Shown here: piece after piece, positions 1 through 64,000 of the stretch
How the letters are laid out: each line of letters starts with the position of its first letter
Numbering within the stretch: position 1 is the stretch's first letter
Assembly (NCBI GenBank): GCA_964580055.1
Contig: CAZOJI010000011.1
Coordinates: 34,759-98,758 of the forward strand
Direction of reading: 5' to 3'
Origin: an uncultured Gemmatimonadaceae bacterium
GTDB taxonomy: Bacteria; Gemmatimonadota; Gemmatimonadetes; Gemmatimonadales; GWC2-71-9
Length of the DNA stretch: 64,000 nt
The notes under the pieces: model-generated
Told to the model about the DNA's origin: nothing
Databases searched by the model: none
What the model saw: the letters and a program-made list of their open reading frames with translations, nothing else
Program-made: the position numbers and the translations under genes

Positions 1-1
1 T

Positions 2-832
2 ATGACCATCTCGCAGGCCATTCTGTGGGCGGCGTCGAACGTCGAGCCCGAGAAGAAGCCCTCTGAGATCATGGCTTGCGATCCCTACTTCATCGGCTCG
101 CACTCCGGTGCTTCCGGTGCTTGGGTTTCCGGTCCCGAAGATCTGCAGACCGCAGAGACCAAGGACGAGTATTTCTGGGGTTACGCCAACATGACGACCG
201 TGCGGGGCATGTTCGCCGCTGGCGACGCCTCCGGTGCTTCCAGTCACAAGTTCTCTTCGGGCTCGTTCACCGAGGGCCGCATCGCAGCCAAGGCGGCGTG
301 CGCATACATCGTTGACAACAACGAGGCCCCGAACGTAGATCAGGCTCAGGTCGATGAATTGACCAAGTTGATTCTCCAGCCGCTGGACACTTACGAAGAG
401 TTCAAGGGTGCGACAACGGATCCCGAGATCAACCCGAACTACATTCGGCCGAAACAGTTCATGTACCGCATGCAGAAGATCATGGACGAGTATTCGGGCG
501 GCGTTTCGGCACAATTCATGACCAGCGACAAGCTCCTCGAGAAGGGCATGGAGCTGCTCGACTTCCTGAGGGAAGACGCGACCAAACAGGCCGCGAGCAG
601 TCTTCACGAGTTGATGCGTTGCTGGGAGAACGTCCACCGTATGTACCAGGCCGATGCGCATATGCGCTCGATTCTGTTCCGTGAAGAGACCCGTTGGCCT
701 GGTTATTACTTCAGAGCGGACAAGCCGAAGATCGACAACGACAATTGGCTTGCGTTCTGTAACTGCAAGTACGACAGGAACACGGGTGAATGGGAGATGA
801 TGAAGAAGCCCGTTAAGTACATCACCGTCTGA
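2..832 (+). CDS. aprA: Adenylylsulfate (APS) reductase alpha subunit, C-terminal 276 aa (5' end outside window)
   Basis: ORF is open to the window edge. The C-terminal flavoprotein stretches FAAGDASGASSHKFSSGSFTEGR and REETRWPGYYFRADKP look like AprA. qmoABC and sat follow on the same strand. Confidence 0.9.
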   Translation: MTISQAILWAASNVEPEKKPSEIMACDPYFIGSHSGASGAWVSGPEDLQTAETKDEYFWGYANMTTVRGMFAAGDASGASSHKFSSGSFTEGRIAAKAACAYIVDNNEAPNVDQAQVDELTKLILQPLDTYEEFKGATTDPEINPNYIRPKQFMYRMQKIMDEYSGGVSAQFMTSDKLLEKGMELLDFLREDATKQAASSLHELMRCWENVHRMYQADAHMRSILFREETRWPGYYFRADKPKIDNDNWLAFCNCKYDRNTGEWEMMKKPVKYITV

Positions 833-854
833 TTGGTTGTTGGAAATCGGGACT

Positions 855-881
855 CTCGGGCGTCGCTCCTTGACGCCCGAG
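855..881 (+). terminator. GC-rich stem-loop 23 nt after the aprA stop (possible partial terminator or mRNA stabiliser)
   Basis: Perfect 10-bp stem CTCGGGCGTC / GACGCCCGAG with a 7-nt loop. No U-tract follows, so it is not a canonical intrinsic terminator. Confidence 0.35.
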
Positions 882-1000
882 GTCCCACTCCTGGACTCCA
901 CAGAAACTTCTTGTCACCGAAAGGCACACGGACTTTCGCGGCTGGGCGAGGGACGGTTTCCAGGCCGGCATGATTGGGTGATGATCGACCGAGGAATCCA

Positions 1001-1285
1001 ATGAAAGAAATGTCTCGAACCTGCCCACATTGTAGCACACGTCTCAGTAAGTGGCGCGTGCCAGCTGAAGCCTCCTGGGAAGAGGAGTTCTTCTACGTCT
1101 GTTTCAACGATGGCTGCTCGTACTATCAAAACGGCTGGAAGTGGATGGAGGAGCAGTTCAGTCAACGTGCATCCTACAGATACGCGGTCAATCCGACTAC
1201 CGGTGCCGCTTCGCCACTTCCTGTCTGGTCCGACACGGCAACAAGGGAGATGATCGTAGATGAGAGTGAAGGGAGCAACGAATGA
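1001..1285 (+). CDS. Small 4-Cys zinc-ribbon protein of unknown function
   Basis: Track ORF 974..1285. ATG 1001 is preferred because GAGGAA lies 4 nt upstream. It has CPHC ... CFNDGC cysteine pairs. Its stop overlaps the next start (ATGA at 1282-1285). Confidence 0.6.
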   Translation: MKEMSRTCPHCSTRLSKWRVPAEASWEEEFFYVCFNDGCSYYQNGWKWMEEQFSQRASYRYAVNPTTGAASPLPVWSDTATREMIVDESEGSNE

Positions 1286-2178
1286 GTGACGACAATCGCT
1301 TCTCGGCTCCCGGGTCCACGTTGAGGAATCTGGAGGAGAAGTTGTTGGAGGACAGCCCCAGGTTGGGCTTGGACGACAAGTTCAAGTTCGGTTGTCACCC
1401 AGGGGTTTCGTGTTTCAATCGCTGTTGCCACGATGTGAACATCTTTCTCTCTCCCTACGACGTGCTTCGCCTCAAGAATCGTCTGGGCATGACGTCAACC
1501 GAATTCCTGGATAGATACGCTCTGTTGCCGGTTCAAAAGGAGATGAAGACTCCTGTTGTCGTTCTTCGGATGAACGACGACGAGACGAAATCGTGTCCGT
1601 TTCTCAATGATGATGGGTGCAGCGTGTATACTGACAGGCCGTGGCCATGTCGCATGTATCCGCTGGGCATGGCAGCTCAGAAGGACACACCTGACGGGTG
1701 GGGCGGGGAGAAGTTCTATTTCCTCTTGCAGGAAGAGGCGTGCAAGGGTTTTGGCGAGGATACGGAGTGGACGGTGCGCCAATGGCTCGACGACCAAGGC
1801 ATCTATGAGTACGACCGCTGGGGCGACGGCTACAAGGAACTGACATTGCACCAGTTCTTCGAAAGTGACGAGGCCGCGCTCTCGCCTGAAAAGATGCACA
1901 TGCTGTTCACAGCCTGCTACGATCTGGACAGGTTCCGGGAGTTCGTGTTCGAGAGCACGCTGCTGGACCGCTTCGAGATCGATGAGGAGTTCGTCGAAGC
2001 CATGCGCACGGATGATGAAGAACTGCTGAGGTTCGGATACCTGTGGCTGCAGTTCAGCCTGTTTGGTGAGAAAACGATAAGAGTGAAGGCCGAGGTCGCC
2101 GAGGCTTTCAAAGGAAGCCTCGACAAGCGGCAAGTGTTCGACAAGGAGTCTGCCGACGAAGGCTCCCGAAAAGGATAG
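1282..2178 (+). CDS. CxxCxxCC-family (YkgJ/UPF0153-like) putative Zn/Fe-S protein
   Basis: Has the motifs GVSCFNRCCHD and CPFLNDDGCSVYTDRPWPCRMYP typical of the PF03692-type family. Overlaps the upstream ORF in ATGA fashion and ends 3 nt before qmoA. Confidence 0.7.
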   Translation: MSDDNRFSAPGSTLRNLEEKLLEDSPRLGLDDKFKFGCHPGVSCFNRCCHDVNIFLSPYDVLRLKNRLGMTSTEFLDRYALLPVQKEMKTPVVVLRMNDDETKSCPFLNDDGCSVYTDRPWPCRMYPLGMAAQKDTPDGWGGEKFYFLLQEEACKGFGEDTEWTVRQWLDDQGIYEYDRWGDGYKELTLHQFFESDEAALSPEKMHMLFTACYDLDRFREFVFESTLLDRFEIDEEFVEAMRTDDEELLRFGYLWLQFSLFGEKTIRVKAEVAEAFKGSLDKRQVFDKESADEGSRKG

Positions 2179-2181
2179 ATC

Positions 2182-3450
2182 ATGAGCGGAAATGGCAAAC
2201 GGGGTACGATACTCGTTGTCGGTGGTGGAATAAGCGGAATTACGGCTGCAATAGAGGCGTCCGAAGCTGGCAAGGACGTCGTACTGGTGGACAAGAACCC
2301 GTACTTGGGTGGACGTGTCGCCCAGATGAAACAGTACTTCCCAAAGATGTGCCCACCTTCCTGCGGTCTGGAGATCAACCTGCGGCGCATAAGGACCAGT
2401 TCCAGCATACGTTGTCTGACGCTGTCCGAAGTCGAGAAAGTCGCCGGGGAGGCGGGGCGTTATCAGGTCACCGTCAAACGACAGCCACGGCGGGTGAACA
2501 GTAAATGCACCGCGTGCGGTGAATGCGTTGAAGTCTGCCCTGAGGAGCGTCCCAGCGAGTTCGACTGCGGAATGGGGACCACCAAAGCGATCTACCTGCC
2601 ATACAGGATGGCCTACCCCGTCCAGTACGTAATCGATGAAGCTGCATGTCTCGGTCCCGAGTGTGGCAAGTGTGTGGAGGCTTGTCCATACGACGCCATC
2701 GATCTCGAGATGAGTCCGGACACCATCGAGGTCGAAGCGGAGGCAGTGATCTGGGCTACCGGCTGGGACCAACCGGACGCCACGAAGATCGAGGGGCTCG
2801 GCTTTGGCAAGTACAAGAATGTCATAACCAACCTAATGATGGAGCGGCTGGCTGCGGAGAACGGGCCTACCGGAGGCAAGATCAAGAGGCCGTCCGATGA
2901 CAAGGAACCCGATGCCGTCGCGTTCGTACAGTGCGCAGGTTCTCGCGATGAGAATTACCTCAAGCATTGTTCCGGCGTGTGTTGCATGGCATCGCTCAAG
3001 CAGACGCAATATGTCCGGGAGCAGTATCCCGAGGCAGATATCTTCGTTTTCTACATCGACATTCGCGCACCTGGTAGACTCGAAGACTACTACCAGATGT
3101 GTCAGGAGGATGAAAAACTCCATCTGATCAAAGGAAAGGTGGCGAAGATATCGGAAGACTCTGCGAATGGCGATGTGATCGTGGAAGCAGAGGATACCAT
3201 GACTGGTGAGCGTATCGAGCAAAAGGTCAATCTGGTCGTGCTCGCAACCGGCCTCGTGCCCGCACCTGCACCGGTTAACTTCGAGGTCGATGGTGGCCTC
3301 CAGAGAGATGAGCACGGGTTCCTCACCAGCGAACAATCCCTCACAGGTATGGTCGGCGCCGGATGTGCGAAGCGTCCAGTGGACGTAGCTGTCTGTTTGA
3401 GGGACGCTACGAACGCCGCCTTGAAAGCCTTGCAGAGTGGTGTGGAGTAG
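2182..3450 (+). CDS. qmoA: Quinone-interacting membrane-bound oxidoreductase subunit A (HdrA-like flavoprotein)
   Basis: N-terminal FAD fold VVGGGISGITAA. Ferredoxin motifs CTACGECVEVCP and CGKCVEACP. HdrA-like FVQCAGSRD and CSGVCC stretches. Sits immediately before qmoB and qmoC. Confidence 0.9.
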   Translation: MSGNGKRGTILVVGGGISGITAAIEASEAGKDVVLVDKNPYLGGRVAQMKQYFPKMCPPSCGLEINLRRIRTSSSIRCLTLSEVEKVAGEAGRYQVTVKRQPRRVNSKCTACGECVEVCPEERPSEFDCGMGTTKAIYLPYRMAYPVQYVIDEAACLGPECGKCVEACPYDAIDLEMSPDTIEVEAEAVIWATGWDQPDATKIEGLGFGKYKNVITNLMMERLAAENGPTGGKIKRPSDDKEPDAVAFVQCAGSRDENYLKHCSGVCCMASLKQTQYVREQYPEADIFVFYIDIRAPGRLEDYYQMCQEDEKLHLIKGKVAKISEDSANGDVIVEAEDTMTGERIEQKVNLVVLATGLVPAPAPVNFEVDGGLQRDEHGFLTSEQSLTGMVGAGCAKRPVDVAVCLRDATNAALKALQSGVE

Positions 3451-3454
3451 ACAA

Positions 3455-5707
3455 GTGGAGAATAAAGAGAAGAAACTCGCGGTTTGGATCTGTCAGGGTT
3501 GCGATATCGGCAAGTCCGTCGACGTGGAAGCCTTGGAGAAAATCGCTACTGACGAATACAATGTCGACACCTGCCGTACGCACGATTGTGCCTGCGGTGA
3601 GGAAGCGGTTGAGCTGATCAAGAAAGATGTCCAGGATGGAGTCAATAGCCTCGTGGTAGCAGGCTGTTCGCCGCGCTTCAACACAGACACTTTCGCGTTC
3701 GACGACTGTTTCACGGAGCGCGTGAATCTGCGCGAGATGGTCGTGTGGAGCCATCCATCCGACGACGAAGACACGCAGATGCTCGCCGAAGACTACCTTC
3801 GGATAGGTATCGTGCGCGCGCAGAAGGCCAACACGCCCGTGCCGTTCGAAGCCGAAATCAACAAGACGATTTTGGTGGTTGGTGGTGGGCCTGCAGGAAT
3901 GAGTGCTGCATTGCAAGCAGCCAAAGCCGGTTACGAGGTGGTGCTGGTAGAGAAGGAGAAGGAGCTGGGTGGCTGGCCTCTGAAATTCGCCAAGTTGTAC
4001 CCACACAAGCCGCCTTATCGTGACCTCGATCCAATCGACGTGGATTCGCCAATTCCGGAAATCGAGGCGAACGAGCGGATTACCGTGCACACGTCATCGG
4101 TGATCGGGGAGATCACCGGCCAACCCGGCCAGTTCGACGTCTCGGTGAAGCGCAACGGTTCGGCCACGGAATTGCGCGTTGGAGCAATCGTTCAGGCAAC
4201 CGGATGGAAGCCTTACGACGCTTCCAAGCTGGGTCATCTTGGGTACGGGTGCAAGAACGTGATTACGAACGTCGAGATGGAAGAGTTGGCAGCCAGCGGC
4301 AAGATAACTCGACCTTCCGACGGAAAGCCGGCCCGCAAGATTGCTTTCGTTCAGTGCGCCGGATCGCGCGACAAGGAGCATCTGCCGTACTGCTCCGGCG
4401 TGTGCTGCAGAGTGACGCTGAAACAGGCGCTCTTGGCCCGGGAACTGGATGACGAGACCCAGGCATTCGTTCTCTACAAAGACATCAGGTCGCCAGGGCA
4501 ATACGAGGACTTCTACCGCAGGGCCCAAGAGGATTCGGAGATCTTCTTCACCAAGGGTGAAGTGGTTTCTGTGAGTGAAGCCGACAACAACGACCTCATC
4601 GTCGCGATGGAGGACACGCTTCTTGGCGATAACATCCAGATAGAAGCTGACCTGGTAGTGCTTGCGACTGGAATGGTGCCGAACGCCGCTGACGGAGAGG
4701 CGATACGTCAGCTCGAAGATGCCAAGCGCACAATAGCGAAGAATGAGCCGGGCGCGCAGCTCGAAGGGGCCAAAGAGACGTACGAGAGACTCAAGGATCA
4801 CGAGGGATCGGAGATCTTGAACCTGAAGTACCGGCAGGGACCCGATCTTCCGGCGTTGAAATATGAATTCCCCGACTCTCACTTCATCTGTTTCCCGTAC
4901 GAAACGCGGCGCACCGGCATCTATGCGGCGGGCGGAGTCCGCGCCCCCAGCGACAGCCTGTACAGCAAGGAAGATGGTGCGGGGGCGGCTCTCAAAGCCA
5001 TTCAGTGCGTGGAACTCGCGACGCGTGGTATGGCGATGCATCCTCGATGGGAAGACCAGTCGTACCCTGACTTTGCCTTACAGCGGTGCACCAGATGCAA
5101 ACGTTGCACTGAGGAGTGCCCGTTCGGTACCATAGATGAGGATGCGGAGGGCACCCCGGTGCCCAACCTCACACGGTGTCGGCGTTGCGGTATCTGTCTG
5201 GGCGCTTGTCCCGAGCGAATTATCTCTTTCAAGGACTACTCGATTGACATCGTGTCTTCGATGATCAAGGCCGTAGAGATTCCAGATGAGTTCGAGGAAA
5301 AACCGCGTCTCCTAGGTTTGTTGTGCGAAAACGATGCTTATCCCGCGTTGGACACGGCCGGCCTCAACCGCATCCAACACAGTGCTTTCATACGCATCAT
5401 CCCGGTTCGGTGTTTAGGATCGGTCAACCTGGTCTGGATCGCTGATGCTCTATCGAGAGGTTTCGACGGTATTCTATTGATCGGATGCAAATCAGGCGAC
5501 GACTATCAGTGTCATTTCATTCGCGGAAGTGAATTGATGGGAACGCGGGGCAAGAACGTTCAGGAGAAGCTTCAACAACTAGCACTGGAAGAGGAACGAG
5601 TCCGCCTCGAGCAACTCAGCATCGATGAGGTGAAGAGGCTGCCTGAGATCATCGATGAGTTCGCGGAACAGATCGACGAGATCGGGTTGAACCCGTTCAA
5701 GATGTAA
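3455..5707 (+). CDS. qmoB: Qmo subunit B (HdrA-like flavoprotein with C-terminal MvhD-like domain)
   Basis: Has VVGGGPAGMSAAL, FVQCAGSRD, CTRCKRCTEECP and CRRCGICLGACP, plus a C-terminal Cys-containing domain. GTG 3455 is preferred over the track start 3437 because GGAG lies 7 nt upstream and it clears the qmoA stop. Confidence 0.88.
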   Translation: MENKEKKLAVWICQGCDIGKSVDVEALEKIATDEYNVDTCRTHDCACGEEAVELIKKDVQDGVNSLVVAGCSPRFNTDTFAFDDCFTERVNLREMVVWSHPSDDEDTQMLAEDYLRIGIVRAQKANTPVPFEAEINKTILVVGGGPAGMSAALQAAKAGYEVVLVEKEKELGGWPLKFAKLYPHKPPYRDLDPIDVDSPIPEIEANERITVHTSSVIGEITGQPGQFDVSVKRNGSATELRVGAIVQATGWKPYDASKLGHLGYGCKNVITNVEMEELAASGKITRPSDGKPARKIAFVQCAGSRDKEHLPYCSGVCCRVTLKQALLARELDDETQAFVLYKDIRSPGQYEDFYRRAQEDSEIFFTKGEVVSVSEADNNDLIVAMEDTLLGDNIQIEADLVVLATGMVPNAADGEAIRQLEDAKRTIAKNEPGAQLEGAKETYERLKDHEGSEILNLKYRQGPDLPALKYEFPDSHFICFPYETRRTGIYAAGGVRAPSDSLYSKEDGAGAALKAIQCVELATRGMAMHPRWEDQSYPDFALQRCTRCKRCTEECPFGTIDEDAEGTPVPNLTRCRRCGICLGACPERIISFKDYSIDIVSSMIKAVEIPDEFEEKPRLLGLLCENDAYPALDTAGLNRIQHSAFIRIIPVRCLGSVNLVWIADALSRGFDGILLIGCKSGDDYQCHFIRGSELMGTRGKNVQEKLQQLALEEERVRLEQLSIDEVKRLPEIIDEFAEQIDEIGLNPFKM

Positions 5708-5742
5708 GGCAGGATCTTCATGTACCAGGGGGTGTTCCCACA

Positions 5743-6966
5743 ATGGCCGATGCCATAGTTCTGAAACCGGACAGGGAATTCCTGAAGACCATCCTCGCTG
5801 AGGGTGGTGCGGACATGAAGAAGTGCGTCCAGTGCGCGACATGTTCGGTCGTGTGTGAGCTTTCGACCGGACGCACGCCATTTCCCCGCAAGGAAATGAT
5901 ATGGGCGCAGTGGGGGCTCAAGGATCGGCTCGTTTCGGATCCGGATATTTGGCAGTGTCATCACTGCAACGATTGTTCTGTGCACTGCATTCGCGGGGCT
6001 CGGCCGGCCGATCTCTTGGCGGCGGTGCGCCACCAAGCCGTGAAGTACTATGCGGTTCCGAGGTTCTTTGCTGAATGGATGGATAAGGCCAAGACGCTTC
6101 CGCTCATGTTGTTGATAGCTGTGGCTTTGGTGGGGCTCGGCTTGGCTATCCGCGGTCCACTGGAGGCGGTGCTCGGTGTTGGAGAGACGCACCACGAGTT
6201 CTATGCTGCATTTTTTCCGCACTGGCTGTTGATTATCTACTTCACGACAATCACGGGTTTGGCTGCGCTGGCGGTCGTAATAGGTGCCGTGAAGTTCTGG
6301 CGAGCGATGAAAGCCGCAGATCGGGCGTCGGGCGCCGGCCCGCCTACGTTGGGCATAGTGCCTAGCATTTTTATTTCGCTGAAGTCGATTGTTGTGCATG
6401 ACAGATTTGCCAAATGCACGAGTCACGTTTCTCGCAGAGTGGCCCATTTGCTGGCGTTCTACGGTTTCGTTGTTTTGCTCGTGGTTACCGTATGGGCTGT
6501 AATGGACCTGTACCTGTTCCCGGTTATGGGAATTGAGTCGAGGTATCCGTTCGATCTCCTTCATCCGTTGAAGATCATCGCGAATGTAGGTGCGGTTCTG
6601 CTCATCTACGGTTGCGTTAGGGCGATTCTCGATCGCCGGCGCGAGCTTGAGGAAGCACCCATATCCACTGTTTTTGATTGGACTTTCTTGTGGCTGCTTC
6701 TTTTTGTAGGTGTTTCGGGGGTACTCACAGAGGCACTCAGATTCGTCGGTGAGCCCGCCGACGTCGCATGGCTGACATACACCGCGTACACCATCTACTT
6801 CATGCATCTGGTGGGTGTAGTGGGTCTGTTGGTGTATTTGCCGTATTCCAAGTTCGCTCACCTCGTCTACAGAACGGTCGCGATGGTTTACTCTGAGCAT
6901 ACCGGCCGGAACGTGAGCGACTCGAAGAGTTTGGTCCCGGTGGGCAAAGGACCCAGTAGGCAGTGA
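5743..6966 (+). CDS. qmoC: Qmo subunit C (HdrC-like FeS domain fused to HdrE-like membrane haem-b domain)
   Basis: N-terminal CVQCATCSVVCE and CHHCNDCSVHC motifs are followed by about six hydrophobic helices. Position after qmoAB. Confidence 0.88.
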   Translation: MADAIVLKPDREFLKTILAEGGADMKKCVQCATCSVVCELSTGRTPFPRKEMIWAQWGLKDRLVSDPDIWQCHHCNDCSVHCIRGARPADLLAAVRHQAVKYYAVPRFFAEWMDKAKTLPLMLLIAVALVGLGLAIRGPLEAVLGVGETHHEFYAAFFPHWLLIIYFTTITGLAALAVVIGAVKFWRAMKAADRASGAGPPTLGIVPSIFISLKSIVVHDRFAKCTSHVSRRVAHLLAFYGFVVLLVVTVWAVMDLYLFPVMGIESRYPFDLLHPLKIIANVGAVLLIYGCVRAILDRRRELEEAPISTVFDWTFLWLLLFVGVSGVLTEALRFVGEPADVAWLTYTAYTIYFMHLVGVVGLLVYLPYSKFAHLVYRTVAMVYSEHTGRNVSDSKSLVPVGKGPSRQ

Positions 6967-7053
6967 CCGGGATCGCCGTCAAGGTCCCTATTGGAGGAAC
7001 GGGAAGGACGTTTCCTCCGCCGACAATCTTTGAACGAAAGGAAGGAAAAGTTC

Positions 7054-8259
7054 ATGGGCCAGTTGGTTAAACCGCATGGTTCGGAGACGTTGAACCCATT
7101 GTACGTTGCGGACGATGCAAAGCGTGCCGAGTTGCTGAAGGAAGCGGAAGGGCTACCCAAATTGCTCGTCTGCTCTCAGGCAGCTGCCAACGCGGTGATG
7201 CTTGGTTCAGGGTATTTCAACCCGCTCAAGGGTTACATGAGTCTCGCCGATTCGATTTCCGTTGCCGAGAACATGAAGACGACCGATGGTCTCTTCTGGC
7301 CGGTTCCGATAGTCAACGTGGTGGCCGATGCCTCGGCCGTCGAAGGAGCGAAGCGCATCGCGCTGTTGGATCCAAACGTCGCCGGAAAGCCGGTGATCGC
7401 GATTCAAGATGTCGAGTCGGTCGACGTGGCCACCAAAGAGCAGATGACGAAGATGGCGGAGAAGGTCTTCCACACCACCGACGCGGAGCACCCCGGTGTG
7501 CAGAACTTCATATCGGCGGGCAACACATTCGTTGCTGGCCCGATCCAGGTGCTCAGCTATTCGTATTTCGCGGCTGACTTTCCAGAGACTTTCCGCACCG
7601 CGGTACAGATTCGCAAGAAGATCGAGGAAGACGGCTGGTCGAAAGTCGTTGCGTTCCAGACGCGTAATCCCATGCACCGTGCTCACGAGGCGCTAGTCAA
7701 GATGGCGATGGAGCGGACCGGTGCTGACGGTGCGGTGATCCACATGTTGCTCGGCAAGCTGAAGAAGGGTGACATTCCGGCCGACGTACGTGACGCGGCC
7801 ATCCGCAAGATGGTTGAACTATACTTCGAGCCGAATACCGTCGAGATCACCGGTTACGGTTATGACATGCTCTACGCCGGCCCCCGCGAGGCGGTGCTGC
7901 ATGCGGTGTTCCGCCAGAACATGGGAGCTTCGCACCTCATCGTCGGCCGCGATCACGCTGGAGTCGGTGACTACTACGGGCCGTTCGAAGCGCAAGAGAT
8001 CTTCAAGACGGAGGTCCCCGAAGGCGCCCTGGAGATCGATATCTTCGAGGCGGACCACACGGCCTATTCAAAGGTGGTCGGGGATGTGATCATGATGTGT
8101 GAGGCGCCGGAAGGTCACAAGAAGGAGGACTTCGTGCTCCTTTCAGGCACCAAGGTTCGCGAGATGCTGGCCAACGGCGAGGAACTGCCGCAGGAGTTCG
8201 CAAGGCCTGAGGTGGCGCACATTCTGATGGGCTACTATCAGTCACTGCAGAAGGGCTGA
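7054..8259 (+). CDS. sat: Sulfate adenylyltransferase (ATP sulfurylase)
   Basis: Has QTRNPMHRAHE (HxxH) and IVGRDHAGV motifs. ATG 7054 has an AAGGAAGGAAAAG purine-rich RBS. The track start TTG 6991 was judged spurious. Confidence 0.92.
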   Translation: MGQLVKPHGSETLNPLYVADDAKRAELLKEAEGLPKLLVCSQAAANAVMLGSGYFNPLKGYMSLADSISVAENMKTTDGLFWPVPIVNVVADASAVEGAKRIALLDPNVAGKPVIAIQDVESVDVATKEQMTKMAEKVFHTTDAEHPGVQNFISAGNTFVAGPIQVLSYSYFAADFPETFRTAVQIRKKIEEDGWSKVVAFQTRNPMHRAHEALVKMAMERTGADGAVIHMLLGKLKKGDIPADVRDAAIRKMVELYFEPNTVEITGYGYDMLYAGPREAVLHAVFRQNMGASHLIVGRDHAGVGDYYGPFEAQEIFKTEVPEGALEIDIFEADHTAYSKVVGDVIMMCEAPEGHKKEDFVLLSGTKVREMLANGEELPQEFARPEVAHILMGYYQSLQKG

Positions 8260-8356
8260 GTGAACAGAGGACCGCTGGGTTGGCTCTGATTTCTGTGGAC
8301 GGAGACCAGGACCGACCGGTCAAGTTAGTTTACGCGGGCATGATTTGTTCCGAGTC

Positions 8357-8665
8357 ATGTCCGAGAGGGAAGGGAGTCGGGGGACAGCTTGGGCTCTGGC
8401 TGAAATTCTCGCCGGCTCCCTCGGTGAATGCATGGCGATGATGGTGCAGAACTGCTCCGGCACGCCTGGATACACCGAGGGCGACGTGGTGTTTCCGGTG
8501 ACATTGGAGTTGGGGGAAGAGGCGAAACGTGAGGGAGGCTTCGCCGCCGACTTGAAGTTGCCTGATCGGTCGCTGTACGAGAATTGGGCACCGTCAGGAC
8601 TGTCGCTGAGTCATGTTTGGTCAGCGGGCACTGATCGTATCGCCCAGGATATTGAATTGAGTTAG
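8357..8665 (+). CDS. Orphan ORF between sat and dsrC (hypothetical, coding status uncertain)
   Basis: Track ORF 8345..8665. Third-codon positions look G/C-biased like neighbouring genes. I recognise no motif and there is no clear RBS. Confidence 0.3.
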   Translation: MSEREGSRGTAWALAEILAGSLGECMAMMVQNCSGTPGYTEGDVVFPVTLELGEEAKREGGFAADLKLPDRSLYENWAPSGLSLSHVWSAGTDRIAQDIELS

Positions 8666-8740
8666 TTGGTTGGGTAAACGCACTCTGGCTGGTCGTTTGC
8701 GCCGGCGAGCGCAAGACCGCAAAGAAAATGGAGGAGACTG

Positions 8741-9058
8741 ATGGCAGAGGTTGAGCTTGGTGGCAAGATGATGGAAATCGATGAGGACGGCTTCATCCAG
8801 GATCCGGATCAGTGGGACGAGGCCGTTGCCGCCGATTTGGCTAAGACGGAAGGCGTCGACGAACTCACTGATGATCACTGGAAGCTCGTGAACTACTTGA
8901 GAGAGTACTACCTCGAGTTCAACATGGCACCGATGATCCGCAAACTTTGTAAGGCAACTGGTTTCAAGCTCAAGGAGATCTACGATTTGTTCCCGAGTGG
9001 CCCGGCGAAAGGTGCCTGTAAGGTGGCAGGTCTTCCAAAGCCGACTGGCTGCGTATGA
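8741..9058 (+). CDS. dsrC: Dissimilatory sulfite reductase gamma protein DsrC
   Basis: 105 aa. The C-terminal arm CKVAGLPKPTGCV carries the two conserved Cys 10 residues apart, the second one penultimate. GGAGGAG RBS. Confidence 0.95.
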   Translation: MAEVELGGKMMEIDEDGFIQDPDQWDEAVAADLAKTEGVDELTDDHWKLVNYLREYYLEFNMAPMIRKLCKATGFKLKEIYDLFPSGPAKGACKVAGLPKPTGCV

Positions 9059-9063
9059 TTGAA

Positions 9064-9091
9064 ACGGCGCGGGCTCGAAAACCTGCGCCGT
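9064..9091 (+). terminator. Stem-loop 5 nt after the dsrC stop (putative terminator or attenuator)
   Basis: ACGGCGCGGG / CCTGCGCCGT forms a 10-bp stem with one G-U pair and an 8-nt loop. Only a weak U-rich tail follows. Confidence 0.4.
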
Positions 9092-9196
9092 CGTTCAGAA
9101 ATGGTTCTGTACTGATTGGAACCGCGACAGGCTGTAGGCCGATTGCTCGATTGGTGGGGCGGCTCGGTCCGTACGGTGACGGTAGGGAGATGAGTG

Positions 9197-9754
9197 ATGA
9201 CGTTCAGGGAGGCGCTCGAAGGAAAGAAAGAGCAGATCGTAGCAAGGTGGCTCGATGCAGCGCTCTCCCTGTACGCCCGAGATGCTTCTGCCGCTTTCGC
9301 TCGACAGAAGGATCGTTTTGCCAATCCGGTCGGCCACAGTCTGCGTGAAGGTACGCTGGCGATCTTCGAGGCACTTCAGGACGACACTGGCGCCACGACG
9401 ATCCGCCAGCATCTGGTCGAAATCATCAAGATCAGGGCGGTCCAGCAGTTTACGGCTTCCGAGGCCTTGAGCTTCTTCTTCACGCTCAAGGACATTGTGA
9501 GAGAGGAAGTCTCGAACGATCTTCGCGGAGCAAGCGAGCTGCAGGACTGTGTGATGTTCGAGAGAAGGGTCGACGAGGTCGCCTTGGCTGCATTCGACGT
9601 GTATGCTGAGTGCCGCGAAAAGGTGTTCGAATTGAGAGGCAATGAGATGAAGCGCAGGGTTTCTTGGATCGTCGACAAACTGAACAAGCGTGGCAACGGT
9701 CTGGAGCCGTTTGACACCGATCGAGAACGAGAAGAAGAGAATCCGAAGGCGTGA
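9197..9754 (+). CDS. Globin-like/RsbRD_N-type domain protein in the position occupied by dsrT (immediately upstream of dsrM)
   Basis: 185 aa and soluble. The N-terminal pattern EQIVARWLDAALSLY and DRFANPVGHSL resembles RsbR-N-type sensor domains. It ends 22 nt before dsrM. The DsrT assignment is tentative. Confidence 0.6.
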   Translation: MTFREALEGKKEQIVARWLDAALSLYARDASAAFARQKDRFANPVGHSLREGTLAIFEALQDDTGATTIRQHLVEIIKIRAVQQFTASEALSFFFTLKDIVREEVSNDLRGASELQDCVMFERRVDEVALAAFDVYAECREKVFELRGNEMKRRVSWIVDKLNKRGNGLEPFDTDREREEENPKA

Positions 9755-9776
9755 ACGTACTACGAGAGGATCTCCG

Positions 9777-10766
9777 ATGAACGTAGTTCTTTCCCTGGCA
9801 TTCGTAGGCGGCCTTTTTCTGATAGGCATGCTTGGCGGAGTGCCGGGATTGGGGTGGCTGTTTGGTGTCGTGCTGCCTTACGCGGCGCTTGCGTTGTTCC
9901 TCGGCGGTATGGTCTACCGTGTTCTGAAGTGGGCGAACGTCCCCGTTCCGTTCCGCATTCCAACTACCTGCGGCCAGCAAAAGACGCTACCCTGGATAAG
10001 ACACGACAAGATCGAGAATCCACACAACTCTCTGAACGTTTTGGGCAGGATGGCATTGGAGATCTTGTTCTTCAGGTCACTGCTCAGGAACACGAAGTCG
10101 AAGTTGGTGGAAGGAGGTAGGGTCGTCTACGGGACCGATCTCTGGCTCTGGATTGCAGCTTTGGCTATGCACTGGTCACTGCTGTTCATCTTGATCAGAC
10201 ACCTTCGACTGATGGTGTCTCCGGTACCGGGTTTCGTTACGTTGATGGAGAGGATCGACGGTTTCCTCGAGATCGGGCTCCCGGTGTTCTTCATCACGAC
10301 GATACTGTTCCTAGCCGCATTGACGTTCTTGTTGTTCCGGAGATTCGTGACCCCCCAGCTGCGTTACATATCTCTGGTGAACGACTATGTGCCATTGTTC
10401 CTGCTTCTCGGTATCGGGATTACGGGATTCTGGATGAGGCATTTGGGCAAGACAGATGTTCCGGCAATCAAGGAATTGACCTTGGGCCTGACACACTTTT
10501 CGCCGGTCGTTCCAGAGACGATCAGCCCGGTTTTCTACGGGCACCTTTTCCTGGTCTCTGTTTTGTTGGCTTACATCCCGTTCGGCAAGATCACGCACAT
10601 GGCCGGCGTATTCCTCAGCCCGACGAGAAGCATGGCCAACAACAACCGGGCAGTTAGGCACATCAACCCCTGGGACTACCCTGTGAAACTGCATCCGTAC
10701 GACGAGTACGAAGATGAACTCAGGGACAAGATGAAGGCGGCCGGGATTCCGGTCGAGAAGGAATAG
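9777..10766 (+). CDS. dsrM: DsrM, NarI-like dihaem membrane subunit
   Basis: Polytopic membrane protein directly preceding dsrK. ATG 9777 follows a GAGAGGA RBS. The track start 9690 overlaps the upstream gene. Confidence 0.88.
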   Translation: MNVVLSLAFVGGLFLIGMLGGVPGLGWLFGVVLPYAALALFLGGMVYRVLKWANVPVPFRIPTTCGQQKTLPWIRHDKIENPHNSLNVLGRMALEILFFRSLLRNTKSKLVEGGRVVYGTDLWLWIAALAMHWSLLFILIRHLRLMVSPVPGFVTLMERIDGFLEIGLPVFFITTILFLAALTFLLFRRFVTPQLRYISLVNDYVPLFLLLGIGITGFWMRHLGKTDVPAIKELTLGLTHFSPVVPETISPVFYGHLFLVSVLLAYIPFGKITHMAGVFLSPTRSMANNNRAVRHINPWDYPVKLHPYDEYEDELRDKMKAAGIPVEKE

Positions 10767-10768
10767 CG

Positions 10769-12430
10769 ATGTCGACGCCAGACGAACCTGATTATTACAA
10801 GAAGGAAGACCTCCTCAATATCAGTACCGAGCCGCCGCCGACAGGGTGGATGGAAACGCCTGTGGACTTCAGGCGGGGCACCTACATCTATCCCGGCAAG
10901 GCGAAGAACCTGAAGGTGGTCGACCTGCCCAACCCGAGGGAATGGGCGGTTACCGACGCTGACTGGAAATTGCAGGACGATTGGAAGAAGATCGTCCTGG
11001 ATGGGATGGCTGAACGTCTCAAGAGATTTCGGTCTTTCAGGATCTTCATGGATACCTGTGTCCGTTGTGGCGCATGCGCCGACAAGTGCCACTTCTTCAT
11101 CGGAAGCGGGGACCCCAAGAACATGCCCGTTCTCAGGGCGGAGCTGCTCAGGTCGATCTATAGGAAGGATTTCACGGCTTTGGGCAGAGTCTTCGGCAAG
11201 CTCGCCGGAGGGCGCGAACTCACGGAGGACGTAATCAAGGAGTGGTTCTACTACTTCTACCAATGCACCGAATGCCGCCGGTGCTCCGTCTTCTGTCCCT
11301 ACGGTATCGATACCGCCGAAGTCACGATGATCGGTCGCGAGCTGCTCGGGCTGCTGGGGCTATACGTCAACTGGGTCATCGAGCCAGTAGCCAACTGCTT
11401 CCGGCTGGGCAATCACCTCGCCATCCAACCGCACGGGCTGGTGGACACGCTGGATTTCATGGCCGATGACATAGAGGAGAGCACGGGCATACGCGTGGAC
11501 ATCCCCATCAACAAGAAGGGTGCGGAGATCTTGTTCGTCACTCCGTCCGGCGACTTCGTGGCCGACCCTGGGATCTACACGTGCATGGCCTACATGCTGC
11601 TGTTCCACGAACTCGGCATCGACTACACGTGGAGCACCTACGCTTCGGACGGCGGCAACTTCGGGCTGTTCACGTCCCACGAGATGATGAAACGTCTCAA
11701 CAACAAGATCTACGCGGAAGCCAAGCGACTCGGCGTCAAATGGATCTTGGGTGGCGAGTGCGGTCATATGTGGCGGGTGATCAATCAGTACATGGATACG
11801 ATGAACGGCCCCGCCGATTTCCTGGAGGTTCCCAAGTCGCCGATAACCGGGACGGTGTTCGAGAACGCTCGGTCCACCAAGATGATACACTTGATGGAGT
11901 TCACCGCCGACCTGATAAGGCACGGTAAGCTCAACATCGATCCGGCCAGGAACGATCACATTCGGGTGACACTGCACGATTCGTGTAATCCCGCGCGCGC
12001 CATGGGCATCTTCGAAGAGCCCCGTTATGTGATCAAGAGCGTGTGCAATAACTATTTCGAAATGCCGGAGAATACCATACGTGAGCAGACGTTCTGTTGT
12101 GGCGGAGGCGCCGGTTTGGGAACCGACGAGAATATGGAGATGCGCCTGCGCGGGGGGCTACCGAGGGGCAGCGCCGTGAAGTACGTGCAGGATAAACACG
12201 GAGTAGATTTCCTCGCCGCAATGTGTGCGATCGACAGGGCGACGCTGGTTACGGTGTGCGACTACTGGGCCCCCGGAGTCAAAGTCACCGGCATCAGCGA
12301 GCTCGTAGCCAACGCCATGACGTTTACGGGACAGAAGAAGCGCACCGAGAATTTGCGCCTGGAGGAGATTCCCGCATGGGTAGCGGAAGCCGAAGAAGAG
12401 GAGAGCAATGGAGGCGGCACCGATGAGTGA
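10769..12430 (+). CDS. dsrK: DsrK, HdrD-like catalytic FeS subunit with CCG domain
   Basis: Has CVRCGACADKCHFF, CTECRRCSVFCPYG and CCGGGAGLG (CCG) motifs. Starts 2 nt after dsrM. Confidence 0.93.
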   Translation: MSTPDEPDYYKKEDLLNISTEPPPTGWMETPVDFRRGTYIYPGKAKNLKVVDLPNPREWAVTDADWKLQDDWKKIVLDGMAERLKRFRSFRIFMDTCVRCGACADKCHFFIGSGDPKNMPVLRAELLRSIYRKDFTALGRVFGKLAGGRELTEDVIKEWFYYFYQCTECRRCSVFCPYGIDTAEVTMIGRELLGLLGLYVNWVIEPVANCFRLGNHLAIQPHGLVDTLDFMADDIEESTGIRVDIPINKKGAEILFVTPSGDFVADPGIYTCMAYMLLFHELGIDYTWSTYASDGGNFGLFTSHEMMKRLNNKIYAEAKRLGVKWILGGECGHMWRVINQYMDTMNGPADFLEVPKSPITGTVFENARSTKMIHLMEFTADLIRHGKLNIDPARNDHIRVTLHDSCNPARAMGIFEEPRYVIKSVCNNYFEMPENTIREQTFCCGGGAGLGTDENMEMRLRGGLPRGSAVKYVQDKHGVDFLAAMCAIDRATLVTVCDYWAPGVKVTGISELVANAMTFTGQKKRTENLRLEEIPAWVAEAEEEESNGGGTDE

Positions 12431-12803
12431 CAAGGGCAAGATCATTGGCGGGTTGGTCGTCTTTCTCGTTTTGGTGACCTACCCACTGTGGCATACCGTT
12501 GCTGCAGGAGGAGATGCGACAATGCCCGAACTCGAGTACCCGGTTTCCGCCACCGAGTGCATCGAAGACACCGAGTACATGCGTGCAAGCCACATAGATA
12601 TGCTGAATGACTGGCGCAACGCCTTGGTTAGAGATGGTGAAGTAGAGTACACATCATCTTCGGGTGAACAGTATACGATGAGTCTTACTGGCACGTGCAT
12701 AGATTGTCATGACAACAAGGAAGCCTTCTGCGACAGGTGTCACGACTTCTCCAACGTGACACCTACATGCTGGGACTGCCACGTCGTGCCGGGGGGGAAC
12801 TGA
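12423..12803 (+). CDS. dsrJ: DsrJ, periplasmic trihaem cytochrome c
   Basis: Three CxxCH motifs (CIDCH, CDRCH, CWDCH) and an N-terminal membrane anchor. The start is ambiguous: 12408 or 12423, the latter overlapping the dsrK stop. Confidence 0.88.
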   Translation: MSDKGKIIGGLVVFLVLVTYPLWHTVAAGGDATMPELEYPVSATECIEDTEYMRASHIDMLNDWRNALVRDGEVEYTSSSGEQYTMSLTGTCIDCHDNKEAFCDRCHDFSNVTPTCWDCHVVPGGN

Positions 12804-12806
12804 GCG

Positions 12807-13613
12807 ATGGATGAGAGTAGACGCGGCTTCCTGAAGAAGGCCGGCAAGACGGCGCTCGGGCTTGGTTGGGGCTTGCCGCTTCTGAACACGGCGTGCTCAG
12901 AGCCGGGAGAACACGATCACCATATTCCGCTGCGCTCAGACAACCAGTGGGCGATGGTTGTCGATGTTGAGAAATGCCGGCAGGAAGAGGTGAGGCGAGC
13001 CTGTGTAGAGGCTTGCAGGTTGGCGCACAATGTCCCGTCGATTCCCGAGCCGGACGATGAGATCGACTGGATATGGGAAGAGGAGTACAAACACGTATTC
13101 CCCGAGCAGGTGCATGATCATACACCCGAGTCGCTGGGGGACGCGCCGGTGTTGGTGCTGTGCAACCACTGCACGAATCCGCCCTGCGTCAGGGTTTGTC
13201 CCACTCAAGCGACCTGGAAGCGGGAGACGGATGGAATCGTAATGATGGACATGCACCGCTGCATCGGTTGCCGCTACTGTATGGCTGCCTGCCCTTACCA
13301 GGCCCGCAGCTTCAATTGGCGCGACCCTCGCCCGTTCATCGATACAGACGCGGACGGAGATTTCAGGTCCGACTATCCCACTCGTACAAAGGGGGTCGTC
13401 GAGAAATGCAACTTCTGCGCGGAGCGACTCCGCATCGGACTGCTGCCCGCATGTGTCGAGGCGGCGAATTCGGTTGAGGGTGTTGAAGGGGCTATGGCGT
13501 TCGGCGATCTGACCGATCCGAACTCGGACGTGACGCGGCTCCTTGATGAGAATCACACCATCAGCAGGCGCGTCGGCCTAGGGACCGGCCCCAACGTCTA
13601 TTACATCGTCTAA
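12807..13613 (+). CDS. dsrO: DsrO, periplasmic ferredoxin-like FeS subunit (Tat signal)
   Basis: Twin-arginine leader SRRGFLKKAG. Cluster motifs CNHCTNPPCVRVCP, CIGCRYCMAACP and CNFCAERL. Confidence 0.9.
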   Translation: MDESRRGFLKKAGKTALGLGWGLPLLNTACSEPGEHDHHIPLRSDNQWAMVVDVEKCRQEEVRRACVEACRLAHNVPSIPEPDDEIDWIWEEEYKHVFPEQVHDHTPESLGDAPVLVLCNHCTNPPCVRVCPTQATWKRETDGIVMMDMHRCIGCRYCMAACPYQARSFNWRDPRPFIDTDADGDFRSDYPTRTKGVVEKCNFCAERLRIGLLPACVEAANSVEGVEGAMAFGDLTDPNSDVTRLLDENHTISRRVGLGTGPNVYYIV

Positions 13614-13656
13614 CGCCTTTCAGGGTTAGAATTGTGAGAACCGAGAGGTAGAACAT

Positions 13657-14817
13657 ATGCTGCAGGATGCATTCCGAGGGGGACGGCGATATTGGGCACT
13701 GGTGGGCTTCTGGGGTGTGCTGATCGTCATCGGGGTTAGCACTTGGGCCTACCAGCTGAGTGAGGGATTGCATATCACCGCAATGACCCAGCAGATCACC
13801 TGGGGGATGTACATTGCCCAACTCACCTTCATGGTAGGTATCGCAGCGTCAGCCGTAATGGTAGTGCTGCCATATTATCTGCATGACTACAAGGCCTTCG
13901 GCAAAATGGTGATCATCGGCGAGAGCCTGGCTGTGTCGTCGGTGCTGATGTGCATGCTGTTCGTGTTCGTCGATTTGGGCCAGCCGTCCCGCGGTGCGAA
14001 CATCATACTGCATCCCACGCCCAATTCGGTGATGTTCTGGGATATGTTGGTGCTGTCCGGATATCTGTTACTGAACCTCGTCATTGGTGCGGTTACGTTC
14101 GAGGCTGAGCGCAAGGGAGTGCCGCCACCGAAATGGGTCAAGCCGCTCATATACCTTTCCATTCCCTGGGCGGTGAGCATTCACACGGTAACGGCGTTTC
14201 TCTATTCCGGGTTGGAGGCGCGCACCTTTTGGATGACGGCGATCCTCGCTCCACGATTCCTTGCCTCGGCGTTCGCTACCGGACCCAGCCTGCTGATCTT
14301 ACTGGCCCTGATTCTCAGGCGCTTCACGACCTTTGACGCCGGAAAAGAGGCGATTCAGAAGCTGGCAATGATCGTGGCATACGCTGTCGCGGTCAACCTG
14401 TTCTTCCTGCTGGTCGAGCTGTTCACTGTTGTCTACAGCAGCATCCCGCATCACACGGATGGTTTCCGCTATATGTTCTTCGGGCTTGAGGGTAAGAACA
14501 CTATTGCACCGGCGATGTGGGTTGGTCAGGCGATCGGACTGTTCTGTTTGGTAGCGTTGTGGATACCCAAAGTGCGCGCAAACGAGAAATTTCTCGCGGT
14601 GCTCGCAGTGGGAGTAATACTGTCGCTTTGGCTAGAGAAGGGTGTGGCCATGGTGGTTGTCGGTTTCATCCCGGCACCTCTCGGGGAGGTGAGCGAATAC
14701 ATTCCCACGCTCCCCGAGTATTTGATTACAATTGGAGTTTATTCCATTGGATTCTTGCTGCTAACGATGTTCTACAAGATCATAACGACCGTAAGAGAGA
14801 GATTGGGACCGGCATAG
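13657..14817 (+). CDS. dsrP: DsrP, NrfD/PsrC-like integral membrane subunit
   Basis: About 10 hydrophobic helices. Position after dsrO. GAGAGG RBS. Confidence 0.88.
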   Translation: MLQDAFRGGRRYWALVGFWGVLIVIGVSTWAYQLSEGLHITAMTQQITWGMYIAQLTFMVGIAASAVMVVLPYYLHDYKAFGKMVIIGESLAVSSVLMCMLFVFVDLGQPSRGANIILHPTPNSVMFWDMLVLSGYLLLNLVIGAVTFEAERKGVPPPKWVKPLIYLSIPWAVSIHTVTAFLYSGLEARTFWMTAILAPRFLASAFATGPSLLILLALILRRFTTFDAGKEAIQKLAMIVAYAVAVNLFFLLVELFTVVYSSIPHHTDGFRYMFFGLEGKNTIAPAMWVGQAIGLFCLVALWIPKVRANEKFLAVLAVGVILSLWLEKGVAMVVVGFIPAPLGEVSEYIPTLPEYLITIGVYSIGFLLLTMFYKIITTVRERLGPA

Positions 14818-14824
14818 GAATAGC

Positions 14825-14850
14825 CACACGCGGCTTCCTGTGTGTTTTTT
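14825..14850 (+). terminator. Weak hairpin plus T6 tract after dsrP
   Basis: CACAC / GTGTG 5-bp stem (plus one G-U pair) followed by TTTTTT at 14845-14850. The stem is short, so support is weak. Confidence 0.3.
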
Positions 14851-14865
14851 GATAGATGTGGTGTA

Positions 14866-14885
14866 TGGAAGTGAGTGGAAGTAAG
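14866..14885 (+). promoter_or_regulatory. Tandem direct repeat TGGAAGTGAG/TGGAAGTAAG upstream of dsrA
   Basis: Two adjacent 10-mers, 9 of 10 identical, about 52 nt upstream of the dsrA ATG. Candidate regulator site, function unknown. Confidence 0.2.
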
Positions 14886-14937
14886 GAGTAAAGCAGACAT
14901 TAACTAACGCCATCATTCCAAGCGGAGAGGAAACAAC

Positions 14938-16155
14938 ATGGCAGATTCAGGTAACAATGGCACTCCGTTGCTGGACGAACTGGAAAAGGGACCCTGGCCC
15001 AGCTTCGTTACGCAGATCAAGGAGGCAGCCGAAACGAAGGAGTCGTCCGCGGCTCTGTTGAGATTGCTGGAGCGTTCGTACGGTGAGAAGATCGGCCACT
15101 GGAAGCACGGCGGCATCGTGGGTGTGATGGGTTACGGTGGCGGCGTCATCGGCCGGTACAACGATCTGCCGGAGGATTTCCCGGAGATCGCCCATTTCCA
15201 CACGATGCGCATCAACATGCCGACGGGTTGGTTCTACACCTCAGATGCGTTGCGCACGGTGTGTGACATCTGGGACAAACATGGTTCTGGTCTGACCAAC
15301 ATGCACGGATCGACCGGTGACATCATTCTGCTCGGCACGTCCACGGACGAATTGGAGCCTACGTTCCAAGAGTTGGCGCAGAACGGTTTCGATATTGGTG
15401 GCTCGGGCTCCGACCTGCGGACGCCGAGCGCGTGCAATGGCATGGCGCGGTGTGAGTGGGCATGCTACGACACACTGGCTGCCTGTTACGACTTGACTCA
15501 GGAGTTCCAGGACGAGCTGCATCGGCCCGCTTTCCCATACAAGTTCAAGTTCAAGTTTGCTGGATGCCCGAACGACTGCGTTGCGTCGGTGGCGAGAGCC
15601 GATCTGTCGGTCATCGGAACCTGGCGTGACGAGATCCAGATCGATCAGGCAGAGGTGAAGGCTGCTGAAGAAGCTGGACTGGACATACTCAGGGACGTTT
15701 GCTTCAACTGTCCGACGAGGTGCATCGAGTGGGACGGCGAAAAGCTCGAGATCGACGATTCGAACTGCGTGAAGTGCATGCACTGCATCAACGTGATGCC
15801 GAAAGCTCTGCGCCCCGGCAAGGACAGGGGTGCGACGATCATGCTCGGCTCCAAGGCGCCGATTGTGGAAGGTGCGATGCTGTCATCGGTTATCGTTCCG
15901 TTCATGAAGATGGAGCCTCCCTTTGAGGAACTCAAAGACCTGATCGAGAGGATCTGGGATTTCTGGGCTGAGAACGGCAAGAACCGGGAACGCTGTGGCG
16001 AGTTGATGCAGCGCATCGGCCTCGGGAATTTCCTGGAAGAGATCGAGGTGGATCCGATTCCCCAAATGGTTGCACATCCCAGGGACAATCCTTTCATCTT
16101 CTTCGAGGATTACTATGAAGAAGGCGATGAGGATGAGGAAGAAGATGAAGAATAG
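14938..16155 (+). CDS. dsrA: Dissimilatory sulfite reductase alpha subunit
   Basis: Sirohaem/FeS motifs [11 protein letters not shown] and [11 protein letters not shown]. Ferredoxin insert CFNCPTRC / CVKCMHC. Unusual poly-acidic C-terminus [12 protein letters not shown]. Confidence 0.95.
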
Positions 16156-16220
16156 AGCTGCTGGGCGAGACTCTCGGCATGCGAACATGAGACTAATTGT
16201 ACCAATGGGGAGATAGAGCG

Positions 16221-17300
16221 ATGGCAGTGTCAAAGGACAGGATAACGGATATCGGACCTCCGCATTATGAGAAGTTCCTGCATCCAGTTATAAAGAAGAA
16301 CTACGGGCAGTGGAAGTACCATGAGATCTTGAAGCCTGGCGTGATGGTGCATGTCGCCGAATCCGGCGACAAGATCTTCACGGTGCGAACGTCTTCTCCG
16401 AGGCTGCTCTCCACCACACGGATCCGCAAGTTTGCCGAATTGGCGGACAAATACTGCGACGGTCACCTGCGTTTCACCAGTAGAAACAACGTGGAATTTC
16501 TACTCGCGAGTGACGAGAAGATCGACGATCTTATCGCCGAATTGAAGGATCTGGGCCACTCAGTGGGTGGTATCGGCAACGCGATTTCCAATATCGTGCA
16601 CACGCAAGGTTGGGTGCACTGCCACTCGGCAGCGACGGACGCGTCCGGCGTCGTGAAGGCTGTGATGGATGACTTGCACGAACACTTTGCGTCGAACGAC
16701 GTGCCCGGAAAGCTCCGCATCGCCCTGGCATGTTGTCTCAACATGTGCGGCGCCGTACACTGCTCGGACATCGCGATACTCGGAGTGCACCGCAGGCCAC
16801 CGCGGGCTGACCACGCGACTCTCAACAAGCTGTGCGAGATTCCGAATGTGGTTGCCTCGTGTCCTACGGCGGCTATCAGGCCGGCCACGGTGGAGGGGCA
16901 TCCTTCAGTCGAGATTGACGAAGATCTTTGCATGTTCTGCGCGAACTGCTTCACGGTATGTCCGTCTCTACCCATGGCCGACGCGTTGAACGACGGTGTT
17001 TCGATCTGGGTGGGCGGCAAAGTATCGAACGCCCGTTCCGAGCCTACCTTCTCGAAGCTGGCTATACCGTGGCTGCCGAACACCCCGCCGCGTTGGCCTG
17101 AAGTGACAGAAGCGGTGCGGAATATCGTAGACGTGTGGGCGAACAACGCTCGCAAGTTCGAGCGGATGGGCGAATTCATCAACCGTATCGGTTGGCCGAG
17201 GTTCTTTGAGATGACCGGCATCGAGTTCCAGAAGGAACACATCGATGATTTCAAGCACGCGGGACTGACTTACAAGCGGTCCGCGCAGCTCAGACACTAG
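16221..17300 (+). CDS. dsrB: Dissimilatory sulfite reductase beta subunit
   Basis: Has [28 protein letters not shown] and ferredoxin [12 protein letters not shown] motifs. ATG 16221 is preferred over the track start 16197. Confidence 0.95.
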
Positions 17301-17310
17301 GAGGTAACAT

Positions 17311-17568
17311 ATGGCTGTCACGCCGGCAGAAATTGCGGACGCCATGTACGAGATGGTCAAGGAGTATCAGGGCAAAAAGAAGTTCAAGGCCCAGGACTTG
17401 ACCAAGGCAATGATGCAGAAGTTTGCCGACGAAGGAGTCGACAAGAAGCAGTGCAAACTCGCAATTCGTGAGTTGATGGACTCCGGAAGGTGCGTCTACA
17501 CGTACTTCGGCGGCAGCTTCATTGAACTCCCTCACAAAGAGGGAGCTGCTGAAGGAGCCGACGGCTAG
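17311..17568 (+). CDS. dsrD: DsrD, small winged-helix protein
   Basis: 85 aa with the KKKFKAQDL lysine-rich motif and YTYFGGS. Starts 10 nt after dsrB. Confidence 0.88.
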   Translation: MAVTPAEIADAMYEMVKEYQGKKKFKAQDLTKAMMQKFADEGVDKKQCKLAIRELMDSGRCVYTYFGGSFIELPHKEGAAEGADG

Positions 17569-17582
17569 AAGTAGCCGTCGGC
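17557..17582 (+). terminator. Perfect 11-bp hairpin enclosing the dsrD stop codon
   Basis: GCCGACGGCTA / TAGCCGTCGGC with a 4-nt loop. The TAG stop at 17566-17568 lies within the left arm and loop. No U-tract. Confidence 0.35.
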
Positions 17583-17596
17583 CATCAAAATAATTC

Positions 17597-17612
17597 ACGG
17601 GCGGAAGCCCGT
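17597..17612 (+). terminator. Second small hairpin (GGAA tetraloop) between dsrD and the dsrL-like gene
   Basis: ACGGGC GGAA GCCCGT, a 6-bp stem. Confidence 0.25.
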
Positions 17613-17652
17613 CTTGCCCTCTCCAGAGTGGGCGTGGGCAGAGGTGTGACTA

Positions 17653-19335
17653 ATGGCTGTCAAAAAGACCAAGAAAAGGAAGAAGAAGCGAGATTATAGT
17701 GCATCCGGAGGTGGCGGTGGACGCGAACAATCACCGCTACGGCCGAAGCACGTTGAAAAGAAGCCGCCCTGCCGCGACACCTGTCCCAGCGGTAATCGCA
17801 TTCGGGAGTGGCTGACCACGATCGCCCAGGCCGAACGCTTAGAGAAACCCAGAGACCAGGCATTTACCGAGGCTTGGGATCTCTATACCGACACCAGCCC
17901 GTTTCCGTCGGTGTGTGGACGCGTATGCCCGCATCCTTGCGAGACTGCTTGCAACAGGCAGGAACTGGACGGCGCAGTGGGCATAAATATGGTGGAGCGC
18001 GTAATCGGTGATTTCGGTTTGGAGAACGACCTCAAACTCAAGATGCTCACCGATGAGAAGCGTCCGGAAAAGATTGCGGTCGTTGGTGGCGGGCCCGGTG
18101 GCTTCTCATGTGCTTACCAGCTTGCGAGACGTGGCTACTCCGTTACTGTGTTCGAGGCGTCCGACAAGCCGGGAGGGATGTTGCTCTGGGGTATACCCAG
18201 GTACAGACTCCCCGAGGACGTCATCGAGAAGGAAATCCAGAAAATTTTGGATCTCGGCGTAGAACTGAAATGCGACATCCGAGTCGGAAAGGATATCAGC
18301 CTCGACGAACTTCACGAACAGTACCAAGCCATATTCGTCGCGGTCGGTGCCGAGAAGGGGCTCAAACTCCGCGTTGAGGGAGAGGACGCGGAAAACGTCA
18401 TGTCCGGCGTCGAGTTTCTCAATCGCATTCATCACGGAGAGACGGTCGAAGTCGGCGACGACGTGATTGTCGTAGGAGGTGGTGATACCGCGATCGATGC
18501 TGCACGGATCTGCAGACGTTTGGGCGCCACGGTGACGATCCTCTACCGGCGAACCATCAAAGAGATGCCGGCTATAGACGAAGAGATCGAGGAAGCGCAG
18601 ATCGAGGGTGTCAACCTGGAGTACCTCGCCGCTCCGATCGGTTTCAACAAAGACGGCGACAAGATCACGAGCATGAAGTGTATTCGCATGGAGCTCGGAG
18701 AGCCGGATGATTCCGGAAGACGGCGGCCGGTGCCAATCGAAGGCTCGGAGTTTGAGATCCCAGCGAGTACCGTGATCCCCGCTATCAGTCAGGAACCGGA
18801 CTTCACCGGCCTCGAATCCCTCATCGAGGGACGCGACTGGATCAAAGTGAACGATGAATTCGCTTCCACAAAGGAAGACGATGTGTGGGCAGGCGGCGAT
18901 GCCACCAATCTGGCCTTGGTAACGGACGCCATCGGACATGGCCGATATGCCGCTGAGGCTATAGACAGGAAGTTCCGCGGTTTGGGAAAACCGCAAGACG
19001 GCATGCCGGTCATCACAGCCGACAAGATGCTGCTCGATCACTACGACAAAGCTGAACGCGCCAAAGCAGGAACTCTGCCGGTGGAGGAACGCCTGGCCAG
19101 CATGGAAGCCGAGGTGAACCTGCCTCTGTCCGAGGAAGAAGCGGTCGCAGAGAGCAAACGGTGCATGAGTTGCGGCTATTGCATGGACTGCGAGAAGTGC
19201 TGGATGTACTGCCAAGACCAGGCAATCGACAAACCGATGCAAAGAGGCGCTCTCTACGTCTTCAAACTCGGTAACTGCACGGGTTGCGGAAAATGCGCCG
19301 AGATATGTCCGTGCGGCTTCATCGAGATGGCGTGA
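17653..19335 (+). CDS. DsrL-like NAD(P)H:acceptor oxidoreductase (GltD-type flavoprotein with C-terminal 2x[4Fe-4S] ferredoxin domain)
   Basis: GltD-like N-terminal FeS region (GRVCPHPCETACNR). Two dinucleotide folds (VVGGGPGGFSCAY, VVGGGDTAIDAA). C-terminal CMSCGYCMDCEKC and CTGCGKCAEICPCG motifs. Located directly after dsrABD. Polybasic N-terminus KKTKKRKKKRD. Confidence 0.7.
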   Translation: MAVKKTKKRKKKRDYSASGGGGGREQSPLRPKHVEKKPPCRDTCPSGNRIREWLTTIAQAERLEKPRDQAFTEAWDLYTDTSPFPSVCGRVCPHPCETACNRQELDGAVGINMVERVIGDFGLENDLKLKMLTDEKRPEKIAVVGGGPGGFSCAYQLARRGYSVTVFEASDKPGGMLLWGIPRYRLPEDVIEKEIQKILDLGVELKCDIRVGKDISLDELHEQYQAIFVAVGAEKGLKLRVEGEDAENVMSGVEFLNRIHHGETVEVGDDVIVVGGGDTAIDAARICRRLGATVTILYRRTIKEMPAIDEEIEEAQIEGVNLEYLAAPIGFNKDGDKITSMKCIRMELGEPDDSGRRRPVPIEGSEFEIPASTVIPAISQEPDFTGLESLIEGRDWIKVNDEFASTKEDDVWAGGDATNLALVTDAIGHGRYAAEAIDRKFRGLGKPQDGMPVITADKMLLDHYDKAERAKAGTLPVEERLASMEAEVNLPLSEEEAVAESKRCMSCGYCMDCEKCWMYCQDQAIDKPMQRGALYVFKLGNCTGCGKCAEICPCGFIEMA

Positions 19336-19339
19336 AGCA

Positions 19340-20782
19340 CTGAATTATCCGCGCGTTCTCGTCGCCGGGCTGCGCGGAGGCAGCGGTAAAACACTCGTTT
19401 CTCTGAGTCTGATTGCAGCCTGGCGAAAAAACGGCAAGAAGGTAGCCCCTTTCAAGAAGGGGCCAGACTACATTGACGCGGCATGGCTGTCTGCCGCAGC
19501 GAACGCCCCTTGCCGGAACATCGATTTGTTTCTGATGTCCGGAACGGGCGTTCTGCGTTCGTTAGGTACAGCCTCGAACGCAAGCGACGTCGCTGTGATC
19601 GAAGGCAACCGAGGCCTCTACGATGGAATGGATGCTAGTGGCAGTTACAGTTCCGCTGAACTGGCAAAACTGCTGAGTTCGCCGGTTGTGCTGACAGTTG
19701 ATTGTACCAAGTCCACGCGCACAGTCGCTGCAATGGTCCTGGGTTGTCAGCAGATCGATCCCACGGTCCCACTGCGAGGTGTCGTGCTGAACCAGGTTGG
19801 AGGCACTCGGCATGAGGGAGTGGTGCGTGGCGCGATTGAACGGGACTGCGGGATACCGGTTCTGGGAGTGCTGCCGCGGATTCGGCGCCAGCTTTTTCCC
19901 GAGAGACACCTGGGACTCGTCCCGCCACAGGAACATATGGAGATGAGAGCAGCAATCGAAGGGGTTGCCGCGGTGGGAGAGCAATACCTCGATCTGGATG
20001 CCCTTTGGAGTCTCGCCCGGCAAGCTCCGCGTTTCGAGTTCGAGCCTCATACGGTTGCCGACTCGCCAGGCCCGGAGTGCGAAACGGTCAATATCGGGGT
20101 GTTCCGTGATGCGGCGTTTCAATTCTACTACCCGGAGAACCTGGAGGCTCTGGTCAGGGAAGGTGCGCGTATCAAAGAGATTTCTCCTCTGTCCGACGAG
20201 GAACTTCCCGACGTGGACGCGCTGTATATCGGTGGAGGCTTTCCTGAGACGTTGGCACGGCGGCTGTCATGCAACGAGATCTTTCTCGACTCTGTGCGCA
20301 GGCAGGTAGAAGATGGTCTTCCTGTTTATGCCGAATGTGGCGGAGCCGTCTACTTGGGAGAGAAATTGCTCTACGAGTCCGTAGAGTATCCCATGGTGGG
20401 CGTTCTGCCGGTCTCGTTCGGGTTTCGAGGCAAACCACAGGGGCACGGTTACGTTGAACTGGAGACGGTGCACCGCAACCCCTATTTCCCTGTAGGAAAA
20501 CCGCTGAGGGGACACGAATTCCACTACACTCGTGTGGAATCTTCCGCAATGGATGACATTAGCTTCGCTTTTCGGGTGACCAGAGGTTTCGGATTCGACG
20601 GCGAGCGGGATGGCTTATGTCGATTCAACGTGCTAGCCTCCTACACGCACTTGCATGCTCTGGGAACGGGGAGCTGGGCTCCTGCTGTTGTCCAAGCAGC
20701 CAAGCGATTCAAAACAGGCAGAAGAGACGCGTCGGGCGCCCCGGCGTCGGAGGCGGCGGCGCGTGGAAACCGTCCCTCTTAG
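19340..20782 (+). CDS. dsrN: DsrN, CobB/CbiA-type glutamine amidotransferase (sirohaem amidase)
   Basis: The conserved P-loop N-terminus PRVLVAGLRGGSGKT is encoded in frame upstream of the track start (TTG 19526). No ATG, GTG or TTG is available, so the start is provisionally placed at CTG 19340. C-terminal amidotransferase domain has ECGG. Confidence 0.8.
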   Translation: MNYPRVLVAGLRGGSGKTLVSLSLIAAWRKNGKKVAPFKKGPDYIDAAWLSAAANAPCRNIDLFLMSGTGVLRSLGTASNASDVAVIEGNRGLYDGMDASGSYSSAELAKLLSSPVVLTVDCTKSTRTVAAMVLGCQQIDPTVPLRGVVLNQVGGTRHEGVVRGAIERDCGIPVLGVLPRIRRQLFPERHLGLVPPQEHMEMRAAIEGVAAVGEQYLDLDALWSLARQAPRFEFEPHTVADSPGPECETVNIGVFRDAAFQFYYPENLEALVREGARIKEISPLSDEELPDVDALYIGGGFPETLARRLSCNEIFLDSVRRQVEDGLPVYAECGGAVYLGEKLLYESVEYPMVGVLPVSFGFRGKPQGHGYVELETVHRNPYFPVGKPLRGHEFHYTRVESSAMDDISFAFRVTRGFGFDGERDGLCRFNVLASYTHLHALGTGSWAPAVVQAAKRFKTGRRDASGAPASEAAARGNRPS

Positions 20783-21772
20783 ATGAAAGACAACATGATG
20801 CGATTACGCAGTTTCAAGGTGTTCACTCGTGTAGGCGCGTTCGTCTTCCTGGCGCTTGCACTGCATCCGGCACTTCTGCACGCAATGCAGGAGACGACGG
20901 CGGCTCCAGGCGCCGATACGGTAGCCTGGTGGGTGTGGCCGTTGGTGCTGCTCGTGCTGACGTTTGTGATGGGGATCCTTGCTGCGTTGGGTGGTGTGGG
21001 TGGAGGGGTACTCTTCGTACCAATCGTCAGCGGTTTCTTTCCCTTCCATCTCGATTTCGTACGTGGCGCAGGGCTGTTGGTGGCTCTGAGTGGCGCACTA
21101 GCCGCGGGACCTGGGTTTTTGAAGATGAACCTGGCGAGCTTACGGTTGGCAATGCCTGTGGCCCTGATCGCGTCTACCTGCGCGATCATAGGGGCAATGA
21201 TAGGTCTGGCTCTCCCGACCAATGTCGTGCAGACCGCCTTGGGTGCCACCATTCTCGGAATCGTGATTCTCATGATCACAGCCAAGAAGTCGGAGTTTCC
21301 CGACGTTCCCAAGGCGGACGGGATTTCATCTGCCTTGGGGATCTACGGAGTCTATACCGAGGCAAGCTTGGGGAAGAACATCGACTGGAAGATCCATCGG
21401 ACGGCGCACGGTCTCTTCTTGTTCATCTTCATTGGTCTGATGGCGGGAATGTTCGGGCTCGGTGCAGGTTGGGCAAATGTTCCCGTTCTGAACCTGGTCA
21501 TGGGAGCACCGCTCAAGATCAGTGTGGCAACGAGCAAGTTCTTGCTGTCCATAACTGATACCTCGGCTGCCTGGGTGTATCTCAACCAAGGTTGCGTTAT
21601 CCCAATGATGGTTGTTCCGTCATTGATAGGAATAATGCTGGGGTCGTTCATCGGCGTGAGAATCCTCAGGGTTGCAAAACCGAGCTTCGTTCGCTGGCTC
21701 GTAATCGGCCTGCTACTGTTCGCGGGGGCCAAAGCCATTACCAAGGGCTTGGGCATTCCGTTTTTCTTCTAG
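20783..21772 (+). CDS. TauE/SafE (TSUP) family anion permease
   Basis: Polytopic membrane protein with Gly-rich repeats GGVGGGVLFVP and GLGAGWANVP typical of the TauE/SafE family. Its ATG directly abuts the dsrN stop (0-nt gap). Confidence 0.75.
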   Translation: MKDNMMRLRSFKVFTRVGAFVFLALALHPALLHAMQETTAAPGADTVAWWVWPLVLLVLTFVMGILAALGGVGGGVLFVPIVSGFFPFHLDFVRGAGLLVALSGALAAGPGFLKMNLASLRLAMPVALIASTCAIIGAMIGLALPTNVVQTALGATILGIVILMITAKKSEFPDVPKADGISSALGIYGVYTEASLGKNIDWKIHRTAHGLFLFIFIGLMAGMFGLGAGWANVPVLNLVMGAPLKISVATSKFLLSITDTSAAWVYLNQGCVIPMMVVPSLIGIMLGSFIGVRILRVAKPSFVRWLVIGLLLFAGAKAITKGLGIPFFF

Positions 21773-21793
21773 GATGCTTGGGGAGCGATACCA

Positions 21794-22240
21794 ATGACTG
21801 AAGATACGAAAACCCCGGAAGCCAACGAGGAACAGCTCCTCTATGCGAGAATTCTGGAAGTCGGGATGTACACCGGTTTGGCACTTCTGCTGGTGACCTT
21901 CGTGCTCTATATGACCGGGATTCTAGCGCCGGCAATACCGATCGAGAGGGTCCCAGATTATTGGGTCATGAGCGTCCACGACTACGGTGAGGCCATCAAT
22001 CGCGATTTCTTGCATCGAGATCATATGGTGACTGGGTGGGGCTGGTTGGCGGTTGTTTCCAAGGGAGACTTTAGCAATTTTTTGGGCATCGCCTTCCTCT
22101 CTGGAGTGACCATCGTTTGTTACATCGGTATCATACCCACACTCATTCGGAAGAAACAAACTGCCTACTTACTGATAGCCGTGGCCGAAGTATTGATTCT
22201 AGTGCTTGCGGCCAGCGGGATACTCTCAGTAGGCCACTGA
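21794..22240 (+). CDS. Small membrane protein, DUF1634-like (tentative) partner of the TauE permease
   Basis: 148 aa with about 4 hydrophobic helices, 21 nt after the permease gene. The family name comes from my memory that this pairing is frequent and is not verified. Confidence 0.5.
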   Translation: MTEDTKTPEANEEQLLYARILEVGMYTGLALLLVTFVLYMTGILAPAIPIERVPDYWVMSVHDYGEAINRDFLHRDHMVTGWGWLAVVSKGDFSNFLGIAFLSGVTIVCYIGIIPTLIRKKQTAYLLIAVAEVLILVLAASGILSVGH

Positions 22241-22299
22241 TTCGGTGCGCATGAATGGTAGAATTCGAGTGATGCCAAGAAGGCTGTGATAGAGGGTTT

Positions 22300-22794
22300 T
22301 TGACTAACCTAAAGTTCCTGCCCGTGGGCTTGGATGTTCGTGAGAAAAAGTGCGTTGTCGTGGGTGGTGGCGTCGTTGGCAGCCGCAAAGTCACGAACCT
22401 AGTTAGAGCCGGGGCGAAAGTTACCGTGATCTCACCCGATGTGGTGGACAGCTTGGCTGGCGAGATAGAAGCCGGAACCGTGCTGTGGATTCAGGACTCG
22501 TATCGGGCGGAATATCTCGAGGGTGCGTTTGCGGTGGTCGCCGCCACCGACGACGAGGCGCTCAATGCGCACATCGTGCAAAACGCCACAGACCGGCAAA
22601 TCCTTATTTGCGACGCATCCGCTGCTGAGCGTTCGAACCTGATCTTTGGTGCTTTGCACACGCTCGAAGACGGCGTTACGATTGCCGTATTCACTGACGG
22701 CCGGGACCCAGCCAAAGCCAGAAGGTCGCGAGACCTCATCGCCAACCTTTTGGACGCGGGCGGCATGCAAGGTGGCAAATCCGAGTTTGGTTGA
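22300..22794 (+). CDS. sirC: Precorrin-2 dehydrogenase / sirohydrochlorin ferrochelatase (SirC/Met8/CysG-N type)
   Basis: N-terminal Rossmann motif KCVVVGGGVVGSRKV and overall length match the short siroheme synthase N-domain. TTG start. Confidence 0.75.
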   Translation: MTNLKFLPVGLDVREKKCVVVGGGVVGSRKVTNLVRAGAKVTVISPDVVDSLAGEIEAGTVLWIQDSYRAEYLEGAFAVVAATDDEALNAHIVQNATDRQILICDASAAERSNLIFGALHTLEDGVTIAVFTDGRDPAKARRSRDLIANLLDAGGMQGGKSEFG

Positions 22795-22806
22795 ACGCTA
22801 AAGGGT

Positions 22807-24819
22807 ATGCCAATTCACTCAAAGTCACGGCGCCAAAGCGCTTTGCTACTGCTATCGTTCGGCAGCAGTATCTCGGCTGACGCGAAAGTTCTGGCGCAGA
22901 CTTTGTCGGAGCAGGCTTCCGTTTTGACCGAACTGTTGCCAAAAGGGTGGCAGGTGTACAACGCACTGCGCCATGGGCAACCGACGATAGAGCACACCTT
23001 GACACACCTGGACAGCAGCGTCGAGGAACTAGTCGTGTTGCCCACATACCCCCAGTACTCATGGGCGACTAGCGGTTCCATCATGAGTGAGGTCTACAGG
23101 GTCCTCGGCGAAATACTGAAGCCCATAGATTTGTCGACCCGCCACGCTTGGCACAATGACAGCGGGTACATAAATGCGCAGGCGAGGTTGATTGCGTCAT
23201 TTACTTCTTCTCGTGAATTGCTGCCGCGCGACTATCAAATCGTCTTCTTGGCTCATGCCGCCAAGCTGGAAGATGGCAGTGCGGATTCACTCTATGAACA
23301 ACAGGTTGCCGAGACCGCCGATTTGGTTCTGGAGCGGCTCGGATGGCCTCGCGATTGCAGTTCGCTGCTCCACGGGGATTGGGGGGCTCGAGGTGATGTA
23401 GAAGGAAACGATTTGTCCAGAAGACTCCGTTGCCTCGCGGATGAGGGCGTAAGACGCGTGGTCTTGTTCCCTTTGACATCCCCGCTGGACATAGACGTCG
23501 GCACCGAGCTGGCGAACGAAGGCCGGCTGGAGCAGTTCAAGGTTCGCGGTGGAGATGTCGTGGTCGGTCCGGCCCTGGGTTCGTATGCGCCGCTCTCGTC
23601 AGTGTTGAAGAACATTGCTCTCCGCGGTTCCCAGCCGGTGATTGCTGGTATGGGCAAGACGATTCCGCTGTTGGCTCCCGAACGGGTTGTGGAGCGGGTC
23701 GAGAGCTCTCCACGGTCGCTGGTAATGATAGGAGCCTCTGTGGCCGGCAAGGTCCGGGGAGAACACGGACCGGACGTCGTTCACAGCCCTGCGAGAGTCT
23801 TTGGCGAAGTGAAGAAGACGCGAACGGAGCTGCGAGGGTTCTTGGATTGGGTCCGAGAAGAAACTGCTGTGGCGGAAGCCTTCGTATGGAGCACCTGCCA
23901 GCGCATCGAGTTCTTTGGTTGGTTATCGGAGTCGGATGTTCCGGCGGATTCCGATTGGCCGGTGGCAAGAATCCGCCAGCATCTCTACGGAGCCGAACCA
24001 GAGGGGCTCAAGGTCAACGTTCTGTTCGGAGTGGAAGCGTGGCACCATCTGCTTCGTACAGCTTGCGGGCTCAATAGTGCCTTGCCTGGCGACACTGACG
24101 TCATGGATCAACTGCAAACGTCCTTTAGGATGGCGGAGCGAGTCGGGGCGGCGGGCACCAGGGCGCTCGACTTGGTGGAAAATGCAGTTGCAGTAGCCCA
24201 GGAAGTGCGCGCCGAGACGGATTGGAGCCGCTTCAGTCGGGGATATTGTGCAGCAGCGCTGTCGAGGATTCATGACCTGAGTGGCGCAGACCTGGAGAGA
24301 TGTCGCCATGTAGTGATTGGAGGATCGGCCACTTCACGTTCGGTACTCTTCACATTGTCTGAGCGGTTCCGGGTACTCCATCGTCAGATGACATTGATAT
24401 ACCGCGATCACCATGGGCAGATGAAGCCGTTGCGCAACGCGATCGGAAACGGCGTGAGGTTGCGCGTTCACTCGTACTCCGAGGAAAGCGTTATCAGGGC
24501 GATCGCAGATGCGGATTTCGTCTTCTTCGGGATCGATTACGCGAAACCCGTTCTGACGGGGGAGATGCTTGCGGGTTCCCGTGACTTTTCGGCACGGCCT
24601 CTGGTGATAGTCGATTTCAATGATTCGGGCTCGGTGAGTGAGTTGGAACGTGTCAGAGGGATTACGGTTTGGAATGCGGCTGACCTTGATCTGGCAGTGG
24701 AATCTTACGCCGAGGTGATGTGTTCGGACAGTCGTTTTCCTCACGCTTTGGAACAGGTTGAGAATTGGATAGAGACGCGCTTGCCTTCGGCTGAGGATGA
24801 TGACAAGCAACACAGTTAG
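22807..24819 (+). CDS. Fusion protein: N-terminal ferrochelatase (HemH/class II chelatase)-like domain plus C-terminal glutamyl-tRNA reductase (HemA)-like domain, both with degenerate motifs
   Basis: Residues about 10-275 have VVLPTYPQYSWATSGS (compare HemH LPLYPQYS) and FLAHA (compare SAHSLP). Residues about 303-660 have VWSTCQRIEFF (compare LSTCNRTE) and LLRTACGLNSALPGDTDVMDQL (compare RVASGLDSMVLGEPQILGQV). The NADPH GxGxxG motif is degenerate (VIGGSATS). Confidence 0.65.
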   Translation: MPIHSKSRRQSALLLLSFGSSISADAKVLAQTLSEQASVLTELLPKGWQVYNALRHGQPTIEHTLTHLDSSVEELVVLPTYPQYSWATSGSIMSEVYRVLGEILKPIDLSTRHAWHNDSGYINAQARLIASFTSSRELLPRDYQIVFLAHAAKLEDGSADSLYEQQVAETADLVLERLGWPRDCSSLLHGDWGARGDVEGNDLSRRLRCLADEGVRRVVLFPLTSPLDIDVGTELANEGRLEQFKVRGGDVVVGPALGSYAPLSSVLKNIALRGSQPVIAGMGKTIPLLAPERVVERVESSPRSLVMIGASVAGKVRGEHGPDVVHSPARVFGEVKKTRTELRGFLDWVREETAVAEAFVWSTCQRIEFFGWLSESDVPADSDWPVARIRQHLYGAEPEGLKVNVLFGVEAWHHLLRTACGLNSALPGDTDVMDQLQTSFRMAERVGAAGTRALDLVENAVAVAQEVRAETDWSRFSRGYCAAALSRIHDLSGADLERCRHVVIGGSATSRSVLFTLSERFRVLHRQMTLIYRDHHGQMKPLRNAIGNGVRLRVHSYSEESVIRAIADADFVFFGIDYAKPVLTGEMLAGSRDFSARPLVIVDFNDSGSVSELERVRGITVWNAADLDLAVESYAEVMCSDSRFPHALEQVENWIETRLPSAEDDDKQHS

Positions 24820-24882
24820 GCGTTGACGATTGCGCTTCGGGCGTCCGTGGCGATGGGAGAATATTTTCCCTAGAGAGGATCC

Positions 24883-25683
24883 ATGAGCAGACACGCTTTG
24901 TCGGCGCTGCTGGTATCACTGTGTGTTTCGGGCTTTGCTCCTGCGAGTGCGACCGGCCAAGTAGAGATCTCACTCGATGAGCTCGAGCCCGAACACTATC
25001 GCTACGCGCAAGCAGAGAATTGCGTCAACTGCCATCAGATCGGCAATGACATCATGTTCCGCGCGGTCGGTGTGGACATCTCTTCGGGTGAAGTGCGGCG
25101 GGACGGGCGCGGTTGGCTCGCCAGCGTACATTCGAGGTCACAGAGTCACGGCAACCGCGTCAATAGTGTGTGTGCCTGGTGTCATGCACCGACTTCACCT
25201 GATGCGACACGAGACTCCGCGGCAGCCGTGCCAATCGAGACAGGCACATGGGAGGGTGTTACTTGTGGCGCTTGCCATCCCGGCCGATTGGAAAAGAGCA
25301 AGCGTGAGTCGCTGCTGATCAACTTCTTGCCTGGTTCAACCCCGACGGAACCTGCTGGCTACGCTTTCATCGACAAGTCAAAACCCGTTCAGTTCAACGA
25401 GCAGTGCAGGTATTGCCACCATCAGTCACACGACCTGTTGTCGCCGGCAATGAGCGGAATGCTGGAAGCCGGAGAACTACGCTGCATCGATTGTCACATG
25501 GCCGGCTACGGTTTTGCCGAGAACCGGATAGTGGAACGGTTTCACAACATGAAGGTCGAAGCCAACGGTCCAATGTCATGCAGTGGCCGATACGGCACTG
25601 AGGCAGGCTGCCATCCCAACGCCACCGCCGCTTGGATGGAAACAAACCTCCCCAACGTCAAGGGCCCACGCAAGGACTGGTAG
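24883..25683 (+). CDS. Secreted multihaem cytochrome c (5 CxxCH plus one possible CX9CH)
   Basis: Signal peptide MSRHALSALLVSLCVSGFAPASA. Haem motifs CVNCH, CAWCH, CGACH, CRYCH and CIDCH, plus CSGRYGTEAGCH. Confidence 0.8.
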   Translation: MSRHALSALLVSLCVSGFAPASATGQVEISLDELEPEHYRYAQAENCVNCHQIGNDIMFRAVGVDISSGEVRRDGRGWLASVHSRSQSHGNRVNSVCAWCHAPTSPDATRDSAAAVPIETGTWEGVTCGACHPGRLEKSKRESLLINFLPGSTPTEPAGYAFIDKSKPVQFNEQCRYCHHQSHDLLSPAMSGMLEAGELRCIDCHMAGYGFAENRIVERFHNMKVEANGPMSCSGRYGTEAGCHPNATAAWMETNLPNVKGPRKDW

Positions 25684-25704
25684 CTTACGGGTACTTCTCA
25701 TCTC

Positions 25705-26058
25705 TCAGTAAGAATGAGTGCCCAGCACGACCTCCACGCCGAACTTTTCCTCTAGAAGCGGCTTCAAGCTGTCAAAGTCTATCGGGCATTGAGCCGTTTC
25801 CATCGCCAACTTGACGCAGGTGCCCAGATGCAGCACGTCGATTGGGCGGTCCAGGTTACGGGTGGTTTCGTTTAGCAGCTTGACGCGAGGAACGGCGAGC
25901 CCGGGGCAGTCACCACAGTCGCTCATGGCCACGAGTTCGATGTTGTCGTGGCGGGCGAACTCACCGTTCTTCTCACTCATTCCCTTGTAACACTTCGCGC
26001 ATGCGATGCAGGAATAGTCCTTCACTCGTTTGCAGTATAAGATTGCTACGTTTGCCAT
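25705..26058 (-). CDS. CGGC-domain protein
   Basis: MANVAILYCKRVKDYSCIACAKC ... SDCGDCPG pattern typical of CGGC-domain proteins. Start moved to the internal ATG (26058). Confidence 0.65.
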   Translation of the reverse strand: MANVAILYCKRVKDYSCIACAKCYKGMSEKNGEFARHDNIELVAMSDCGDCPGLAVPRVKLLNETTRNLDRPIDVLHLGTCVKLAMETAQCPIDFDSLKPLLEEKFGVEVVLGTHSY

Positions 26059-26141
26059 TTTGTACTCTGATTCCCTGGAGGTCCATTCGGGTCTTCCACG
26101 CGTCTCCGCTGCGTGGAGCATTGCATTTCACACAATTTGGG

Positions 26142-26570
26142 TCAGGATTCGTATCCTTGAGCTGTATAGAACATGGCTCGGTCGAAGAACAGGACTGTAC
26201 GGTTGCTGAGCTGCATGGCGAGGCTCATGTCCATGGCCGAGTCCAACAAGCCGTCCGACTCGATCTTCAGCCAGAGCACGCGCCTGGTGACGATCAAAGC
26301 CTGTAAAACCTCAGAGAGCTTGAACCCCTCGTCGCGCCTGTGCTGCCCAAGCGTGAAATAGATGCGTTTGATTTCGACCTTCGTGGCGGCGTCCGAAAGC
26401 CACTTGCCGAGCTGACTGTAGACACTGAAAGCTCGCTCGTGCAACTGATCGCAGTCGTATGTGTGATACGTTGGAGTGTCGGGATGAGTGGTGACTATGT
26501 CCATCCACTTCCTCGTCAGTTCCTCGGCATTGTTCTCGATCAACCCGACCAGTCTTCGAGAGAGGGGCAT
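26142..26570 (-). CDS. Stand-alone RsbR-N/globin-like sensor-domain protein, paralog 1
   Basis: 142 aa. A GGAGGA RBS lies 8 nt before ATG 26570. Collinear with paralog 2 (for example, ERAFSVYSQLGKWLS is identical). Confidence 0.65.
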   Translation of the reverse strand: MPLSRRLVGLIENNAEELTRKWMDIVTTHPDTPTYHTYDCDQLHERAFSVYSQLGKWLSDAATKVEIKRIYFTLGQHRRDEGFKLSEVLQALIVTRRVLWLKIESDGLLDSAMDMSLAMQLSNRTVLFFDRAMFYTAQGYES

Positions 26571-26704
26571 TTCCTTATCCTCCAAATGAGACGTAATACG
26601 TTTGGTTCGTATCGCTGCTCGCGGGATGCCATCTGCACAACGATCACTTCAGCAGTGTCGTTACCCGCGCGATTGCAGTCTGGAGGTAAACCTGGATTGC
26701 TCCC

Positions 26705-27133
26705 TCAGGTCTCGTATCCCTGCGCGGCGAAGAACATTGCTCGATCGAAGAATAGGATCGTATTGTTACTGATTTCCATACCCTCGTGCATGCTCGAGAT
26801 GTCTTCTAGAAGGTCGCCTCTCGGTAGCTTCAGCCAAAGCACGCGCCGCGTGATCATCAGTGCCAGCAGCAATTCGGAGAGCTTGAAGCCTTCCTCCCGC
26901 CGCTGCTTACCAAGCGCGAAATACACCTCTTTGATGTCGTCTTTTGTCGTCTCCTCAGACAGCCACTTGCCGAGTTGGCTGTAAACGCTGAATGCGCGCT
27001 CGTACAGTTTCTTCTCTTCGTATGTACGATATGTCGGCATGTCGGGGTGCGTGCGCACCACGTCGATCCACTTCCTGGTCAACTCGTCCGCGGTATCCTC
27101 GATGAGTCTGACTAGTTTTCCCTTTAGCTGCAT
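26705..27133 (-). CDS. Stand-alone RsbR-N/globin-like sensor-domain protein, paralog 2
   Basis: 142 aa. GAGGTG RBS before ATG 27133. Collinear matches to paralog 1: ELTRKWIDVVRTHPDMPTYRTY, RREEGFKLSELLLALMITRRVLWLK and LFFDRAMFFAAQGYET. Confidence 0.65.
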   Translation of the reverse strand: MQLKGKLVRLIEDTADELTRKWIDVVRTHPDMPTYRTYEEKKLYERAFSVYSQLGKWLSEETTKDDIKEVYFALGKQRREEGFKLSELLLALMITRRVLWLKLPRGDLLEDISSMHEGMEISNNTILFFDRAMFFAAQGYET

Positions 27134-27395
27134 ATGTTCCACCTCTACAATGTATGACCGGCGAATCGCACTCGAACATGTCAACCGTCTCGTCTGTTGC
27201 TTCGAAATGGGCAAGGAACGACGTCCATGTCTCGCTTCCAGGTCGAGGCGGTACCGTAGAACGTTATCCCGTTGTCAGGTATGTTGCAATGCGGCCCGAT
27301 TGTCTAAGTGCCTATTGCCGCGCTCCGTGTCAGTATTATGCTAAAATCGGCAAGTGACAATTGGCACATGCGATCCTAGCTTGTTATGAGATGAT

Positions 27396-27415
27396 TCATT
27401 CGAATTCTCGAATGA
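27396..27415. promoter_or_regulatory. Palindrome TCATTCGA-N4-TCGAATGA in the divergent promoter region
   Basis: 8-bp perfect inverted arms separated by ATTC, about 40 nt upstream of the ThrC-like ATG (27457). Confidence 0.25.
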
Positions 27416-27456
27416 CCCGAGTATTTTCACACAACCGAAAGGAAGAAACAGTACGA

Positions 27457-28608
27457 ATGCCCGAATTCAGTTGGTCTCTAGAGTGTTCTGAGTGCAGCGT
27501 ATCATCCGATGCCGCCGGTCTTCCAACCGTGTGCCCGGAGTGTGGAGCTCCTTGGCTGGTTCGTCATAAGGCTTTTCCCGAGCCCTCGGCAAAGGCAACA
27601 TACGGCAGTCGCCCATGGTCGATGTGGCGATACCACGATTGGATGCCGCTGATGACGGGCGAGTCCCCTGTCACGCTCGGCGAAGGTGCAACTCCCATGA
27701 TATCGGTGCCCGAGTTCGCCAAGGAGTATTCGCTCGAATATTTGTGGGTGAAGGATGAGGCGCTCAATGCAACGGGCTCTTTCAAGGCGAGAGGCATGTC
27801 GGCAGCCATCACACGAGCCGCTGCTGGCGGCGCGCAGGCGTTTTCGACACCGACTGCCGGAAATGCGGGAGTGGCTCTCAGCGCGTACGGAGGCCGTGCC
27901 GGTTTGCCCGTCACGGTGTTTGCGCCGCGCACGACCCCCAAAACGATCCTGACACAAATACAAGTCTTCGGTGCCGATCTCGAGTTGATAGACGGTCACA
28001 TTGGGGACTGTGGCAAGGCGGCTCGCGAGTTTGCCGCCGAGCACGATGCGTTCGACGTGTCGACACTTCGGGAACCTTACCGCATAGAGGGCAAGAAGAC
28101 CATGGGGCTCGAAGTGGCTGAAGCTCTCGGCTGGCATTTCCCGGATGCTCTGATATACCCGACTGGTGGCGGGACGGGCCTCATCGGCATGTGGAAGGTC
28201 TTCAAGGAGCTGCGGGAGGCCGGTTGGGTGGAGGGCGATCTGCCTCGGTTATACAGCGTTCAGGCTGAGGGATGCGCTCCGGTGGTGCGAGCGTTCGAAT
28301 CCAAAGCTTCCGCGACCGAACCTTGGGAGAATCCGAAGACGGTTGCCTGGGGTTTGAGAGTGCCGGCTCCTCTCGGCGGCAAGCTATGTTTGCGGGCCCT
28401 GCACGAAACGGACGGAGCCGCCGTGGCAGTGAGCGATGAAGCCGCGACTTCCGGTGCTACTAAGATGGCTCATACCGCGTCTATCGATGCTTCACCCGAA
28501 GGCGGCGCCACCGTGGCGGCTCTCGAAAAATTGATCGAAACCGGGCACATCCAAAAAGGCGAAGCGGTGGTTCTGTTCAATACCGGAGCAGGGTGGCTAT
28601 ATCGTTGA
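27457..28608 (+). CDS. Threonine synthase family PLP enzyme with N-terminal zinc ribbon
   Basis: Has CSECS...CPECG, the PLP-lysine motif TGSFKARG, and PTGGGTGLIG. AAAGGAAG RBS before ATG 27457. Confidence 0.75.
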   Translation: MPEFSWSLECSECSVSSDAAGLPTVCPECGAPWLVRHKAFPEPSAKATYGSRPWSMWRYHDWMPLMTGESPVTLGEGATPMISVPEFAKEYSLEYLWVKDEALNATGSFKARGMSAAITRAAAGGAQAFSTPTAGNAGVALSAYGGRAGLPVTVFAPRTTPKTILTQIQVFGADLELIDGHIGDCGKAAREFAAEHDAFDVSTLREPYRIEGKKTMGLEVAEALGWHFPDALIYPTGGGTGLIGMWKVFKELREAGWVEGDLPRLYSVQAEGCAPVVRAFESKASATEPWENPKTVAWGLRVPAPLGGKLCLRALHETDGAAVAVSDEAATSGATKMAHTASIDASPEGGATVAALEKLIETGHIQKGEAVVLFNTGAGWLYR

Positions 28609-28659
28609 TCTCGTGGTTTTGCGACGGTAACTGCTTGTCACCTTGGTACTGGAGGTGCA

Positions 28660-29703
28660 ATGCTTTATAGGATTTTGGCTAAAGACGAGTGGATTCGTCT
28701 CGTCGAAAATATGTTGGGGGCGGGGGAGGTCATAGGACCCAAGAAGATTACAACCGACAGGCACGGCAAGGATGTACATCAATACCTGCCAGTCCAGAGT
28801 GTCGCGGAAATCGATCTGGGGTACGAGACCACGGAATATTCGGCGAAGACGTACTTCCTGCCATTCAAGGAAACGTTGTCCGAATACCGCTTCATCGAAG
28901 ACGACTGGGAACAGGAGATACGGTACCGCCTCCAGCCAAGAGCAATTGTCGGTCTTCATGCTTGTGACATCAATAGCTTGCTGAAGCTCGACAAAGTCTT
29001 CGTTCACGGTATGTTCCCGAGTCCGTACTATGTGTCCCGTCGTGAAAACACGTTCATCGTCGGCGTCGACCACGACCCTTGCGAGGGTGGATTCTGTAGA
29101 TCGCTCGGTACTGACACGGTGACCCACGGTTTCGACCTGTTTCTGACCGACTTGGGTGACCGCTATTTCGTGGCTGTCGGTTCCGACACTGCTTATACCG
29201 CGCTCATGCAGGTGGAAAACCGGGAGATCACCGAGGCCGACACACAGGATTATCTGGAGGTTCGCAGGCGAATCGCGGATGGATTCGAAACCAAGATCGA
29301 CGCTAACAACCTCTCAAACCTCCTCGATATCGAATTCGAATCAGATGTTTGGACCCATTGGGGTGATAAGTGTCTTAGCTGCGGAAGTTGTGCGATGGTC
29401 TGTCCCACGTGCTACTGCTATGGGGTGACGGAATGCCAGTCTATGGACGGGACCTCCGCGCGCCGAGTCAAGCAGCTCCATTCCTGCAACTTCATCGATT
29501 TTGCGCGTGTCGCCGGGGGACACAATTTCCGGCCCGGACGGGCCACGAGATTGAAGTACCGGTACTACCACCAACACCGTGGATTCGCGGAAGCGTACGA
29601 ACAGGCAAAATGTGTCGGTTGTAACCGATGCGGCCGCGTTTGCCTGGCCGGAATCAACCCGCCGGCCGTCATTGCGGATCTGCAGGAAGAGGGTGTGCGA
29701 TGA
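28660..29703 (+). CDS. hydB: Group 3b [NiFe] hydrogenase (sulfhydrogenase-type) beta subunit, FeS protein (AsrA-like)
   Basis: Has CLSCGSCAMVCPTCYC and CVGCNRCGRVC. Gene order B-G-D-A matches the Pyrococcus sulfhydrogenase operon. Confidence 0.8.
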   Translation: MLYRILAKDEWIRLVENMLGAGEVIGPKKITTDRHGKDVHQYLPVQSVAEIDLGYETTEYSAKTYFLPFKETLSEYRFIEDDWEQEIRYRLQPRAIVGLHACDINSLLKLDKVFVHGMFPSPYYVSRRENTFIVGVDHDPCEGGFCRSLGTDTVTHGFDLFLTDLGDRYFVAVGSDTAYTALMQVENREITEADTQDYLEVRRRIADGFETKIDANNLSNLLDIEFESDVWTHWGDKCLSCGSCAMVCPTCYCYGVTECQSMDGTSARRVKQLHSCNFIDFARVAGGHNFRPGRATRLKYRYYHQHRGFAEAYEQAKCVGCNRCGRVCLAGINPPAVIADLQEEGVR

Positions 29704-30608
29704 CGGGTCTGTTTTATCCCTACGACGTGACCCGGGAAGCCGAGGTCAGAGAGCCGCTCGACTTTAAGCGAAGAAGTCGCCTGCAACATGTGGATCGCAC
29801 CTTTAAAGCCGAGATCACGAACGTCACGAAACTGACGGATATGGAGAAGCTGTTCCACATTCGGCTGTTGAGGGAGAGTGAACGCGAGCGTTTCACGTTC
29901 TTGCCCGGCCAATTCGTAATGGTCGAGGTTCCTGGTTACGGAGAAATCCCTATATCAATTTCCGGCTCAACTACGCAGAGGGGGATTCTGGAACTCTGTA
30001 TCCGGAGAGTTGGGTTGGTTACCGGAGTGTTGCACAGAACCAGTCCGGGAGCGTTGATCGGCATCCGCGGTCCCTTTGGTACGCATTTCCCGTTGGGGCG
30101 GATGAAGGGCAACAACGTCTTGCTCATCGCCGGGGGGCTGGGTTTGGCTCCTCTGCGCTCGGCGATATTTGCCGTGACAGAGAGCCGAGCCGACTACGAG
30201 GACGTGCATATTCTGTATGGTACTGCTACGCCTAGCAATCTCTTGTTCGACTATCAGTACGAACAATGGCGGCGAGTCAACGGCGTGAAGCTTTCGATAA
30301 TCGTTGACCGCGGTGATGAGAATTGGGGAGGCCCCGTCGGTCGCATCACCGATTTGTTGCCGAATGTGGGCGGCGTGGCGCGTGACACGTACGCAATAGT
30401 CTGTGGCCCTCCCGTGATGTTCAAGTTCGTGTGCAATTGGCTGAGTGAACAGGGTATGCCCATGCAGCGAATGTTCGTTTCTCTCGAGCGACGAATGCAC
30501 TGTGGAATGGGCAAGTGCTGCAGGTGCAACGTTGGCTCGACCTACACCTGTTTGTCGGGGCCGGTTTTCGACTATTGGACCGTTATGAACCTGAAGGAAG
30601 CGATCTGA
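29700..30608 (+). CDS. hydG: Group 3b hydrogenase gamma subunit (FAD/NAD(P)-binding, 2Fe-2S; AsrB/PyrK-like)
   Basis: Ferredoxin-reductase fold with C-terminal HCGMGKCCRCNVGSTYTC. ATG 29700 overlaps the hydB stop (ATGA). Confidence 0.8.
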   Translation: MTGLFYPYDVTREAEVREPLDFKRRSRLQHVDRTFKAEITNVTKLTDMEKLFHIRLLRESERERFTFLPGQFVMVEVPGYGEIPISISGSTTQRGILELCIRRVGLVTGVLHRTSPGALIGIRGPFGTHFPLGRMKGNNVLLIAGGLGLAPLRSAIFAVTESRADYEDVHILYGTATPSNLLFDYQYEQWRRVNGVKLSIIVDRGDENWGGPVGRITDLLPNVGGVARDTYAIVCGPPVMFKFVCNWLSEQGMPMQRMFVSLERRMHCGMGKCCRCNVGSTYTCLSGPVFDYWTVMNLKEAI

Positions 30609-30612
30609 CGCC

Positions 30613-31395
30613 ATGAAGTATCTGGGCATTGAACCGAAGAAACCTCGGGTGGCCGTGTTCGATTTCACGTCTTGTGAGGGTTGCGAGCTTCAATTGGCCA
30701 ACAAGGAAGAAACGCTCGTCGACTTTCTGGGATCCATAGAAGTGGTCGATTTTCGTGAGATCTCTTCGGCCCGCAGCGAAGAGTACGACATAGCGCTCGT
30801 CGAGGGATCGGTCACCCGCGCTGACGAAATAGAACGCCTTCTAAAGATCCGCAAACGAGCCAAGACTCTGGTGGCTCTGGGTACATGCGCCTGTTTCGGC
30901 GGCGTCAACAAACTGAAGAACGAGTTCGATTTGACGGACGCCAACCGCGAGGTATACGGAGATCGCACCAAGGAAACGCTACCGGCACGAGCTGTCGACG
31001 AGCTGGTGAAGGTGGATCTCAAGATCCCCGGCTGTCCCATCTGCAAGGACGAGGTAGAAAGCATACTTCAGCATCTCGTCTGGGACATTCCTTACACGTT
31101 CCCAGCCTATCCGGTATGCCTGGAGTGTAAACAGCGCTTCACCGTTTGTGTGTGGGATCTCGATTATCCGGAAGGCGGCTCGGACAAACTGGGCCAGTTG
31201 TGCCTGGGGCCGATCACGCGCGCCGGCTGCAACGCACCTTGCCCTGCGGGCGGCTTGGGGTGCTGGGGGTGCCGCGGCCCGGCCGAAGACGCGAACATCG
31301 AATCGTTCCTGGCGATAGCAAACGAGAGAGGTTTCAGTGCACGCGAGATCGAAGAGCGGTTTGAGTTCTTTGGTGCATTCGAGGGTGTGAAATGA
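30613..31395 (+). CDS. hydD: Group 3b [NiFe] hydrogenase small (delta) subunit
   Basis: Has FDFTSCEGCELQ and ALGTCACFGG cluster-binding motifs. No Tat signal, so cytoplasmic. Confidence 0.85.
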   Translation: MKYLGIEPKKPRVAVFDFTSCEGCELQLANKEETLVDFLGSIEVVDFREISSARSEEYDIALVEGSVTRADEIERLLKIRKRAKTLVALGTCACFGGVNKLKNEFDLTDANREVYGDRTKETLPARAVDELVKVDLKIPGCPICKDEVESILQHLVWDIPYTFPAYPVCLECKQRFTVCVWDLDYPEGGSDKLGQLCLGPITRAGCNAPCPAGGLGCWGCRGPAEDANIESFLAIANERGFSAREIEERFEFFGAFEGVK

Positions 31396-32669
31396 AAGTC
31401 AATCTGGATGTCGACCTGCATCACCTCCCCCGAGTCGAGGGCCATGGGAATATCAAAGTCCGGGTGAGGGATGGAAATCTGGAGGAGGCTACCTGGGAAG
31501 TAGTCGAGACACCTCGCTTCTTCGAGGTCATGCTCAAGGGAAAGCACTACTCCGCTGCCCCGATTCTGACTTCGCGAATCTGTGGCATCTGCTCCATCGC
31601 GCACTGCCTCACAAGCCTCGAGGCGACTGAACATGCGTTTGAAATTACCATACCGGAGCGCGCGTCCAAGCTGAGGCTGCTTGCGAAGCACGGAGAGACG
31701 CTGCAGAGCCATTCGTTGCACATCTTCTTCCTGGCTGCACCCGACTTTCTTCGCCTGCCGAGCGTTATTCCATTGATCGCAACACACCCGCAAGTGGTGG
31801 ACATCGCCCGGCGTATCAAGGGCTTGGCGAATCGGCTTTGCGATGTGGTCGCCGGGAGAACTACCCATCCCGTAACTCTGTGCGTTGGCGGTGTTTCTGC
31901 CGTGCCCGATGCTGCGGCGTTGGCAGGCCTTCGCGATGACCTGGTCAACTCCGTTGAGGACCTCAAGACTGCGGCAGAAGTGTTCGCTTCCTTTGATATC
32001 CCGGACTTCACCCGTGAGACCGAGTTCATATCGCTCAAGGGTGAGGAAGAGTATCCGTTCATCGGCAGGAATATGGTTTCCTCCGACGGTGTCGAACGGT
32101 CAGCAGCCGACTATCTGCAGATGACCAACGAATACGTGGTGGAACGTGGCACGTCCAAGTATTGCAGGCTATCGAGAGAGTCGTTTGCGGTCGGTCCGCT
32201 CGCTCGCTTCAACAATAATCACCAGCACCTGCGCCACGAGGCCTTGCAGATTGCCGCGGAGCTCGGTCTTGAACCGGTGTGCCACAATCCCTTCATGAGC
32301 AACGTAGCCAGAGTTGCCGAGTGTGTGCATGTGGTGCTCGAGGCCGTTCGTCTAATCGATGAGCTGATAGTATGCGATGAAGGCGACGCTGGTCGCGCAG
32401 ACGCAACGCCGCGCAGCGGAGTGGGCGTGGGTGTGGTCGAGGCGCCGCGGGGTATTCTGTATCACTGCTACGAGTATGATGGCGACGGAAGGATTGTAAG
32501 GGCCGACTGCGTGATTCCCACAACGCAAAACCACGCGAACATCCAGCACGATTTGGACAATCTGGTTCCAGAGTTCGTGTCGGAAACAATGACGGACGAC
32601 GACCTCGAACTGCTCTGCTCGATGTTGGTACGTGCCTACGACCCGTGCATCTCATGTTCAGTGCATTAG
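31392..32669 (+). CDS. hydA: Group 3b [NiFe] hydrogenase large (alpha) subunit
   Basis: N-terminal RICGICSIAH and C-terminal DPCISCSVH Ni-Fe ligand motifs. The protein ends exactly at the His. Overlaps hydD by 4 nt. Confidence 0.9.
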   Translation: MKVNLDVDLHHLPRVEGHGNIKVRVRDGNLEEATWEVVETPRFFEVMLKGKHYSAAPILTSRICGICSIAHCLTSLEATEHAFEITIPERASKLRLLAKHGETLQSHSLHIFFLAAPDFLRLPSVIPLIATHPQVVDIARRIKGLANRLCDVVAGRTTHPVTLCVGGVSAVPDAAALAGLRDDLVNSVEDLKTAAEVFASFDIPDFTRETEFISLKGEEEYPFIGRNMVSSDGVERSAADYLQMTNEYVVERGTSKYCRLSRESFAVGPLARFNNNHQHLRHEALQIAAELGLEPVCHNPFMSNVARVAECVHVVLEAVRLIDELIVCDEGDAGRADATPRSGVGVGVVEAPRGILYHCYEYDGDGRIVRADCVIPTTQNHANIQHDLDNLVPEFVSETMTDDDLELLCSMLVRAYDPCISCSVH

Positions 32670-32755
32670 AGATATCGTAAGCCCGCAGGCGTGTTGCCTG
32701 ACGTGTGACACAGTGCTATCTCTGAATCGCCCGTACCTTGACTCGGAGTTTGCAA

Positions 32756-34795
32756 ATGTGTATGCACGGTTTTCCGCGGGTTTTCGCCCGCATGCTGCTG
32801 CCTTTCCTCTTCACGGTAGTCCTGTTCGCATTCTCTCATTCCTCCCTCGACGGTCAATCACGGCGTGTTGTCACCGTCGACGACTTGTTTGAGATCAAGA
32901 GCGTTGGAGACCCTCAAATCAGCCCGGACGGTGAGTGGGTCGTCTATACCGTGCGGACGACTAACCTGGAGGATGAGAGCAGCGAAACCGGCATCTGGAT
33001 GATTTCTTCTGCCGGCGGAGAGGCGATCCAGATGACGGCGCAAGGGTATTCAGCCAATCGACCACGATGGAGTCCGGACGGCAAGTATCTGTCCTTTCTG
33101 GCATCGAGGGGAGAAGACCGGACACAGGTCTGGACTTTGAACAGGCTTGGCGGCGAGGCGCAACAGCTCACCGAAGTGGAACAGGGGGTCGCCAGCTACA
33201 GTTGGTCGCCGGATGGAACGAAGCTACTGCTGACTGTTCGTGATCCTGAGGAGAAAGATCACTCTGAGGACGACTCCGAGCCCCGCAAGCCGTGGGTGAT
33301 CGACAGACTTCAATTCAAGCGTGACGGAGTGGGGTACCTAACGGGAAACCGTCATACTCACCTCTACATCTTTGATGTGGCTACGAAAGAAATAACCCAG
33401 ATCACTTCGGGAGATTTCGACGAATCTCAAGCGGTATGGAGCCCGGACGGTGCGCGCATCGCATTCGTGAGCAACCGTACCGACAATCCTGACGGCGATT
33501 CCAACACCGATATCTGGATTGTGGCGGCGGAAAACACCGACGAAGGAAAGACTCTGCTCCAAGTAACGACCAACCCTGGTGCGGACCGCTCGCCCGCGTG
33601 GAGCCCCGATGGTGAGTCTATTGCTTACGTCACCATCACTGAACCGGATCTGATCTGGTACGCCACAAACCATTTGGCGGTTGTGCCGGTGGAGGGTGGT
33701 ACGCCGCGTATTCTCACGGCATCGCTCGACCGCAATGTCAGCTCCCCGTGTTATTCCCAGAACGGGAGGTTCATCTATTTCGGATTGGAGGACAGCGGCG
33801 AGAATCACTTGGCGCGTATAGCGGTGTCAAACGACAGAGTGACTCGTCCGATTGCCGGTCCTATGAGTGCACGTAGCTTCGCCTATGGTCCCGACGGAAT
33901 GATCGCGGCCCTGGTGTCGCGTACCGATCTGCCGAGAGAAGTCTTTGTGTTGGACCGCGATGAGTTGAGACAACTCAGCGCCGTCAACGCCGATTTCCTG
34001 TCGGGGGTACGACTGGCCGAGGTGAGAAACGTCCAGTTTCCCAGCGGCGATGGCACTGAGATCGAGGGGTTTATCTACCTGCCTCCAGGTTTCGATCAAG
34101 CGATGCGTTATCCCACCCTGCTGCGCATCCACGGCGGTCCCGTCTCGCAATACAGTCACAGTTTCAGCTTCCAAGCACAGCTCTTCGCGGCGAACGGATA
34201 CGTTGTCGTCATGACCAACCCTCGCGGTTCTTCCGGGTACGGTCAGGAGTTTTCGCGAGCCATATGGGCGGATTGGGGCAACAAGGATTATGAAGACGTG
34301 ATGGCGGGCGTCGACTACGCCATAGCCCAGGGATACGCCGATCCCGACCGACTCGGCGTAGGCGGATGGTCTTACGGTGGGATCCTGACCGATCACGTCA
34401 TAACCAAGACGGATCGCTTCGAGGCAGCGATCACAGGGGCGAGCGAAGTGCTGTACGTCGCCAACTACGGACACGATCATTACCAACTGCAATGGGAGAA
34501 GGAGCTGGGGCTGCCGTGGGAGAACCGGGAGGCTTGGGAACGCATATCTCCATTCAACAGGGTAGAGGAAATCGTCACACCCACTCTGATCATGGGAGGC
34601 GAACGCGACTGGAACGTGCCAATCCAGAATTCGGAACAGCTCTATCAGGCACTGAAACGGTTGGGCCGAGAAACTCAACTAGTGGTGTATCCGGGGCAGT
34701 CACACGGTTTGCGTGTGTCCTCGTACCAAAAGGACCGACTGGAACGGTATCTGGCTTGGTATGACAAATACGTAAAGGATGTGGAGCGGCATTAA
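32756..34795 (+). CDS. Secreted S9 family serine peptidase (prolyl oligopeptidase/acylaminoacyl peptidase type) with N-terminal beta-propeller
   Basis: Signal peptide. Repeated SPDG propeller motifs. Nucleophile elbow GGWSYGG. Late GQSHGL His. Start is ambiguous (32738, 32756 or 32762). Confidence 0.85.
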   Translation: MCMHGFPRVFARMLLPFLFTVVLFAFSHSSLDGQSRRVVTVDDLFEIKSVGDPQISPDGEWVVYTVRTTNLEDESSETGIWMISSAGGEAIQMTAQGYSANRPRWSPDGKYLSFLASRGEDRTQVWTLNRLGGEAQQLTEVEQGVASYSWSPDGTKLLLTVRDPEEKDHSEDDSEPRKPWVIDRLQFKRDGVGYLTGNRHTHLYIFDVATKEITQITSGDFDESQAVWSPDGARIAFVSNRTDNPDGDSNTDIWIVAAENTDEGKTLLQVTTNPGADRSPAWSPDGESIAYVTITEPDLIWYATNHLAVVPVEGGTPRILTASLDRNVSSPCYSQNGRFIYFGLEDSGENHLARIAVSNDRVTRPIAGPMSARSFAYGPDGMIAALVSRTDLPREVFVLDRDELRQLSAVNADFLSGVRLAEVRNVQFPSGDGTEIEGFIYLPPGFDQAMRYPTLLRIHGGPVSQYSHSFSFQAQLFAANGYVVVMTNPRGSSGYGQEFSRAIWADWGNKDYEDVMAGVDYAIAQGYADPDRLGVGGWSYGGILTDHVITKTDRFEAAITGASEVLYVANYGHDHYQLQWEKELGLPWENREAWERISPFNRVEEIVTPTLIMGGERDWNVPIQNSEQLYQALKRLGRETQLVVYPGQSHGLRVSSYQKDRLERYLAWYDKYVKDVERH

Positions 34796-34832
34796 GCCAG
34801 TTTCTCTCCACTCGATCTATCAGGAGGGACCG

Positions 34833-35036
34833 ATGGATTACACGAATGAACCGTCTCAATCCGACAATGAAGTGCCGGTTTCCGACGACCGCACGGCCGT
34901 GACTAGTGCGGGGTTCGATCCGGCCGAGATCCCAGTTTGGCCGAGAACGGCATTACAGATGACATTTGGAGGCAGACGCCCTGGTAGCTGCGCGGCGCAG
35001 CTCATAGGTTTGGAGATGGTTGGAGCGGTGCAGTGA
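34833..35036 (+). CDS. Small hypothetical ORF (67 aa)
   Basis: AGGAGG lies 5 nt upstream of ATG 34833, inside a 320-bp gap. No recognisable motif. Confidence 0.25.
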   Translation: MDYTNEPSQSDNEVPVSDDRTAVTSAGFDPAEIPVWPRTALQMTFGGRRPGSCAAQLIGLEMVGAVQ

Positions 35037-35115
35037 CGCAATTGCGAGCTGCGGTTCAGCATCCTTTGAGGGACTTCATTCTCACACTGTCTAGCGTGGA
35101 GAAAGATAACAAGGC

Positions 35116-36648
35116 ATGTATCCTTCGATTCACCTTTGTCTGGCGCTCGGCTGCTTTTCGCTGGGAGTTGTTGCTTGTGTACCGGCACGCAGCGAACCGG
35201 TTGCGCCCATGCTGCGCCCCGATCCCATCGTAATCCACGAGCAAACCGATGCCGTGAATCGCCTGCGAGTGGAGTTGGACGAGCTCCTCGCCGATCCTGC
35301 GTTTGCAAACGCGCACTGGGGTGTGATGGTTCAGTCGGTCGAGACCGGAGAGGTGTTCTACCGCAGGAACGCGCGAAAACTCTTTCTGCCGGCGTCCAAC
35401 GTCAAGCTCGTCACCGGGGCGGTGGCCCTAACTCGACTTGGGCCAGAATTTCGATTCAAGACGCGCATCGCCGCCTGCGGGCAGATCGATGCGGCCAGTG
35501 AGACTCTCCTCGGAGATCTGCTTGTTGTGGGTGGTGGAGACCCGGCCATATCGGGGAGATTTTTTGAGGAAGACCCAACCTGGTTGTTTCGAGCATGGGC
35601 CGACACCCTCAAAGCGAAAGGGGTTTCCAGAATAGGCGGCAACCTGGTGGGCGATGATGACCTCTTTGACGACACCCACGTCGGGCCGGGATGGGCCTGG
35701 GACAACTTGGGTGCCGCATACTCGGCGGAAACAGGGGCCCTGCTGTTGAACGAAGGAGCGGTTCGGCTGCGGATCACCCCCGGAGAGTCGGTTGGAGATC
35801 CTGCGAACCTGGTGGTTGAGCCGCCAACAGACTATCTCGAACTCCAAAACATGGCCGTAACGACGGCAGACAGCACCGGCGTCGGGGTTTGGGCAGCGCG
35901 CAAGCCGTTCTCCACCGAGGCAGAGCTCGGCGGACGGCTATGGATCGGTTCCGGCACCGTCACACGGTACGTGCCGCCCCACGATCCAACCATGTATTTC
36001 GTGACCGTCCTGCACGAAACACTCGAGGCGGAAGGCATTGAGATTACAGGAGGGCCGCTCGACCGCGACGAAGCAGTCTCCACGTGTGATTCCGAGACGG
36101 TTCTGTTCGTCCACGAGTCGCCGCCGCTCGAGGAGATCCTCGTGCCTTTCTTGAAGGAGAGTCAAAACCAGATTGGTGAGATGCTGCTGCGTTATGTCGG
36201 AGCGGCGGCTACGGACACAGGGAGTGTAAGAACCGGCCGTCGGGCGGCAGAGTCGACACTGACGGGTTGGGGTATTCCCGACGACGCTTACGTCTACTAC
36301 GATGGCTCGGGCCTGTCGCGTTACAACTACCTTGCACCGGAAGCGGTCGTACGGCTGCTGCGCGTCGTGGCGCTGCTTCCCGAGTTCGATATTTTCTACA
36401 ACGCCTTGCCCATCGCCGGGATTGACGGGACTCTCAGCCGGCGTATGCGCGGGACGGCTGCGGAGGGAAACGTCCGAGCCAAGACCGGTTTTATTTCCAA
36501 CGCAAGGGCCCTCTCCGGATACGTCACGACCGCAGATGAGGAGGTCCTCGCCTTCAGCATTCTTACCAACAACTTCGACACTCCGGTGCGGCCGGTAGAG
36601 TACGTGCAGGATCTGCTGGTTGAGAGGCTGGTGCATTTCAAGCGGTAG
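35116..36648 (+). CDS. dacB: D-alanyl-D-alanine carboxypeptidase/endopeptidase (PBP4, peptidase S13)
   Basis: SxxK (PASNVKL), YDGSGLSRYN and KTG (AKTGFI) motifs. Lipoprotein-like signal ending VVAC. Confidence 0.85.
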   Translation: MYPSIHLCLALGCFSLGVVACVPARSEPVAPMLRPDPIVIHEQTDAVNRLRVELDELLADPAFANAHWGVMVQSVETGEVFYRRNARKLFLPASNVKLVTGAVALTRLGPEFRFKTRIAACGQIDAASETLLGDLLVVGGGDPAISGRFFEEDPTWLFRAWADTLKAKGVSRIGGNLVGDDDLFDDTHVGPGWAWDNLGAAYSAETGALLLNEGAVRLRITPGESVGDPANLVVEPPTDYLELQNMAVTTADSTGVGVWAARKPFSTEAELGGRLWIGSGTVTRYVPPHDPTMYFVTVLHETLEAEGIEITGGPLDRDEAVSTCDSETVLFVHESPPLEEILVPFLKESQNQIGEMLLRYVGAAATDTGSVRTGRRAAESTLTGWGIPDDAYVYYDGSGLSRYNYLAPEAVVRLLRVVALLPEFDIFYNALPIAGIDGTLSRRMRGTAAEGNVRAKTGFISNARALSGYVTTADEEVLAFSILTNNFDTPVRPVEYVQDLLVERLVHFKR

Positions 36649-36878
36649 CGCGGTTGACACAGTCACTATGCGCTGCACTGTAGGCAGGAGATCGGCGCCT
36701 GTCCGGTACCTGCTTACGGCGTGTTTCGTGTAGATCCGGTTCTGGCGTTGCAGGAGTAGGCATGCCGCGATTCTGACGTCGCTAGAAATCGCTCTCCCTG
36801 ACTTGCTGTCTGGTCAGACCCTTCCGTAAAGCGATCACGTTGTCGATGTGCACCGATTGGTTTTCCGGCAAAGGCACG

Positions 36879-37187
36879 TCACCCCTTTTTCTTCCCGATT
36901 CTCACTACACTCTTGAGCTTCGACAGAATGTCGGATCCGTCCACGGCAGTGCCTTCGTCGTTGTAGTAGTCGAACCAGGGGAGGCCGGCGGCTCCTGCGT
37001 ATTCGCGAGCGGTCGGTGGAACGGTCGGCGGTTTCTCGCCCGTGATTTCCCGCCACACCAGGGAGTTTGCTATGTGCACGAAGCAGCGGCTCGAGTGCCT
37101 CAATTCCCAATCATCCAGATTGTGCGGGTCATTGATTCTGCCGGTGGCCACCTTGACCGCGAAGGGATACCGCCCGCTGAGGTTCAC
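36879..37187 (-). CDS. Hypothetical protein, possibly a gene remnant
   Basis: 102-aa ORF with a GTG start in a 660-bp poorly coding gap. A protein-like reading continues in another frame downstream of its stop. Confidence 0.3.
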   Translation of the reverse strand: MNLSGRYPFAVKVATGRINDPHNLDDWELRHSSRCFVHIANSLVWREITGEKPPTVPPTAREYAGAAGLPWFDYYNDEGTAVDGSDILSKLKSVVRIGKKKG

Positions 37188-37314
37188 GCCTTACCGCCCT
37201 ACCGCCGCGCGATCAAGTACATGTGTTTAGCTTAGATAGGTCTGCAACTCAGGGGCTTCGTCACGCCGCATATGCGTTTCCCACCCCACAGCAATCCAAA
37301 GGAGATCGGCCAAG

Positions 37315-40209
37315 ATGAAGCGCATGATTCCGTACGTATTCGTATTCCTGCTGGTGCCGGTATCTGTCTTTGCACAGCAGAAACGCCCGCTCGACCACGA
37401 CGTGTATGATGGCTGGAAAAGCATCCAGGAACAGCGCGTATCGAATGACGGCCGTTGGGTTCTGTATGTTCTGGACCCTCAGGAGGGGGATTCTGAGCTC
37501 CATGTGCGAGATCTGCGCTCCAACGTGGATCATGTTGTTCCGCGAGGTAAGGCCGCTCGGTTTGGTCACGACAACCGTTATGTCGTGTTCGTCATCAAAC
37601 CGGAGTTGGCGCTGGTACGGGAACACCAAGCCGAAAACGGGGGCGTTGAGGGAGAGCCCAAGGATTCTTTGGGATTTCTCGACCTGCGTTCGGGCGAAAT
37701 AGAGAGAGTAGAGCGTGTAAAATCGTACAAACTGCCCGATGACGAGGGCGGCTGGGTTGCGTATTTGCTCGAGGAAGAGCGAGCCGAAACCGATACGACC
37801 GAGAGTGAAATTGAGGAAGTTGGCGAGCCTGGGGCCGGCCAAGGATCGGGCCGAGAAGTAAGGGCGGAAGACGATGATGAGGAGAAGGAGGCCGGCACGG
37901 TGTTGGTTTTGCGCGAACTGACTTCGGGTGTCGAGCGGCGCTACGAAAACGTGATGGAATACGAATTCGCGAAAGATGGCGGGCGCCTCGCTTACACGGC
38001 TTCCAGCAAGGACAGTACGGCTGATGGCGCCTTTTTGGTTGCGGTAGGCTCGGTCGAGCCAACTACTGTGCTTTCCGGCCCAGGGGATTATGGCTCGCCA
38101 ACATTTGACGCTTCCGGAGAGCAGATTGCCTTCCTGGCGAACCTCGAAGACTACTCGGCAGACCAGCCGGCGTTCTCATTGTATCACTACAGGGTTGGTG
38201 ATGAGACAGCTACAGCGGTGGCGTCGGAGGGGAGGGCCGGAATACCGGAGGATTGGTGGGTGAGTGAGAACGGGGAACTCTCTTTCTCGGAAGACGGTAC
38301 ACGACTCTTCTTTGGCACGGCGCCTCGACCTGAGCCCGAGCCAGAAGAAGAGCCGCCAGAGTGGGAAGAGGTGAAGGTAGATATCTGGAATTGGCGGGAT
38401 CCGCTGTTGCAGCCGAACCAACTCGTTCAGTTGGAGAATGAACTGAACAGGACCTACCAGGCGGTAGTCCATCTTTCCGGCGGTCGGGTAGTTCAGTTGG
38501 CGAGAGAAGATATGCCCAACGTAGAGGTCGGATCCAACGGCGATGTGGATGTCGCACTGGCGGTGACGAACATGCCGTACCGTCAGCGAATATCGTGGGA
38601 CTCACCCGCGTACTATGATGTCTATCTCGTCGATGTGAACAGCGGAAACCGCCGAATGGTGCTCGAAGAGTTGCAGGGACGTGGCGCCGACATCTCGCCG
38701 GGCGGTGACTATTTCACCTGGTGGGACGGGCACGACTTGGCCTGGTATGCAATGAGCACGGAGGGAGGTGAACCAATCAACCTCACCAGCGGTATACCGC
38801 ATCCGGTGCATGACGAATCGGACGATTACCCGATGATTCCAGGATCTTATGGTTCGGCTGGCTGGACGGACCACGACGGTCTGTTCCTTCTGTACGACAA
38901 GTACGATGTCTGGGCCGTGGATCCCACTGGAACCCAGGGACCAAGAAGCGTAACTGAAGGTGCCGGCAGGCGAGACAACCTGCGGTTCCGCTACGTGAGT
39001 GTCGACCCCGATGAAGAGTTCGTCGCCGAAGACGACCCGTTACTGCTGAGTGCCTTTGACATGGATAACAAGGATGCCGGTTTCTATCGGGACCGAGTCA
39101 GTGGCGAGGGGCAACCTGAGCGGCTGATCATGGTAGCCAAGTCGTTTGGCGGTCGCTGGACCGGCCCGAGGGTCATCAAGGCCGAAGACGCGAATGTGTA
39201 TATCTACACGCAGCAGAGTTTCCAGGAATTCCCCGATCTTTGGGCCAGCAATCTATCGTTTGGCAATAGGCGCAAGGTCAGTGACGCCAACCCTCAACTG
39301 GCGGAATACCTTTGGGGCACCGCAGAGCTAACGCACTGGCAGTCGACGGATGGGGAGCCGCTCACAGGTTTGTTGTACAAACCGGAGAACTTCGACCCGA
39401 ATCAGAAATATCCCATGATGGTCTACTTCTATGAGACGTACTCGGATCGGCTGCACTCATTCCATTCTCCTTTCGGGGGCGGTTCCAGCATCAGTGAGAG
39501 CTTCTACGTAAGCAGAGGATACGTCGTTTTTGTACCGGACATTCACTATCGCGTTGGGTACCCGGGCGAGAGTGCCTTCGACTGCGTCGTGTCCGGAGTA
39601 CAGAGTGTCGTAGCGCAAGGCTTTGTAGATAGTGACAGGATCGGCGTGCAGGGGCACAGTTGGGGAGGATATCAGATCGCCTATCTCGTCACGAAGACCG
39701 ACATATTTGCCGCAGCGGAGGCTGGGGCACCAGTAGTGAACATGACGAGCGCCTACGGTGGAATTCGCTGGGCATCGGGGTTGAGCAGGATGATGCAGTA
39801 CGAGCGAACACAGAGCAGAATCGGCGGCTCACTGTGGGAGGAGCTCCCGCTGTACCTGGAGAACTCTCCGCTCTTTTCGGCTGACAGAGTCAACACGCCG
39901 GTCCTCATGTTGCATAACGACGAGGACGGAGCTGTGCCATGGTATCAGGGGATTGAGTACTTTGTGGCGCTGCGTCGACTGCACAAGCCGGCCTGGTTGT
40001 TCAACTACAACGGCGAAGCTCACGGGCTTCGGAAGTACCAAAATCAGAAGGACTGGCAAGTCCGCATGCAACAGTATTTCGACCACTACCTCAAGGACTC
40101 ACCCGCGCCGGTATGGCTGGTGGAGGGTGTGCCGGCGGTGAAGAAAGACAAGACTCTGGGCTTGGAGTTGGTAGGGGAAGAATCCGACTCCAGCGTTAGG
40201 AGCAGATAA
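37315..40209 (+). CDS. Large secreted S9 family serine peptidase (964 aa)
   Basis: Signal peptide MKRMIPYVFVFLLVPVSVFAQQ. C-terminal alpha/beta hydrolase with the GHSWGGYQ nucleophile elbow. Confidence 0.85.
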   Translation: MKRMIPYVFVFLLVPVSVFAQQKRPLDHDVYDGWKSIQEQRVSNDGRWVLYVLDPQEGDSELHVRDLRSNVDHVVPRGKAARFGHDNRYVVFVIKPELALVREHQAENGGVEGEPKDSLGFLDLRSGEIERVERVKSYKLPDDEGGWVAYLLEEERAETDTTESEIEEVGEPGAGQGSGREVRAEDDDEEKEAGTVLVLRELTSGVERRYENVMEYEFAKDGGRLAYTASSKDSTADGAFLVAVGSVEPTTVLSGPGDYGSPTFDASGEQIAFLANLEDYSADQPAFSLYHYRVGDETATAVASEGRAGIPEDWWVSENGELSFSEDGTRLFFGTAPRPEPEPEEEPPEWEEVKVDIWNWRDPLLQPNQLVQLENELNRTYQAVVHLSGGRVVQLAREDMPNVEVGSNGDVDVALAVTNMPYRQRISWDSPAYYDVYLVDVNSGNRRMVLEELQGRGADISPGGDYFTWWDGHDLAWYAMSTEGGEPINLTSGIPHPVHDESDDYPMIPGSYGSAGWTDHDGLFLLYDKYDVWAVDPTGTQGPRSVTEGAGRRDNLRFRYVSVDPDEEFVAEDDPLLLSAFDMDNKDAGFYRDRVSGEGQPERLIMVAKSFGGRWTGPRVIKAEDANVYIYTQQSFQEFPDLWASNLSFGNRRKVSDANPQLAEYLWGTAELTHWQSTDGEPLTGLLYKPENFDPNQKYPMMVYFYETYSDRLHSFHSPFGGGSSISESFYVSRGYVVFVPDIHYRVGYPGESAFDCVVSGVQSVVAQGFVDSDRIGVQGHSWGGYQIAYLVTKTDIFAAAEAGAPVVNMTSAYGGIRWASGLSRMMQYERTQSRIGGSLWEELPLYLENSPLFSADRVNTPVLMLHNDEDGAVPWYQGIEYFVALRRLHKPAWLFNYNGEAHGLRKYQNQKDWQVRMQQYFDHYLKDSPAPVWLVEGVPAVKKDKTLGLELVGEESDSSVRSR

Positions 40210-40326
40210 GTTTAGCCGGGATTCTCGGTTGTTGCAGTCAAAGACGCCCATGAAGATGACGAAGGCCCGAGGCATCAAGCGTGCCGCGGGCCTTGATCTC
40301 ATGAAACGGCTACTTGCCGGTGCGTT

Positions 40327-41865
40327 TCACCGCGCACTCCGCGGGTAGTCGTCGATATCCTCCAAACACCACGATATGAAGGAGCGCAGGTCGTTGTTGG
40401 AATTGGCCAGATCCGGCTTCCGCAGATACATCATGTGTCCGCTCTCGTACCATGCGAAGCGGAAACGGTGCCTGAACTCACCGCCTGGCTGAAGATGTGA
40501 GATAGTGTAGATCGCCCCATAGTAGTCGGTGGCGGCATCGTAGTATCCACCTTGGATTAGAACCTTCAGGTAGGGGTTGTCCCGCATTGCCTCCCGAAGC
40601 ATCTCGCCGATGTCTGCCCCGTCGTCTCTATTCCAGGGCCGTACGTTGCCCCAGACATTGTATTCTAGGTCGGGATTGTAGCTCAGTTCCTCTCTGAGAT
40701 AACGATTTACTGCGTCGCTGAAAGGACCGTTCCAGTCCGACATTGCCGGATCGTACTCGGGATGCTCGCCTGCAGCATCTTTGTCTATGCCCAGGTAGCG
40801 GCTGTCCAAGCGGCCCACGGTGAGACGTTGGTCTCGCAGTAGCTCTTTCCAGAAACGCCTTGTGCTGATGCGAACGTTCGCGGACACCACGTATTCAGGG
40901 CTGAGTCCCGTGTAGTGCGCAACTCTCGCAGCAATGTTGTCTCGCTCCGACTCCTCGAACCGGTCACCCTTCATTAGGAACCGTAGGTAATCATCCATCG
41001 CGAAGTCCTCGACTTCGTCGAGGACTTCCCGCACGGGACGAGATTGTAGATCATCCACCAGTTGTCCGTGATACCAGGCTGTTGCAGTCATCTGGGGCAG
41101 GGCAGTGGCGAACGAGACGTCGGTCCCCTGATTTACATCGAGCCCCGTCATTGAAACGAGGATGACGCCGTTCAGAAAGATCCTGTGCGCGTCGACCAAG
41201 TAGCCTGCCAGCCCCGACGCGCGGGTCGTCCCATAACTCTCGCCAATAACGAACTTGGGTGACATCCAGCGGTCTTTACGGAGGATATAGAGGCGAATGA
41301 ACTCCGCGACAGATCGAATGTCTGCGAGAGTACCGTGGTACATGTGAAGGTCCTCACCCTCCAGCATGCGGCTGAACCCGGTCGGGACAGGGTCGATGTA
41401 AACGATATCCGCAACATCGAGAACTGAATGGGGGTTGTTTTCCAGAGCGCCAGGCGGACGTAGAGCAAAGCCTTCGTCGTCGTAGACAACGCGCCTGGGG
41501 CCCGTGTATCCCATGTGCATCCAGACGGAAGCCGTGCCGGGCCCGCCGTTGAACGAAAACAGAAGAGGACGTTCACTCAGATCATCGATCCCGTCCCTCG
41601 TGTAAGCGATGTAGAACATCTTTGCTACGATCTTCCCGTCTTCGCGAATAGGTAGCCAACCGGCCTCGGCGTGGTAGTTGACCGTCTCGTCGCCAATTCG
41701 CGCACTGTGCTGGGTCACGACCGGCTCGTCAGGTAGAAGCTCGGCCTCCGTGCCCGCTTCGGCTTCACTTGACTGTTCGTCGCTTCTCTCTTGTGCATGA
41801 GTCGGGAAACCGTAAGCCAGGAATACGAGGAAAAGAATGGTGGAAAGAACGCGGCTCGCCTTCAT
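40327..41865 (-). CDS. Secreted S10 family serine carboxypeptidase
   Basis: Signal peptide. FNGGPGTASVW and GESYGTTRA motifs. GGAGGA RBS. Confidence 0.8.
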   Translation of the reverse strand: MKASRVLSTILFLVFLAYGFPTHAQERSDEQSSEAEAGTEAELLPDEPVVTQHSARIGDETVNYHAEAGWLPIREDGKIVAKMFYIAYTRDGIDDLSERPLLFSFNGGPGTASVWMHMGYTGPRRVVYDDEGFALRPPGALENNPHSVLDVADIVYIDPVPTGFSRMLEGEDLHMYHGTLADIRSVAEFIRLYILRKDRWMSPKFVIGESYGTTRASGLAGYLVDAHRIFLNGVILVSMTGLDVNQGTDVSFATALPQMTATAWYHGQLVDDLQSRPVREVLDEVEDFAMDDYLRFLMKGDRFEESERDNIAARVAHYTGLSPEYVVSANVRISTRRFWKELLRDQRLTVGRLDSRYLGIDKDAAGEHPEYDPAMSDWNGPFSDAVNRYLREELSYNPDLEYNVWGNVRPWNRDDGADIGEMLREAMRDNPYLKVLIQGGYYDAATDYYGAIYTISHLQPGGEFRHRFRFAWYESGHMMYLRKPDLANSNNDLRSFISWCLEDIDDYPRSAR

Positions 41866-42024
41866 GGGCTTCCTCCAGGCATTTGTCAGAGGTAGAAGAT
41901 GGACGTCGATTCGCCCGCAACGTCTCGGCGTCGAAGATTACGTCATAGGTACGAAGAGGGCAATTGTCTGGGGGGCGAGGAACGGTACGATTGAGCCTGG
42001 GTAGCTGCCACTGCGACGAGGTCG

Positions 42025-42783
42025 TTACCTGTCACCCCGGACGCCCGTCAGATAAGCTCGCATCGAATCCAGAGAAGCTGGGTCTTTCCAGGCCGCTATC
42101 ACCTCTTCCTGCGTCTGTTGGGCGTAACGTTCCATTCGGTCCAGCGTCGGTTGCCGCAATTGACGTTTTGTGATCCTGAATCTGGCAGACGGTTCGGAAC
42201 CAAGCTGACTTGCCACCTCTATCGCTCGGCTCAGCAACTCATCCGGGTCGGCGACCTCGTCGATGAGGCCACGTTCATAGGCCTCTTCGACTCCGTAGGT
42301 CTTTCCTCGGTATACGATCTCCTGAAGGTGAGCCTCTGAAGTGGCAAACCTCAATACTTCCAGCGCTACCAGCGGGAACGGAAGTCCTACGGTCAACTCG
42401 GGCACCCCTATCTTCCCGCTCCCGTTGGCCATCATTCGGTAATCGCATCCCGCTACCAATACACAGCCTCCTGCTATCGCGTGTCCATTGACTGCGGCTA
42501 CGAGAGGCAAGGGAAATCGGAATTGCCGTACGATCATGTCGGTCAGTACTGGGACATATTCATCCACGTATCCAGGCCCGTCATTCAACACTCGATTGAT
42601 GTCCACGCCTGCGCAGAAAATCCTACCCGAGCCGGTTAGAACAACCGCCTCGATGTTCCGGTCACCTTCGATTTCTACGAGCATGTCGCGCAAAGCCGCC
42701 GCCAGCTCTATGTCGATGGCGTGCGCCTTGCCATGATCGAGCTGCAATACTGCGGTTCCCGAGTGGTCAGTTCGTTTGATCAT
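42025..42783 (-). CDS. Enoyl-CoA hydratase/isomerase (crotonase) family protein
   Basis: Has the oxyanion-hole region VLTGSGRIFCAGVD and the AAVNGHAIAGG motif. Start moved to the internal ATG 42783. Confidence 0.8.
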   Translation of the reverse strand: MIKRTDHSGTAVLQLDHGKAHAIDIELAAALRDMLVEIEGDRNIEAVVLTGSGRIFCAGVDINRVLNDGPGYVDEYVPVLTDMIVRQFRFPLPLVAAVNGHAIAGGCVLVAGCDYRMMANGSGKIGVPELTVGLPFPLVALEVLRFATSEAHLQEIVYRGKTYGVEEAYERGLIDEVADPDELLSRAIEVASQLGSEPSARFRITKRQLRQPTLDRMERYAQQTQEEVIAAWKDPASLDSMRAYLTGVRGDR

Positions 42784-43110
42784 GTGCGGAATGTAGTGTG
42801 TCGCGGCCCAATGTGCGCCGGCCTTGACGCCATGGAGAAGAGATCCACCTTCCGCATTCATGCCCGAACTCCCCGGCATCCAGATCTACATCGACGCTCT
42901 CGAGAAACTCGTCGTCGTAGCCGAACTTCGAGCGGTGCGTTTGACGAGTCCGTTTCTGCTCCGAAGCGTGAACCGTTCGTTGTTACCGTGAAGGGGAGAG
43001 GGCGAGCCCTAACGGAGGACGAGATCGTGGCGGCGGTGCAGCATCTCGTGGGCACTGCATTTATCTTTACAATCCGCCAAAGGCTTCACAATCCCACGGG
43101 ACGGTGAGAA

Positions 43111-44397
43111 ATGATCGTATCCAGAGTCATACCCATATCATTTGCCCTTGGAGTACTGCTGCCATCGTACACTCAAACGCAGGGATATGACGCAGAGATC
43201 CGTGGCCTGATTGAGCGTCCGGAGGTCCAATCGGCCTTCACGGAAATCGAAGAACTGGACGGTTGGTCTCTTCAGACTCTCATTGAGTTGACCGAGATAC
43301 CGGCACCTCCGTTCATGGAGTCGGATCGTGCTCGCCGCTACGTCGAGCTGATGCGGGAGGTCGGTGCTGATAGCGTGATAGTCGATTCGATCGGCAACGT
43401 CATCGCCTGGCGCCGGGGAACCGTAGGCGACCAAACCGTGGCGATGGCGGGGCACATGGACACTGTATTTCCCGAGGGGACAGACGTCACGGTCAGATTC
43501 AGAGGCGATACTCTCTATGCGCCGGGCATCGGCGATGACACGAGAGGGCTGGTCGTTGTCCTCACGGCGCTCCGAGCTCTGGTCGAGACCGGCCTGCGGA
43601 CAGAATCTGATCTCGTCTTTATTGGGACGGTGGGAGAGGAAGGTCTGGGTGACCTGAGAGGAGTCAAGTATCTGTTCAGCGATGCCGGGCCTGGAATAGA
43701 CTCCTGGATTGCGGTTGATGGGGGAGGCATTGACCGCATAGTGAACCAGGCTCTCGGGTCGCATCGCTACAAGGTGACATTCATTGGCCCCGGTGGGCAT
43801 TCGTGGGGAGCCTTCGGACTCGGCAATCCGGCGCACGCTCTCGGGAGAACAATCCGGCTGTTCGACGAAGCTGCCGCGGAGTTCGTGGCTGACGGCCCGA
43901 GGACGAGCTACAACGTGGGGCGCATTGGAGGGGGTACGTCGGTCAATTCAATTCCGTACGAAGCCTGGATGGAGGTGGACATGCGGTCGGAGAGCCCCGA
44001 CAGACTAAATGGAATCGACGGGATCTTCCAAGGTGCGGTCCGTCAAGCACTGCGAGAACAGAACTCGGTGCGGCTGCGTGGTGAACCGCTGACGGTGGAT
44101 GTTGAGATGATCGGCGACAGACCTTCCGGAACCATTCCCGAAACCACACCGCTGTTGCAGAGGGTGGAGGCCTCGGCACGTTACTTCGGTGGAGAACCCA
44201 GTTTTGGGACCGGCTCCACAGATTCCAATATACCCATTTCGCTGGGAGTGCCGGCAATTACGATCGGGCGAGGTGGCGCAGGTTCAGGGGCACATTCGCT
44301 CAACGAATGGTGGATGAATAAGGATGGGCACGTTGCTATTCAGCATGCGTTGACAGTCATGATTGCGGAGGCAGGTCTGGCGGGAGTGCTGCCATGA
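43111..44397 (+). CDS. Secreted M20 family metallopeptidase
   Basis: GHMDTVFP, GIGDDTRG and GEEGLGDLRG metal-ligand motifs. N-terminal hydrophobic leader. Confidence 0.8.
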   Translation: MIVSRVIPISFALGVLLPSYTQTQGYDAEIRGLIERPEVQSAFTEIEELDGWSLQTLIELTEIPAPPFMESDRARRYVELMREVGADSVIVDSIGNVIAWRRGTVGDQTVAMAGHMDTVFPEGTDVTVRFRGDTLYAPGIGDDTRGLVVVLTALRALVETGLRTESDLVFIGTVGEEGLGDLRGVKYLFSDAGPGIDSWIAVDGGGIDRIVNQALGSHRYKVTFIGPGGHSWGAFGLGNPAHALGRTIRLFDEAAAEFVADGPRTSYNVGRIGGGTSVNSIPYEAWMEVDMRSESPDRLNGIDGIFQGAVRQALREQNSVRLRGEPLTVDVEMIGDRPSGTIPETTPLLQRVEASARYFGGEPSFGTGSTDSNIPISLGVPAITIGRGGAGSGAHSLNEWWMNKDGHVAIQHALTVMIAEAGLAGVLP

Positions 44398-44475
44398 ACC
44401 GGCGCGTTGAATCGGCGGGGTCTCGCGAGATTCTGAAAGCGCTGCTGCGCCTCTGAGATCTGACTTGCGTCCATC

Positions 44476-45450
44476 ATGCTGGCTCTTTGGCTAGAGAACC
44501 AGGTACCGACCGTCCGCGGCGACGTGCCGATACCGGACCCGCCTGAGGGCGAGTCGCTGGTAAGGGTGCTTCGTGCCGGTATCTGTAGCACCGATCTCGA
44601 GCTGCTGCGCGGCTATTATCCCTTTACCGGAGTGTTGGGGCATGAGTTCGTCGGGGTTGTGGAAGCCGGACCCGATAATCTCGAGGGCAGACGGGTTGTT
44701 GGTGAAATCAACGCGACGTGTGGCGAATGCTCAAACTGTGTTGCCGGGCGCTCGAATCACTGTTCCCACCGCACCGTATTGGGTATCGCGGGCAGAAACG
44801 GGGCATTCGCCGAGTACCTCACGCTCCCCACTAGCAATCTCCACGTGGTGCCGGACAATGTGACGACTGAGGCCGCGACTTTCACCGAACCCTTGGCAGC
44901 CGCGCTGCGCATAGGAGAGCAGATCGGCTTTTCGACCAACACGCGCGTGCTAGTGGTGGGTGATGGGCGCCTGGGGCAGCTGGTGGCACAGACGTTGAGC
45001 CTGACGGGGTGCGAGTTGCTTGTGCTCGGGAACCATCCCGAAAAACTCGCCATCCTCTCGAACCGAGGAATCGAAACGCAACTCTCGAAACACGCAGATC
45101 TTGAGGAGTTCGATATCGCGGTTGAGTGCACCGGGAACGCCAGCGGTTTCGCGATAGCACGAGCCGCATTGCGTCCCCAGGGAAGATTGGTGATGAAGAG
45201 CACCTATGTTGGTGACTTGGCCATCGATGCCGCTGCCGTAGTGGTGAACGAGCTTCATCTTATTGGCTCGCGCTGCGGACCTTTCGCGCCTGCGCTCGAG
45301 CTGCTGGCCGATGGAGCGGTCGACGTGGAGCCGTTGGTTTGCGCTCGATACCCGCTGACTGAAGGCGTGGCCGCTCTCGAACACGCTCAACGCCCGTCCG
45401 TGCTGAAGGTGCTGTTGGAAGTAGATGACACTCCATACATATCACGCTAG
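44476..45450 (+). CDS. Zinc-dependent medium-chain alcohol/polyol dehydrogenase
   Basis: Has GICSTDLELLRG, GHEFVG, structural-zinc CGECSNCVAGRSNHC and VVGDGRLG. Confidence 0.85.
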   Translation: MLALWLENQVPTVRGDVPIPDPPEGESLVRVLRAGICSTDLELLRGYYPFTGVLGHEFVGVVEAGPDNLEGRRVVGEINATCGECSNCVAGRSNHCSHRTVLGIAGRNGAFAEYLTLPTSNLHVVPDNVTTEAATFTEPLAAALRIGEQIGFSTNTRVLVVGDGRLGQLVAQTLSLTGCELLVLGNHPEKLAILSNRGIETQLSKHADLEEFDIAVECTGNASGFAIARAALRPQGRLVMKSTYVGDLAIDAAAVVVNELHLIGSRCGPFAPALELLADGAVDVEPLVCARYPLTEGVAALEHAQRPSVLKVLLEVDDTPYISR

Positions 45451-45551
45451 GGAGCTAGTTGGGCATTCGCGCGGGGGCAACCAAACGTACGCGGGCACTC
45501 GGTCGTTCAGTCGCAATTGCTACTCGTGGCAGCCGTTCTAGATTTCACTTT

Positions 45552-46064
45552 GTGCCTTTTCGCAGCATCCCACTACTCGTCTGTGCGTTACTAATCACTG
45601 TACTCGAGAGCACAGCGATTCGCGCGCAGCGCGAGCCAGTTCTGAAGCGCGAATCGCATATTGAGGTAGTCTCGGACCGATTGCCTGGAGGGATCGGGAT
45701 CGGTTGGCTGGTTGAACTCACCGCAGATTCCCTGACCTTCATCGACACTACCGCCGAAAGGACACTCGCCCTCGCAGACATTGGGCAGCTTCGTGTGAAC
45801 GTTGGCCGAGACCGGGCCGCAATGAATATCGCCACCATGGCTGGCGCCGTATTCGGCGCCTTCGTCGAAGACGTGATCAGTCCCGAGAGCCGCGAGTGTC
45901 GCTACGAGCTAGAAGGGTCCGACGAATGCGGCCACGAGGTCCCGCCGAAGTTGGTGGCGGCGCTTTTCGGTGCCGGCGGATTCAGGATGCTGGCCAGGTA
46001 TACTCTCGAGGACCGCTGGGTAAACGTGAACCTCCAGCGGTTGCTGGACGGGGGGACTGACTAG
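45552..46064 (+). CDS. Hypothetical secreted protein
   Basis: GTG 45552 gives a signal-like N-terminus PFRSIPLLVCALLITVLESTAIRAQ. The track start 45459 adds an Arg-rich extension. No known motif. Confidence 0.4.
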   Translation: MPFRSIPLLVCALLITVLESTAIRAQREPVLKRESHIEVVSDRLPGGIGIGWLVELTADSLTFIDTTAERTLALADIGQLRVNVGRDRAAMNIATMAGAVFGAFVEDVISPESRECRYELEGSDECGHEVPPKLVAALFGAGGFRMLARYTLEDRWVNVNLQRLLDGGTD

Positions 46065-46266
46065 GTTCTGCAAGGCGGTGTGTCGCAGGGTTCATTCGCT
46101 CCGCAGCACGTGCCCTCACCGGCATTCATGCGGCATTAACGGTACTCGCCAGAGCACGAATGAATGAGTTTTAGTGAGGGTTGAGATTGCGCGGTTTCGT
46201 TCCAGAGATCTTTGTGAAGGCATGACCGAGAACACCACATTCCGGGTCCGACGAAAGATGCGAGAA

Positions 46267-46293
46267 GGGCGGCAGGAGAGAGTCCAACCGCCC
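46267..46293 (-). terminator. Hairpin downstream of the oxidoreductase operon
   Basis: GGGCGG ... CCGCCC 6-bp stem with a 15-nt loop, followed on the minus strand by a moderately U-rich stretch. Confidence 0.25.
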
Positions 46294-46319
46294 TTACGCA
46301 ATCTCCAGCCAACGTGCTT

Positions 46320-47753
46320 CTAGTGCCCGTTACCCATCGCTTTCTCACAGGCTTCTATCCCTGCCTTGAAAGCCTTCATATTCAACTCGAGAAGAGCGGG
46401 TTTCGCCTTTACCGCATCCTGAATGGCGGCAGTGAAACTCTCCTCGGGGAAGATCTTGGTTGCTGCCTGAAGCGCACCCAGGGCTACCATGTTCTTGACC
46501 ATCTTATTCCCCAGGCCGTTGGCGATGGTGGTGTACGGTACGCCTATCATGGTGATGCTGTCGTCGAGTTCCGGCAGTTCGGCGATGACGGCATCGTCAT
46601 AGATGATTGTGCCGCCGTTCTGAACTGTCGGTCCGAACTTGAGCAGACTCTCCTGATTAAATACGACCAACACATGAGGCTCTGCGCACGCTGGCGACAA
46701 TACTTCGTCAGCGGCTATGTGCACGTCAGCGTATGATGTGCCTCCTCGGGATTCCGGACCATAGCAGGGTATGTTCGTGGAATCGAATCCTTCGTTTATG
46801 GCCGTGTGGGTGGTGAGAATAGCCACAGTCTGCGCCCCGTCACCACCCGAACCCGCGAACTTGACCCCTACGTCGTGTGCGTTTATATGCGATGGGAAGC
46901 TACCACCGAAGCGTTCTTTCGGCTCCGCTGCAACTCCGATCGCCGAAGCTATCTCCTCCGGCTCGTGAGAGGGCTCTCCCAGGTTGAACCATGGCTCCAC
47001 GTCGATATCCTTCTTCACACCGAGCGGGAAGATTGGCACCATGTTCTTCTTGACCCATTCCTGTGCTTCAATTGGCGTGACCTTCAGGTGCAGAGCGCAT
47101 TCGGAGAGAATCTCTACGAATCCGAGACCCTTGTTGTCCGCCTGCACCTTGAGAGCCTTGCGAATTGCCTTTTTTGCACGGACCCTCTGTTTGCTATCGA
47201 AGAGAGCTACGCGCTCCACGTAGACCGGTCCGTCGAGTTGCGCAACCGTCTCCGCTACCTTAAACGGTTCTCCAAGCAGCCGCGTCCGGCCCGTAGGTGT
47301 CGTCGCCGTGGGTTGCCCCGTCAATGTGGTCGGCGCCATCTGACCGCCCGTCATGCCGTAAATGGCGTTATTGACGAACACAAACGTCATCGGCAGTCCG
47401 GTCTGGGTGGCCTGCATCAACTCGGCGAGACCGATGGATGCGAGATCTCCATCTCCCTGATAGGATATCACTATGGAATCGGGGTTGGCCGTCTTGTGGC
47501 CGATGCCGACTGCCGGGGCCCTGCCGTGAGCCGCCTGCGTGTTTCCCACGTCCATGTACTGATACAGCATTACCGCACAGCCCACGGGAGAGATGGCGAT
47601 GGTTCGGTCCTGAAGCCCCAGCTCCGTAATTGATTCCGCCAGGTATTTGTGTATCAGACCGTGACCGCACCCCGGGCAGTAATGAGTGCTTTGTCCTTTC
47701 AGGCCTTCACCGCCGTCGCGCCGTTCGAATCTGCCATAGAATGCGTTACTCAC
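46320..47753 (-). CDS. 2-oxoacid:ferredoxin oxidoreductase, fused beta (TPP-binding) and gamma domains
   Basis: N-terminal CPGCGHG, YQGDGDLASIG and GMTGGQ (beta). C-terminal AGSGGDGAQT ... PESRGGTSYADV (gamma). Confidence 0.85.
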   Translation of the reverse strand: MSNAFYGRFERRDGGEGLKGQSTHYCPGCGHGLIHKYLAESITELGLQDRTIAISPVGCAVMLYQYMDVGNTQAAHGRAPAVGIGHKTANPDSIVISYQGDGDLASIGLAELMQATQTGLPMTFVFVNNAIYGMTGGQMAPTTLTGQPTATTPTGRTRLLGEPFKVAETVAQLDGPVYVERVALFDSKQRVRAKKAIRKALKVQADNKGLGFVEILSECALHLKVTPIEAQEWVKKNMVPIFPLGVKKDIDVEPWFNLGEPSHEPEEIASAIGVAAEPKERFGGSFPSHINAHDVGVKFAGSGGDGAQTVAILTTHTAINEGFDSTNIPCYGPESRGGTSYADVHIAADEVLSPACAEPHVLVVFNQESLLKFGPTVQNGGTIIYDDAVIAELPELDDSITMIGVPYTTIANGLGNKMVKNMVALGALQAATKIFPEESFTAAIQDAVKAKPALLELNMKAFKAGIEACEKAMGNGH

Positions 47754-49158
47754 TTGATCCCTCCGCTATAGCGGTCACTTTCTCCACGATTTCCTGCTGC
47801 TGTGGAAGAACCCCGCCGTAGTGTTGTACTCTCTCGATTGGGGGGGGGGCGTGTACGCCTGCATGACTCAAAGCGAGTCTCATTTCGTCCTCGAGTTGCC
47901 CGCTGCCTGCTTCCACGACGATCAATCCACGTACCCCGTCGAGAAGGGGAAGTAGGTGTTTGATTGGGAAGGGCCAGAGACTGATTGGACGGAACAAGCC
48001 GGCCTTGATTCCTTGATTCCGCAGTGCCTGGACTGCTCCTTTGGCCATCCTCGAAGGCGTATTGCATGCCACAACCATCCACTCCGCGCCGTCACCACAG
48101 AAGGCTTCGGCGCGTTGTTCGTTTTCGGTCATCCTATCGTACTTCTCGTTGAGCATGACGTTACGGTCTTGGAGGATCGCTTCCTGCAGGTAGAACGACG
48201 ATATGAGGTTGCCGCGATGCTCGGCGTCGCCGTTCACGGCCCATTCGGGAATGCCACGTTTGACCATCTCCTTTGGCAACGTGACTCGACTCGTCATTTG
48301 ACCGAGATATCCGTCACCCGCCAGTATCACGGGGTTCCTGTATTTGAAGGTCAGATCGAATGCCTCCATGGTCAGGTCGAGCATTTCCTGCGGGGTGGAG
48401 GGCGCCAGCACCAATGCATGCGTGTTTCCGTGCCCAAGCCCACGGCAGACCAGTTTGATGTCTCCCTGCTCGGGCGCGATATTGCCCAATCCGGGTCCGC
48501 CGCGCATCACGTTGATAAACACTCCCGGTACCTCGGCGCCTATCATGTACGATATGCCTTCCAACATGAGGCTGAATCCGGGTGACGAGGTGAAGGTCAT
48601 GCAGGCTACTCCGGCACCGCCACATCCGTACATCATGTTTACCGTGGCAGTTTCACTCACTGCTTGGAAGAAAACCCCCCGCACCTCCGGTAGCAGTCGG
48701 GCCATCAACTCGGCACCCTCCGTGGAGGGAGTGATCGGATAACCGAACACATGCCTGCAACCGGCGATGATCGCGCCCACTGCCGCGGCATGGTTGCCTT
48801 TCAGAACCATCGGCTCGAGATCCGGCATCGGGATGCGTGTGTCGGGAACCGCGACCGGTGCCGGCAATGGTGTTATCCGCGTTCCCGCCAGTTCCGCGGG
48901 ATTCTCGGGGGCTTCGGCATCGGGCTCCAAGGGCAGTAACGCGTACGGTTCCGGACAGGCGCTGAAGCAGAGCCCGCAGCCGTTGCAGGTCTCCAGGTCG
49001 ATTACCACCGGCGTGAAGCCGGTAGCAGGCTCTATCTCCGTTCCCTCGGCTATGCAGTTCTTCGGGCAACAATCGATGCAACGAGAGCATGCCTTGCAGA
49101 ATTGCCGATATAGGACCGGTTTGGCTCTGATCTTCTTCTTGGCATCCACAGTTGTCAT
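47746..49158 (-). CDS. 2-oxoacid:ferredoxin oxidoreductase, fused delta (2x[4Fe-4S] ferredoxin) and alpha domains
   Basis: CKACSRCIDCCP and CNGCGLCFSACP motifs come first. Alpha-subunit motifs GYPITPSTE and FTSSPGFSLM follow. Start moved to ATG 49158. The stop overlaps the next gene's start by 8 nt. Confidence 0.85.
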   Translation of the reverse strand: MTTVDAKKKIRAKPVLYRQFCKACSRCIDCCPKNCIAEGTEIEPATGFTPVVIDLETCNGCGLCFSACPEPYALLPLEPDAEAPENPAELAGTRITPLPAPVAVPDTRIPMPDLEPMVLKGNHAAAVGAIIAGCRHVFGYPITPSTEGAELMARLLPEVRGVFFQAVSETATVNMMYGCGGAGVACMTFTSSPGFSLMLEGISYMIGAEVPGVFINVMRGGPGLGNIAPEQGDIKLVCRGLGHGNTHALVLAPSTPQEMLDLTMEAFDLTFKYRNPVILAGDGYLGQMTSRVTLPKEMVKRGIPEWAVNGDAEHRGNLISSFYLQEAILQDRNVMLNEKYDRMTENEQRAEAFCGDGAEWMVVACNTPSRMAKGAVQALRNQGIKAGLFRPISLWPFPIKHLLPLLDGVRGLIVVEAGSGQLEDEMRLALSHAGVHAPPPIERVQHYGGVLPQQQEIVEKVTAIAEGSSE

Positions 49159-49450
49159 AGTGTCAGTTGTCCATTCTTCTTTATTGGTACGTGCTTCAAT
49201 TATGAGATCTCTGTTCGTCACGGCACACTCAAAGAATATAACTTGTGAATCACTCTGAGAACCTGTGCAACAACTGCTTTGTAAGCAACTTCGACATCGG
49301 TTCAGCCGCAATCGGCCGATCTGCTGACCGAAACAGTGCATCACTGACCTTAGACGGCCGGACTATGTATCTTTAGCGCTTACTTTCCGCGTTGAGCAGG
49401 TTGGAAGGCCTGTAACTGCGGCCTGGTCAGTCATTTCCGAGGAGACGCAA

Positions 49451-50497
49451 ATGGTAGGTATAGTTGGGTACGGAGCATTCGTTCCCCGGAACAGGATCAC
49501 TGCGGATTCAATTGCTCACCAATGGGGCAAGGATCCCGAGGGTATCAAGAATGGACTCCTTCTTCAAGAAAAGTCGGTTCCCGGTATCGACGAGGACACG
49601 GTAACCATCTCCGTGGCGGCGGCGAGGTCGGCCCTGGCTCGCGCGGGGATCGATCCCAGCCGCGTGGGAGCGCTCTATATAGGATCGGAGTCGCACCCTT
49701 ACGCCGTCAAGCCGAGTGGTACGATAGTCGTTGACGCACTGGGAATAGCACCGGAAGTGCACGTTGCCGATTTCGAGTTCGCATGTAAGGCCGGGACCGA
49801 ATCGATGTTCGTGGCTTTGAGCCTCGTTGACTCCGGTCGAGTTGAGTACGCAATCGGAATCGGTGCCGACACTTCGCAGGGGGCCCCGAACGACGCACTC
49901 GAGTTTTCCGCGTCAGCAGGAGGTGCCGCCTTTATCTTCGGCAAGGAAGACATCTTGGTGGAAGTGATCGACACGTACAGCTACACCACTGATACACCGG
50001 ACTTCTGGAGGCGAGAGGGTGAGTTTTATCCTCGTCACGGGGGAAGGTTTACCGGGGAACCTGCATACTTCAAGCATGTAAAAGGTGCGACGACGGCAAT
50101 ATTGGAGAGGACCGGGCACAAACCCGCAGATTTTCGCCACGCCGTTTTCCACATGCCCAACGGAAAATTCGCACAGACCGTGGGCAAACAGTTGGGCTTC
50201 ACTAAGGAACAGATTGAGGTGGGTTGGGTGGTCCCCACTATGGGTAACACCTATTCCGGTTCTTCGCCGACGGGCCTTGCTGCCATTCTTGACATAGCCG
50301 AACCGGACGACCTGATCCTGATCACGTCCTTTGGCTCCGGCGCAGGCAGCGATTCGTTCATCCTCCGGGCAACGGACCTTTTGCCCGAGCGGGTTGGGCT
50401 GGCGCCTACGGTGCGCTCGATGCTGGACAATCCACGGCGTTACCTGGACTACGGCGAGTACGCCAAGTTTAGAGAAAAGATCATCCTGAACGATTGA
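49451..50497 (+). CDS. Archaeal-type hydroxymethylglutaryl-CoA synthase
   Basis: Very close to the archaeal HMGCS pattern: MVGIVGYGAFVPRNRI, GSESHPYAVKP, FEFACKAGT (catalytic Cys) and GADTSQGAPNDALEFSASAGGAAF. Confidence 0.85.
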   Translation: MVGIVGYGAFVPRNRITADSIAHQWGKDPEGIKNGLLLQEKSVPGIDEDTVTISVAAARSALARAGIDPSRVGALYIGSESHPYAVKPSGTIVVDALGIAPEVHVADFEFACKAGTESMFVALSLVDSGRVEYAIGIGADTSQGAPNDALEFSASAGGAAFIFGKEDILVEVIDTYSYTTDTPDFWRREGEFYPRHGGRFTGEPAYFKHVKGATTAILERTGHKPADFRHAVFHMPNGKFAQTVGKQLGFTKEQIEVGWVVPTMGNTYSGSSPTGLAAILDIAEPDDLILITSFGSGAGSDSFILRATDLLPERVGLAPTVRSMLDNPRRYLDYGEYAKFREKIILND

Positions 50498-50524
50498 TGA
50501 AGAGGCCCCAAGAGGAGGCAGAAT

Positions 50525-51673
50525 ATGCGTGAGGTGGCTATCGTTGCGGCGGGCATGACCCGCTTCGGCGAACTCTGGGATCTCAGTCTGCGAGATATCA
50601 TCGTCGAGGCGGCAGCGGAAGCCCTCGACGCTGCGAGAGTCGACAGGCTGGATTCCATCTATGTTGGCAATATGTCGGCTGGGCAGTTTGTGGTGCAGGA
50701 GCACATTGGGCCGTTAACGGCCGATTATCTCGGGATGGCGGGCGTTGCCGCAACCCGAATCGAATCTGCTTGTGCATCTGGCGGCGTCGCGCTCAGAACG
50801 GCCTTTATGGAGGTTGCCTGCGGCATGAGCGATCTGGTTCTCGCCATGGGAGTCGAGAAGATGAACGATGGCGCGGACGTAACCAATGTGCTCGCGACTG
50901 CCGCTGATCAGGAAACCGAAGTTTACCACGGCGTGACCTTTCCGGGCTTGTATGCGATGATAGCAACGGAGCGCATGGAACGGTTCGGTACGACTGAAGA
51001 GGATATGTCATGGGTTTCAGCCAAGAGTCACCGCCACGGGGCGATGAATCCCAAGGCACAGTTTGGTCGCGAAGTGTCCGTCGACCAGGTTATGACCTCG
51101 ACCATGGTTGCTGAACCGCTCCGGATGTTGCATTGCTCCCCCGTCACGGACGGTGCCGCCGCGGTTCTGGTATGTCCGCTCGATCAGGCTGAGAAGTACA
51201 CTGACAAGCCGGTCAAGATCATCGGAAGCGGCCTGGCGACCTCTTCCTTGGCGTTGGATGACCGCAAAGATATCGCGGTCCTCGATTCCGTTGAGCTGTC
51301 GGGGAAAAGAGCGTACGAGATGGCCGGCGTCACTCCTAAGGACATCCAGGTCGCGGAAGTCCACGACTGTTTTGCCATTGCAGAGATCTGTTGCATCGAA
51401 GCCTTGGGATTGGTAGAGAAGGAGGAGGCCAACAAGGCGGCCAGCTCGGGTGTTACCGCGCTGGGCGGCCGGATTCCGGTCAACACCAGTGGCGGCCTCA
51501 AATCGAAGGGCCACCCCGTGGGCGCCACCGGCGTTGCTCAGGCCATCGAGATCTTCGAGCAATTGAGAGGCGAAGCCGGTGACCGCCAGGTGAAGGACGC
51601 GCGAATCGGATTGACGCAGAACATGGGTGGATCAGGAGCGAGTTCAGTGGTCCACGTTTTCGAGGGGATTTGA
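50525..51673 (+). CDS. Archaeal-type acetyl-CoA acetyltransferase (thiolase)
   Basis: IESACASGG catalytic Cys region and C-terminal [17 protein letters not shown]. Confidence 0.85.
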
Positions 51674-51675
51674 CC

Positions 51676-52068
51676 ATGCCGAGTCCTAGGTACTGGAGAG
51701 AAAAGCCGAGCCGGTTCCGGTTTGAGGCAGGCCGGTGCAAAGGCTGCGGCAAGGTAGTGTTTCCGAAGCGGAAAATATGCCCTGCTTGCCGAGGGCGGGA
51801 TTTCGAGGAACTCAACCTCGAACGAAAGGGCAAAGTTGTCACCAAGACCGTCATTCATGTGCCTCCCGACGAATTCATGATGGAGGCTCCTTACGTGATG
51901 GCTGTGATCGAGTCTCCGGAGGGTGCGCGCTATACTGCGCAAATTGCCGATTGCGATCCGTCAGAGGTTCGCCCGGGGATGGAGGTCGACCTCGAGTTCC
52001 GGTTGATCAGAAAAGAAGGCCATTCCGGGATTCTCTGCTACGGCCACAAAGGAGTGCCGGTCGGTTAG
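51676..52068 (+). CDS. DUF35 OB-fold/zinc-ribbon protein (scaffold of the thiolase/HMGCS complex)
   Basis: CKGCGKVVFPKRKICPACRG zinc ribbon followed by an OB-fold-like C-terminus. Starts within a few nt of the thiolase stop. Confidence 0.8.
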   Translation: MPSPRYWREKPSRFRFEAGRCKGCGKVVFPKRKICPACRGRDFEELNLERKGKVVTKTVIHVPPDEFMMEAPYVMAVIESPEGARYTAQIADCDPSEVRPGMEVDLEFRLIRKEGHSGILCYGHKGVPVG

Positions 52069-52119
52069 CAGGCGGTCGACGCCCGCAACGAGGGCGGCAA
52101 ACAAAATTCGGCGTACGGT

Positions 52120-52737
52120 ATGAGGCCCTCACACGATGAAGCGGCAATAGGGCTGCCGCCACCGGTTCACGATGGATCGGTGGCGGTGGAAGCGGCGATC
52201 TCCCGTCGCAGGTCGGTTCGTAGATTCTCGCCAGACGCGCTCGAACTGGCCGAACTGTCCCAGTTGTTGTGGGCCGCACAAGGGGTAACTCATTTCGAGG
52301 GGTATCGCGCCGCACCTTCTGCCGGCGCAATTTACCCTTTAGAGGTGTACGTGCTCGTTGGAAGGGTCGGTGATCTCGCTGACGGAGCGTACCGATATGT
52401 TCCCCGCGCTCATCAACTGAACGAGGTTTTGCTCGGCGACGGCTGGCCCCTGCTGTGGTCGACCGTTCTAGCGAACCGTCAGGTCAAGGAATCTGCAGCA
52501 GTTCTGGCGATCACGTCGAGCTTGGACCGCCTGGAGGCCAAGTACGGGGAGAGAGCGGAGCGATACGCACTCGTCGAAGTCGGCCACGTAGTGCAGAATG
52601 TGTATCTGCAGGCTGTGGCCATGGATCTCGCAACCGTAGTCGTGGGATCGTTCAATGATGCAGATGTGAGTTCCATCTTTGGATGTTCCGGCACCGAACG
52701 ACCCATAGTGATGATGCCGGTGGGCAGACCGCTGTGA
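52120..52737 (+). CDS. SagB-type dehydrogenase / nitroreductase family protein
   Basis: Has the SRRRSVRRFS motif and APSAGAIYPLEVYV, typical of the SagB/ThcOx nitroreductase subgroup. Confidence 0.7.
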   Translation: MRPSHDEAAIGLPPPVHDGSVAVEAAISRRRSVRRFSPDALELAELSQLLWAAQGVTHFEGYRAAPSAGAIYPLEVYVLVGRVGDLADGAYRYVPRAHQLNEVLLGDGWPLLWSTVLANRQVKESAAVLAITSSLDRLEAKYGERAERYALVEVGHVVQNVYLQAVAMDLATVVVGSFNDADVSSIFGCSGTERPIVMMPVGRPL

Positions 52738-52789
52738 CTGTGTGAGTCCGGCGGGAGTAGCGTCTTCTGAGGAGGCTGAGAAGTTGGCG

Positions 52790-54010
52790 ATGAGCAAAGG
52801 TCGAATTGGAATATTGACTGGCGGAGGGGATGTCCCAGGCCTCAATCCCGCCATACGCGCGGTGACTGTGAGGGCGCGCAGGGAAGGCTACGACGTGCTC
52901 GGCATCCGCCGCGGCTGGGGTGGTCTGGTGGACATGGTGCCCGATCGCGGAGCTGACAACAGCGACCATGTGCAGGTGTTGAACGAGGCAGTGGTGAATA
53001 GGGCGGGCAGATATGGAGGAACTTTCCTTCACACTTCACGCACGCGCCCAAGTCACCTCCCTCGCACCGCCGTACCGCTGCATCTGGCGGACACGTATAC
53101 CGACGACACCAATGACGTCACTCAGCAGATACTCGAGAACCTGGAGTTCCTCGGAATCGACATTCTGATTCCAATAGGAGGCGACGACACGCTCAGCTAC
53201 GCTGAACGACTGCACGAGAAAGGTGTGAAGGTCGTCGCCATTCCCAAGACGATGGACAATGACGTGCCCGGAACCGATTACTGCATCGGTTTCAGCACAT
53301 GCGTCACTCGGATCATGCACCTCGCCCATTCATTGCGCACAACTGCAGCATCGCACGAGCGTATTCTCGTTATCGAGGTGTTTGGCCGGTATGCGGGGTT
53401 CACGGCACTGCTTCCGACGATGGCCGGCGCGGCCGACAGGTGCGTGATCCCGGAACACCCCTTCGATATTGAGAAACTCACTGAGTTGCTGTGCCAAGAC
53501 CGTTCTGAGCACCCGAATAAATATGCGGTTGTGCTGGTGTCTGAAGGTGCAACGATGGTGGATGAGGAGATGATTTTCGAGGGTGAGGAGGTGGACCAAT
53601 ACGGCCATCGCAAGTTGGGCGGTATTGGGGACCGCGTTGTGGCCATGCTCAAGGAACTGTCACCGAAGTACAACCAAGGTCGGCAGATCCACATGGTGAA
53701 TCAACGGCTCGGATACCTGGTCAGGGGTGGCGATCCAGACGCACTCGACTCGATCGTGCCTACCGCATTCGGAACGCTGGCAGTCGATTTGGCGCTTGCA
53801 GGTGAATCGGGATTGCTCGTATGCGTTCGAAACGGCGTGTATGACCAGGTACCCATCGATGTAGTAACTAGCACAAAGAAAGTGGTTGAACTAGAGCGGT
53901 ACTATGATGTTGATCGTTTGCGACCCAAATACGAGGCATTGGGTGGCCAACCGCTCCTGATCATGACGAGCGAGTCATGTTCAGCACTGACAACAGAGGG
54001 AGCACCGTAG
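52790..54010 (+). CDS. pfk: 6-phosphofructokinase, predicted PPi-dependent type
   Basis: Has GILTGGGDVPGLN, IGGDDT (Asp rather than Gly) and PKTMDND (Lys) signature residues. ATG 52790 follows GAGGAGG. Confidence 0.8.
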   Translation: MSKGRIGILTGGGDVPGLNPAIRAVTVRARREGYDVLGIRRGWGGLVDMVPDRGADNSDHVQVLNEAVVNRAGRYGGTFLHTSRTRPSHLPRTAVPLHLADTYTDDTNDVTQQILENLEFLGIDILIPIGGDDTLSYAERLHEKGVKVVAIPKTMDNDVPGTDYCIGFSTCVTRIMHLAHSLRTTAASHERILVIEVFGRYAGFTALLPTMAGAADRCVIPEHPFDIEKLTELLCQDRSEHPNKYAVVLVSEGATMVDEEMIFEGEEVDQYGHRKLGGIGDRVVAMLKELSPKYNQGRQIHMVNQRLGYLVRGGDPDALDSIVPTAFGTLAVDLALAGESGLLVCVRNGVYDQVPIDVVTSTKKVVELERYYDVDRLRPKYEALGGQPLLIMTSESCSALTTEGAP

Positions 54011-54011
54011 C

Positions 54012-55325
54012 ATGAAACAACGCGTTCTCATTCTCGGCGCAGCAGGGCGCGACTTCCACAATTTCAACGTCTATTTCCGAGACAAATCTGATTACGAAGT
54101 TGTTGCATTCACAGCCACACAGATCCCCAATATCGACGATCGGCGGTATCCTGCGGAGCTGGCAGGCGACCTGTATCCAAAGGGCATTCCGATCGAATCT
54201 GAAGGTGAATTGACTCGCTTGATCGGAGATCTCGATGTCGACGTCGCCGTCTTCAGCTACAGCGACGTTCCACACGAAACCGTAATGAATCTAGGCTCGC
54301 AGGTGTCAGCGGCAGGTGCAGATTTTCTCTTGCTTGGGGCATCCCGCACCATGGTGAAGTCGACCGTACCGGTCGTTGCAGTGTGCGCGGTGAGAACGGG
54401 TTGCGGTAAGAGCCAAACCAGCCGCCGGGTGGCTGCTGTGTTGCGTTCCATGGGAAAGAAAGTCGTGCTTATCCGTCATCCTATGCCGTACGGAGATCTC
54501 GTCAAGCAGGCCGTGCAGCGTTTCGAGAAATACGAGGACCTCGAGAAACACGACGTCACGATCGAGGAACGAGAAGAGTACGAGCCGCATATCGCGGCAG
54601 GCTGCGTAGTCTACGCAGGTGTCGATTACGAGAGAATACTCCGCGAAGCCGAGAAGGAAGCGGACGTTGTTATCTGGGACGGCGGCAACAACGATACATC
54701 CTTCTACGCGCCGGACCTTCTGGTGACGGTTGTCGATCCGCACCGGCCCGATCATGCGGTGCGCTATCACCCCGGTGAGACCAACGTTCGGATGGCGGAT
54801 GTTCTGGTGCTCAACAAGATCGACACGGCTGACCTCGAGAACATCGAAACCGCTCGCAGAATCGCTCGGGAATTGAATCCCGATGCAACCTTCGTCGAAG
54901 CGGCCAGCCCGCTCTTCGTTGAAGATGGGGCTCAGATTCAAGGCAGGCGAGTGCTCGTCATCGAGGACGGCCCTACGCTGACACACGGTGAGATGGCGTA
55001 CGGCGCAGGTTGGGTGGCGGCGCGGAAGTACGGTGCCGCCGAGATCATCGATCCCCGGCCGTATGCAGTTGGGTCGATCAAAGACACGTTCCAGAAGTAT
55101 CCTACCACCGGCGCGGTGCTGCCTGCGATGGGCTACGGTGAAGAGCAGACCAAGGAACTCGCGGACACGATTGCCAACACGCCGGCGGACCTCGTGCTGA
55201 TAGGTACTCCAATCGATCTGCGGAGACTCATCGACATCAAACAACCGGCACTACGCGTGCGTTATGAGCTGCAAGAGATTGGTGAGCCAACGTTGGAGAC
55301 CATCTTGAATGAGAAGTTCGGATAG
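54012..55325 (+). CDS. COG2403-like P-loop protein (databases call this family predicted GTPase or cyclic 2,3-diphosphoglycerate synthetase-like)
   Basis: Has ILGAAGRDFHNFNVYFRD, AVCAVRTGCGKSQT (P-loop) and IRHPMPYGDL. Starts 1 nt after the pfk stop. Confidence 0.65.
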   Translation: MKQRVLILGAAGRDFHNFNVYFRDKSDYEVVAFTATQIPNIDDRRYPAELAGDLYPKGIPIESEGELTRLIGDLDVDVAVFSYSDVPHETVMNLGSQVSAAGADFLLLGASRTMVKSTVPVVAVCAVRTGCGKSQTSRRVAAVLRSMGKKVVLIRHPMPYGDLVKQAVQRFEKYEDLEKHDVTIEEREEYEPHIAAGCVVYAGVDYERILREAEKEADVVIWDGGNNDTSFYAPDLLVTVVDPHRPDHAVRYHPGETNVRMADVLVLNKIDTADLENIETARRIARELNPDATFVEAASPLFVEDGAQIQGRRVLVIEDGPTLTHGEMAYGAGWVAARKYGAAEIIDPRPYAVGSIKDTFQKYPTTGAVLPAMGYGEEQTKELADTIANTPADLVLIGTPIDLRRLIDIKQPALRVRYELQEIGEPTLETILNEKFG

Positions 55326-55347
55326 AGAACTTCCAACATCCAGTATC

Positions 55348-55390
55348 GAACATCCAACTTCCAGCGAAGATCGCTGGAAGTTGGATGTTC
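55348..55390. terminator. Perfect 20-bp hairpin between convergent genes
   Basis: GAACATCCAACTTCCAGCGA aga TCGCTGGAAGTTGGATGTTC. No clear U-tract on either strand. Confidence 0.45.
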
Positions 55391-55404
55391 TCTTATCGAC
55401 GTAG

Positions 55405-55438
55405 CCCTACCACCCTACCGCCCTACCATCCTACCGCC
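55405..55438. repeat. Tandem octamer repeat (CCCTACCR)x4
   Basis: CCCTACCA CCCTACCG CCCTACCA TCCTACCG CC. The last unit contains the stop codon (TAG on the minus strand) of the M6 peptidase gene. On the minus strand it reads as GGTAGGG repeats. Confidence 0.8.
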
Positions 55439-57050
55439 TCAAATAAGCACGTAGGTCCCCGATGTCGTATCGTCCGTTGTTGTTGCCGATGGCGTCCAGA
55501 TACTCCTCCTCTGCGCCGGTTAGTGGTGTGTCACTGCTACCGAGGAAAGCCTGAGTGAGACTGGAAGCGGCCAATACTGCCGAGGACACGGTCATGTACG
55601 CTTCGCCACCGTTCACCCGAATCTCATGGATGGTCACGGGCGACGTCGCACCCGAATTGAGACGACTCGACGGGATCGTGGAGTTGGACAACGAGCCCGG
55701 CCCTAGCGCACCCCAGGCATCCCCTGCCTCCCCCCGATTTCCGCCTTCTTGAAAGCTTCGCTGCAACGAATTGTTGCCGTCCGCCTCGAGAAGCGCCACT
55801 TTGTACCACTGCGGGTCGTTCCACAGAAGTTGGTTGTGAGCGACCGTTGGGTCGACGTGATAGACGAGTACTCCGGAGGAAGGCAGGGCCAAGTCGAACC
55901 CCTGCTTTGCCCTGTACTCCAGGAGGAGGTACTCGTTAGTATCTGGCGACTCGCCGCTTTCCAACGGGATCTTGAGCACACGCTCGCTGGATATAACGGG
56001 TGCAAGGGTGAACTCTTGCAGGAGTACCGTCCCCACCTCTTCTATCTCTGAGAGCCAGCCAAGCTGTTCCTTTTCCCAGGCACCCATGTGCGTGGGACGT
56101 ACCCACGCAACTCTGTCATCCGATCCGCATCCCCACGCGCCGGCCGCCATTAGAGACCAGCAGCCAACCACCCAGTGGCGATGCTCCGGCTCGACTCCAC
56201 GCGACCTGTCGTAGAGGTCAGGAAGACCCAGCACATGTCCAAGCTCATGCGCAACCGTGGTGGCCTTTTGGGCTTCGACTCCTCCACAATCCGTGGCGCC
56301 CTGGATTATGTAGTCGCTTATCAAGATTGGTTCACCGCTGGGCTGGCTGTCGTTGGTCGCGTACGGGGCATGGTCTTCGGTCCATCCTTCAATCCGCGAC
56401 CTATGGGGCCAGATAGAAGGTCCTCCACACGAAGCCGCGATTTCCAGGAACTGAAAGGCCACAGCATCGACCCGGCCGTCGTCATCACCGCTGTTCGGGA
56501 TCCCGTCTGCGCCGTCGTTGTCGAACAGGCCGAAATCAATGATTGTGTCTGCTACTGCCAGAGCTTCGAGCAGATACTCCCCCGTCTTCGCGCTACCGCC
56601 CAGGCCGTATGACTCGGCAACCACCTCCTGCATGGTCAAACTCGTACGAACCCACGGGACTACTTGGCCCCTAACGCTCATGCGTCCCCCGGAGACCTCC
56701 TCGTAGAATTCGCTGAGCGTGCCGTAATCGCTGGGGCCGTCGAAGAGTGCCTTCTGCACCTGGTCTGCAGAGATGTGCGGCTCCTCGGAATCTGAAAACA
56801 GTGCCAATATCACCACGAGTGGCAGCGTGTCCGAGACCGCCTCGCCCATCGCTCTGGCTCGCTCGGAGCGTTGAATCCAACCGTGTTTCAGTTCGAAGAT
56901 GTCCGGCTGTTTCTGGATGCGCTGGTAGTACGCCTGGGGAAGTGTCCTCCCGGCTGTACGAGAGAGGGCCTGGCAACTCGCGTCCCGGGAAGCGGGCAGT
57001 GAAGCGCCGATTACCAAGAACACGCTCACCAACACCTGCCGATGTCTCAT
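55431..57050 (-). CDS. Secreted M6-family (immune inhibitor A-like) zinc metallopeptidase
   Basis: HELGHVLGLPDLYD zinc motif. Signal peptide from ATG 57050 (MRHRQVLVSVFLVIGASLPA). Confidence 0.8.
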   Translation of the reverse strand: MRHRQVLVSVFLVIGASLPASRDASCQALSRTAGRTLPQAYYQRIQKQPDIFELKHGWIQRSERARAMGEAVSDTLPLVVILALFSDSEEPHISADQVQKALFDGPSDYGTLSEFYEEVSGGRMSVRGQVVPWVRTSLTMQEVVAESYGLGGSAKTGEYLLEALAVADTIIDFGLFDNDGADGIPNSGDDDGRVDAVAFQFLEIAASCGGPSIWPHRSRIEGWTEDHAPYATNDSQPSGEPILISDYIIQGATDCGGVEAQKATTVAHELGHVLGLPDLYDRSRGVEPEHRHWVVGCWSLMAAGAWGCGSDDRVAWVRPTHMGAWEKEQLGWLSEIEEVGTVLLQEFTLAPVISSERVLKIPLESGESPDTNEYLLLEYRAKQGFDLALPSSGVLVYHVDPTVAHNQLLWNDPQWYKVALLEADGNNSLQRSFQEGGNRGEAGDAWGALGPGSLSNSTIPSSRLNSGATSPVTIHEIRVNGGEAYMTVSSAVLAASSLTQAFLGSSDTPLTGAEEEYLDAIGNNNGRYDIGDLRAYLRR

Positions 57051-57493
57051 CTGTGCCTCCGGTGGGCGTCGAGATCGCTGTCCGCAACCCGCATCCACTC
57101 GATTTCATAATCTTCCACCGACGATACGAGTTCGTTATTGCCGTCGGCGACCTGAATGACCGTTCCGGAAGGAAGGTCCGCCACATCCTTGACGCGGAGG
57201 AAGAATATTATTGGGCCGGGGCCGTCGAGAACCACCACTACCCGCGTTGTGGTTCCGTCGCTACGGTGGAATACCTGTCCCTGGTCACATTTTATGTACT
57301 CTGGTGAAGTCAGTCCGGTGAGTTCCAATACCGCAGCAGCCCCGTCAGGCGTGCCTCTTGAAGATGTGACGGTAGCGTGCAACTCTCCTGGACCGCTCGG
57401 GCCCGAGAGGCCCAGGAAATCGCACGCGGCGAACGCGATGGAGAGGGCCAGTGCTACTGCCGCGCTGGCGGTTATCCGTGCATTTCTATTCAC
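57047..57493 (-). CDS. Small putative lipoprotein, translationally coupled to the M6 peptidase
   Basis: Lipobox-like LSIAFAAC. Its stop overlaps the peptidase start by 4 nt. Confidence 0.5.
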   Translation of the reverse strand: MNRNARITASAAVALALSIAFAACDFLGLSGPSGPGELHATVTSSRGTPDGAAAVLELTGLTSPEYIKCDQGQVFHRSDGTTTRVVVVLDGPGPIIFFLRVKDVADLPSGTVIQVADGNNELVSSVEDYEIEWMRVADSDLDAHRRHR

Positions 57494-57643
57494 GGCAATA
57501 TCCCCAATTGGAGTTTCTCATCGTTGAATGTATGAGGGATCGTTCTTCTGACACACATATGTCTCGAGGCTCGGCGGGAAAGGGAATGCTCCGTGGAGGG
57601 GGTAGGCGTGTTCTGCTCATTCCCTCCACGGACTGAATAGAGG

Positions 57644-59437
57644 CTACTCGGTGCCTTCGTGCACCACTCTGCCCCCGACAATGGTATAGAGCACGTTCGC
57701 ACCCAGGAGACTGGACGGATCACTGTTTCCTGCTTCAATGAGATCGGTATCAAAGACCGCGATGTCCGCGAGCATTCCCTCACTGATGGTTCCCTTGCTG
57801 CCTTCTTCGAAAGTTGCCCAAGCCGGCGCCTTGGTGTAGGCCTCGATCGCCTCTTCAATGGAGAGTCGCTGTTCGGGGAACCAACCTTCGGCGGGCTCAC
57901 CCTCGAGCGTTTGCCTGGTGACGGCGGCGTAGAGGCCGTACACGGGACTCAAGTAATAGCGTGCTGCGTTCGTGCCGGGGCTGTCGCTCCCGAAGATCAG
58001 CACTGCGCCTGCATCCTTGAGATCGCGGAATGCATACGCCGACTGCGAGCGGTCGTGTCCAATCCTCTCTTCCATCCACCGCATGTCGTCAGTCACGTGG
58101 TAAGGGTTGATTTCGGCAACCAAGTTGAGTTCCCCGAAGCGCGGCATGTCGGAGGGGTGCACAACCTGCGCGTGTATCACTCGCCACCGGTGATCCGAGT
58201 CGACCATGTCATGCTCATGTAAAACCTTGTCGTATACGTCGAGCAAAATGCGATTGCCCAACGTGCCTATGGCATGCACGTGAGGCGGCACTCTCGTGGG
58301 TACGGCGGCTTCCAACAGTCGCTCGAACGCTCCCGGCGGGAAGTCTGTGTAGTGGTCGTCTACATCCATAGACAACGCGGCGCCACGGCGTCCTTCCGGC
58401 TTCATTATCTCACGCACCAGCCCCTTGTTGTTGGGCTGGTGGTCGTATGGTTCGAAGAACATCGCTCCGCTGCTTCCCATGATGCCGTCTACCCATGCCT
58501 TGAGGCCAATAAACTTGATCCAATCGTCCCCAATGCCTTCGGATATGCCGAGCCCCGCTATGTGGTCCACCTGGTCGAGCATGGGGCGGAGCTGGATGCG
58601 GCAGGTGAGGTCCCCGCGGCGCTGAACCTCTCGATAGACCATTACCTGCGGTGCTCTCGTCAGGTCCTGAATAGTGGTCACACCGACTTCGCGCGCTCTT
58701 TCCAGCACCGCCATGAAGTTTGCCAGCCTGGTGTCGAACGGCAGCGGCGGTATCACGCGACGCACGAGATCCACGGCGGAGCCGGTCAGGATGCCTGTCG
58801 GACGGCCAGACGAGTCTTTCTCTATCGTGCCGCCTCGAGGGGAGCGAGTTCTCTCATCGATACCGGCCAGCTCCAGCGCGCGGCTGTTGGCGAGGTAGAC
58901 CTCCCTGTCATGTCTGTTGACGAGCACGGGATGGTTGGGTGTGGCATCGTCGATCATGTCGCGATGAGGTTTGAATCGCTCCCGCTGAGCTTCTCCTTCC
59001 TGCGCTCCGGCGGATCCCATGGCCCACAGCTCGTAGGCTCCCCAGTCCCCGCGCGTTATCCAACTGCCGTCAGGAAGCCGGCTGGCGGCAGCCGCTATTC
59101 GTTCGGCAAAGGCGTCGGCTTCATGGACGTCGAGGAGATTCGCCCCTGTCAACAACGCACCAGTGGCGTCGATGTGCACGTGAGCGTCGTTGAACCCGGG
59201 AAGCGCAAATGCGCCCTCCAGGTCAATCCTGCGGGTGTTCGATCCAGCGAAGCGTCCGGCCTCTCCATTGCTTCCGACGGCAATGATCTCGTCGCCCTTA
59301 ATAGCTATGGCTTCGGCCCAGGGTTGCTGCTGGTCCAGAGTGTAGACTCGCCCGTTGACGAGCACCAGGTCCGCGGCACCAGGACCGGAACACGCTGTCG
59401 CTCCAAGGAAAACAGCCATCAAAAAGAACTGCTTCAT
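57644..59437 (-). CDS. Secreted amidohydrolase family (Amidohydro_3/YtcJ-like) metal-dependent hydrolase
   Basis: Signal/lipobox MKQFFLMAVFLGATACSG. LPGFNDAHVHID metal-binding motif. Confidence 0.8.
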   Translation of the reverse strand: MKQFFLMAVFLGATACSGPGAADLVLVNGRVYTLDQQQPWAEAIAIKGDEIIAVGSNGEAGRFAGSNTRRIDLEGAFALPGFNDAHVHIDATGALLTGANLLDVHEADAFAERIAAAASRLPDGSWITRGDWGAYELWAMGSAGAQEGEAQRERFKPHRDMIDDATPNHPVLVNRHDREVYLANSRALELAGIDERTRSPRGGTIEKDSSGRPTGILTGSAVDLVRRVIPPLPFDTRLANFMAVLERAREVGVTTIQDLTRAPQVMVYREVQRRGDLTCRIQLRPMLDQVDHIAGLGISEGIGDDWIKFIGLKAWVDGIMGSSGAMFFEPYDHQPNNKGLVREIMKPEGRRGAALSMDVDDHYTDFPPGAFERLLEAAVPTRVPPHVHAIGTLGNRILLDVYDKVLHEHDMVDSDHRWRVIHAQVVHPSDMPRFGELNLVAEINPYHVTDDMRWMEERIGHDRSQSAYAFRDLKDAGAVLIFGSDSPGTNAARYYLSPVYGLYAAVTRQTLEGEPAEGWFPEQRLSIEEAIEAYTKAPAWATFEEGSKGTISEGMLADIAVFDTDLIEAGNSDPSSLLGANVLYTIVGGRVVHEGTE

Positions 59438-59652
59438 TGCGAAACCTCCAAGACGGGAATTTGGGTGAAAGATATTGGTGCGACCTGTGAGCGGCTAGGA
59501 GGTTGTGCGGGGAACGCGGAGTCGGGCGCAGGGAGCAGGGACGATAGAGTAGTAGGTAACGAACGGAGAGCAGCGAGAGCAATGAAGCCTTCGCTGCTTT
59601 CTGCCCGAACCGAAGCCGGTTCTACCCGATTGTCCCCGCTTCCCGCTCCCTG

Positions 59653-62145
59653 TTATCGCTCTCTATGTCCGATCGGGCTTCCCTGTGGCGCGTCAGGTGC
59701 CTCACTGCGCTCCAACAGGCCTTCGGGCCGCTCCTGCCACCGCCTGATGTCTTCCAGAGCCAGCTGCTGGTGTGGATCTCTCTCTTGCGCCTCGAGCCAC
59801 GCTGCCAGATCCGATACTGCTGCATCCAGTATTGCTCTCACCTGAGGGGTGTTGCGTGCGCTGCCTGCCTGCTCGATGATCTTGTCAAGCGCGACACGCT
59901 GAATCGTACGCTGCACCGAGGCATGGTAGGAGTTCGACGGGGGTTCGCTTCGCCACGTGGCGTCCAATACTCGATCCACCACCAATTCCAAAGACGGATT
60001 TTCCGTATCCCGACTGTGGTACTCTACGAGCCTGGCCATTCTCGCCCGCATGAATATCAATCCAAGGCTCAGTTCGGCTGCACTCGCCGCAGCGCCTAGC
60101 GGATCGAACGTAACTCCGGTGCGTTTTTCGAAGGTCTCTCCTGACGCCATACCAAAGGCCCGCGGGGGGATCATCCGGATTATCCGTTCCGGGATCGCCA
60201 AGGCCTCCGGAGTAACCGTCTCGAGGACTGCATCGAGGGCGTCGAGTTGCCGTTCCGGCGGGACGATCGTGATCGGCGTGCGGCCATCACCGCGCAAAGC
60301 GTAGACGTAGTATGCGCCTCCGATGCTCTTGGCGGCCGACTCGACCTGGTAGCGATGGTGCAGGTAGAGCGGCACGAGCACCTCTTCGAGCGCGGCCATC
60401 GGATCGCCCTCTCTTATGACATTCTCGGAGAAATCCTCGAGACCTATACGCCGTACCTCCATCTCATGCCTCAACCACTGTATGGGATCTTCCCCGTTGT
60501 CCCACTGAGAGGTGAGTGGGTGAGCACCGTCCGGCGCGGCATCTCGATCTGCCACGAACAGCATACCTCTGCTCTGAGCTTCCTGGATGATCTCTTCCAA
60601 AGCGGCTTCCTCGTCTGTTCCCGGCGGGAAGTCTCTGTAGGCCCAGTTGACCACGAACTTGTCGAATTCGCCGATCCCGACGTCGTAGGCGTCGGATAGA
60701 TCGAGTTCTCCATCGCCGGTTATGCGCACCAGCGGTGCAGGGTAGTCCATGACGCTCGCTCGACCCATGAAGGTGCTCGCGGCGTAATTGTGTGCGTAGC
60801 CCAAAGTATGCCCTATCTCGTGTGCGGATAGCTGTCTCACACGCGCCAGAGCCATTTCTACCGCGTCACTGTTTTCGGACACCTGGGCCAAGTAGTCGAA
60901 GCTGGGTGCGGTATCGAACTCTCCGGGATTGTCGCCGGAGCCAAACGGCGGCACCATTCCGGCAGCCAGCAAGAAATCCTGACGCAGCCGCAGGCTGCCG
61001 AGGTTCACGTTCCCTTTGATGATTTCGCCAGTGCGAGGGTCGGTGACACTCGCACCATATGACCATCCCCTGGTGGAACGGTGAGTCCAGTGGATCATGT
61101 TGTACCGTAGGTCCTGCGGGTCCGCTCCATCGGGTAGCACCTCAACTCTGAACCCATCGATGAAACCGGCTGCCTCGAAAGCCTCGTTCCACCAGTTTCC
61201 GCCCTCTATCAGCGCTGACCGGATCGGTTCCGGAGTACCTGGGTCGACATAGTATACGATTGGTTCTACCGGGCGTGACATCTCCGCGTTGGGGTTCCGC
61301 TTCTTTATCCGGTGCCGTCTGATCCACTGGACTGCCAGAGGCTCGTCGATTGCGGTCGCGTAGTCATTGAATGTGATGTTACCGGAACTCACACGGGAGT
61401 CGGCTTTGCGCGGCGTATAGTCATCATCGGGTAACTGCACCAGCGAATGGTGGACGCGCAGAGTCACGGCGTCGCCGCTGGCCGCGGCGCTTCTAACGAG
61501 CGGCCCGGGGGAGTCACTCGTGAACGTCAGGGAAGCTTCGATCTCCGTGTTCAACGGGAAGGCTTTCATGCGCGGGAGGTAGAAGACGCTCCGCGAACGG
61601 TCGAGACTGTAGTCGCCTTGTCCAGATCGCTTGAGTTGTTGGACAATGCCGTGGGCGTCACGCATGAAGAAATCGGTGGCGTCGACAAGGACACGCGAAT
61701 TGGTTTGCGCGACAATCGAGAATCCCCAATGAGTCGACGGTGCGAACGCGTCCTCGACTGCGCGCACCTCGTTTGGGTCGGAACTGCGAGCTCGATAACG
61801 ATAGTTTGGTTCGATCAAGAGCACGGTGGGTCCAACTCTATGTGCCTTCATCACGTAAGTGCCACCTGTCTGGCCGCGGTCGAGTCCCACGGGGTTGCTG
61901 CCGAGGCCACTGGGAAGGGATACTGCATAGAGGAATTCGACATCCCACTTGTCGATTTCCAGGTACATCTTTCCGGTGTTCTCGTCCCAGAACAGATCGA
62001 AATAACCTTCCCAATGGGTCATTCCCTCTGTCTTGTCTTCGATGGTGGGGATTTGGTCGTCTCCCTGAGAGGCGGCCGTAGCCGGGGCCACCAGGAACGA
62101 CAGAATCAACAACAGTGACCAGGGGCGCACTCTGTGATGATGCAT
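59653..62145 (-). CDS. Large secreted zinc metalloprotease (HExxH; DUF4953/DUF5117-like)
   Basis: Signal peptide. HEIGHTLGYAHNY motif. 830 aa. Confidence 0.75.
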   Translation of the reverse strand: MHHHRVRPWSLLLILSFLVAPATAASQGDDQIPTIEDKTEGMTHWEGYFDLFWDENTGKMYLEIDKWDVEFLYAVSLPSGLGSNPVGLDRGQTGGTYVMKAHRVGPTVLLIEPNYRYRARSSDPNEVRAVEDAFAPSTHWGFSIVAQTNSRVLVDATDFFMRDAHGIVQQLKRSGQGDYSLDRSRSVFYLPRMKAFPLNTEIEASLTFTSDSPGPLVRSAAASGDAVTLRVHHSLVQLPDDDYTPRKADSRVSSGNITFNDYATAIDEPLAVQWIRRHRIKKRNPNAEMSRPVEPIVYYVDPGTPEPIRSALIEGGNWWNEAFEAAGFIDGFRVEVLPDGADPQDLRYNMIHWTHRSTRGWSYGASVTDPRTGEIIKGNVNLGSLRLRQDFLLAAGMVPPFGSGDNPGEFDTAPSFDYLAQVSENSDAVEMALARVRQLSAHEIGHTLGYAHNYAASTFMGRASVMDYPAPLVRITGDGELDLSDAYDVGIGEFDKFVVNWAYRDFPPGTDEEAALEEIIQEAQSRGMLFVADRDAAPDGAHPLTSQWDNGEDPIQWLRHEMEVRRIGLEDFSENVIREGDPMAALEEVLVPLYLHHRYQVESAAKSIGGAYYVYALRGDGRTPITIVPPERQLDALDAVLETVTPEALAIPERIIRMIPPRAFGMASGETFEKRTGVTFDPLGAAASAAELSLGLIFMRARMARLVEYHSRDTENPSLELVVDRVLDATWRSEPPSNSYHASVQRTIQRVALDKIIEQAGSARNTPQVRAILDAAVSDLAAWLEAQERDPHQQLALEDIRRWQERPEGLLERSEAPDAPQGSPIGHRER

Positions 62146-62313
62146 TGGTCCTCCAGGAACGTTTTCGGTGGAGATAGTCGTGCGAAGTGAATAGACAGTG
62201 ACGGAACGTCGATGGCAACCGTATCAGGGAGTTTGGTTGACAAATGCGTAGATTACCGTTCGTGCTTCACACGAGCCAACTCGTAGCCGTACAGATGCCT
62301 ACCGGCTCGCCCG

Positions 62314-63210
62314 TTAGATCTGAGGAGGGTTATCGAGGGTGTAGATCGTCTTCTCGTCGCTTATCGCTCGGCGAATATGGGCAGAGGTGGAGAACAGCCC
62401 AACCAATGATTCTCCGTCCAACATCCGAAGTCCGCCATTAGTTCCTTCGCGCAAAATCTGGTCAACCGACTCGGCACTTGGGACCGTGCTCAAGCCGCGC
62501 GCGGAGGCCAGCAGGAAACCCCAAGGGTTGCTGAAGCTGGGCACGAACGAAGCGTACGGCCTAATCTCGTCGAACACGGTGCTCAAGGTGTTTGCCACGC
62601 GTGCGAACGTGGATATTTCGTGCGGTGCCACGGAACCTGCCTGAAGCGCGAACACACCACCTGGCCTCAAGACTCGCTGCACCTGCTTGAAGTACTCCTG
62701 GGTGAAAAGCTGATACGAAGGGCCTTCTTCCAGCGGCTCGGATAGGTCGGAGATCACCACGTCGAAGCGTTCGTCAGTTGTGTCGAGCCATTCCGTCGCG
62801 TCACATGCCAGCACCTCTGCTCTGGGATCGTCAAAGGATCCCTGGTGCATCTCGGGAAGATGCCGCTTGCAGGCTGCTATGACCTCTTTGTCCAGATCGA
62901 TCATGAGCACTCGCCTCACGGATCTCCAACGAAGCAGCTCACGGAGAGTCGCACCCTCGCCACCACCCAGAACAGCCACTCGTTCCGGTGAGCGATGGAA
63001 GATCAATGCAGGATGCACAAGTGGTTCGTGGTAGAGAAACTCGTCCGCGACACACGACTGCCAATTCCCGTCGAGTACCAGCGCCTTTCCGTACGTCTTC
63101 GTCTCTATTATGGCGAGGTCCTGAAACTCAGTAGTGGTCCTCAGCAGCACATTCGACACCGCATATCGATATGAGCTATGCGGTTGCCCTTCATCGGTCA
63201 GCCAGAGCAT
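62314..63210 (-). CDS. speE: Spermidine synthase (polyamine aminopropyltransferase)
   Basis: Has LVLDGNWQSCVADEFLYHEPLVHPA, VLGGGEGATLRE and DLSEP motifs. Confidence 0.85.
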   Translation of the reverse strand: MLWLTDEGQPHSSYRYAVSNVLLRTTTEFQDLAIIETKTYGKALVLDGNWQSCVADEFLYHEPLVHPALIFHRSPERVAVLGGGEGATLRELLRWRSVRRVLMIDLDKEVIAACKRHLPEMHQGSFDDPRAEVLACDATEWLDTTDERFDVVISDLSEPLEEGPSYQLFTQEYFKQVQRVLRPGGVFALQAGSVAPHEISTFARVANTLSTVFDEIRPYASFVPSFSNPWGFLLASARGLSTVPSAESVDQILREGTNGGLRMLDGESLVGLFSTSAHIRRAISDEKTIYTLDNPPQI

Positions 63211-63243
63211 GATTCTTGAGTTGCGCCGGAGAGAATCTTGTGT

Positions 63244-63648
63244 TTAACCGTCGACCGGCGCTGCGGCACCAACCTGCTTGGGCACGAACTCGGTAGTGGC
63301 AGGATCGAGCTTTGAACCGCGTTCGACCCGCTCAATCGAGTGATGCCCGGCAGAGAGCGCCTCGATCAAATAGCTACAAGCCTGTTCTGGGACCGCACGG
63401 TGACCGCATGTGAAAACATCGATCGCGGCGTAACCATGTTCGGGCCAGGTGTGGATGGATATGTGCGACTCGGCCAGAATCCCAAGGGAGGTGACCCCCT
63501 GGGGACTGAAACGTCTCGACACCTGTTGTAGCAACGTTGCCCTCGCGTGCGTCACAGCATCGCGAAGCGCATCGTCGATCTGGTCTTGGTCGTCTAGAAT
63601 ATCCGGCGGACAGTCGTATAGTTCGAGCAGACAAGTGATTCCGGACAC
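63244..63648 (-). CDS. speH: S-adenosylmethionine decarboxylase proenzyme (small bacterial/archaeal type)
   Basis: AESHISIHTWPEHGYAAIDVFTCG self-processing region. GTG 63648 gives the typical length. Track ORF 63244..63765 has a longer, unsupported N-terminus. Confidence 0.8.
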   Translation of the reverse strand: MSGITCLLELYDCPPDILDDQDQIDDALRDAVTHARATLLQQVSRRFSPQGVTSLGILAESHISIHTWPEHGYAAIDVFTCGHRAVPEQACSYLIEALSAGHHSIERVERGSKLDPATTEFVPKQVGAAAPVDG

Positions 63649-63856
63649 AGACCCAACCCCCTTTTCGAGCTGAAAGTCTGCGCGACAAAGCCGCGCCTGA
63701 ACAGCGTGCATGGCGCACGAAGCATGACATTCTACTTGCGCAAGCGCCGAAGGACAAGGGGGCAAGCTTCGATTTCAAAGATCTGGCGAGATGCTGCGTT
63801 CGAGTGTATGGTTGCCGGAGTTCGCCGGCATGTGGAAACACCACTGGAGATCCCAA

Positions 63857-64000
63857 ATGTTGAGTGCCAATCGGATTCGAACGGCCTTTGCGTTGGTTGC
63901 GTTGATTGCCGCATCCAACTGACTCGAGGCGCAAGATGCTTTCACCCTGGAGCAGATTCTGAGCTATTCGTTTCCCTCGCACCTAATAGCGGCGCCAGCG
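63857..64000 (+). pseudogene. 5' end of a secreted (S9-peptidase-like?) gene interrupted by an in-frame TGA at 63920; runs off the window
   Basis: ATG 63857 encodes MLSANRIRTAFALVALIAASN, followed by TGA. The same frame then continues LEAQDAFTLEQILSYSFPSHLIAAPA with no canonical start after the stop. Confidence 0.3.

Follow-up and report, generated by a model that had tools for sequence, protein, structure and literature searches.

In the model sulfate reducers Desulfovibrio vulgaris and Archaeoglobus fulgidus the genes of the pathway are split over several loci, and to our knowledge dsrL is absent from both. Their proteins belong to the same families as those of the locus described here, whose DsrA matches the crystal-structure sequences of these organisms with 531-547 bits; the DsrD of the model sulfate reducers is of the canonical type, whereas the DsrD-like protein of this locus is divergent. 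The split arrangement, which an earlier reading of this DNA (the sequence-only reading) had taken as its point of comparison, agrees with the legend to Figure 5 of Anantharaman 2018 (PMC6018805). Single-region dsr pathways are documented in newly found, uncultured lineages (same legend; Hausmann 2018, PMC6018796; Thiel 2019, PMC6338057), and a 2024 Microbiome study (PMC11316326) documents sulfate-reduction clusters and a sulfhydrogenase in marine sediment Gemmatimonadota. The novelty implied by the sequence-only reading does not stand up to part of the refuting conditions that it set: cultured model organisms do not routinely have this layout, yet it is documented in uncultured lineages. Metagenome studies had reported both the layout and the host group before, and the array is a well-preserved example and no new system type.

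PMC11316326 reports clusters with DsrAB, Sat, AprAB and QmoABC, a sulfhydrogenase and many peptidases. The window (the whole stretch analysed, 64,000 nucleotides) matches this content, with a hydrogenase that is putatively of the sulfhydrogenase type, and belongs to the same phylum by the homologues of its flanking genes. One of the related loci compared (these carry L numbers), L002, has 86% DsrK identity, an identical order and an isolate name, M8-62_Bin_211, in the style of those in that study. The full order aprBA-znf-cxxc-qmoABC-sat-osmC-dsrC-dsrT-dsrMKJOP-dsrABD-L-N does not appear in the searched passages of its main text. The phyla of PMC6018805 and the Acidobacteriota SbA MAGs of PMC6018796 likewise have the pathway in one region, with dsrT before dsrMKJOP, dsrD and dsrL together and syntenic conserved genes of unknown function. 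They differ in phylum and in internal order: in Acidobacteria, for example, dsrAB is followed by a dsrC-dsrL duo, whereas in the window sat-apr-qmo runs straight into dsrC-dsrT-dsrMKJOP. The cluster of 'Candidatus Thermonerobacter thiotrophicus' (PMC6338057) resembles the window in its sat/aprBA unit, where aprA precedes a pair of conserved hypothetical genes, and in the dsrAB-D-N-L-C that comes next; its order is sat-aprBA-hyp-hyp-qmoC followed by dsrABD-N-hyp-L-C-M2K2, with dsrTMKJO elsewhere, whereas in the window sat follows qmoC and dsrMKJOP precedes dsrAB. In an Ignavibacteriales locus (L070) qmoB lies directly upstream of dsrABD.

We read the locus (Table 1) as a chromosomal supercluster for dissimilatory sulfate reduction, carried by an uncultured member of the Gemmatimonadota of sediment type, native to its genome and conserved in order within a clade, and probably divided into several transcription units (probability about 0.85).

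Table 1. Features of the array and its downstream neighbours, in window positions
Feature	Position	Strand	Description and support
aprA	2-832	+	C-terminal 276 codons, cut by the window edge; TIGR02061, E 1.5e-115
znf	974-1285	+	small 4-Cys zinc-ribbon protein; PF04606 Ogr_Delta, E 2.6e-7
cxxc	1282-2178	+	298-aa CxxCxxCC-domain protein; PF03692, E 5.9e-9
qmoA (putative)	2182-3450	+	HdrA-type model matches only
qmoB (putative)	3437/3455-5707	+	HdrA-type model matches only
qmoC	5743-6966	+	NF038018 equivalog, 379.6 bits (cut-off 300)
sat	6991-8259	+	sulfate adenylyltransferase; TIGR00339, 381 bits (cut-off 323)
OsmC-like remnant	8264-8665	+	decayed gene (pseudogene); tblastx and tblastn conservation
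dsrC	8741-9058	+	TIGR03342, 125 bits
dsrT	9194-9754	+	RsbRD_N-domain protein before dsrM; PF14361, E 8.2e-18
dsrM	~9774-10766	+	NCBIfam equivalog, 480 bits, above cut-off
dsrK	10769-12430	+	NCBIfam equivalog, 716 bits, above cut-off
dsrJ	12408/12423-12803	+	NCBIfam equivalog, 158 bits, above cut-off
dsrO	12807-13613	+	NCBIfam equivalog, 291 bits, above cut-off
dsrP	13657-14817	+	NCBIfam equivalog, 420 bits, above cut-off
terminator-like hairpin and T-run	14826-14845	+	dsrP-dsrA spacer; consensus match only
dsrA	14938-16155	+	TIGR02064, 574 bits
dsrB	16197-17300	+	TIGR02066, 496 bits
dsrD-like	17311-17568	+	divergent winged-helix protein; hhalign, fold, position
dsrL (type DsrL-2)	17653-19335	+	NfnB/GltD-like core and C-terminal Fer4 domain
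dsrN	19340-20782	+	siroheme amidase, CobB family; TIGR00379, 362 bits
tauE	20783-21772	+	TauE/SafE-family anion transporter; PF01925, E 6e-34
o148	21794-22240	+	148-aa hydrophobic protein
sirC-like	22300-22794	+	precorrin-2 dehydrogenase, siroheme branch; PF13241, TIGR01470
ferrochelatase-GluTR fusion	22807-24819	+	siroheme branch; PF00762 and PF05201, TIGR01035
multihaem c-type cytochrome	24883-25683	+	c7/NrfH-like; PF14522, E 1.5e-8; weak NrfH match
hydrogenase, four subunits	28660-32669	+	NAD(P)-linked [NiFe], sulfhydrogenase/group 3b-like; best matches ShyB, ShyC, ShyD, ShyA

All genes between bases 2 and 25683 of this uncultured marine Gemmatimonadota genome lie on the plus strand, the run being closed by the multihaem cytochrome gene, and minus-strand genes first appear at 25705-27214. 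The uninterrupted same-strand array from aprA to dsrN is therefore as first described and continues beyond it; the end first placed at 22794 holds for the co-orientation of the genes, not as a boundary, since the block runs on into the siroheme genes. The pathway had been called complete, which the window does not show. Sat, QmoC, DsrA, DsrB, DsrC and DsrM/K/J/O/P all score above the cut-offs of curated family models, but aprB and some 340 residues of AprA fall beyond the left edge of the window. The AprA fragment covers positions 342-614 of the 616 of its profile; aprB is found directly upstream of aprA in the relatives, and independent assemblies also end within aprA.

Two conserved Cys-rich genes between aprA and qmoA, znf and cxxc, are added to the earlier gene list. 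The first is a conserved aprA partner, next after aprA in every related locus covering that position, and among 78 homologues its C17, C20, C43 and C48 are kept in 95% or more. The second has eight conserved Cys (73 homologues) and accompanies aprBA even where qmoAB is missing (L099, L122, L140 and L156). QmoA and QmoB matched HdrA-type models below cut-off and no Qmo-specific model; their putative assignment is based on these matches, on the location of the two genes, with aprA ahead of them and qmoC behind, and on the synteny kept in related loci. The sat position is occupied in L004, L006, L009 and L015 by a different sat type (42-47% identity). The 481 bp between sat and dsrC, listed at first as a gap, is filled by the remnant of an OsmC-like gene, intact in relatives as a 130-aa protein with a PF02566 OsmC match. 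In the window its N- and C-terminal parts are shifted to other frames and contain stops, and the remnant gives no Pfam match.

The Dsr section begins with DsrC, whose C-terminal sequence CKVAGLPKPTGCV has both cysteines spaced CX10C and the last one penultimate (...GACKVAGLPKPTGCV, then the stop), as in DsrC and not TusE. The spacer between dsrC and dsrM, left empty in the earlier gene list, holds dsrT, identified as an RsbRD_N protein immediately upstream of dsrM (definition in PMC6018805). This gene ends about 20 nt ahead of dsrM, is conserved among relatives and is also called in an independent assembly, from whose gene call the start of dsrM was partly taken. At E<=1e-20 the PDB matches of DsrA comprise five distinct sequences, led by 3mm5 and 2v4j, and all are DsrA of sulfate or sulfite reducers. 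That these are all reductive enzymes is only suggestive of a reductive-type DsrAB; the divergent DsrD homologue 10 nt 3' of dsrB, together with the lack of any DsrE/F/H-like ORF among those profiled in the window, is the context of that type.

The dsrD call of the sequence-only reading fails by sequence and holds by profile-profile comparison, fold and position. Neither the window protein nor 23 relatives matched PF08679 (DsrD) at E <= 1, a model that does recognise the canonical DsrDs of the tested Desulfobacterota and Moorella loci, and no PDB DsrD matched the window protein in sequence searches, profile search included. The relatives are without a Pfam domain, and wherever a source names them it is as 'hypothetical protein'. 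The hhalign comparison with PF08679-positive DsrDs gave a probability of 89.9% (E 1.7e-6, 62 columns). The AF2 model (pLDDT 85) has three helices and a beta-hairpin, and DsrD 1wq2 superposes on it with an rmsd of 2.1 A and a TM of 0.75, although it comes only 48th in a list of generic winged helices. The winged-helix fold, the size (close to 80 aa) and the site after dsrB are those of a remote DsrD homologue. DsrD is an allosteric activator (PMC8794893), and the divergent protein probably activates DsrAB as well.

The dsrL-like gene proved to encode a DsrL-2: its product has a GltD/NfnB-like core, N-terminal FeS and C-terminal ferredoxin domains and a YRR motif at residue 298, and the gene adjoins dsrAB(D). 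YRR is the hallmark of DsrL-2, which uses NADPH (PMC7596348, the source of these criteria). The frame of dsrN is open upstream of the first canonical start and encodes the P-loop there; a CTG at the homologous start, common to L001 and L002 (ATG or GTG in other relatives), is the probable initiation codon on this comparison. The tauE and 148-aa genes are paired in other contigs as well (L001, L122, L126, L137, L140 and L156), and in L002 the SirC-like and ferrochelatase-GluTR genes directly follow dsrN. Further downstream, the hydrogenase is a neighbour of the array, outside the conserved core. Its best matches, ShyB/C/D/A (and HydBGDA), have E values of 1e-49 to 1e-69, with scores all far below the equivalog cut-offs (e.g., 231 vs 700 bits).

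Co-orientation and the many junctions of 0-4 nt or overlapping (znf/cxxc, cxxc/qmoA, dsrM/K, dsrK/J, dsrJ/O, dsrL/N and dsrN/tauE), reported earlier and found again here, would suit a single operon read from one promoter. This is distinctly unlikely in view of spacers of 141, 135, 120 and 84 nt, a pseudogene between sat and dsrC, and the terminator-like hairpin behind dsrP, the sole intergenic plus-strand hit inside the array in a terminator consensus scan (promoter and terminator calls being consensus matches only). Other lineages, moreover, arrange the sub-blocks differently, e.g., dsrABDLN-C-MKJOP or sat-aprBA-znf-cxxc-tauE. The one co-regulated block of the sequence-only reading is accordingly not supported, and the spacers and the hairpin make transcription in several units the probable case.

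The array order recurs in public genomes and MAGs: the order of about 20 genes is identical in ten species-representative MAGs (GC 0.555-0.689) and is the same in at least 10 metagenome contigs bridging sat-dsrC. Six of the MAGs are titled Gemmatimonad* (L001, L002, L004, L006, L009 and L015) and four Planctomycet* or Pirellulaceae (L003, L007, L008 and L013), phylum names being those of the record titles. In crude NJ trees built on HSP translations, all these MAGs group as a single clade, with 100% bootstrap for DsrAB, for DsrKMOP and for DsrLN. The view that the array has evolved as one unit is thus upheld, and its order is a conserved clade trait and not a recent insertion.

The single clade is also compatible with an old transfer, in which the aprBA-to-dsrN cassette once passed en bloc between Gemmatimonadota and Planctomycetota and later became host-like in composition. 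We hold this as a tentative possibility, at less than even odds. It would account for about 20 genes in identical order and spacing under both groups of titles, for the union of these groups in one clade at 100% bootstrap, for the exchange of sat in place and for discordant gene trees, where the split between the two phyla has 100/95 in DsrAB and 0-27% elsewhere; lateral dsr transfer within and between phyla has been reported (PMC6018805). Weighing against it are taxon labels known as record titles only, the crudeness of the NJ trees and a window where composition, repeats, tRNAs, integrases and plasmid homologues give no sign of transfer. The authors of PMC11316326 conclude that DsrAB did not pass from one phylum to another; in contrast to this conclusion, the Planctomycetota-titled sister MAGs bear the same array.

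A host unlike a classical sulfate reducer had been proposed, and this agrees with the flanking metalloprotease, where 10 of 13 named homologues, including all the closest ones, are from Gemmatimonadota, and with the closest DsrK loci, which are Gemmatimonadota MAGs (83-91% identity). Judged from the homologues of flanking genes, the host is assigned to Gemmatimonadota. For the block, called potentially transferable in the sequence-only reading, functional self-sufficiency and tight packing might suggest a recently acquired genomic island, as might a GC3 slightly higher in array genes than in flank genes (0.694 vs 0.658, p = 0.013). However, GC is flat along the window and equal in array and flanks, tetranucleotide correlations are equal within and across the boundary (array vs flank segments 0.81-0.88, flank vs flank 0.81-0.85), and the GC3 shift fits the codon bias of highly expressed genes. 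As first noted, the window contains no transposase or integrase among its profiled ORFs (main frames of at least 150 aa) and no tRNA; nor were flanking repeats found around the array within the window, the left border lying outside it, and a search of 72,556 plasmids gave no DsrA homologue. The downstream tauE-o148-sirC genes are shared with relatives whose DsrA is 90% identical. Because of this native composition and the lack of mobile-element genes, tRNAs, flanking repeats and plasmid homologues, a recent island is not supported and is highly improbable, and the array is best taken as native to the chromosome.

Gene content by itself does not reveal the direction of the pathway. The set is also that of disproportionators and of some sulfide oxidisers (PMC6018805, PMC8794893), and the same genes could run sulfur disproportionation, or sulfide/sulfur oxidation in reverse, instead of sulfate respiration. 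The combination of DsrD and DsrL occurs in disproportionators and genomic features do not tell these lifestyles apart (PMC6018805, PMC8794893, PMC6018796); SQR is present in many Gemmatimonadota, some of them with DsrAB too, according to PMC11316326. We consider these alternatives rather unlikely, as the window encodes a DsrD homologue and none of its profiled ORFs is DsrE/F/H-like, DsrL has the YRR/NADPH motif of DsrL-2, and most of the related MAGs were recovered from sediment in deep, sulfate-rich layers (PMC11316326).

Under sulfate reduction, and following the established functions of the families, Sat would activate sulfate and AprBA would reduce APS with menaquinol electrons delivered via QmoABC, the two conserved Cys-rich proteins being possible AprBA accessories. 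DsrAB and DsrC would then reduce sulfite, with the divergent DsrD as probable activator, and the membrane complex DsrMKJOP would reduce the DsrC trisulfide. The sirohaem amide would be made by DsrN, SirC and the chelatase-GluTR fusion, and DsrT is a likely regulator. DsrL-2 can pass NADPH electrons to DsrAB, and this NADPH could come from H2 through the NAD(P)-linked hydrogenase nearby, a link that we infer.

The array, i.e. the co-oriented sulfate-respiration genes from the C-terminal part of aprA to dsrN, was laid out with an ORF map and curated profiles and is depicted with its neighbours in the table below. The sequence-only reading was largely confirmed in its observation and partly supported in its interpretation. 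Its identifications of QmoC, Sat, DsrC, the five DsrMKJOP subunits, DsrA and DsrB all stood, dsrT having been overlooked. This last gene is defined as the one always preceding dsrMKJOP (Anantharaman et al., PMC6018805). A candidate ORF at 9055-9348 (o97) was rejected as it lacks conservation and is overlapped by dsrT, a real + strand gene. QmoA and QmoB matched HdrA-type models only, and DsrC ends in a CX10C C-terminus. The + strand run is uninterrupted as described, but it goes on to 25683 instead of ending at 22794. Off the left window edge lie the gene aprB, present in relatives, and some 340 codons of aprA, so that completeness of the pathway is not demonstrable within the window. In two independent assemblies, 5-16 kb Logan contigs found by exact-protein look-up of QmoA, this sequence likewise ends inside aprA.

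Features of the array and its downstream neighbourhood (window coordinates)
Feature	Position	Strand	Basis or remark
aprA, C-terminal 276 codons	2-832	+	curated profile
znf, small zinc-ribbon gene	974-1285	+
cxxc, CxxCxxCC-domain gene	1282-2178	+	298 aa
qmoA, qmoB, qmoC	2182-6966	+	QmoC above curated cut-off; QmoA, QmoB by context
sat	6991-8259	+	above curated cut-off
OsmC-like pseudogene	8264-8665	+	homology to intact gene of relatives
dsrC	8741-9058	+	above curated cut-off
dsrT	dsrC-dsrM spacer	+	RsbRD_N, PF14361, E 8e-18
dsrMKJOP	about 9774-14817	+	all five above curated cut-offs
dsrA, dsrB	14938-17300	+	above curated cut-offs
DsrD-like 85-aa ORF	17311-17568	+	profile-profile comparison, fold
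DsrL-like flavoprotein	17653-19335	+	DsrL-2 type
dsrN, CobB-family	ends 20782	+
TauE/SafE-family transporter, then 148-aa hydrophobic membrane protein (o148)	20783-22240	+
Ferrochelatase-type domain-glutamyl-tRNA reductase (GluTR) fusion	22807-24819	+	670 aa, directly after SirC-like gene
c-type cytochrome	ends 25683	+	last gene of + strand run
CGGC-domain protein	25705-26121	-
Two tandem paralogues	26142-26585, 26705-27214	-	147 and 169 aa, 61% identical
Threonine-synthase-like gene	between - strand genes and hydrogenase
Four-subunit NAD(P)-linked [NiFe] hydrogenase	28660-32669		sulfhydrogenase-like; 9 kb downstream of the NADPH-specific DsrL-2

The window proteins were compared by tblastn with 80 DsrK-anchored genome loci. 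The same order, znf-cxxc-qmoABC-sat-dsrC-(dsrT)-dsrMKJOP-dsrABD-L-N, was identified with near-identical spacing in ten MAGs, six with Gemmatimonad* in their record titles (L001, L002, L004, L006, L009 and L015) and four titled as Planctomycet* or Pirellulaceae (L003, L007, L008 and L013); their GC content ranges from 0.555 to 0.689. A scan of metagenome contigs anchored on AprA added dozens with aprA-znf-cxxc-qmoABC-sat, at least 10 of them extending into dsrC-dsrM. The search of public genomes and metagenomes thus upholds the array as a conserved unit. Two variants were identified among these contigs: a DsrJOP-like three-gene module between qmoC and sat, with 25-43% identity to DsrJ, DsrO and DsrP (L094, L137 and L147), and sat-aprBA-znf-cxxc-tauE-o148 without qmoAB (L099, L122, L140 and L156). 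More distant lineages have single-locus arrangements of their own, for instance dsrABD-L-N-C-MKJOP among Myxococcota-like MAGs, or dsrAB(D)-N-C-MKJOP-aprBA-cxxc-qmoAB among Syntrophales and related groups.

The ten loci and the window form one clade in neighbour-joining trees, bootstrap support being 100% for DsrAB, DsrKMOP and DsrLN. Of the modules, DsrAB alone (100/95) separates Gemmatimonadota from Planctomycetota titles. The conserved core runs from aprBA to dsrN, since the flanks of the relatives differ on both sides: upstream of aprBA, L095 (1-8900) contains a CBS protein, a DASS Na+/sulfate symporter, a SirC-like protein and two unknowns, and L085 (1-4640) contains hemC, hemB and a Rex-like redox regulator; downstream of dsrN the relatives differ among themselves. 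In this genome the region corresponding to those upstream sets lies off the window. A bolder and less likely reading, with a probability of roughly 0.3, is that this aprBA-to-dsrN array of about 22 kb is a self-contained respiration cassette that moved en bloc between the unrelated phyla Gemmatimonadota and Planctomycetota and was remodelled in place by a sat swap and OsmC decay. Three parts missed by standard annotation would belong to it: a Pfam-invisible DsrD family, a znf and CxxCxxCC pair of APS reductase rather than Qmo, and a CTG-initiated DsrN.

The remodelling concerns sat and the spacer behind it. A second sat type, with 42-47% identity to that of the window, occupies the same slot in four Gemmatimonadota-titled MAGs (L004, L006, L009 and L015), and in the Planctomycetota-titled MAGs sat is of the window's type (about 80% identity). 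The sat difference in an otherwise identical array amounts to an in-place replacement of one gene. The 481-bp interval between sat and dsrC, described earlier as a gap, is in fact occupied. Its protein-level conservation extends to all syntenic relatives, where the slot contains an intact 130-aa OsmC-family gene (PF02566), the closest relative (L001) included. In the window the N-terminal, middle and C-terminal OsmC pieces are split between three frames that contain stops, which makes the gene a pseudogene; an independent assembly (L081) contains the same remnant sequence.

The DsrD-like ORF found no match by sequence in Pfam (PF08679), NCBIfam or the PDB DsrD, nor did a 24-sequence profile against PF08679 and the PDB DsrD. 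PF08679 does recognise the canonical DsrDs of the Desulfobacterota and Moorella loci. Profile-profile comparison of window-type and canonical DsrD alignments gave a probability of 89.9% (E 1.7e-6, 62 columns). The AF2 model is a three-helix winged helix (pLDDT 85) on which DsrD 1wq2 superposes at 2.1 A, though it ranks only 48th among generic winged helices. Relatives in the databases number 1833, none with a Pfam domain; the only name that any source gives for them is 'hypothetical protein'. From the profile-profile comparison and the predicted fold, the ORF is treated as a divergent DsrD homologue.

The proteins of znf and cxxc contain 4 and 8 invariant cysteines, respectively, and both genes follow aprA in every related locus (L083-L162) covering that position. 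They remain with aprBA in the contigs lacking qmoAB, which suggests an AprBA-linked role, possibly in the service of APS reductase. The 'hyp-hyp' pair of Thiel et al. 2019 probably corresponds to them.

The listed dsrN ORF begins at 19526, whereas its frame is open from 19169 and the P-loop is encoded upstream of 19526, with no ATG, GTG or TTG ahead of it. A CTG lies 4 nt past the dsrL stop (19333-19345 spans this stop and the dsrN start), exactly at the site of the ATG or GTG of relatives, and recurs in two further Gemmatimonadota MAGs (L001 at about 18567, L002 at about 18410); it is the probable start of dsrN. The YRR motif at residue 298 of DsrL places it in the DsrL-2 type sensu Loeffler et al. 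(PMC7596348).

Regulation of the array as one block, as had been proposed, was not supported. Spacers of 84-141 nt, the internal pseudogene and a terminator-like hairpin after dsrP point to several transcription units, not to a single operon. This hairpin, with a TTTTTT run (14826-14845, +), was predicted from a consensus match 9 nt past the dsrP stop; no other terminator-like site lies between genes on the + strand of the array. Consensus sigma-70 promoter scans gave fewer sites than in shuffled sequence and are hence uninformative, and nowhere in the window did an Rfam family reach its gathering threshold.

Downstream, the ferrochelatase-GluTR fusion is also found after dsrN in L002 and is presumably dedicated to sirohaem supply. 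The TauE/SafE and 148-aa pair recurs at various places in other arrays, be it behind cxxc, behind sat or on the opposite strand; it behaves as a movable transport module of two genes. Between 2 and 40209 the - strand has no genes other than the CGGC-domain gene and the two tandem paralogues. These paralogues account for a 179-nt direct repeat and showed no BLASTP similarity to DsrT. An ORF at 26340-26984 (o214), not conserved and overlapped by both, was rejected as a gene.

The host is, as suspected, unlike a classical sulfate reducer. Homologues of the flanking secreted metalloprotease (59653-62145) are named as Gemmatimonadota in 10 of 13 cases, including all the closest (59-74% identity), the others being named as Vicinamibacteria, Zixibacteria and an unclassified bacterium. 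Gemmatimonadota MAGs provide the nearest DsrK loci within the GTDB species representatives, at 91, 86, 85 and 83% identity. To our knowledge, this phylum has no cultured sulfate reducer. Composition hardly separates the array from the rest: GC is flat, and tetranucleotide-usage correlations are 0.81-0.88 between array and flank segments and 0.81-0.85 among flank segments. GC3 is slightly higher in array genes (0.694 vs 0.658 in the flank, p = 0.013), which fits highly expressed genes. The reported absence of flanking transposases, integrases and tRNAs held within the window, the first two among the profiled main frames of at least 150 aa; no long flanking repeats were identified, nor any DsrA homologue on 72,556 plasmids. 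Nothing in composition, repeats or plasmids marks a recent island, and recent mobility of a block once called potentially transferable is therefore not supported.

Single-region sulfate-reduction clusters are already known, among others from newly found phyla (Anantharaman et al., PMC6018805). The acidobacterial MAG SbA2 (PMC6018796) has all genes on one scaffold with syntenic unknown genes, and the system of Thiel et al. 2019 (PMC6338057) has the order sat-aprBA-hyp-hyp-qmoC and then dsrABD-N-hyp-L-C. Marine Gemmatimonadota are described in PMC11316326 with sulfate-reduction gene clusters, a sulfhydrogenase and abundant peptidases, and the isolate name of L002 follows the style seen there. 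Possibly new in their details are the exact order shared with Planctomycetota-titled MAGs, the DsrD family that escapes Pfam, the initiation of dsrN at CTG, the replacement of sat in place and the decay of the OsmC gene.

The proposed working combines the family assignments with a flow taken from established biochemistry. Sulfate would be activated by Sat and APS reduced by AprBA with electrons via QmoABC; DsrAB would then reduce sulfite with DsrC, which DsrMKJOP would regenerate. DsrAB would be activated by DsrD (as in PMC8794893) and receive NADPH electrons from DsrL-2 (as in PMC7596348), sirohaem amide being supplied by DsrN, SirC and the chelatase-GluTR fusion. More speculatively, the neighbouring hydrogenase could feed NADPH to DsrL-2. 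Genes alone cannot separate reduction, disproportionation and reversal (PMC6018805, PMC8794893).

As a reference, the window offers a clean and almost complete copy of a sulfate-respiration supercluster, from a clade that profile pipelines will under-call, with DsrD missed, DsrN shortened, and dsrT and the aprA-linked Cys-rich genes left hypothetical. HMM surveys based on PF08679 would score it as DsrD-less, which affects ecological inference since DsrD presence is used for calling reductive or oxidative lifestyles. Gene callers limited to ATG, GTG and TTG would cut 62 residues of DsrN, the ATP-binding loop included. With the hydrogenase close to DsrL-2, a soluble path by which H2 would supply DsrAB via NADPH becomes a testable possibility, and the array common to MAGs titled as two unrelated phyla offers a concrete case on which to test the transfer of a whole pathway.

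Follow-up and report, generated by a model that had tools for sequence, protein, structure and literature searches.

The window analysed here is a 64,000-nt stretch of DNA from an uncultured Gemmatimonadaceae bacterium (assembly GCA_964580055.1, contig CAZOJI010000011.1), and all features described below lie on its forward (+) strand. It opens with the 3' part of aprA (positions 2-832), which encodes the alpha subunit of APS reductase (NCBIfam TIGR02061, 1.5e-115, model positions 342-614) and is the upstream anchor of the two genes under study. The AprA encoded here is nearer to that of A. fulgidus (1JNR) than to that of D. gigas (3GYX). Farther downstream lie qmoA (2182-3450), encoding an HdrA-like FAD/Fe-S protein, qmoB (3437-5707), which overlaps qmoA by 14 nt and encodes HdrA-like domains plus an FlpD/MvhD domain, and qmoC (5743-6966; NCBIfam NF038018, 379.6 bits against a cutoff of 300). 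Thus, aprA, qmoA, qmoB and qmoC are all present and co-oriented, as in the canonical cluster. The sat and dsrC genes come after the qmo genes in the window, and an 85-aa ORF after dsrB gave no match to the Pfam DsrD model.

Neither here nor in 74 related loci does qmoA directly follow aprA as in the canonical cluster. In the window the two are separated by 1349 nt (833-2181), holding a GC-rich stem-loop just past the aprA stop (849-886) and two genes. ORF1 (1001-1285) encodes a 94-aa acidic Cys4 zinc-ribbon protein; it starts at the ATG at 1001, with a GAGGA Shine-Dalgarno motif at 991-995, and stops at the TGA at 1283-1285. An alternative TTG start at 974 is possible, but the ATG is favoured because the homologues are also 94 aa long. 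ORF2 (1282-2178) runs from the ATG at 1282 to the TAG at 2176-2178 and encodes a 298-aa acidic YkgJ-type cysteine-cluster protein containing GVSCFNRCCHD and CPFLNDDGCSVYTDRPWPCRMYP. The stop of ORF1 and the start of ORF2 overlap in an ATGA (1282-1285), which suggests translational coupling, and the ATG of qmoA at 2182 lies 3 nt beyond the ORF2 stop. The initial annotation had described these ORFs, their motifs, the overlap and the short gap to qmoA, and its description is correct in every detail. Its motif-based family assignments, a zinc ribbon and a CxxCxxCC protein, were likewise borne out by HMM searches, in which both proteins scored above the Pfam cutoffs.

ORF1 matched the Pfam family Ogr_Delta (PF04606) over residues 7-51 with 31.2 bits (cutoff 26.3), and its cysteines, in CPHC (C8, C11) and CFNDGC (C34, C39), are spaced as CX2CX22CX4C. 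Database searches returned 166 matches, the best 120 of which were 63-100% identical. All four cysteines are among the 27 invariant alignment columns of the family, which also has a Trp-rich core and a conserved C-terminal motif, PVWSxxATREMIV. The AF2 model of ORF1 had a pLDDT of 84.5, and no match to ORF1 was found in NCBIfam.

ORF2 matched the Pfam CxxCxxCC family (PF03692; YkgJ, UPF0153, COG0727) over residues 43-134 with 36.9 bits (cutoff 23). Among its 2714 database matches, the best 120 were 63-100% identical, and all ORF2 homologues listed carry a precomputed PF03692 match. The N-terminal cysteine motif, C38-x5-C44-x3-C48-C49 (CX5CX3CC), has a spacing unlike the literal CxxCxxCC, and the distal block G112-C113..Y116.D118-R119-P120..C123-R124.Y126-P127 fits the family pattern G-C-x2-Y-x-D-R-P-x2-C-R-x-Y-P. 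These motif residues were invariant in an alignment of 24 sequences, with Y126 only nearly invariant in an alignment of 75. With the further invariant C105, C113, C123 and C154, eight cysteines are invariant across the close family, and they are retained in 108-112 of 112 aligned sequences, comprising 110 distant cluster representatives, ORF2 and one type-2 member. The C-terminal part of ORF2 is a helical domain, whose 143 aa alone gave no match in Pfam. The AF2 model (pLDDT 68.7) is confident for residues 200-270 and of low confidence in the Cys-rich segments. No HdrB/HdrD-type CCG domain (Pfam PF02754) was found in ORF2 at E ≤ 0.1, nor any SAM-binding or other catalytic signature. Both ORF1 and ORF2 were computed to be acidic and soluble. 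When the two AF2 models were compared with the PDB by Foldseek, no match reached E ≤ 0.001, and profile searches with either family found no PDB sequence at E ≤ 1; no close relative of either protein has been solved or characterised.

Both ORFs are real genes under strong purifying selection, and the number and identity of their database matches go well beyond chance. In six pairwise comparisons covering ORF1 and ORF2, pN was 0.08-0.22 (about 0.1) and pS, which is saturated, 0.64-0.89; for ORF1 alone pN was 0.11-0.22 against a pS of 0.64-0.89. Across loci the median identity was 64.3% for ORF1, 67.7% for ORF2 and 67.7% for QmoA, so that the pair and QmoA evolve equally fast. The initial annotation had named three observations that would count against a role of the pair beside AprAB and Qmo, namely loss of the ORFs from the apr/qmo neighbourhood in relatives, lack of purifying selection and a confident assignment to an unrelated function. 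Instead, the ORFs are conserved there in every related locus examined, they are constrained, and the Pfam, NCBIfam, PHROGs and PDB searches assign them no such function.

ORF1 precedes ORF2 in 82/82 related loci, and aprA lies upstream of ORF1 in 74 of the 75 assessable ones, the sole exception (L009) having a run of N 70 nt upstream, which is an assembly gap. On the other side, qmoA directly follows ORF2 in 74 of 83 loci. In three loci (L001, L025 and L026) the pair is followed by a YkgJ paralogue, a NarI-like gene and an HdrD/DsrK-like gene, in L029 by dsrC, and in four (L002, L012, L015 and L022) no donor module directly adjoins it. A second clade, found in Zixibacteria and others, has the order aprBA-ZnF-YkgJ-DsrMK-like, with the ZnF protein 49% and the YkgJ protein 56% identical; the DsrK-like proteins neighbouring the type-2 pairs do carry the CCG domain (PF02754). 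The pair thus keeps its place in two divergent clades, with at least four different architectures downstream of it, and no close-family pair lacking aprBA was seen among the 82 assessable loci. Since the pair is kept where qmoABC is replaced or not adjacent, its tie is to AprBA and not to Qmo specifically, and its constant partner is aprBA. The initial annotation had proposed additional subunits, an electron-entry module or assembly factors for an AprAB-Qmo complex; this is partly supported, the set of hypotheses being broadly right but the constant partner being aprBA rather than qmo. It had also placed the pair correctly between aprA and qmoA, but the term "inserted" is misleading, as aprA-ORF1-ORF2-qmoA-qmoB is the standard five-gene unit of this large lineage. 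Carriers of the pair belong to Gemmatimonadota, Planctomycetota, Zixibacteria, Latescibacterota and some Desulfobacterota and include hundreds of metagenomic lineages with the full pathway; every carrier seen is uncultured.

Beyond the close family, an apr or qmo link persists in three of the five cluster representatives (42-51% identity) that were looked up, and one apr-linked clade (L090, L091) has a YkgJ protein without a zinc-ribbon gene. Relatives at about 40% identity adjoin, or are fused to, radical SAM enzymes (P0342, L095) or metal-homeostasis genes, so that the fold is not peculiar to apr loci; another relative (L092) is paired with a different small Cys-rich ORF. A 508-aa protein, P0263, was considered as a natural ORF1-ORF2 fusion and rejected as a frameshifted read-through of ORF1, ORF2 and the qmoA start.

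The stem-loop past the aprA stop has 16 pairs and one bulge but no U tract, and RNAfold gave -32.3 kcal/mol for positions 842-891. A comparable hairpin follows aprA in 79/79 loci; its median is -35.9, with controls of equal size taken within ORF2 and aprA lying near -19. A terminator scan between aprA and ORF1 found no terminator-like site and did not call the hairpin an intrinsic terminator, and Rfam gave no match over 700-2300. The hairpin probably stabilises the mRNA 3' end or acts as a partial attenuator, setting the highly expressed aprBA apart from the genes downstream. Moreover, ORF1 and ORF2 share a 4-nt overlap in 63/82 related loci, and ORF2 and qmoA do so in 49/72. The hairpin and these overlaps place the pair in the donor-side expression unit, suggesting a stoichiometry with the donor module rather than with the abundant AprBA.

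The pair is always found immediately after aprBA and chained by stop/start overlaps to whatever donor genes come next, and ORF1 and ORF2 are probably unrecognised helper proteins of APS reductase. Our preferred, though tentative, interpretation is that they form a dedicated accessory pair of the dissimilatory enzyme, acting as a soluble Zn/Fe-S adaptor that links quinol oxidisers of the membrane to AprBA. ORF2 would be a soluble cytoplasmic protein binding at least one [4Fe-4S] cluster through CX5CX3CC, with the four other invariant cysteines forming either another metal site or a redox-active thiol site, and ORF1 would be its zinc-ribbon partner, made in equimolar amount. The two proteins would dock on AprBA, and electrons would pass through them to AprB from a membrane quinol-oxidising module; in the present cluster this would be QmoABC, in other lineages a DsrMK/HdrDE-like complex. 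This mechanism, drawn from gene order and cysteine motifs, is supported because the donor side varies while the pair next to aprBA stays, and because the pair evolves at the QmoA rate with eight invariant cysteines. It also gains support from FliB, the Salmonella flagellin lysine N-methyltransferase, in which a related motif, CX4CX3CC, binds an oxygen-sensitive, redox-active [4Fe-4S] cluster (PMC8598068), and from the failure to see electron transfer between Qmo and AprAB in vitro, for which a third partner was proposed (PMC3333476). Counting against an adaptor are the catalytic role of the FliB cluster, the relatives at about 40% identity in other contexts, the L090/L091 clade without a zinc ribbon, the lack of structural neighbours in the PDB and the weakness of the AF2 model at the Cys segments. 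Because model organisms reduce APS without ORF1 and ORF2, the pair is not a universal requirement. A bolder version, which we consider rather doubtful, casts the pair as the long-sought "third partner" in APS reduction for a large share of environmental sulfate and sulfur metabolisers, a Zn/Fe-S module converting the output of the membrane complex to the one-electron input of AprB. The output of QmoABC would then be flavin/Fe-S based and that of the DsrMK/HdrDE-like complexes thiol/disulfide based, and the conversion might use a cluster plus cysteines, as in ferredoxin:thioredoxin reductase or HdrB.

Nearly as likely as an adaptor, if on the unlikely side in itself, is a maturation or modification enzyme. 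ORF2 would then be a FliB-type Fe-S enzyme, possibly SAM-dependent, which modifies AprA or AprB after translation or helps to assemble their cofactors and is needed only in catalytic amounts, with the ORF1 zinc ribbon as a specificity or scaffold subunit or as the substrate. FliB, the sole biochemically studied PF03692 member, is a [4Fe-4S]- and SAM-dependent enzyme whose cluster serves catalysis and not electron relay (PMC8598068). The two proteins belong to a common Pfam family and have an N-terminal C-Xn-C-X3-CC motif and eight conserved cysteines each, and by analogy with FliB the binding of iron or zinc through the cysteines is predicted for ORF2. However, the likeness is limited to the Cys domain: the only NCBIfam match of ORF2 was a sub-threshold one to the FliB equivalog model NF038110 (13 bits against a cutoff of 85, E = 0.056), in which residues 41-117 align with model positions 11-85 of 373. 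In addition, the C-terminal domain of ORF2 differs from that of FliB and belongs to no family, the searches for a SAM-binding or catalytic signature were negative, and in all loci the pair is surrounded by apr, qmo, sat and dsr genes rather than flagellar ones. The position of the pair after aprBA whatever the donor, even where no donor is adjacent, fits a factor serving AprBA itself, and the hairpin after aprA implies expression below that of AprBA. The relatives fused to or beside radical SAM enzymes, and the one paired with a different small Cys-rich ORF, are also in keeping with an enzyme. Against it, AprBA of cultured organisms matures without such genes, and the 4-nt coupling into qmoA together with the QmoA-like rate suggests a stoichiometric partner of the donor module.

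A role as a redox-responsive regulatory pair is improbable. ORF1 would be an Ogr/Delta-type activator of the sulfate-reduction genes, with ORF2 as an Fe-S sensor controlling it, and an Fe-S protein coupled to a zinc finger would be a plausible sensor-effector layout. ORF1 does resemble the late-gene activators of P2/P4-like phages in its above-threshold PF04606 match and its cysteine spacing, and some homologues are named "ogr/Delta-like zinc finger family protein" by NCBI. Those activators are basic, whereas all of the ORF1 family is acidic (pI 4.2-5.5), an uncommon property in an activator that binds DNA and an indirect argument against DNA binding. Moreover, no PHROGs family matched ORF1 at E ≤ 0.01, prophage context is absent, and in 82/82 loci ORF1 lies within a sulfur-metabolism operon, apparently coupled in translation to structural genes. 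ORF1 also has about 45 highly conserved residues beyond the 47-position Ogr_Delta model, its conservation is strongest in the Trp-rich region and the C-terminal tail, outside the zinc knuckles, and the L090/L091 clade does without the zinc finger. The likeness is probably one of a common zinc-ribbon scaffold only. Finally, a function unrelated to APS reduction is very improbable: the apr-qmo cluster shows signs of lateral mobility (AprA sequences from Gemmatimonadota, Planctomycetota, Desulfobacterota and other MAGs share 76-92% identity) and distant relatives occur in unrelated contexts, but mere hitch-hiking on such an island fits poorly with a position invariant across clades and architectures, overlaps with the neighbours on both sides, constraint as strong as on QmoA and the absence of copies without aprBA in the close family.

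APS reductase is a key enzyme of the global sulfur cycle, menaquinol alone is a thermodynamically marginal donor for it, and of all steps in dissimilatory sulfate reduction the delivery of electrons to this enzyme is understood least. Two candidate genes, conserved as much as QmoA, sit exactly at the aprA/qmoA junction. If they encode subunits or adaptors, the Desulfovibrio-based model falls short for much of the environmental sulfur cycle, and the donor question can be tested on two proteins that are small, soluble and expressible; were they the third partner, AprBA would be a four-subunit enzyme in the carrier lineages. As maturation factors, they would point to a hitherto unknown step in the modification or assembly of a key enzyme. 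In both cases ORF1 and ORF2 can be used in practice as a genomic marker of this apr lineage, and an uncharacterised branch of the large YkgJ family would gain a physiological context for the first time. Our full-text search of the literature found no paper linking either family to apr or qmo; they may have been mentioned earlier as unnamed "conserved hypothetical" genes, and a homologue in the fosmids of Mussmann et al. 2005, CAJ31182.1, carries the annotation "conserved hypothetical protein (UPF0153)".

Pereira et al. 2011 and Meyer & Kuever 2007 are said to have described aprBA-qmoAB-hdrCB in Gram-positive sulfate reducers, dsrMK/hdrDE-like genes near apr in Caldivirga and AprM in sulfur oxidisers. 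In these variants, as in the loci described here (with QmoABC, DsrMK-like genes or a QmoC-like gene alone), the donor side of AprBA is modular and replaceable, but to our knowledge none of the described modules has a zinc-ribbon and YkgJ pair as a constant element beside aprA. In cultured sulfate reducers and green sulfur bacteria the canonical sat-aprBA-qmoABC cluster (for example DVU0846-0851 of Desulfovibrio vulgaris) shares its core genes and their order with the present one (aprA, the HdrA-like qmoA and qmoB, and qmoC), as well as the presumed task of passing menaquinol-derived electrons to AprBA (PMC3333476). In model organisms QmoA binds AprAB directly, and the sat-aprBA-qmoABC clusters of cultured sulfate-reducing bacteria contain no co-localised partner genes (PMC3333476); the electron donor of APS reductase was still described as an open question in 2023 (PMC10553843). 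In the canonical cluster qmoA directly follows aprA, whereas here two conserved genes lie between them, which also accompany aprBA in non-Qmo lineages. The apr-qmo operon of D. vulgaris has six genes, aprBA, qmoABC and DVU0851, and the last, a promoter-distal hypothetical gene, is like ORF1 and ORF2 an extra uncharacterised gene co-transcribed with apr-qmo. We rejected it as their equivalent: DVU0851 sits after qmoC and is Desulfovibrio-specific, being described as without homologues outside that genus, whereas ORF1 and ORF2 are unrelated to it and span several phyla.

The 3′ end of aprA, which matches TIGR02061, has its stop at 832; the window includes neither aprB nor the 5′ half of aprA. 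Between aprA and qmoA lie ORF1 (ATG at 1001 to TGA at 1283-1285), which encodes a 94-aa zinc ribbon protein with the motifs C8-P-H-C11 and C34-F-N-D-G-C39, and ORF2 (ATG at 1282 to TAG at 2176-2178), which encodes a 298-aa protein containing GVSCFNRCCHD and CPFLNDDGCSVYTDRPWPCRMYP. The two genes overlap by ATGA (1282-1285), and 3 nt separate the ORF2 stop from the qmoA ATG at 2182. Shine-Dalgarno-like motifs are located 5-6 nt upstream of the starts of ORF1 (GAGGA, 991-995), ORF2 (AGGGAG, 1270-1275) and qmoA (AAGGA, 2171-2175). The window sequence therefore bears out the ORF lengths, cysteine motifs, overlap and intergenic gap described in the initial annotation. The same holds for its flanking genes, aprA and qmo: QmoA and QmoB are HdrA-like and QmoC scores above the NCBIfam equivalog cutoff; sat and dsrC follow. 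HMM searches assigned ORF2 to the Pfam family CxxCxxCC/YkgJ (36.9 bits, cutoff 23), as initially proposed, and the zinc ribbon of ORF1 to Ogr_Delta (31.2 bits, cutoff 26.3), both known but functionally opaque families. The C-terminal domain of ORF2 matched no Pfam family.

Database searches retrieved 2714 relatives of ORF2 and 166 of ORF1, and the best 120 relatives of each were 63-100% identical over the full length. A lack of purifying selection in homologues, which the initial annotation had named as a possible objection, is not what the sequences show: against six related loci, both ORFs had 0.08-0.22 non-synonymous differences per site versus saturated synonymous values of 0.64-0.89, a pattern shared by QmoA and QmoB. 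Median identities to the window across ~80 loci were 64.3% for ORF1, 67.7% for ORF2, 67.7% for QmoA, 71.6% for QmoB, 55.8% for QmoC and 81.2% for AprA. These data indicate that ORF1 and ORF2 are real genes, under constraint equal to that on QmoA. The ORF1 family retains C8, C11, C34, C39, many tryptophans and a C-terminal PVWS..ATREMI motif. Eight cysteines of ORF2 (C38, C44, C48, C49, C105, C113, C123 and C154) are present in 108-112 of 112 aligned sequences, comprising 110 cluster representatives at 35-52% identity, ORF2 itself and one member of the second clade described below.

One genome per GTDB species was scanned; of the 238 matching stretches, the best 80 were inspected. All 80 came from metagenome-assembled genomes, comprising ~50 Gemmatimonadota, 19 Planctomycetota, four 'delta'/Desulfobacterota, four unclassified and one each of Latescibacterota, Spirochaetales and Chitinivibrionia, the closest being Gemmatimonadota at 82-84% identity, which makes this phylum the probable origin of the window. 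No cultured organism was found in the clusters examined. Neighbours were mapped by tblastn in the scan loci and four loci from an exact-protein look-up. Conservation beside apr and qmo, whose absence the initial annotation had named as a possible objection, is seen in the mapped loci: ORF1 directly precedes ORF2 in 82/82 assessable loci, aprA is the upstream neighbour of ORF1 in 74/75 (in the exception, L009, a run of Ns marks a scaffold gap 70 nt ahead of ORF1), and qmoA directly follows ORF2 in 74/83. In the other nine loci the downstream side varies. Loci L001, L025 and L026 carry aprBA-ORF1-ORF2 followed by a YkgJ paralogue (56% identical), a NarI-like cytochrome b and an HdrD/DsrK-like CCG protein; dsrC comes next after the pair in L029; and no donor genes were found near ORF2 in L002 and L003. 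A directly adjacent donor is absent from L012, L015 and L022, where a QmoC-like match lies ~1.7 kb downstream (L012 and L015) or an isolated QmoC-like gene follows after 1.6 kb, with dsrMK upstream (L022).

A search with the YkgJ paralogue uncovered a large sister clade including Zixibacteria and CAJ31182.1, which is encoded on a fosmid of an 'uncultured sulfate-reducing bacterium' and received the annotation UPF0153 conserved hypothetical in 2005. On three long contigs its gene order is sat-aprB-aprA-ZnF-YkgJ-NarI-like-HdrD/DsrK-like, with a MerR-family gene between the YkgJ and NarI-like genes in one (L086). Identities to the window are 49% for the zinc ribbon, 56% for YkgJ and 75% for AprA. 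In L001 (8959-12391), L025, L026 and L085-L087, the NarI-like and HdrD/DsrK-like genes replace qmoABC directly 3′ of the YkgJ gene and apparently form an alternative donor module for Apr. Upstream of sat, these lineages repeatedly carry a QmoC-like gene in divergent orientation together with TauE and a cytidylate-kinase-like gene. The sat gene after qmoC in L005-L084 falls into two lineages, ~80-88% and ~41-47% identical to the window Sat, indicating that sat was replaced in situ while the remaining cluster order was kept.

More distant loci show where the association ends. L089 has aprA-ZnF-YkgJ (51% identity), and L088 has two tandem YkgJ genes followed by qmoA (43%). L090 and L091 have aprBA-YkgJ-qmoABC-sat (46% identity to ORF2) with an aprA-YkgJ gap of only 146 nt; no ORF1 homologue occurs on the 13-15 kb stretches examined, so some lineages can dispense with the zinc-ribbon partner. 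Among the cluster representatives looked up, the apr/qmo association dissolves at about 40-44% identity. There, one YkgJ relative lies between NikR/CbiMQO and FeoAB (L094), and another (42% identical; L092, 250-1347; cf. L093), from a low-GC organism, lies after an unrelated 87-aa CxC/CxxC-rich ORF and before CstA; a small Cys-rich partner may thus be a general feature of the ORF2 subfamily. A further relative is directly 3′ of a radical SAM gene (L095, 2861-4849), and P0342 (690 aa) is fused to a radical SAM-SPASM enzyme. These two, about 37-44% identical to ORF2, hint that, in other settings, its branch acts together with radical SAM chemistry. P0263 (508 aa), considered as a natural ORF1-ORF2 fusion, was rejected because it results from frameshifted read-through from ORF1 across ORF2 into the start of qmoA in an error-prone assembly, a caution for Rosetta-stone arguments in the YkgJ family.

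The 168-nt spacer 3′ of aprA contains a GC-rich stem-loop of 16 pairs at 849-886 (-32 kcal/mol for 842-891). Comparable hairpins of differing sequence occur at this position in 79/79 loci (median -35.9 kcal/mol), versus ~-19 kcal/mol for equal-sized control segments inside ORF2 or aprA. The window hairpin has no U tract, terminator call or Rfam match. With start codons chosen automatically, 4-nt overlaps join ORF1 to ORF2 in 63/82 loci and ORF2 to qmoA in 49/72; in the window, qmoA and qmoB overlap by 14 nt. We infer that the hairpin serves to stabilise or attenuate aprBA mRNA, that ORF1-ORF2-qmoA-qmoB are co-produced at a lower, mutually matched level, and that the pair is probably co-translated with the donor module.

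Both proteins are acidic (family pI 4.2-5.5 for ORF1 and 4.6-5.2 for ORF2), and neither shows membrane or export features. For ORF1, AF2 gave a confident model (pLDDT 84.5) in which a zinc ribbon is accompanied by a helix (40-53) and a beta hairpin (58-75). The ORF2 model is moderate (pLDDT 68.7, pTM 0.67), with a confident C-terminal helical domain and poorly defined Cys-rich loops, as expected since cofactors are absent from the prediction. Neither model has structural neighbours in the PDB, and neither family profile has a PDB sequence match.

ORF1 and ORF2 are an accessory gene pair tied to aprBA, with synteny invariant over at least two divergent clades and four different downstream arrangements. 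The most economical explanation, which we favour tentatively, is a soluble Zn/Fe-S adaptor between the membrane quinol-oxidising module and AprBA. Such an adaptor would dock on AprBA and take electrons from whichever membrane quinol-oxidising module a lineage has, which would be consistent with a donor side that varies, with the location of the pair where apr meets the donor genes and with its coupling into qmoA. It would also fit the literature: in Desulfovibrio, Qmo binds AprAB, electron transfer could not be demonstrated in vitro, a third partner was postulated, and no partner gene co-localizes with the Apr/Qmo cluster in cultured organisms (PMC3333476); as late as 2023, the electron donor to APS reductase was called unclear (PMC10553843). 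Cultured model organisms, among them D. vulgaris with its six-gene operon, manage without ORF1 and ORF2, which argues against every reading of the pair as an essential component.

The main rival, judged only somewhat less likely, is a FliB-like Fe-S enzyme, or an assembly factor, with AprBA or ORF1 as its target. Salmonella FliB, the one PF03692 protein studied biochemically, is a SAM-dependent lysine methyltransferase with eight conserved cysteines, whose CX4CX3CC motif binds an oxygen-sensitive [4Fe-4S] cluster (PMC8598068). In ORF2 the motif type (CX5CX3CC) and the number of cysteines are the same, but its score against the FliB equivalog model (13 bits) is below the cutoff of 85, and the match is confined to residues 41-117. 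An enzyme or assembly factor is favoured not only by this precedent but also by the links of distant relatives to radical SAM proteins and by loci in which the pair persists without an adjacent donor. A regulatory pair is improbable, as ORF1 is acidic and the genes are operon-internal and overlapping. ORF1 has the CX2CX22CX4C spacing of the Ogr/Delta model, but its acidity, the lack of a PHROGs match and its location outside any prophage set it apart, and the resemblance is taken to be a shared zinc-ribbon scaffold. Pure hitch-hiking of the two genes is very hard to credit given their invariant position.

The surrounding locus is a complete dissimilatory sulfur 'supercluster', since qmoABC-sat-dsrC is followed by dsrMKJOP, dsrAB, DsrL-like, dsrN-like and TauE genes. 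This part of the pathway (8741-21772), beginning with dsrC, lies entirely on one strand and comprises dsrM (9690-10766), dsrK (10769-12430), a triheme DsrJ-like ORF (about 12400-12800), dsrO (12807-13613), dsrP (13657-14817), dsrA (14938-16155), dsrB (16197-17300), a GltD/DsrL-like gene (17653-19335), a CobB/CobQ-like dsrN (19526-20782) and TauE (20783-21772). An 85-aa ORF (17311-17565) occupies the place expected for dsrD, flanked by dsrB and the DsrL-like gene; it had no Pfam DsrD match and two chance-level matches only. Adjoining the siroheme-dependent dsr genes, a 670-aa ORF (22807-24819) joins a ferrochelatase domain to the N-terminal domain of glutamyl-tRNA reductase; it is unusual for these two enzymes of the tetrapyrrole pathway to be fused.

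Full-text literature searches found no paper tying YkgJ/UPF0153/CxxCxxCC or Ogr-like proteins to apr/qmo, although an earlier passing mention is possible. The homologue CAJ31182.1 belongs to the 2005 deposition of Wadden Sea fosmids, and the abstract of the fosmid paper reportedly mentions 'novel, conserved hypothetical proteins'. The conservation of the pair is well established and bears on a question that has long been open, the electron supply to APS reductase, while the mechanism is inferential. The dsr/apr arrangement in the window resembles the 'metabolic island' idea said to come from Mussmann et al. 2005. Compared with the known sat-aprBA-qmoABC system, the window locus is a variant to which two constant components have been added.

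Follow-up and report, generated by a model that had tools for sequence, protein, structure and literature searches.

Within the 64-kb window, by which we mean the whole stretch of DNA analysed, a single intact gene on the + strand (22807..24819; 670 aa, ATG start at 22807) joins a half derived from ferrochelatase (HemH) to a short half resembling glutamyl-tRNA reductase (GluTR, HemA), and this architecture recurs across a whole family of proteins and cannot be put down to an artefact or an isolated case. On balance, the sequence favours, with modest confidence, an active short-type GluTR that would feed siroheme/siroamide synthesis for DsrAB and is fused to a non-catalytic ex-chelatase domain. 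The HemH-like and HemA-like halves that the original prediction had recognised in this ORF are both supported by Pfam, NCBIfam, an AF2 model (mean pLDDT 85) and Foldseek, and the motifs that it named, the 12-nt gap after sirC and the gene run shared with dsrN could all be read directly in the sequence.

Gene neighbourhood of the fusion

The fusion gene belongs to a same-strand gene run, dsrMK(J)OP-dsrABD-dsrL-dsrN-tauE-x-sirC-fusion-cytochrome c, and all the genes described here lie on the + strand. Both dsrA (14938-16155; TIGR02064, 574 bits) and dsrB (16197-17300; TIGR02066, 496 bits) scored above their cut-offs, and the next ORF (17311-17568) we take to be a dsrD-like gene from its position after dsrB and from recognition of its sequence by eye. 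It is followed by dsrL (17653..19335; NF009410, 581 bits), assigned to the DsrL-2 type on account of the YRR motif, visible as ILYRRT in the translation, the meaning of which in this type is taken from the literature (PMC7596348). The siroheme amidase gene dsrN, of the CobB family (19339..20782; TIGR00379, 362 bits), has an approximate start, apparently CTG, as the in-frame segment with its N-terminal P-loop lies 5' of the first canonical start codon. Then come a tauE-family sulfite-exporter-like gene (20783-21772; PF01925) and a gene for a conserved 148-aa membrane protein with no Pfam match (21794-22240), a pair that is conserved upstream of sirC in Gemmatimonadota loci.

Directly in front of the fusion lies a sirC-like short precorrin-2 dehydrogenase gene (22300..22794, with the TGA stop at 22792-22794), which encodes 164 aa from the first start, or 156 aa from position 22324, where gene callers place it. 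Its product consists of the NAD-binding domain only (PF13241 NAD_binding_7, E 3.6e-28; TIGR01470 cysG_Nterm, 87.9 bits against a cut-off of 62.3), and in most Gemmatimonadota loci a sirC homologue, or an antisense ORF where gene calls are crude, likewise sits directly upstream of the fusion. The 12-nt spacer that separates sirC from the fusion (22795..22806, +; acgctaaagggt) contains an SD-like AAGGG. Directly downstream is a multihaem c-type cytochrome gene (24883..25683; PF14522 and related families), found in the same position beside the fusion in loci L003-L005. No terminator-like sites were predicted on the + strand from 21000 to 26000; together with strand and spacing, this suggests that the fusion is co-transcribed with the dsr genes. 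When the window was searched by tblastn with HemB, C, D, E, L, N and Y, CbiX, CobA/HemD, canonical GluTR (P0096) and canonical HemH (P0095/P0097), the only matches returned were the fusion itself and weak Rossmann hits, and no chelatase of the CbiX, SirB or CysG type was found in these 64 kb.

A recurrent family in haem operons and dsr clusters

The ferrochelatase-GluTR architecture occurs in 93 species-level genomes, all of them Gemmatimonadota or Planctomycetota MAGs, and a search of 1.84 billion proteins recovered 67 cluster representatives at E<1e-30; canonical GluTRs of ~420 aa surfaced only at E 1e-10 to 1e-15, with 27-31% identity. Other recovered members share 34-66% identity with the window protein, which has the family's features, namely both domains in one ORF, TCxRxE, GLNSxLPG[DE], [IV]GGSxT[SA] and DFN, and no dimerisation domain.

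In Planctomycetota, a long form with intact ferrochelatase motifs heads hemN-hemE-hemY-hemB, accompanied by hemD-hemC-hemL, and only the hemA and hemH steps are missing from the set. In more than 30 complete operons for haem synthesis with a hemL gene, the odd C-terminal half is the sole hemA candidate, and no canonical hemA or hemH was found within ~10 kb in 80+ related loci. Other states of the same pair were also recovered. The haem operons of L084/L085 have the two genes unfused, with hemH overlapping a short hemA-like gene by 4 nt; P0110 carries HemN as a third partner (HemH-GluTR-HemN); and in three lineages the N-terminal half is absent and the GluTR-like half stands alone beside cbiX and cobA/hemD or sirC. 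Stand-alone short GluTR-like proteins (P0178-P0182) were recovered as well, in records without taxon labels. In several sister dsr clusters a separate small CbiX is encoded next to the fusion.

The original prediction knew of no described fusion of this kind. For the literature this still stands, as a full-text search and a search by term within PMC13564367 and PMC3004389 returned no published description of a ferrochelatase-GluTR fusion in the passages retrieved, but the architecture is recurrent and is already auto-annotated in databases, as 'ferrochelatase' or as 'protoheme ferro-lyase/glutamyl-tRNA reductase'. Since members are either labelled 'ferrochelatase' automatically or fall below threshold, reconstructions from Planctomycetota and Gemmatimonadota MAGs may wrongly report a missing hemA.

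The ferrochelatase-derived half

The N-terminal domain (aa 1-275; 22807..23631, +) matches PF00762 Ferrochelatase over aa 30-270 (E 2.9e-26; 92.7 bits against a gathering score of 27) and, by Foldseek against PDB, has the class II chelatase fold, with human and B. subtilis ferrochelatases as matches at E ~1e-11. An origin from CbiX/CbiK was rejected, the best structural matches being of HemH type and neither PF01903 nor PF06180 (CbiX, CbiK) matching the window protein at E<=0.01. With HemH (PpfC/CpfC; human 1HRK, B. subtilis 1AK1; TIGR00109) it shares, besides the fold, the YPQYS loop, which aligns with that of human ferrochelatase, and His150 (23254-23256) in FLAHA (aa 147-151), which aligns with the catalytic His263 in FSAHS of the human enzyme (B. 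subtilis H183); the motif VVLPTYPQYSWATSGS occupies aa 76-91. Unlike HemH, it lacks the N-terminal lid of ~65 residues (PF00762 positions 1-67), the match beginning at profile position 68 of 317 and the lid region comprising 11 residues against 65 in the long forms, and it lacks the Glu of DxxET. Where human Glu343 and B. subtilis E264 would be expected there is Val231, in a stretch that reads PLDIDVGTE, and the C-terminal HemH motif is thus as degenerate as first described. The window protein reaches about 59 (59.1) bits with the TIGR00109 hemH equivalog, below the cut-off of 124.6, which the long relatives L016 and P0110 pass with 259-263 bits.

The loss extends through the dsr-linked copies. 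Gln takes the place of His150 in L003, L004 and L006, the closest relatives, and further dsr-linked copies carry Pro, Asp, Arg, Tyr, Asn, Ser or Glu there; the Glu position is unconserved as well. Both chelatase residues are kept in 35 of the 36 copies beside hemN/E/Y versus none of the 20 that are dsr-linked, the window copy included (Fisher p 3e-14, a value not corrected for phylogeny), and in the dsr-linked Planctomycetota copies L056 and L063 the His disappeared in events separate from its loss in the Gemmatimonadota clade. Among the 28 conserved positions of the dsr-linked N-terminal halves, no alternative conserved His, Glu or Asp was seen. As judged from these residues, the N-terminal half of the window protein is probably no longer a chelatase, although His150 is kept and the window holds no other chelatase gene, and some residual activity may persist.

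The two halves also evolve at different rates. Identity in the N- and C-terminal halves is 0.59 and 0.46, respectively, in haem operons versus 0.35 and 0.53 in dsr clusters, and positions conserved in at least 90% of copies number 83 and 73 in the former versus 28 and 103 in the latter. In the clade of the window, the N-terminal half has a dN of 0.25 and the C-terminal half one of 0.04-0.065, and omega is about 0.12-0.20 against 0.03-0.04, values that are rough because dS is saturated in most comparisons, including those of the window with its relatives, and that are usable for the L003, L004 and L005 pairs only. The N-terminal half thus changes 4-6x faster than its partner and is under purifying selection nonetheless; this weaker selection suggests that it serves folding, the docking of partners or the binding of tetrapyrroles, and not catalysis.

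One tentative extension, which we consider possible but on the unlikely side, is that the N-terminal half of dsr-linked copies serves as an allosteric tetrapyrrole sensor (for haem, siroheme or sirohydrochlorin) controlling the short GluTR, and that in the ancestor, with the first and last haem enzymes in one chain, the chelatase gated entry. If so, an end-product feedback switch would be built into one protein, a task for which plants and bacteria use separate factors, i.e., haem inhibition of GluTR, FLU and GBP.

A bifunctional enzyme is an alternative that in our judgement is unlikely: the C-terminal half would act as GluTR, and the N-terminal half, its lid gone and its cleft opened, would have been remodelled into a SirB-like sirohydrochlorin ferrochelatase working after SirC, much as the original prediction imagined. 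The position directly 3' of sirC, the lack of any CbiX, SirB or CysG-type chelatase in the window, the alignment of His150 with the human catalytic His, the continuing purifying selection, and a lid deletion that shrinks the domain to about the size of the small CbiK/SirB-type chelatases all speak for it. Against it, the domain derives from HemH and gives no Pfam CbiX/CbiK signal, its catalytic His and Glu drift among dsr-linked copies (Gln for His in L003, L004 and L006) with no substitute His, Glu or Asp among the 28 conserved positions, sister clusters encode a separate CbiX adjoining the fusion, and three lineages have deleted the half outright. An active GluTR with a non-catalytic ex-chelatase domain remains the reading that we prefer.

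The GluTR-like half

The C-terminal half comprises a GluTR-type catalytic domain (23713..24219, +), with PF05201 GlutR_N matching over aa 329-471 (E 1.5e-18; 67.4 bits against a gathering score of 27), and a Rossmann-type nucleotide-binding domain (24220..24786, +), and by Foldseek against PDB it matches the GluTR structures 5yjl/4n7r/1gpj at E ~1e-17. The TIGR01035 alignment (aa 338-632, profile positions 22-305 of 416) stops at 305, which shows a protein that has the Rossmann part but no dimerisation part; the protein itself ends ~38 residues beyond the match, with no spinal helix. Neither PF00745 nor PF01488 matched the fusion protein at E<=0.01.

Compared with GluTR proper (HemA; M. kandleri 1GPJ, Arabidopsis 4N7R/5YJL; TIGR01035), the half shares the catalytic fold and the Rossmann-type second domain, and the TC(N/Q)RxE motif, the His, the Ser of GL(D/N)S, the acidic residue and the Arg after beta-2 align; family copies, moreover, sit with hemL in haem operons. 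The family profile aligns with C48, R50, E52, H84, S94 and E99 of 1GPJ. Cys364 (23896-23898) in TCQRIE, part of VWSTCQRIEFF (aa 360-370), corresponds to position 48, and the Cys of TCxRxE is present in 77 of 77 copies. His413/His414 and GLNSALPGDTD follow, and the motif LLRTACGLNSALPGDTDVMDQL spans aa 415-436. In the pocket, T363, R366, E368, H414 and S424 are invariant, E99 is replaced by D429 and the Gln position by D431, a position at which M. kandleri GluTR is also acidic.

The fusion protein differs from GluTR in its attachment to a ferrochelatase, in lacking the spinal helix and dimerisation domain, and in its nucleotide-binding motifs, with GGSxTS for GxGxxG, YRxH for NR(S/T), and FGID/DFN for S(A/T)T and DIAVPR. 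In the window protein the first of these reads GGSATS (24319-24336), within VIGGSATS (aa 503-510), and the second YRDH, in which the Arg of the 2'-phosphate motif is kept; the fold of the NADPH-binding domain is detected. Replacement of the second Gly of GxGxxG by Ser could impair dinucleotide binding. The short GluTR-like half with such motifs and without a dimerisation domain is nevertheless the family norm: GLNSxLPG[DE] and [IV]GGSxT[SA] are near-invariant across copies, and every form tested stays below the TIGR01035 equivalog cut-off of 209.55 (64-83 bits overall, 64-76 for haem-operon relatives and 79.7 for the window protein). The view that the HemA-like half is degenerate could not be upheld, as the same odd motifs run through the family, Planctomycetota haem operons included, with the Cys and the pocket invariant.

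The scores just given, below the NCBIfam equivalog cut-offs in both halves, together with the non-canonical nucleotide-binding motif and the absent dimerisation domain, would fit a whole-protein pseudo-enzyme, i.e., a tetrapyrrole-binding regulator or chaperone (delivering siroheme/siroamide to DsrAB, for example, or sensing haem) with neither half catalytic. We find this very doubtful. The regulatory pseudo-enzyme of the original prediction fits the N-terminal half, where none of the 20 dsr-linked copies keeps both His and Glu, but not the C-terminal half, where 77 copies show no change in the catalytic Cys or in the pocket's Thr, Arg, Glu, His, Ser and acidic residues, dN is very low, stand-alone versions occur within siroheme gene sets, and the same half is the only hemA candidate in the haem operons with hemL. 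The hemL product needs glutamate-1-semialdehyde.

Just as improbable, in our estimation, is that the GluTR-like half reduces a different Cys-thioester (of another acyl or aminoacyl substrate, or of a tetrapyrrole carboxylate side chain) and not Glu-tRNA. The clade is discrete and far from canonical GluTR, and a changed substrate or cofactor could follow from Asp at the pocket Glu and Gln positions and from the altered nucleotide motif. Yet the glutamate-recognising pocket residues of 1GPJ, whose roles Moser et al. reportedly worked out in 2001, are kept or conservatively replaced, M. kandleri itself being acidic at the Gln position, and with hemL present and no other hemA nearby the operon logic calls for a GluTR.

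Finally, the possibility that a frameshift or mis-assembly near 23.6-23.7 kb merged what are really two genes, which the original prediction had named as a way in which it could fail, can be dismissed as next to impossible: beyond the low AF2 confidence of the inter-domain linker (aa 276-302, 23632..23712, +; pLDDT <50 for residues 292-298) nothing was found in its support, and it is ruled out because the ORF runs uninterrupted through both halves in the aligned copies (77 non-redundant ones from 76 loci, those that stand alone or are truncated by contig ends lacking one half), recurs contiguously in dozens of independent assemblies from two phyla, encodes an identical protein recorded on 3 contigs, and shows no composition break.

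Proposed role in siroheme supply

We propose that the ancestral form, still present in Planctomycetota, was a two-enzyme protein in which GluTR provided the first step of haem synthesis and ferrochelatase the last, and that in the window's lineage (most likely Gemmatimonadota) the fusion gene was recruited to the dsr operon, downstream of sirC and dsrN. The C-terminal half is most likely still a glutamyl-tRNA reductase. A thioester would arise by attack of Cys364 on Glu-tRNA, and hydride from a nicotinamide cofactor seated at the altered GGSxTS/YR site would then release glutamate-1-semialdehyde. Because DsrAB requires siroheme and siroamide, tetrapyrrole flux would be raised whenever it is expressed. 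The N-terminal half, having lost the porphyrin lid and the catalytic Glu, would probably act as a chelatase no more. The link to siroheme supply for DsrAB we infer, in agreement with the original prediction, from gene context, as the most economical reading of the dsr, sirC and dsrN surroundings.

Control over entry into tetrapyrrole synthesis is exerted at GluTR, and its end-product feedback is a question of long standing, for which a GluTR-chelatase fusion provides a compact, direct test system with unfused, triple-fused and chelatase-dead versions on offer as comparison states. The family also defines a short GluTR clade with no dimerisation domain and a non-canonical nucleotide motif. For sulfur-cycle genomics, a putative tetrapyrrole-entry enzyme joins dsrN, sirC, cbiX and cobA/hemD among the accessory genes that travel with dsrAB.

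Comparison with known systems

A natural ferrochelatase fusion, HemH-HemQ (CpfC-ChdC) of Cutibacterium acnes, historically revealed a pathway link, according to the passages on fusions in a 2026 Chem Rev review (PMC13564367); in those passages, retrieved with the terms 'fusion' and 'fused', it is the sole ferrochelatase fusion, and no ferrochelatase-GluTR fusion appears. HemQ is the next enzyme of the pathway and both halves are active, whereas in the window protein the partner, GluTR, is the first.

Dedicated siroheme supply through fused or clustered genes, as in the CysG, Met8p, SirA/SirB/SirC and CbiX systems, is found likewise here, with the sirC-like gene directly upstream and with CbiX and CobA/HemD adjoining sister copies. 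Those systems, unlike the fusion, contain no GluTR or HemH-type domain, and the window's sirC-like protein, with its NAD-binding domain only, is unlike the multifunctional siroheme synthases. In archaea, as described in the relevant passages of PMC3004389, hemA lies adjacent to the gene for precorrin-2 dehydrogenase (PC2-DH, the sirC equivalent), with flux via sirohydrochlorin or siroheme; the genes of those clusters are separate, canonical and outside dsr operons, whereas the window gene is fused and stands in a dsr run.

Domain Assignment of the Fusion Protein

The 670-aa ORF at 22807..24819 (+ strand, ATG start) had been predicted to join a ferrochelatase-like half to a glutamyl-tRNA reductase (GluTR)-like half, and both assignments hold. 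Pfam Ferrochelatase matches aa 30-270 with 92.7 bits and GlutR_N matches aa 329-471 with 67.4 bits, each well over its gathering score, and positions 22-305 of the 416 in TIGR01035 align with aa 338-632. An AlphaFold2 model, with 33 homologues as input, reached a mean pLDDT of 85; its best Foldseek matches in the PDB were the GluTR structures 5yjl, 4n7r and 1gpj for the C-terminal half (E ~1e-17) and the human and B. subtilis ferrochelatases for the N-terminal half (E ~1e-11). Each of the quoted sequence motifs was also found in its place. Given the span of the TIGR01035 alignment, the C-terminal half has the Rossmann-type second domain and lacks the spinal helix and the dimerisation domain. 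Neither half reaches its NCBIfam equivalog cut-off (hemH, 59 bits vs 124.6; hemA, 80 bits vs 209.55).

Gene Context of the Family

ORFs were called and clustered in all loci, and the clusters were named with Pfam and NCBIfam. By gene context the family divides in two, Planctomycetota haem operons and Gemmatimonadota dsr-type clusters. In the former, a long form of about 760-800 aa is the first gene of a run of hemN (469 bits against an NCBIfam cut-off of 325), hemE, protoporphyrinogen oxidase (264 against 98) and hemB, with hemD, hemC and hemL (594 against 527) alongside in many loci. Clusters with hemD-hemC-hemL encode everything from glutamate-1-semialdehyde to protoporphyrin, and the only steps absent, GluTR and ferrochelatase, are those that match the halves of the fusion. 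No locus has a canonical hemA or hemH within about 10 kb of the fusion. Pointing in the same direction are two related loci with unfused genes (L084, 6955-9212; L085, 4587-6844), where a normal-looking hemH (349 aa, 271 bits) has a 4-nt overlap with a short hemA-like gene of 403 aa within a hemL...hemN-hemE...hemY cluster, and a 1269-aa triple fusion HemH-GluTR-like-HemN (P0110, on an NCBI contig of 15.9 kb) whose HemH and HemN parts reach the equivalog cut-offs.

In Gemmatimonadota, the fusion comes after tauE, a 148-aa membrane protein and sirC, either 3' of dsrABDLN (the window's arrangement) or beside aprA- and qmo-like genes, and some clusters have a small CbiX, a CobA/HemD fusion and a HEAT-repeat protein immediately 3' of it. 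Three Gemmatimonadota lineages have lost the N-terminal half entirely and encode a stand-alone C-terminal half of 352-388 aa, adjoining cbiX and cobA/hemD, or sirC. In the window, dsrM, dsrK, dsrO, dsrP, dsrA, dsrB, a dsrD-like gene, dsrL and dsrN lie 5' of the fusion on the same strand, followed by the tauE-family gene, the conserved membrane protein and a 164-aa sirC-like ORF (+ strand, NAD_binding_7 as its sole domain) that ends at 22794, and the 12 nt from its stop to the fusion ATG contain the Shine-Dalgarno-like AAGGG. The 3' neighbour is a multihaem cytochrome c gene, and no terminator-like sites were predicted on the + strand between 21000 and 26000.

Two further features belong to the Planctomycetota copies. 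A Phycisphaerales chromosome (L053, CP070685.1) carries two paralogous fusion genes 8 kb apart, at 3-1724 (-) and 9635-12013 (+), one at the head of a haem operon and the other beside cbiX and cobA/hemD, which suggests a haem-branch copy and a siroheme-branch copy. Moreover, many long fusions (L016, L021, L027, L029, L041, L058, L065, L076 and others) end in a Cys-rich tail, LPC-x11-12-C-x2-C, in the C-terminal ~45 residues after the GluTR-like domain, and these read DCLET rather than the usual DHxET. The tail may be a [2Fe-2S] site as in some ferrochelatases, in which case the C-terminus would be tied back to the N-terminal domain.

Decay of the Chelatase Half

In the long forms the N-terminus is full and both canonical motifs are there, FSAHGLP with the His and DCLETLEE with the Glu; these forms reach the hemH equivalog cut-off. 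Both residues are kept in 35 of the 36 full-length copies adjoining hemN, hemE or hemY (the exception has Asp for Glu), whereas none of 20 dsr-linked copies keeps both and just four keep the His (Fisher p 3e-14, phylogeny ignored). In the window protein His150 is retained, but Val231 takes the place of the Glu, and 11 residues that of the 65-residue lid of the long forms; in its closest relatives (L003, L004, L006) Gln replaces the His. Mean pairwise identity of the N- and C-terminal halves is 0.59 and 0.46 in haem-operon copies against 0.35 and 0.53 in dsr-linked ones, with 83 and 73 against 28 and 103 positions conserved at ≥90%, and the identity contrast persists when C-half divergence is matched. 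For the window's clade, dN is 0.25 for the N-terminal half against 0.04-0.065 for the C-terminal half, whereas in haem-operon pairs dN of the N-terminal half does not exceed that of the C-terminal half. In a neighbour-joining tree of C-terminal halves, the Gemmatimonadota copies form a single clade nested among Planctomycetota copies, and two dsr-linked Planctomycetota copies (L056, L063) represent independent losses of the His. The chelatase half has kept its integrity in the haem operons and degenerated where the gene is linked to dsr.

A SirB-like chelatase half had been proposed from its place by sirC and dsrN; such a remodelled enzyme is improbable, with both signature residues together in none of the dsr-linked copies. 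Most likely, the N-terminal half in the window is a former ferrochelatase that has given up metal insertion and would be retained for a non-catalytic role; its omega is ~0.12-0.20 in this clade, rough figures as dS is saturated.

A Probable Short GluTR in the C-terminal Half

A profile of 33 C-terminal halves was aligned to the M. kandleri and Arabidopsis GluTRs. The family's T-C-Q-R-x-E corresponds to canonical T-C48(S)-N-R50-V-E52, HH to H84, GLNS to GL(E/D)S, PGDxD to VGEQE / LGEGQ, VIGGSTTSRS to VVGAGEMGKT, and TLVYRxH to VLVANRT. From this alignment, the family keeps the nucleophile (Cys364 in the window protein), the Arg, Ser, His and acidic residues that would bind glutamate, and the Arg for the 2'-phosphate; these roles are taken over from the M. 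kandleri structure, where Moser and co-workers reportedly assigned them in 2001. The TCxRxE Cys is present in 77 of 77 copies examined, and GLNSxLPG[DE] and [IV]GGSxT[SA] are near-invariant. In contrast to canonical GluTR, the glycine-rich loop is swapped for a conserved Ser/Thr-rich one. The features of this half originally described as degenerate are in fact normal for the family and occur also in operons whose only hemA candidate is the fusion.

From its residues, the GluTR-like half looks catalytically competent, and we lean toward its being a working short GluTR. That it acts on a different substrate, for which the altered loop might speak, is unlikely beside the retained glutamate-binding residues; equally doubtful is that the entire protein is a non-catalytic regulator or chaperone, a reading that would suit the decayed N-terminal half but not the invariant Cys. 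DsrAB requires siroheme and siroamide. Placed behind sirC and dsrN, a short GluTR would increase tetrapyrrole input during DsrAB production, and the fusion offers a natural handle for studying the coupling of end product to GluTR. There is precedent in archaea, in which hemA is known to cluster with the precorrin-2 dehydrogenase gene (PMC3004389). Overall, the original prediction stands as an observation and is only partly supported in its interpretation.

Distribution and Novelty

A word-indexed protein search returned ~90 clusters of proteins, formed at 90% identity, in which the two domains are joined in the same way and whose source names are 'ferrochelatase' or 'protoheme ferro-lyase/glutamyl-tRNA reductase'. 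With one genome scanned for each GTDB species, 93 genomes proved to encode the fusion, and with such recurrence an assembly artefact can practically be dismissed. The 79 retrieved loci are all from MAGs; a few bear the bare label 'bacterium', and nearly all are labelled Gemmatimonadota or else Planctomycetota, the latter mostly Phycisphaerae. Closed genomes with the fusion include CP070666.1, CP070812.1, CP070792.1, CP070685.1, CP070691.1, CP070744.1, CP070772.1 and OY776568.1. The nearest relatives of the window protein are Gemmatimonadota (62-63% identity, identical gene order). An exhaustive HMMER search of 1.84 billion cluster representatives with the C-terminal half gave 67 at E<1e-30, canonical ~420-aa GluTRs appearing only at E 1e-10 to 1e-15 (27-31% identity), with a thin layer in between of stand-alone 350-375-aa 'short GluTR-like' proteins that share the GLNS, FGID and DFN motifs. 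No description of a ferrochelatase-GluTR fusion was found in the literature searched; in a 2026 haem biosynthesis review (PMC13564367), C. acnes HemH-HemQ is the sole ferrochelatase fusion that a search of the text for 'fusion/fused' brought up. The family is undescribed yet recurrent, a variant of known enzymes containing a divergent short GluTR, and the window protein is a derived member whose chelatase half lacks the catalytic signature. Both enzymes that make it up are already well known, as is the pathway around them; what the family corrects is a blind spot in annotation.

More distant stand-alone short GluTR-like proteins of low-GC organisms (353 aa; L082, 8001-9062) carry STCNRFE, GLNSGLxxE, GSGSTT/GSGGTA, FGID and DFNS, and their genes adjoin resB/ccsA-type cytochrome c assembly genes with hemD near. 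They may represent a wider clade of GluTRs devoid of the dimerisation domain.

Neighbouring Genes

The window DsrL (17653-19335) has a YRR motif (ILYRRT) and is preceded by the dsrD-like gene (17311-17568). The YRR motif marks NADPH-specific DsrL-2, and the 'dsrABDL-2' arrangement goes with reductive-type DsrAB (PMC7596348); this is probably the arrangement here, in a probable Gemmatimonadota genome. A conserved N-terminal P-loop segment of DsrN (PRVLVAGLRGGSGKT; 19336-19530) lies in frame 5' of the first ATG/GTG/TTG (TTG at 19526). Where the L002 orthologue starts with GTG, the aligned codon here is CTG, and a non-canonical or mutated start codon is suggested.

Two small conserved membrane proteins have no Pfam match: the 148-aa one (21794-22240), whose gene separates tauE from sirC in most of the Gemmatimonadota loci that have the two, and one of roughly 180 aa (e.g., L062, 9002-9544), encoded immediately 5' of the fusion in the majority of the Planctomycetota haem operons. 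Further downstream in the window, four genes at 28660-32669 (Fer4_22, FAD/NAD-binding, Oxidored_q6 and NiFeSe_Hases) resemble a sulfhydrogenase-type NiFe hydrogenase and are kept downstream in L003-L005. The interval between them and the dsr run contains a gene with a CGGC domain and a tandem pair of RsbRD_N-like genes on the opposite strand (25705-27214).
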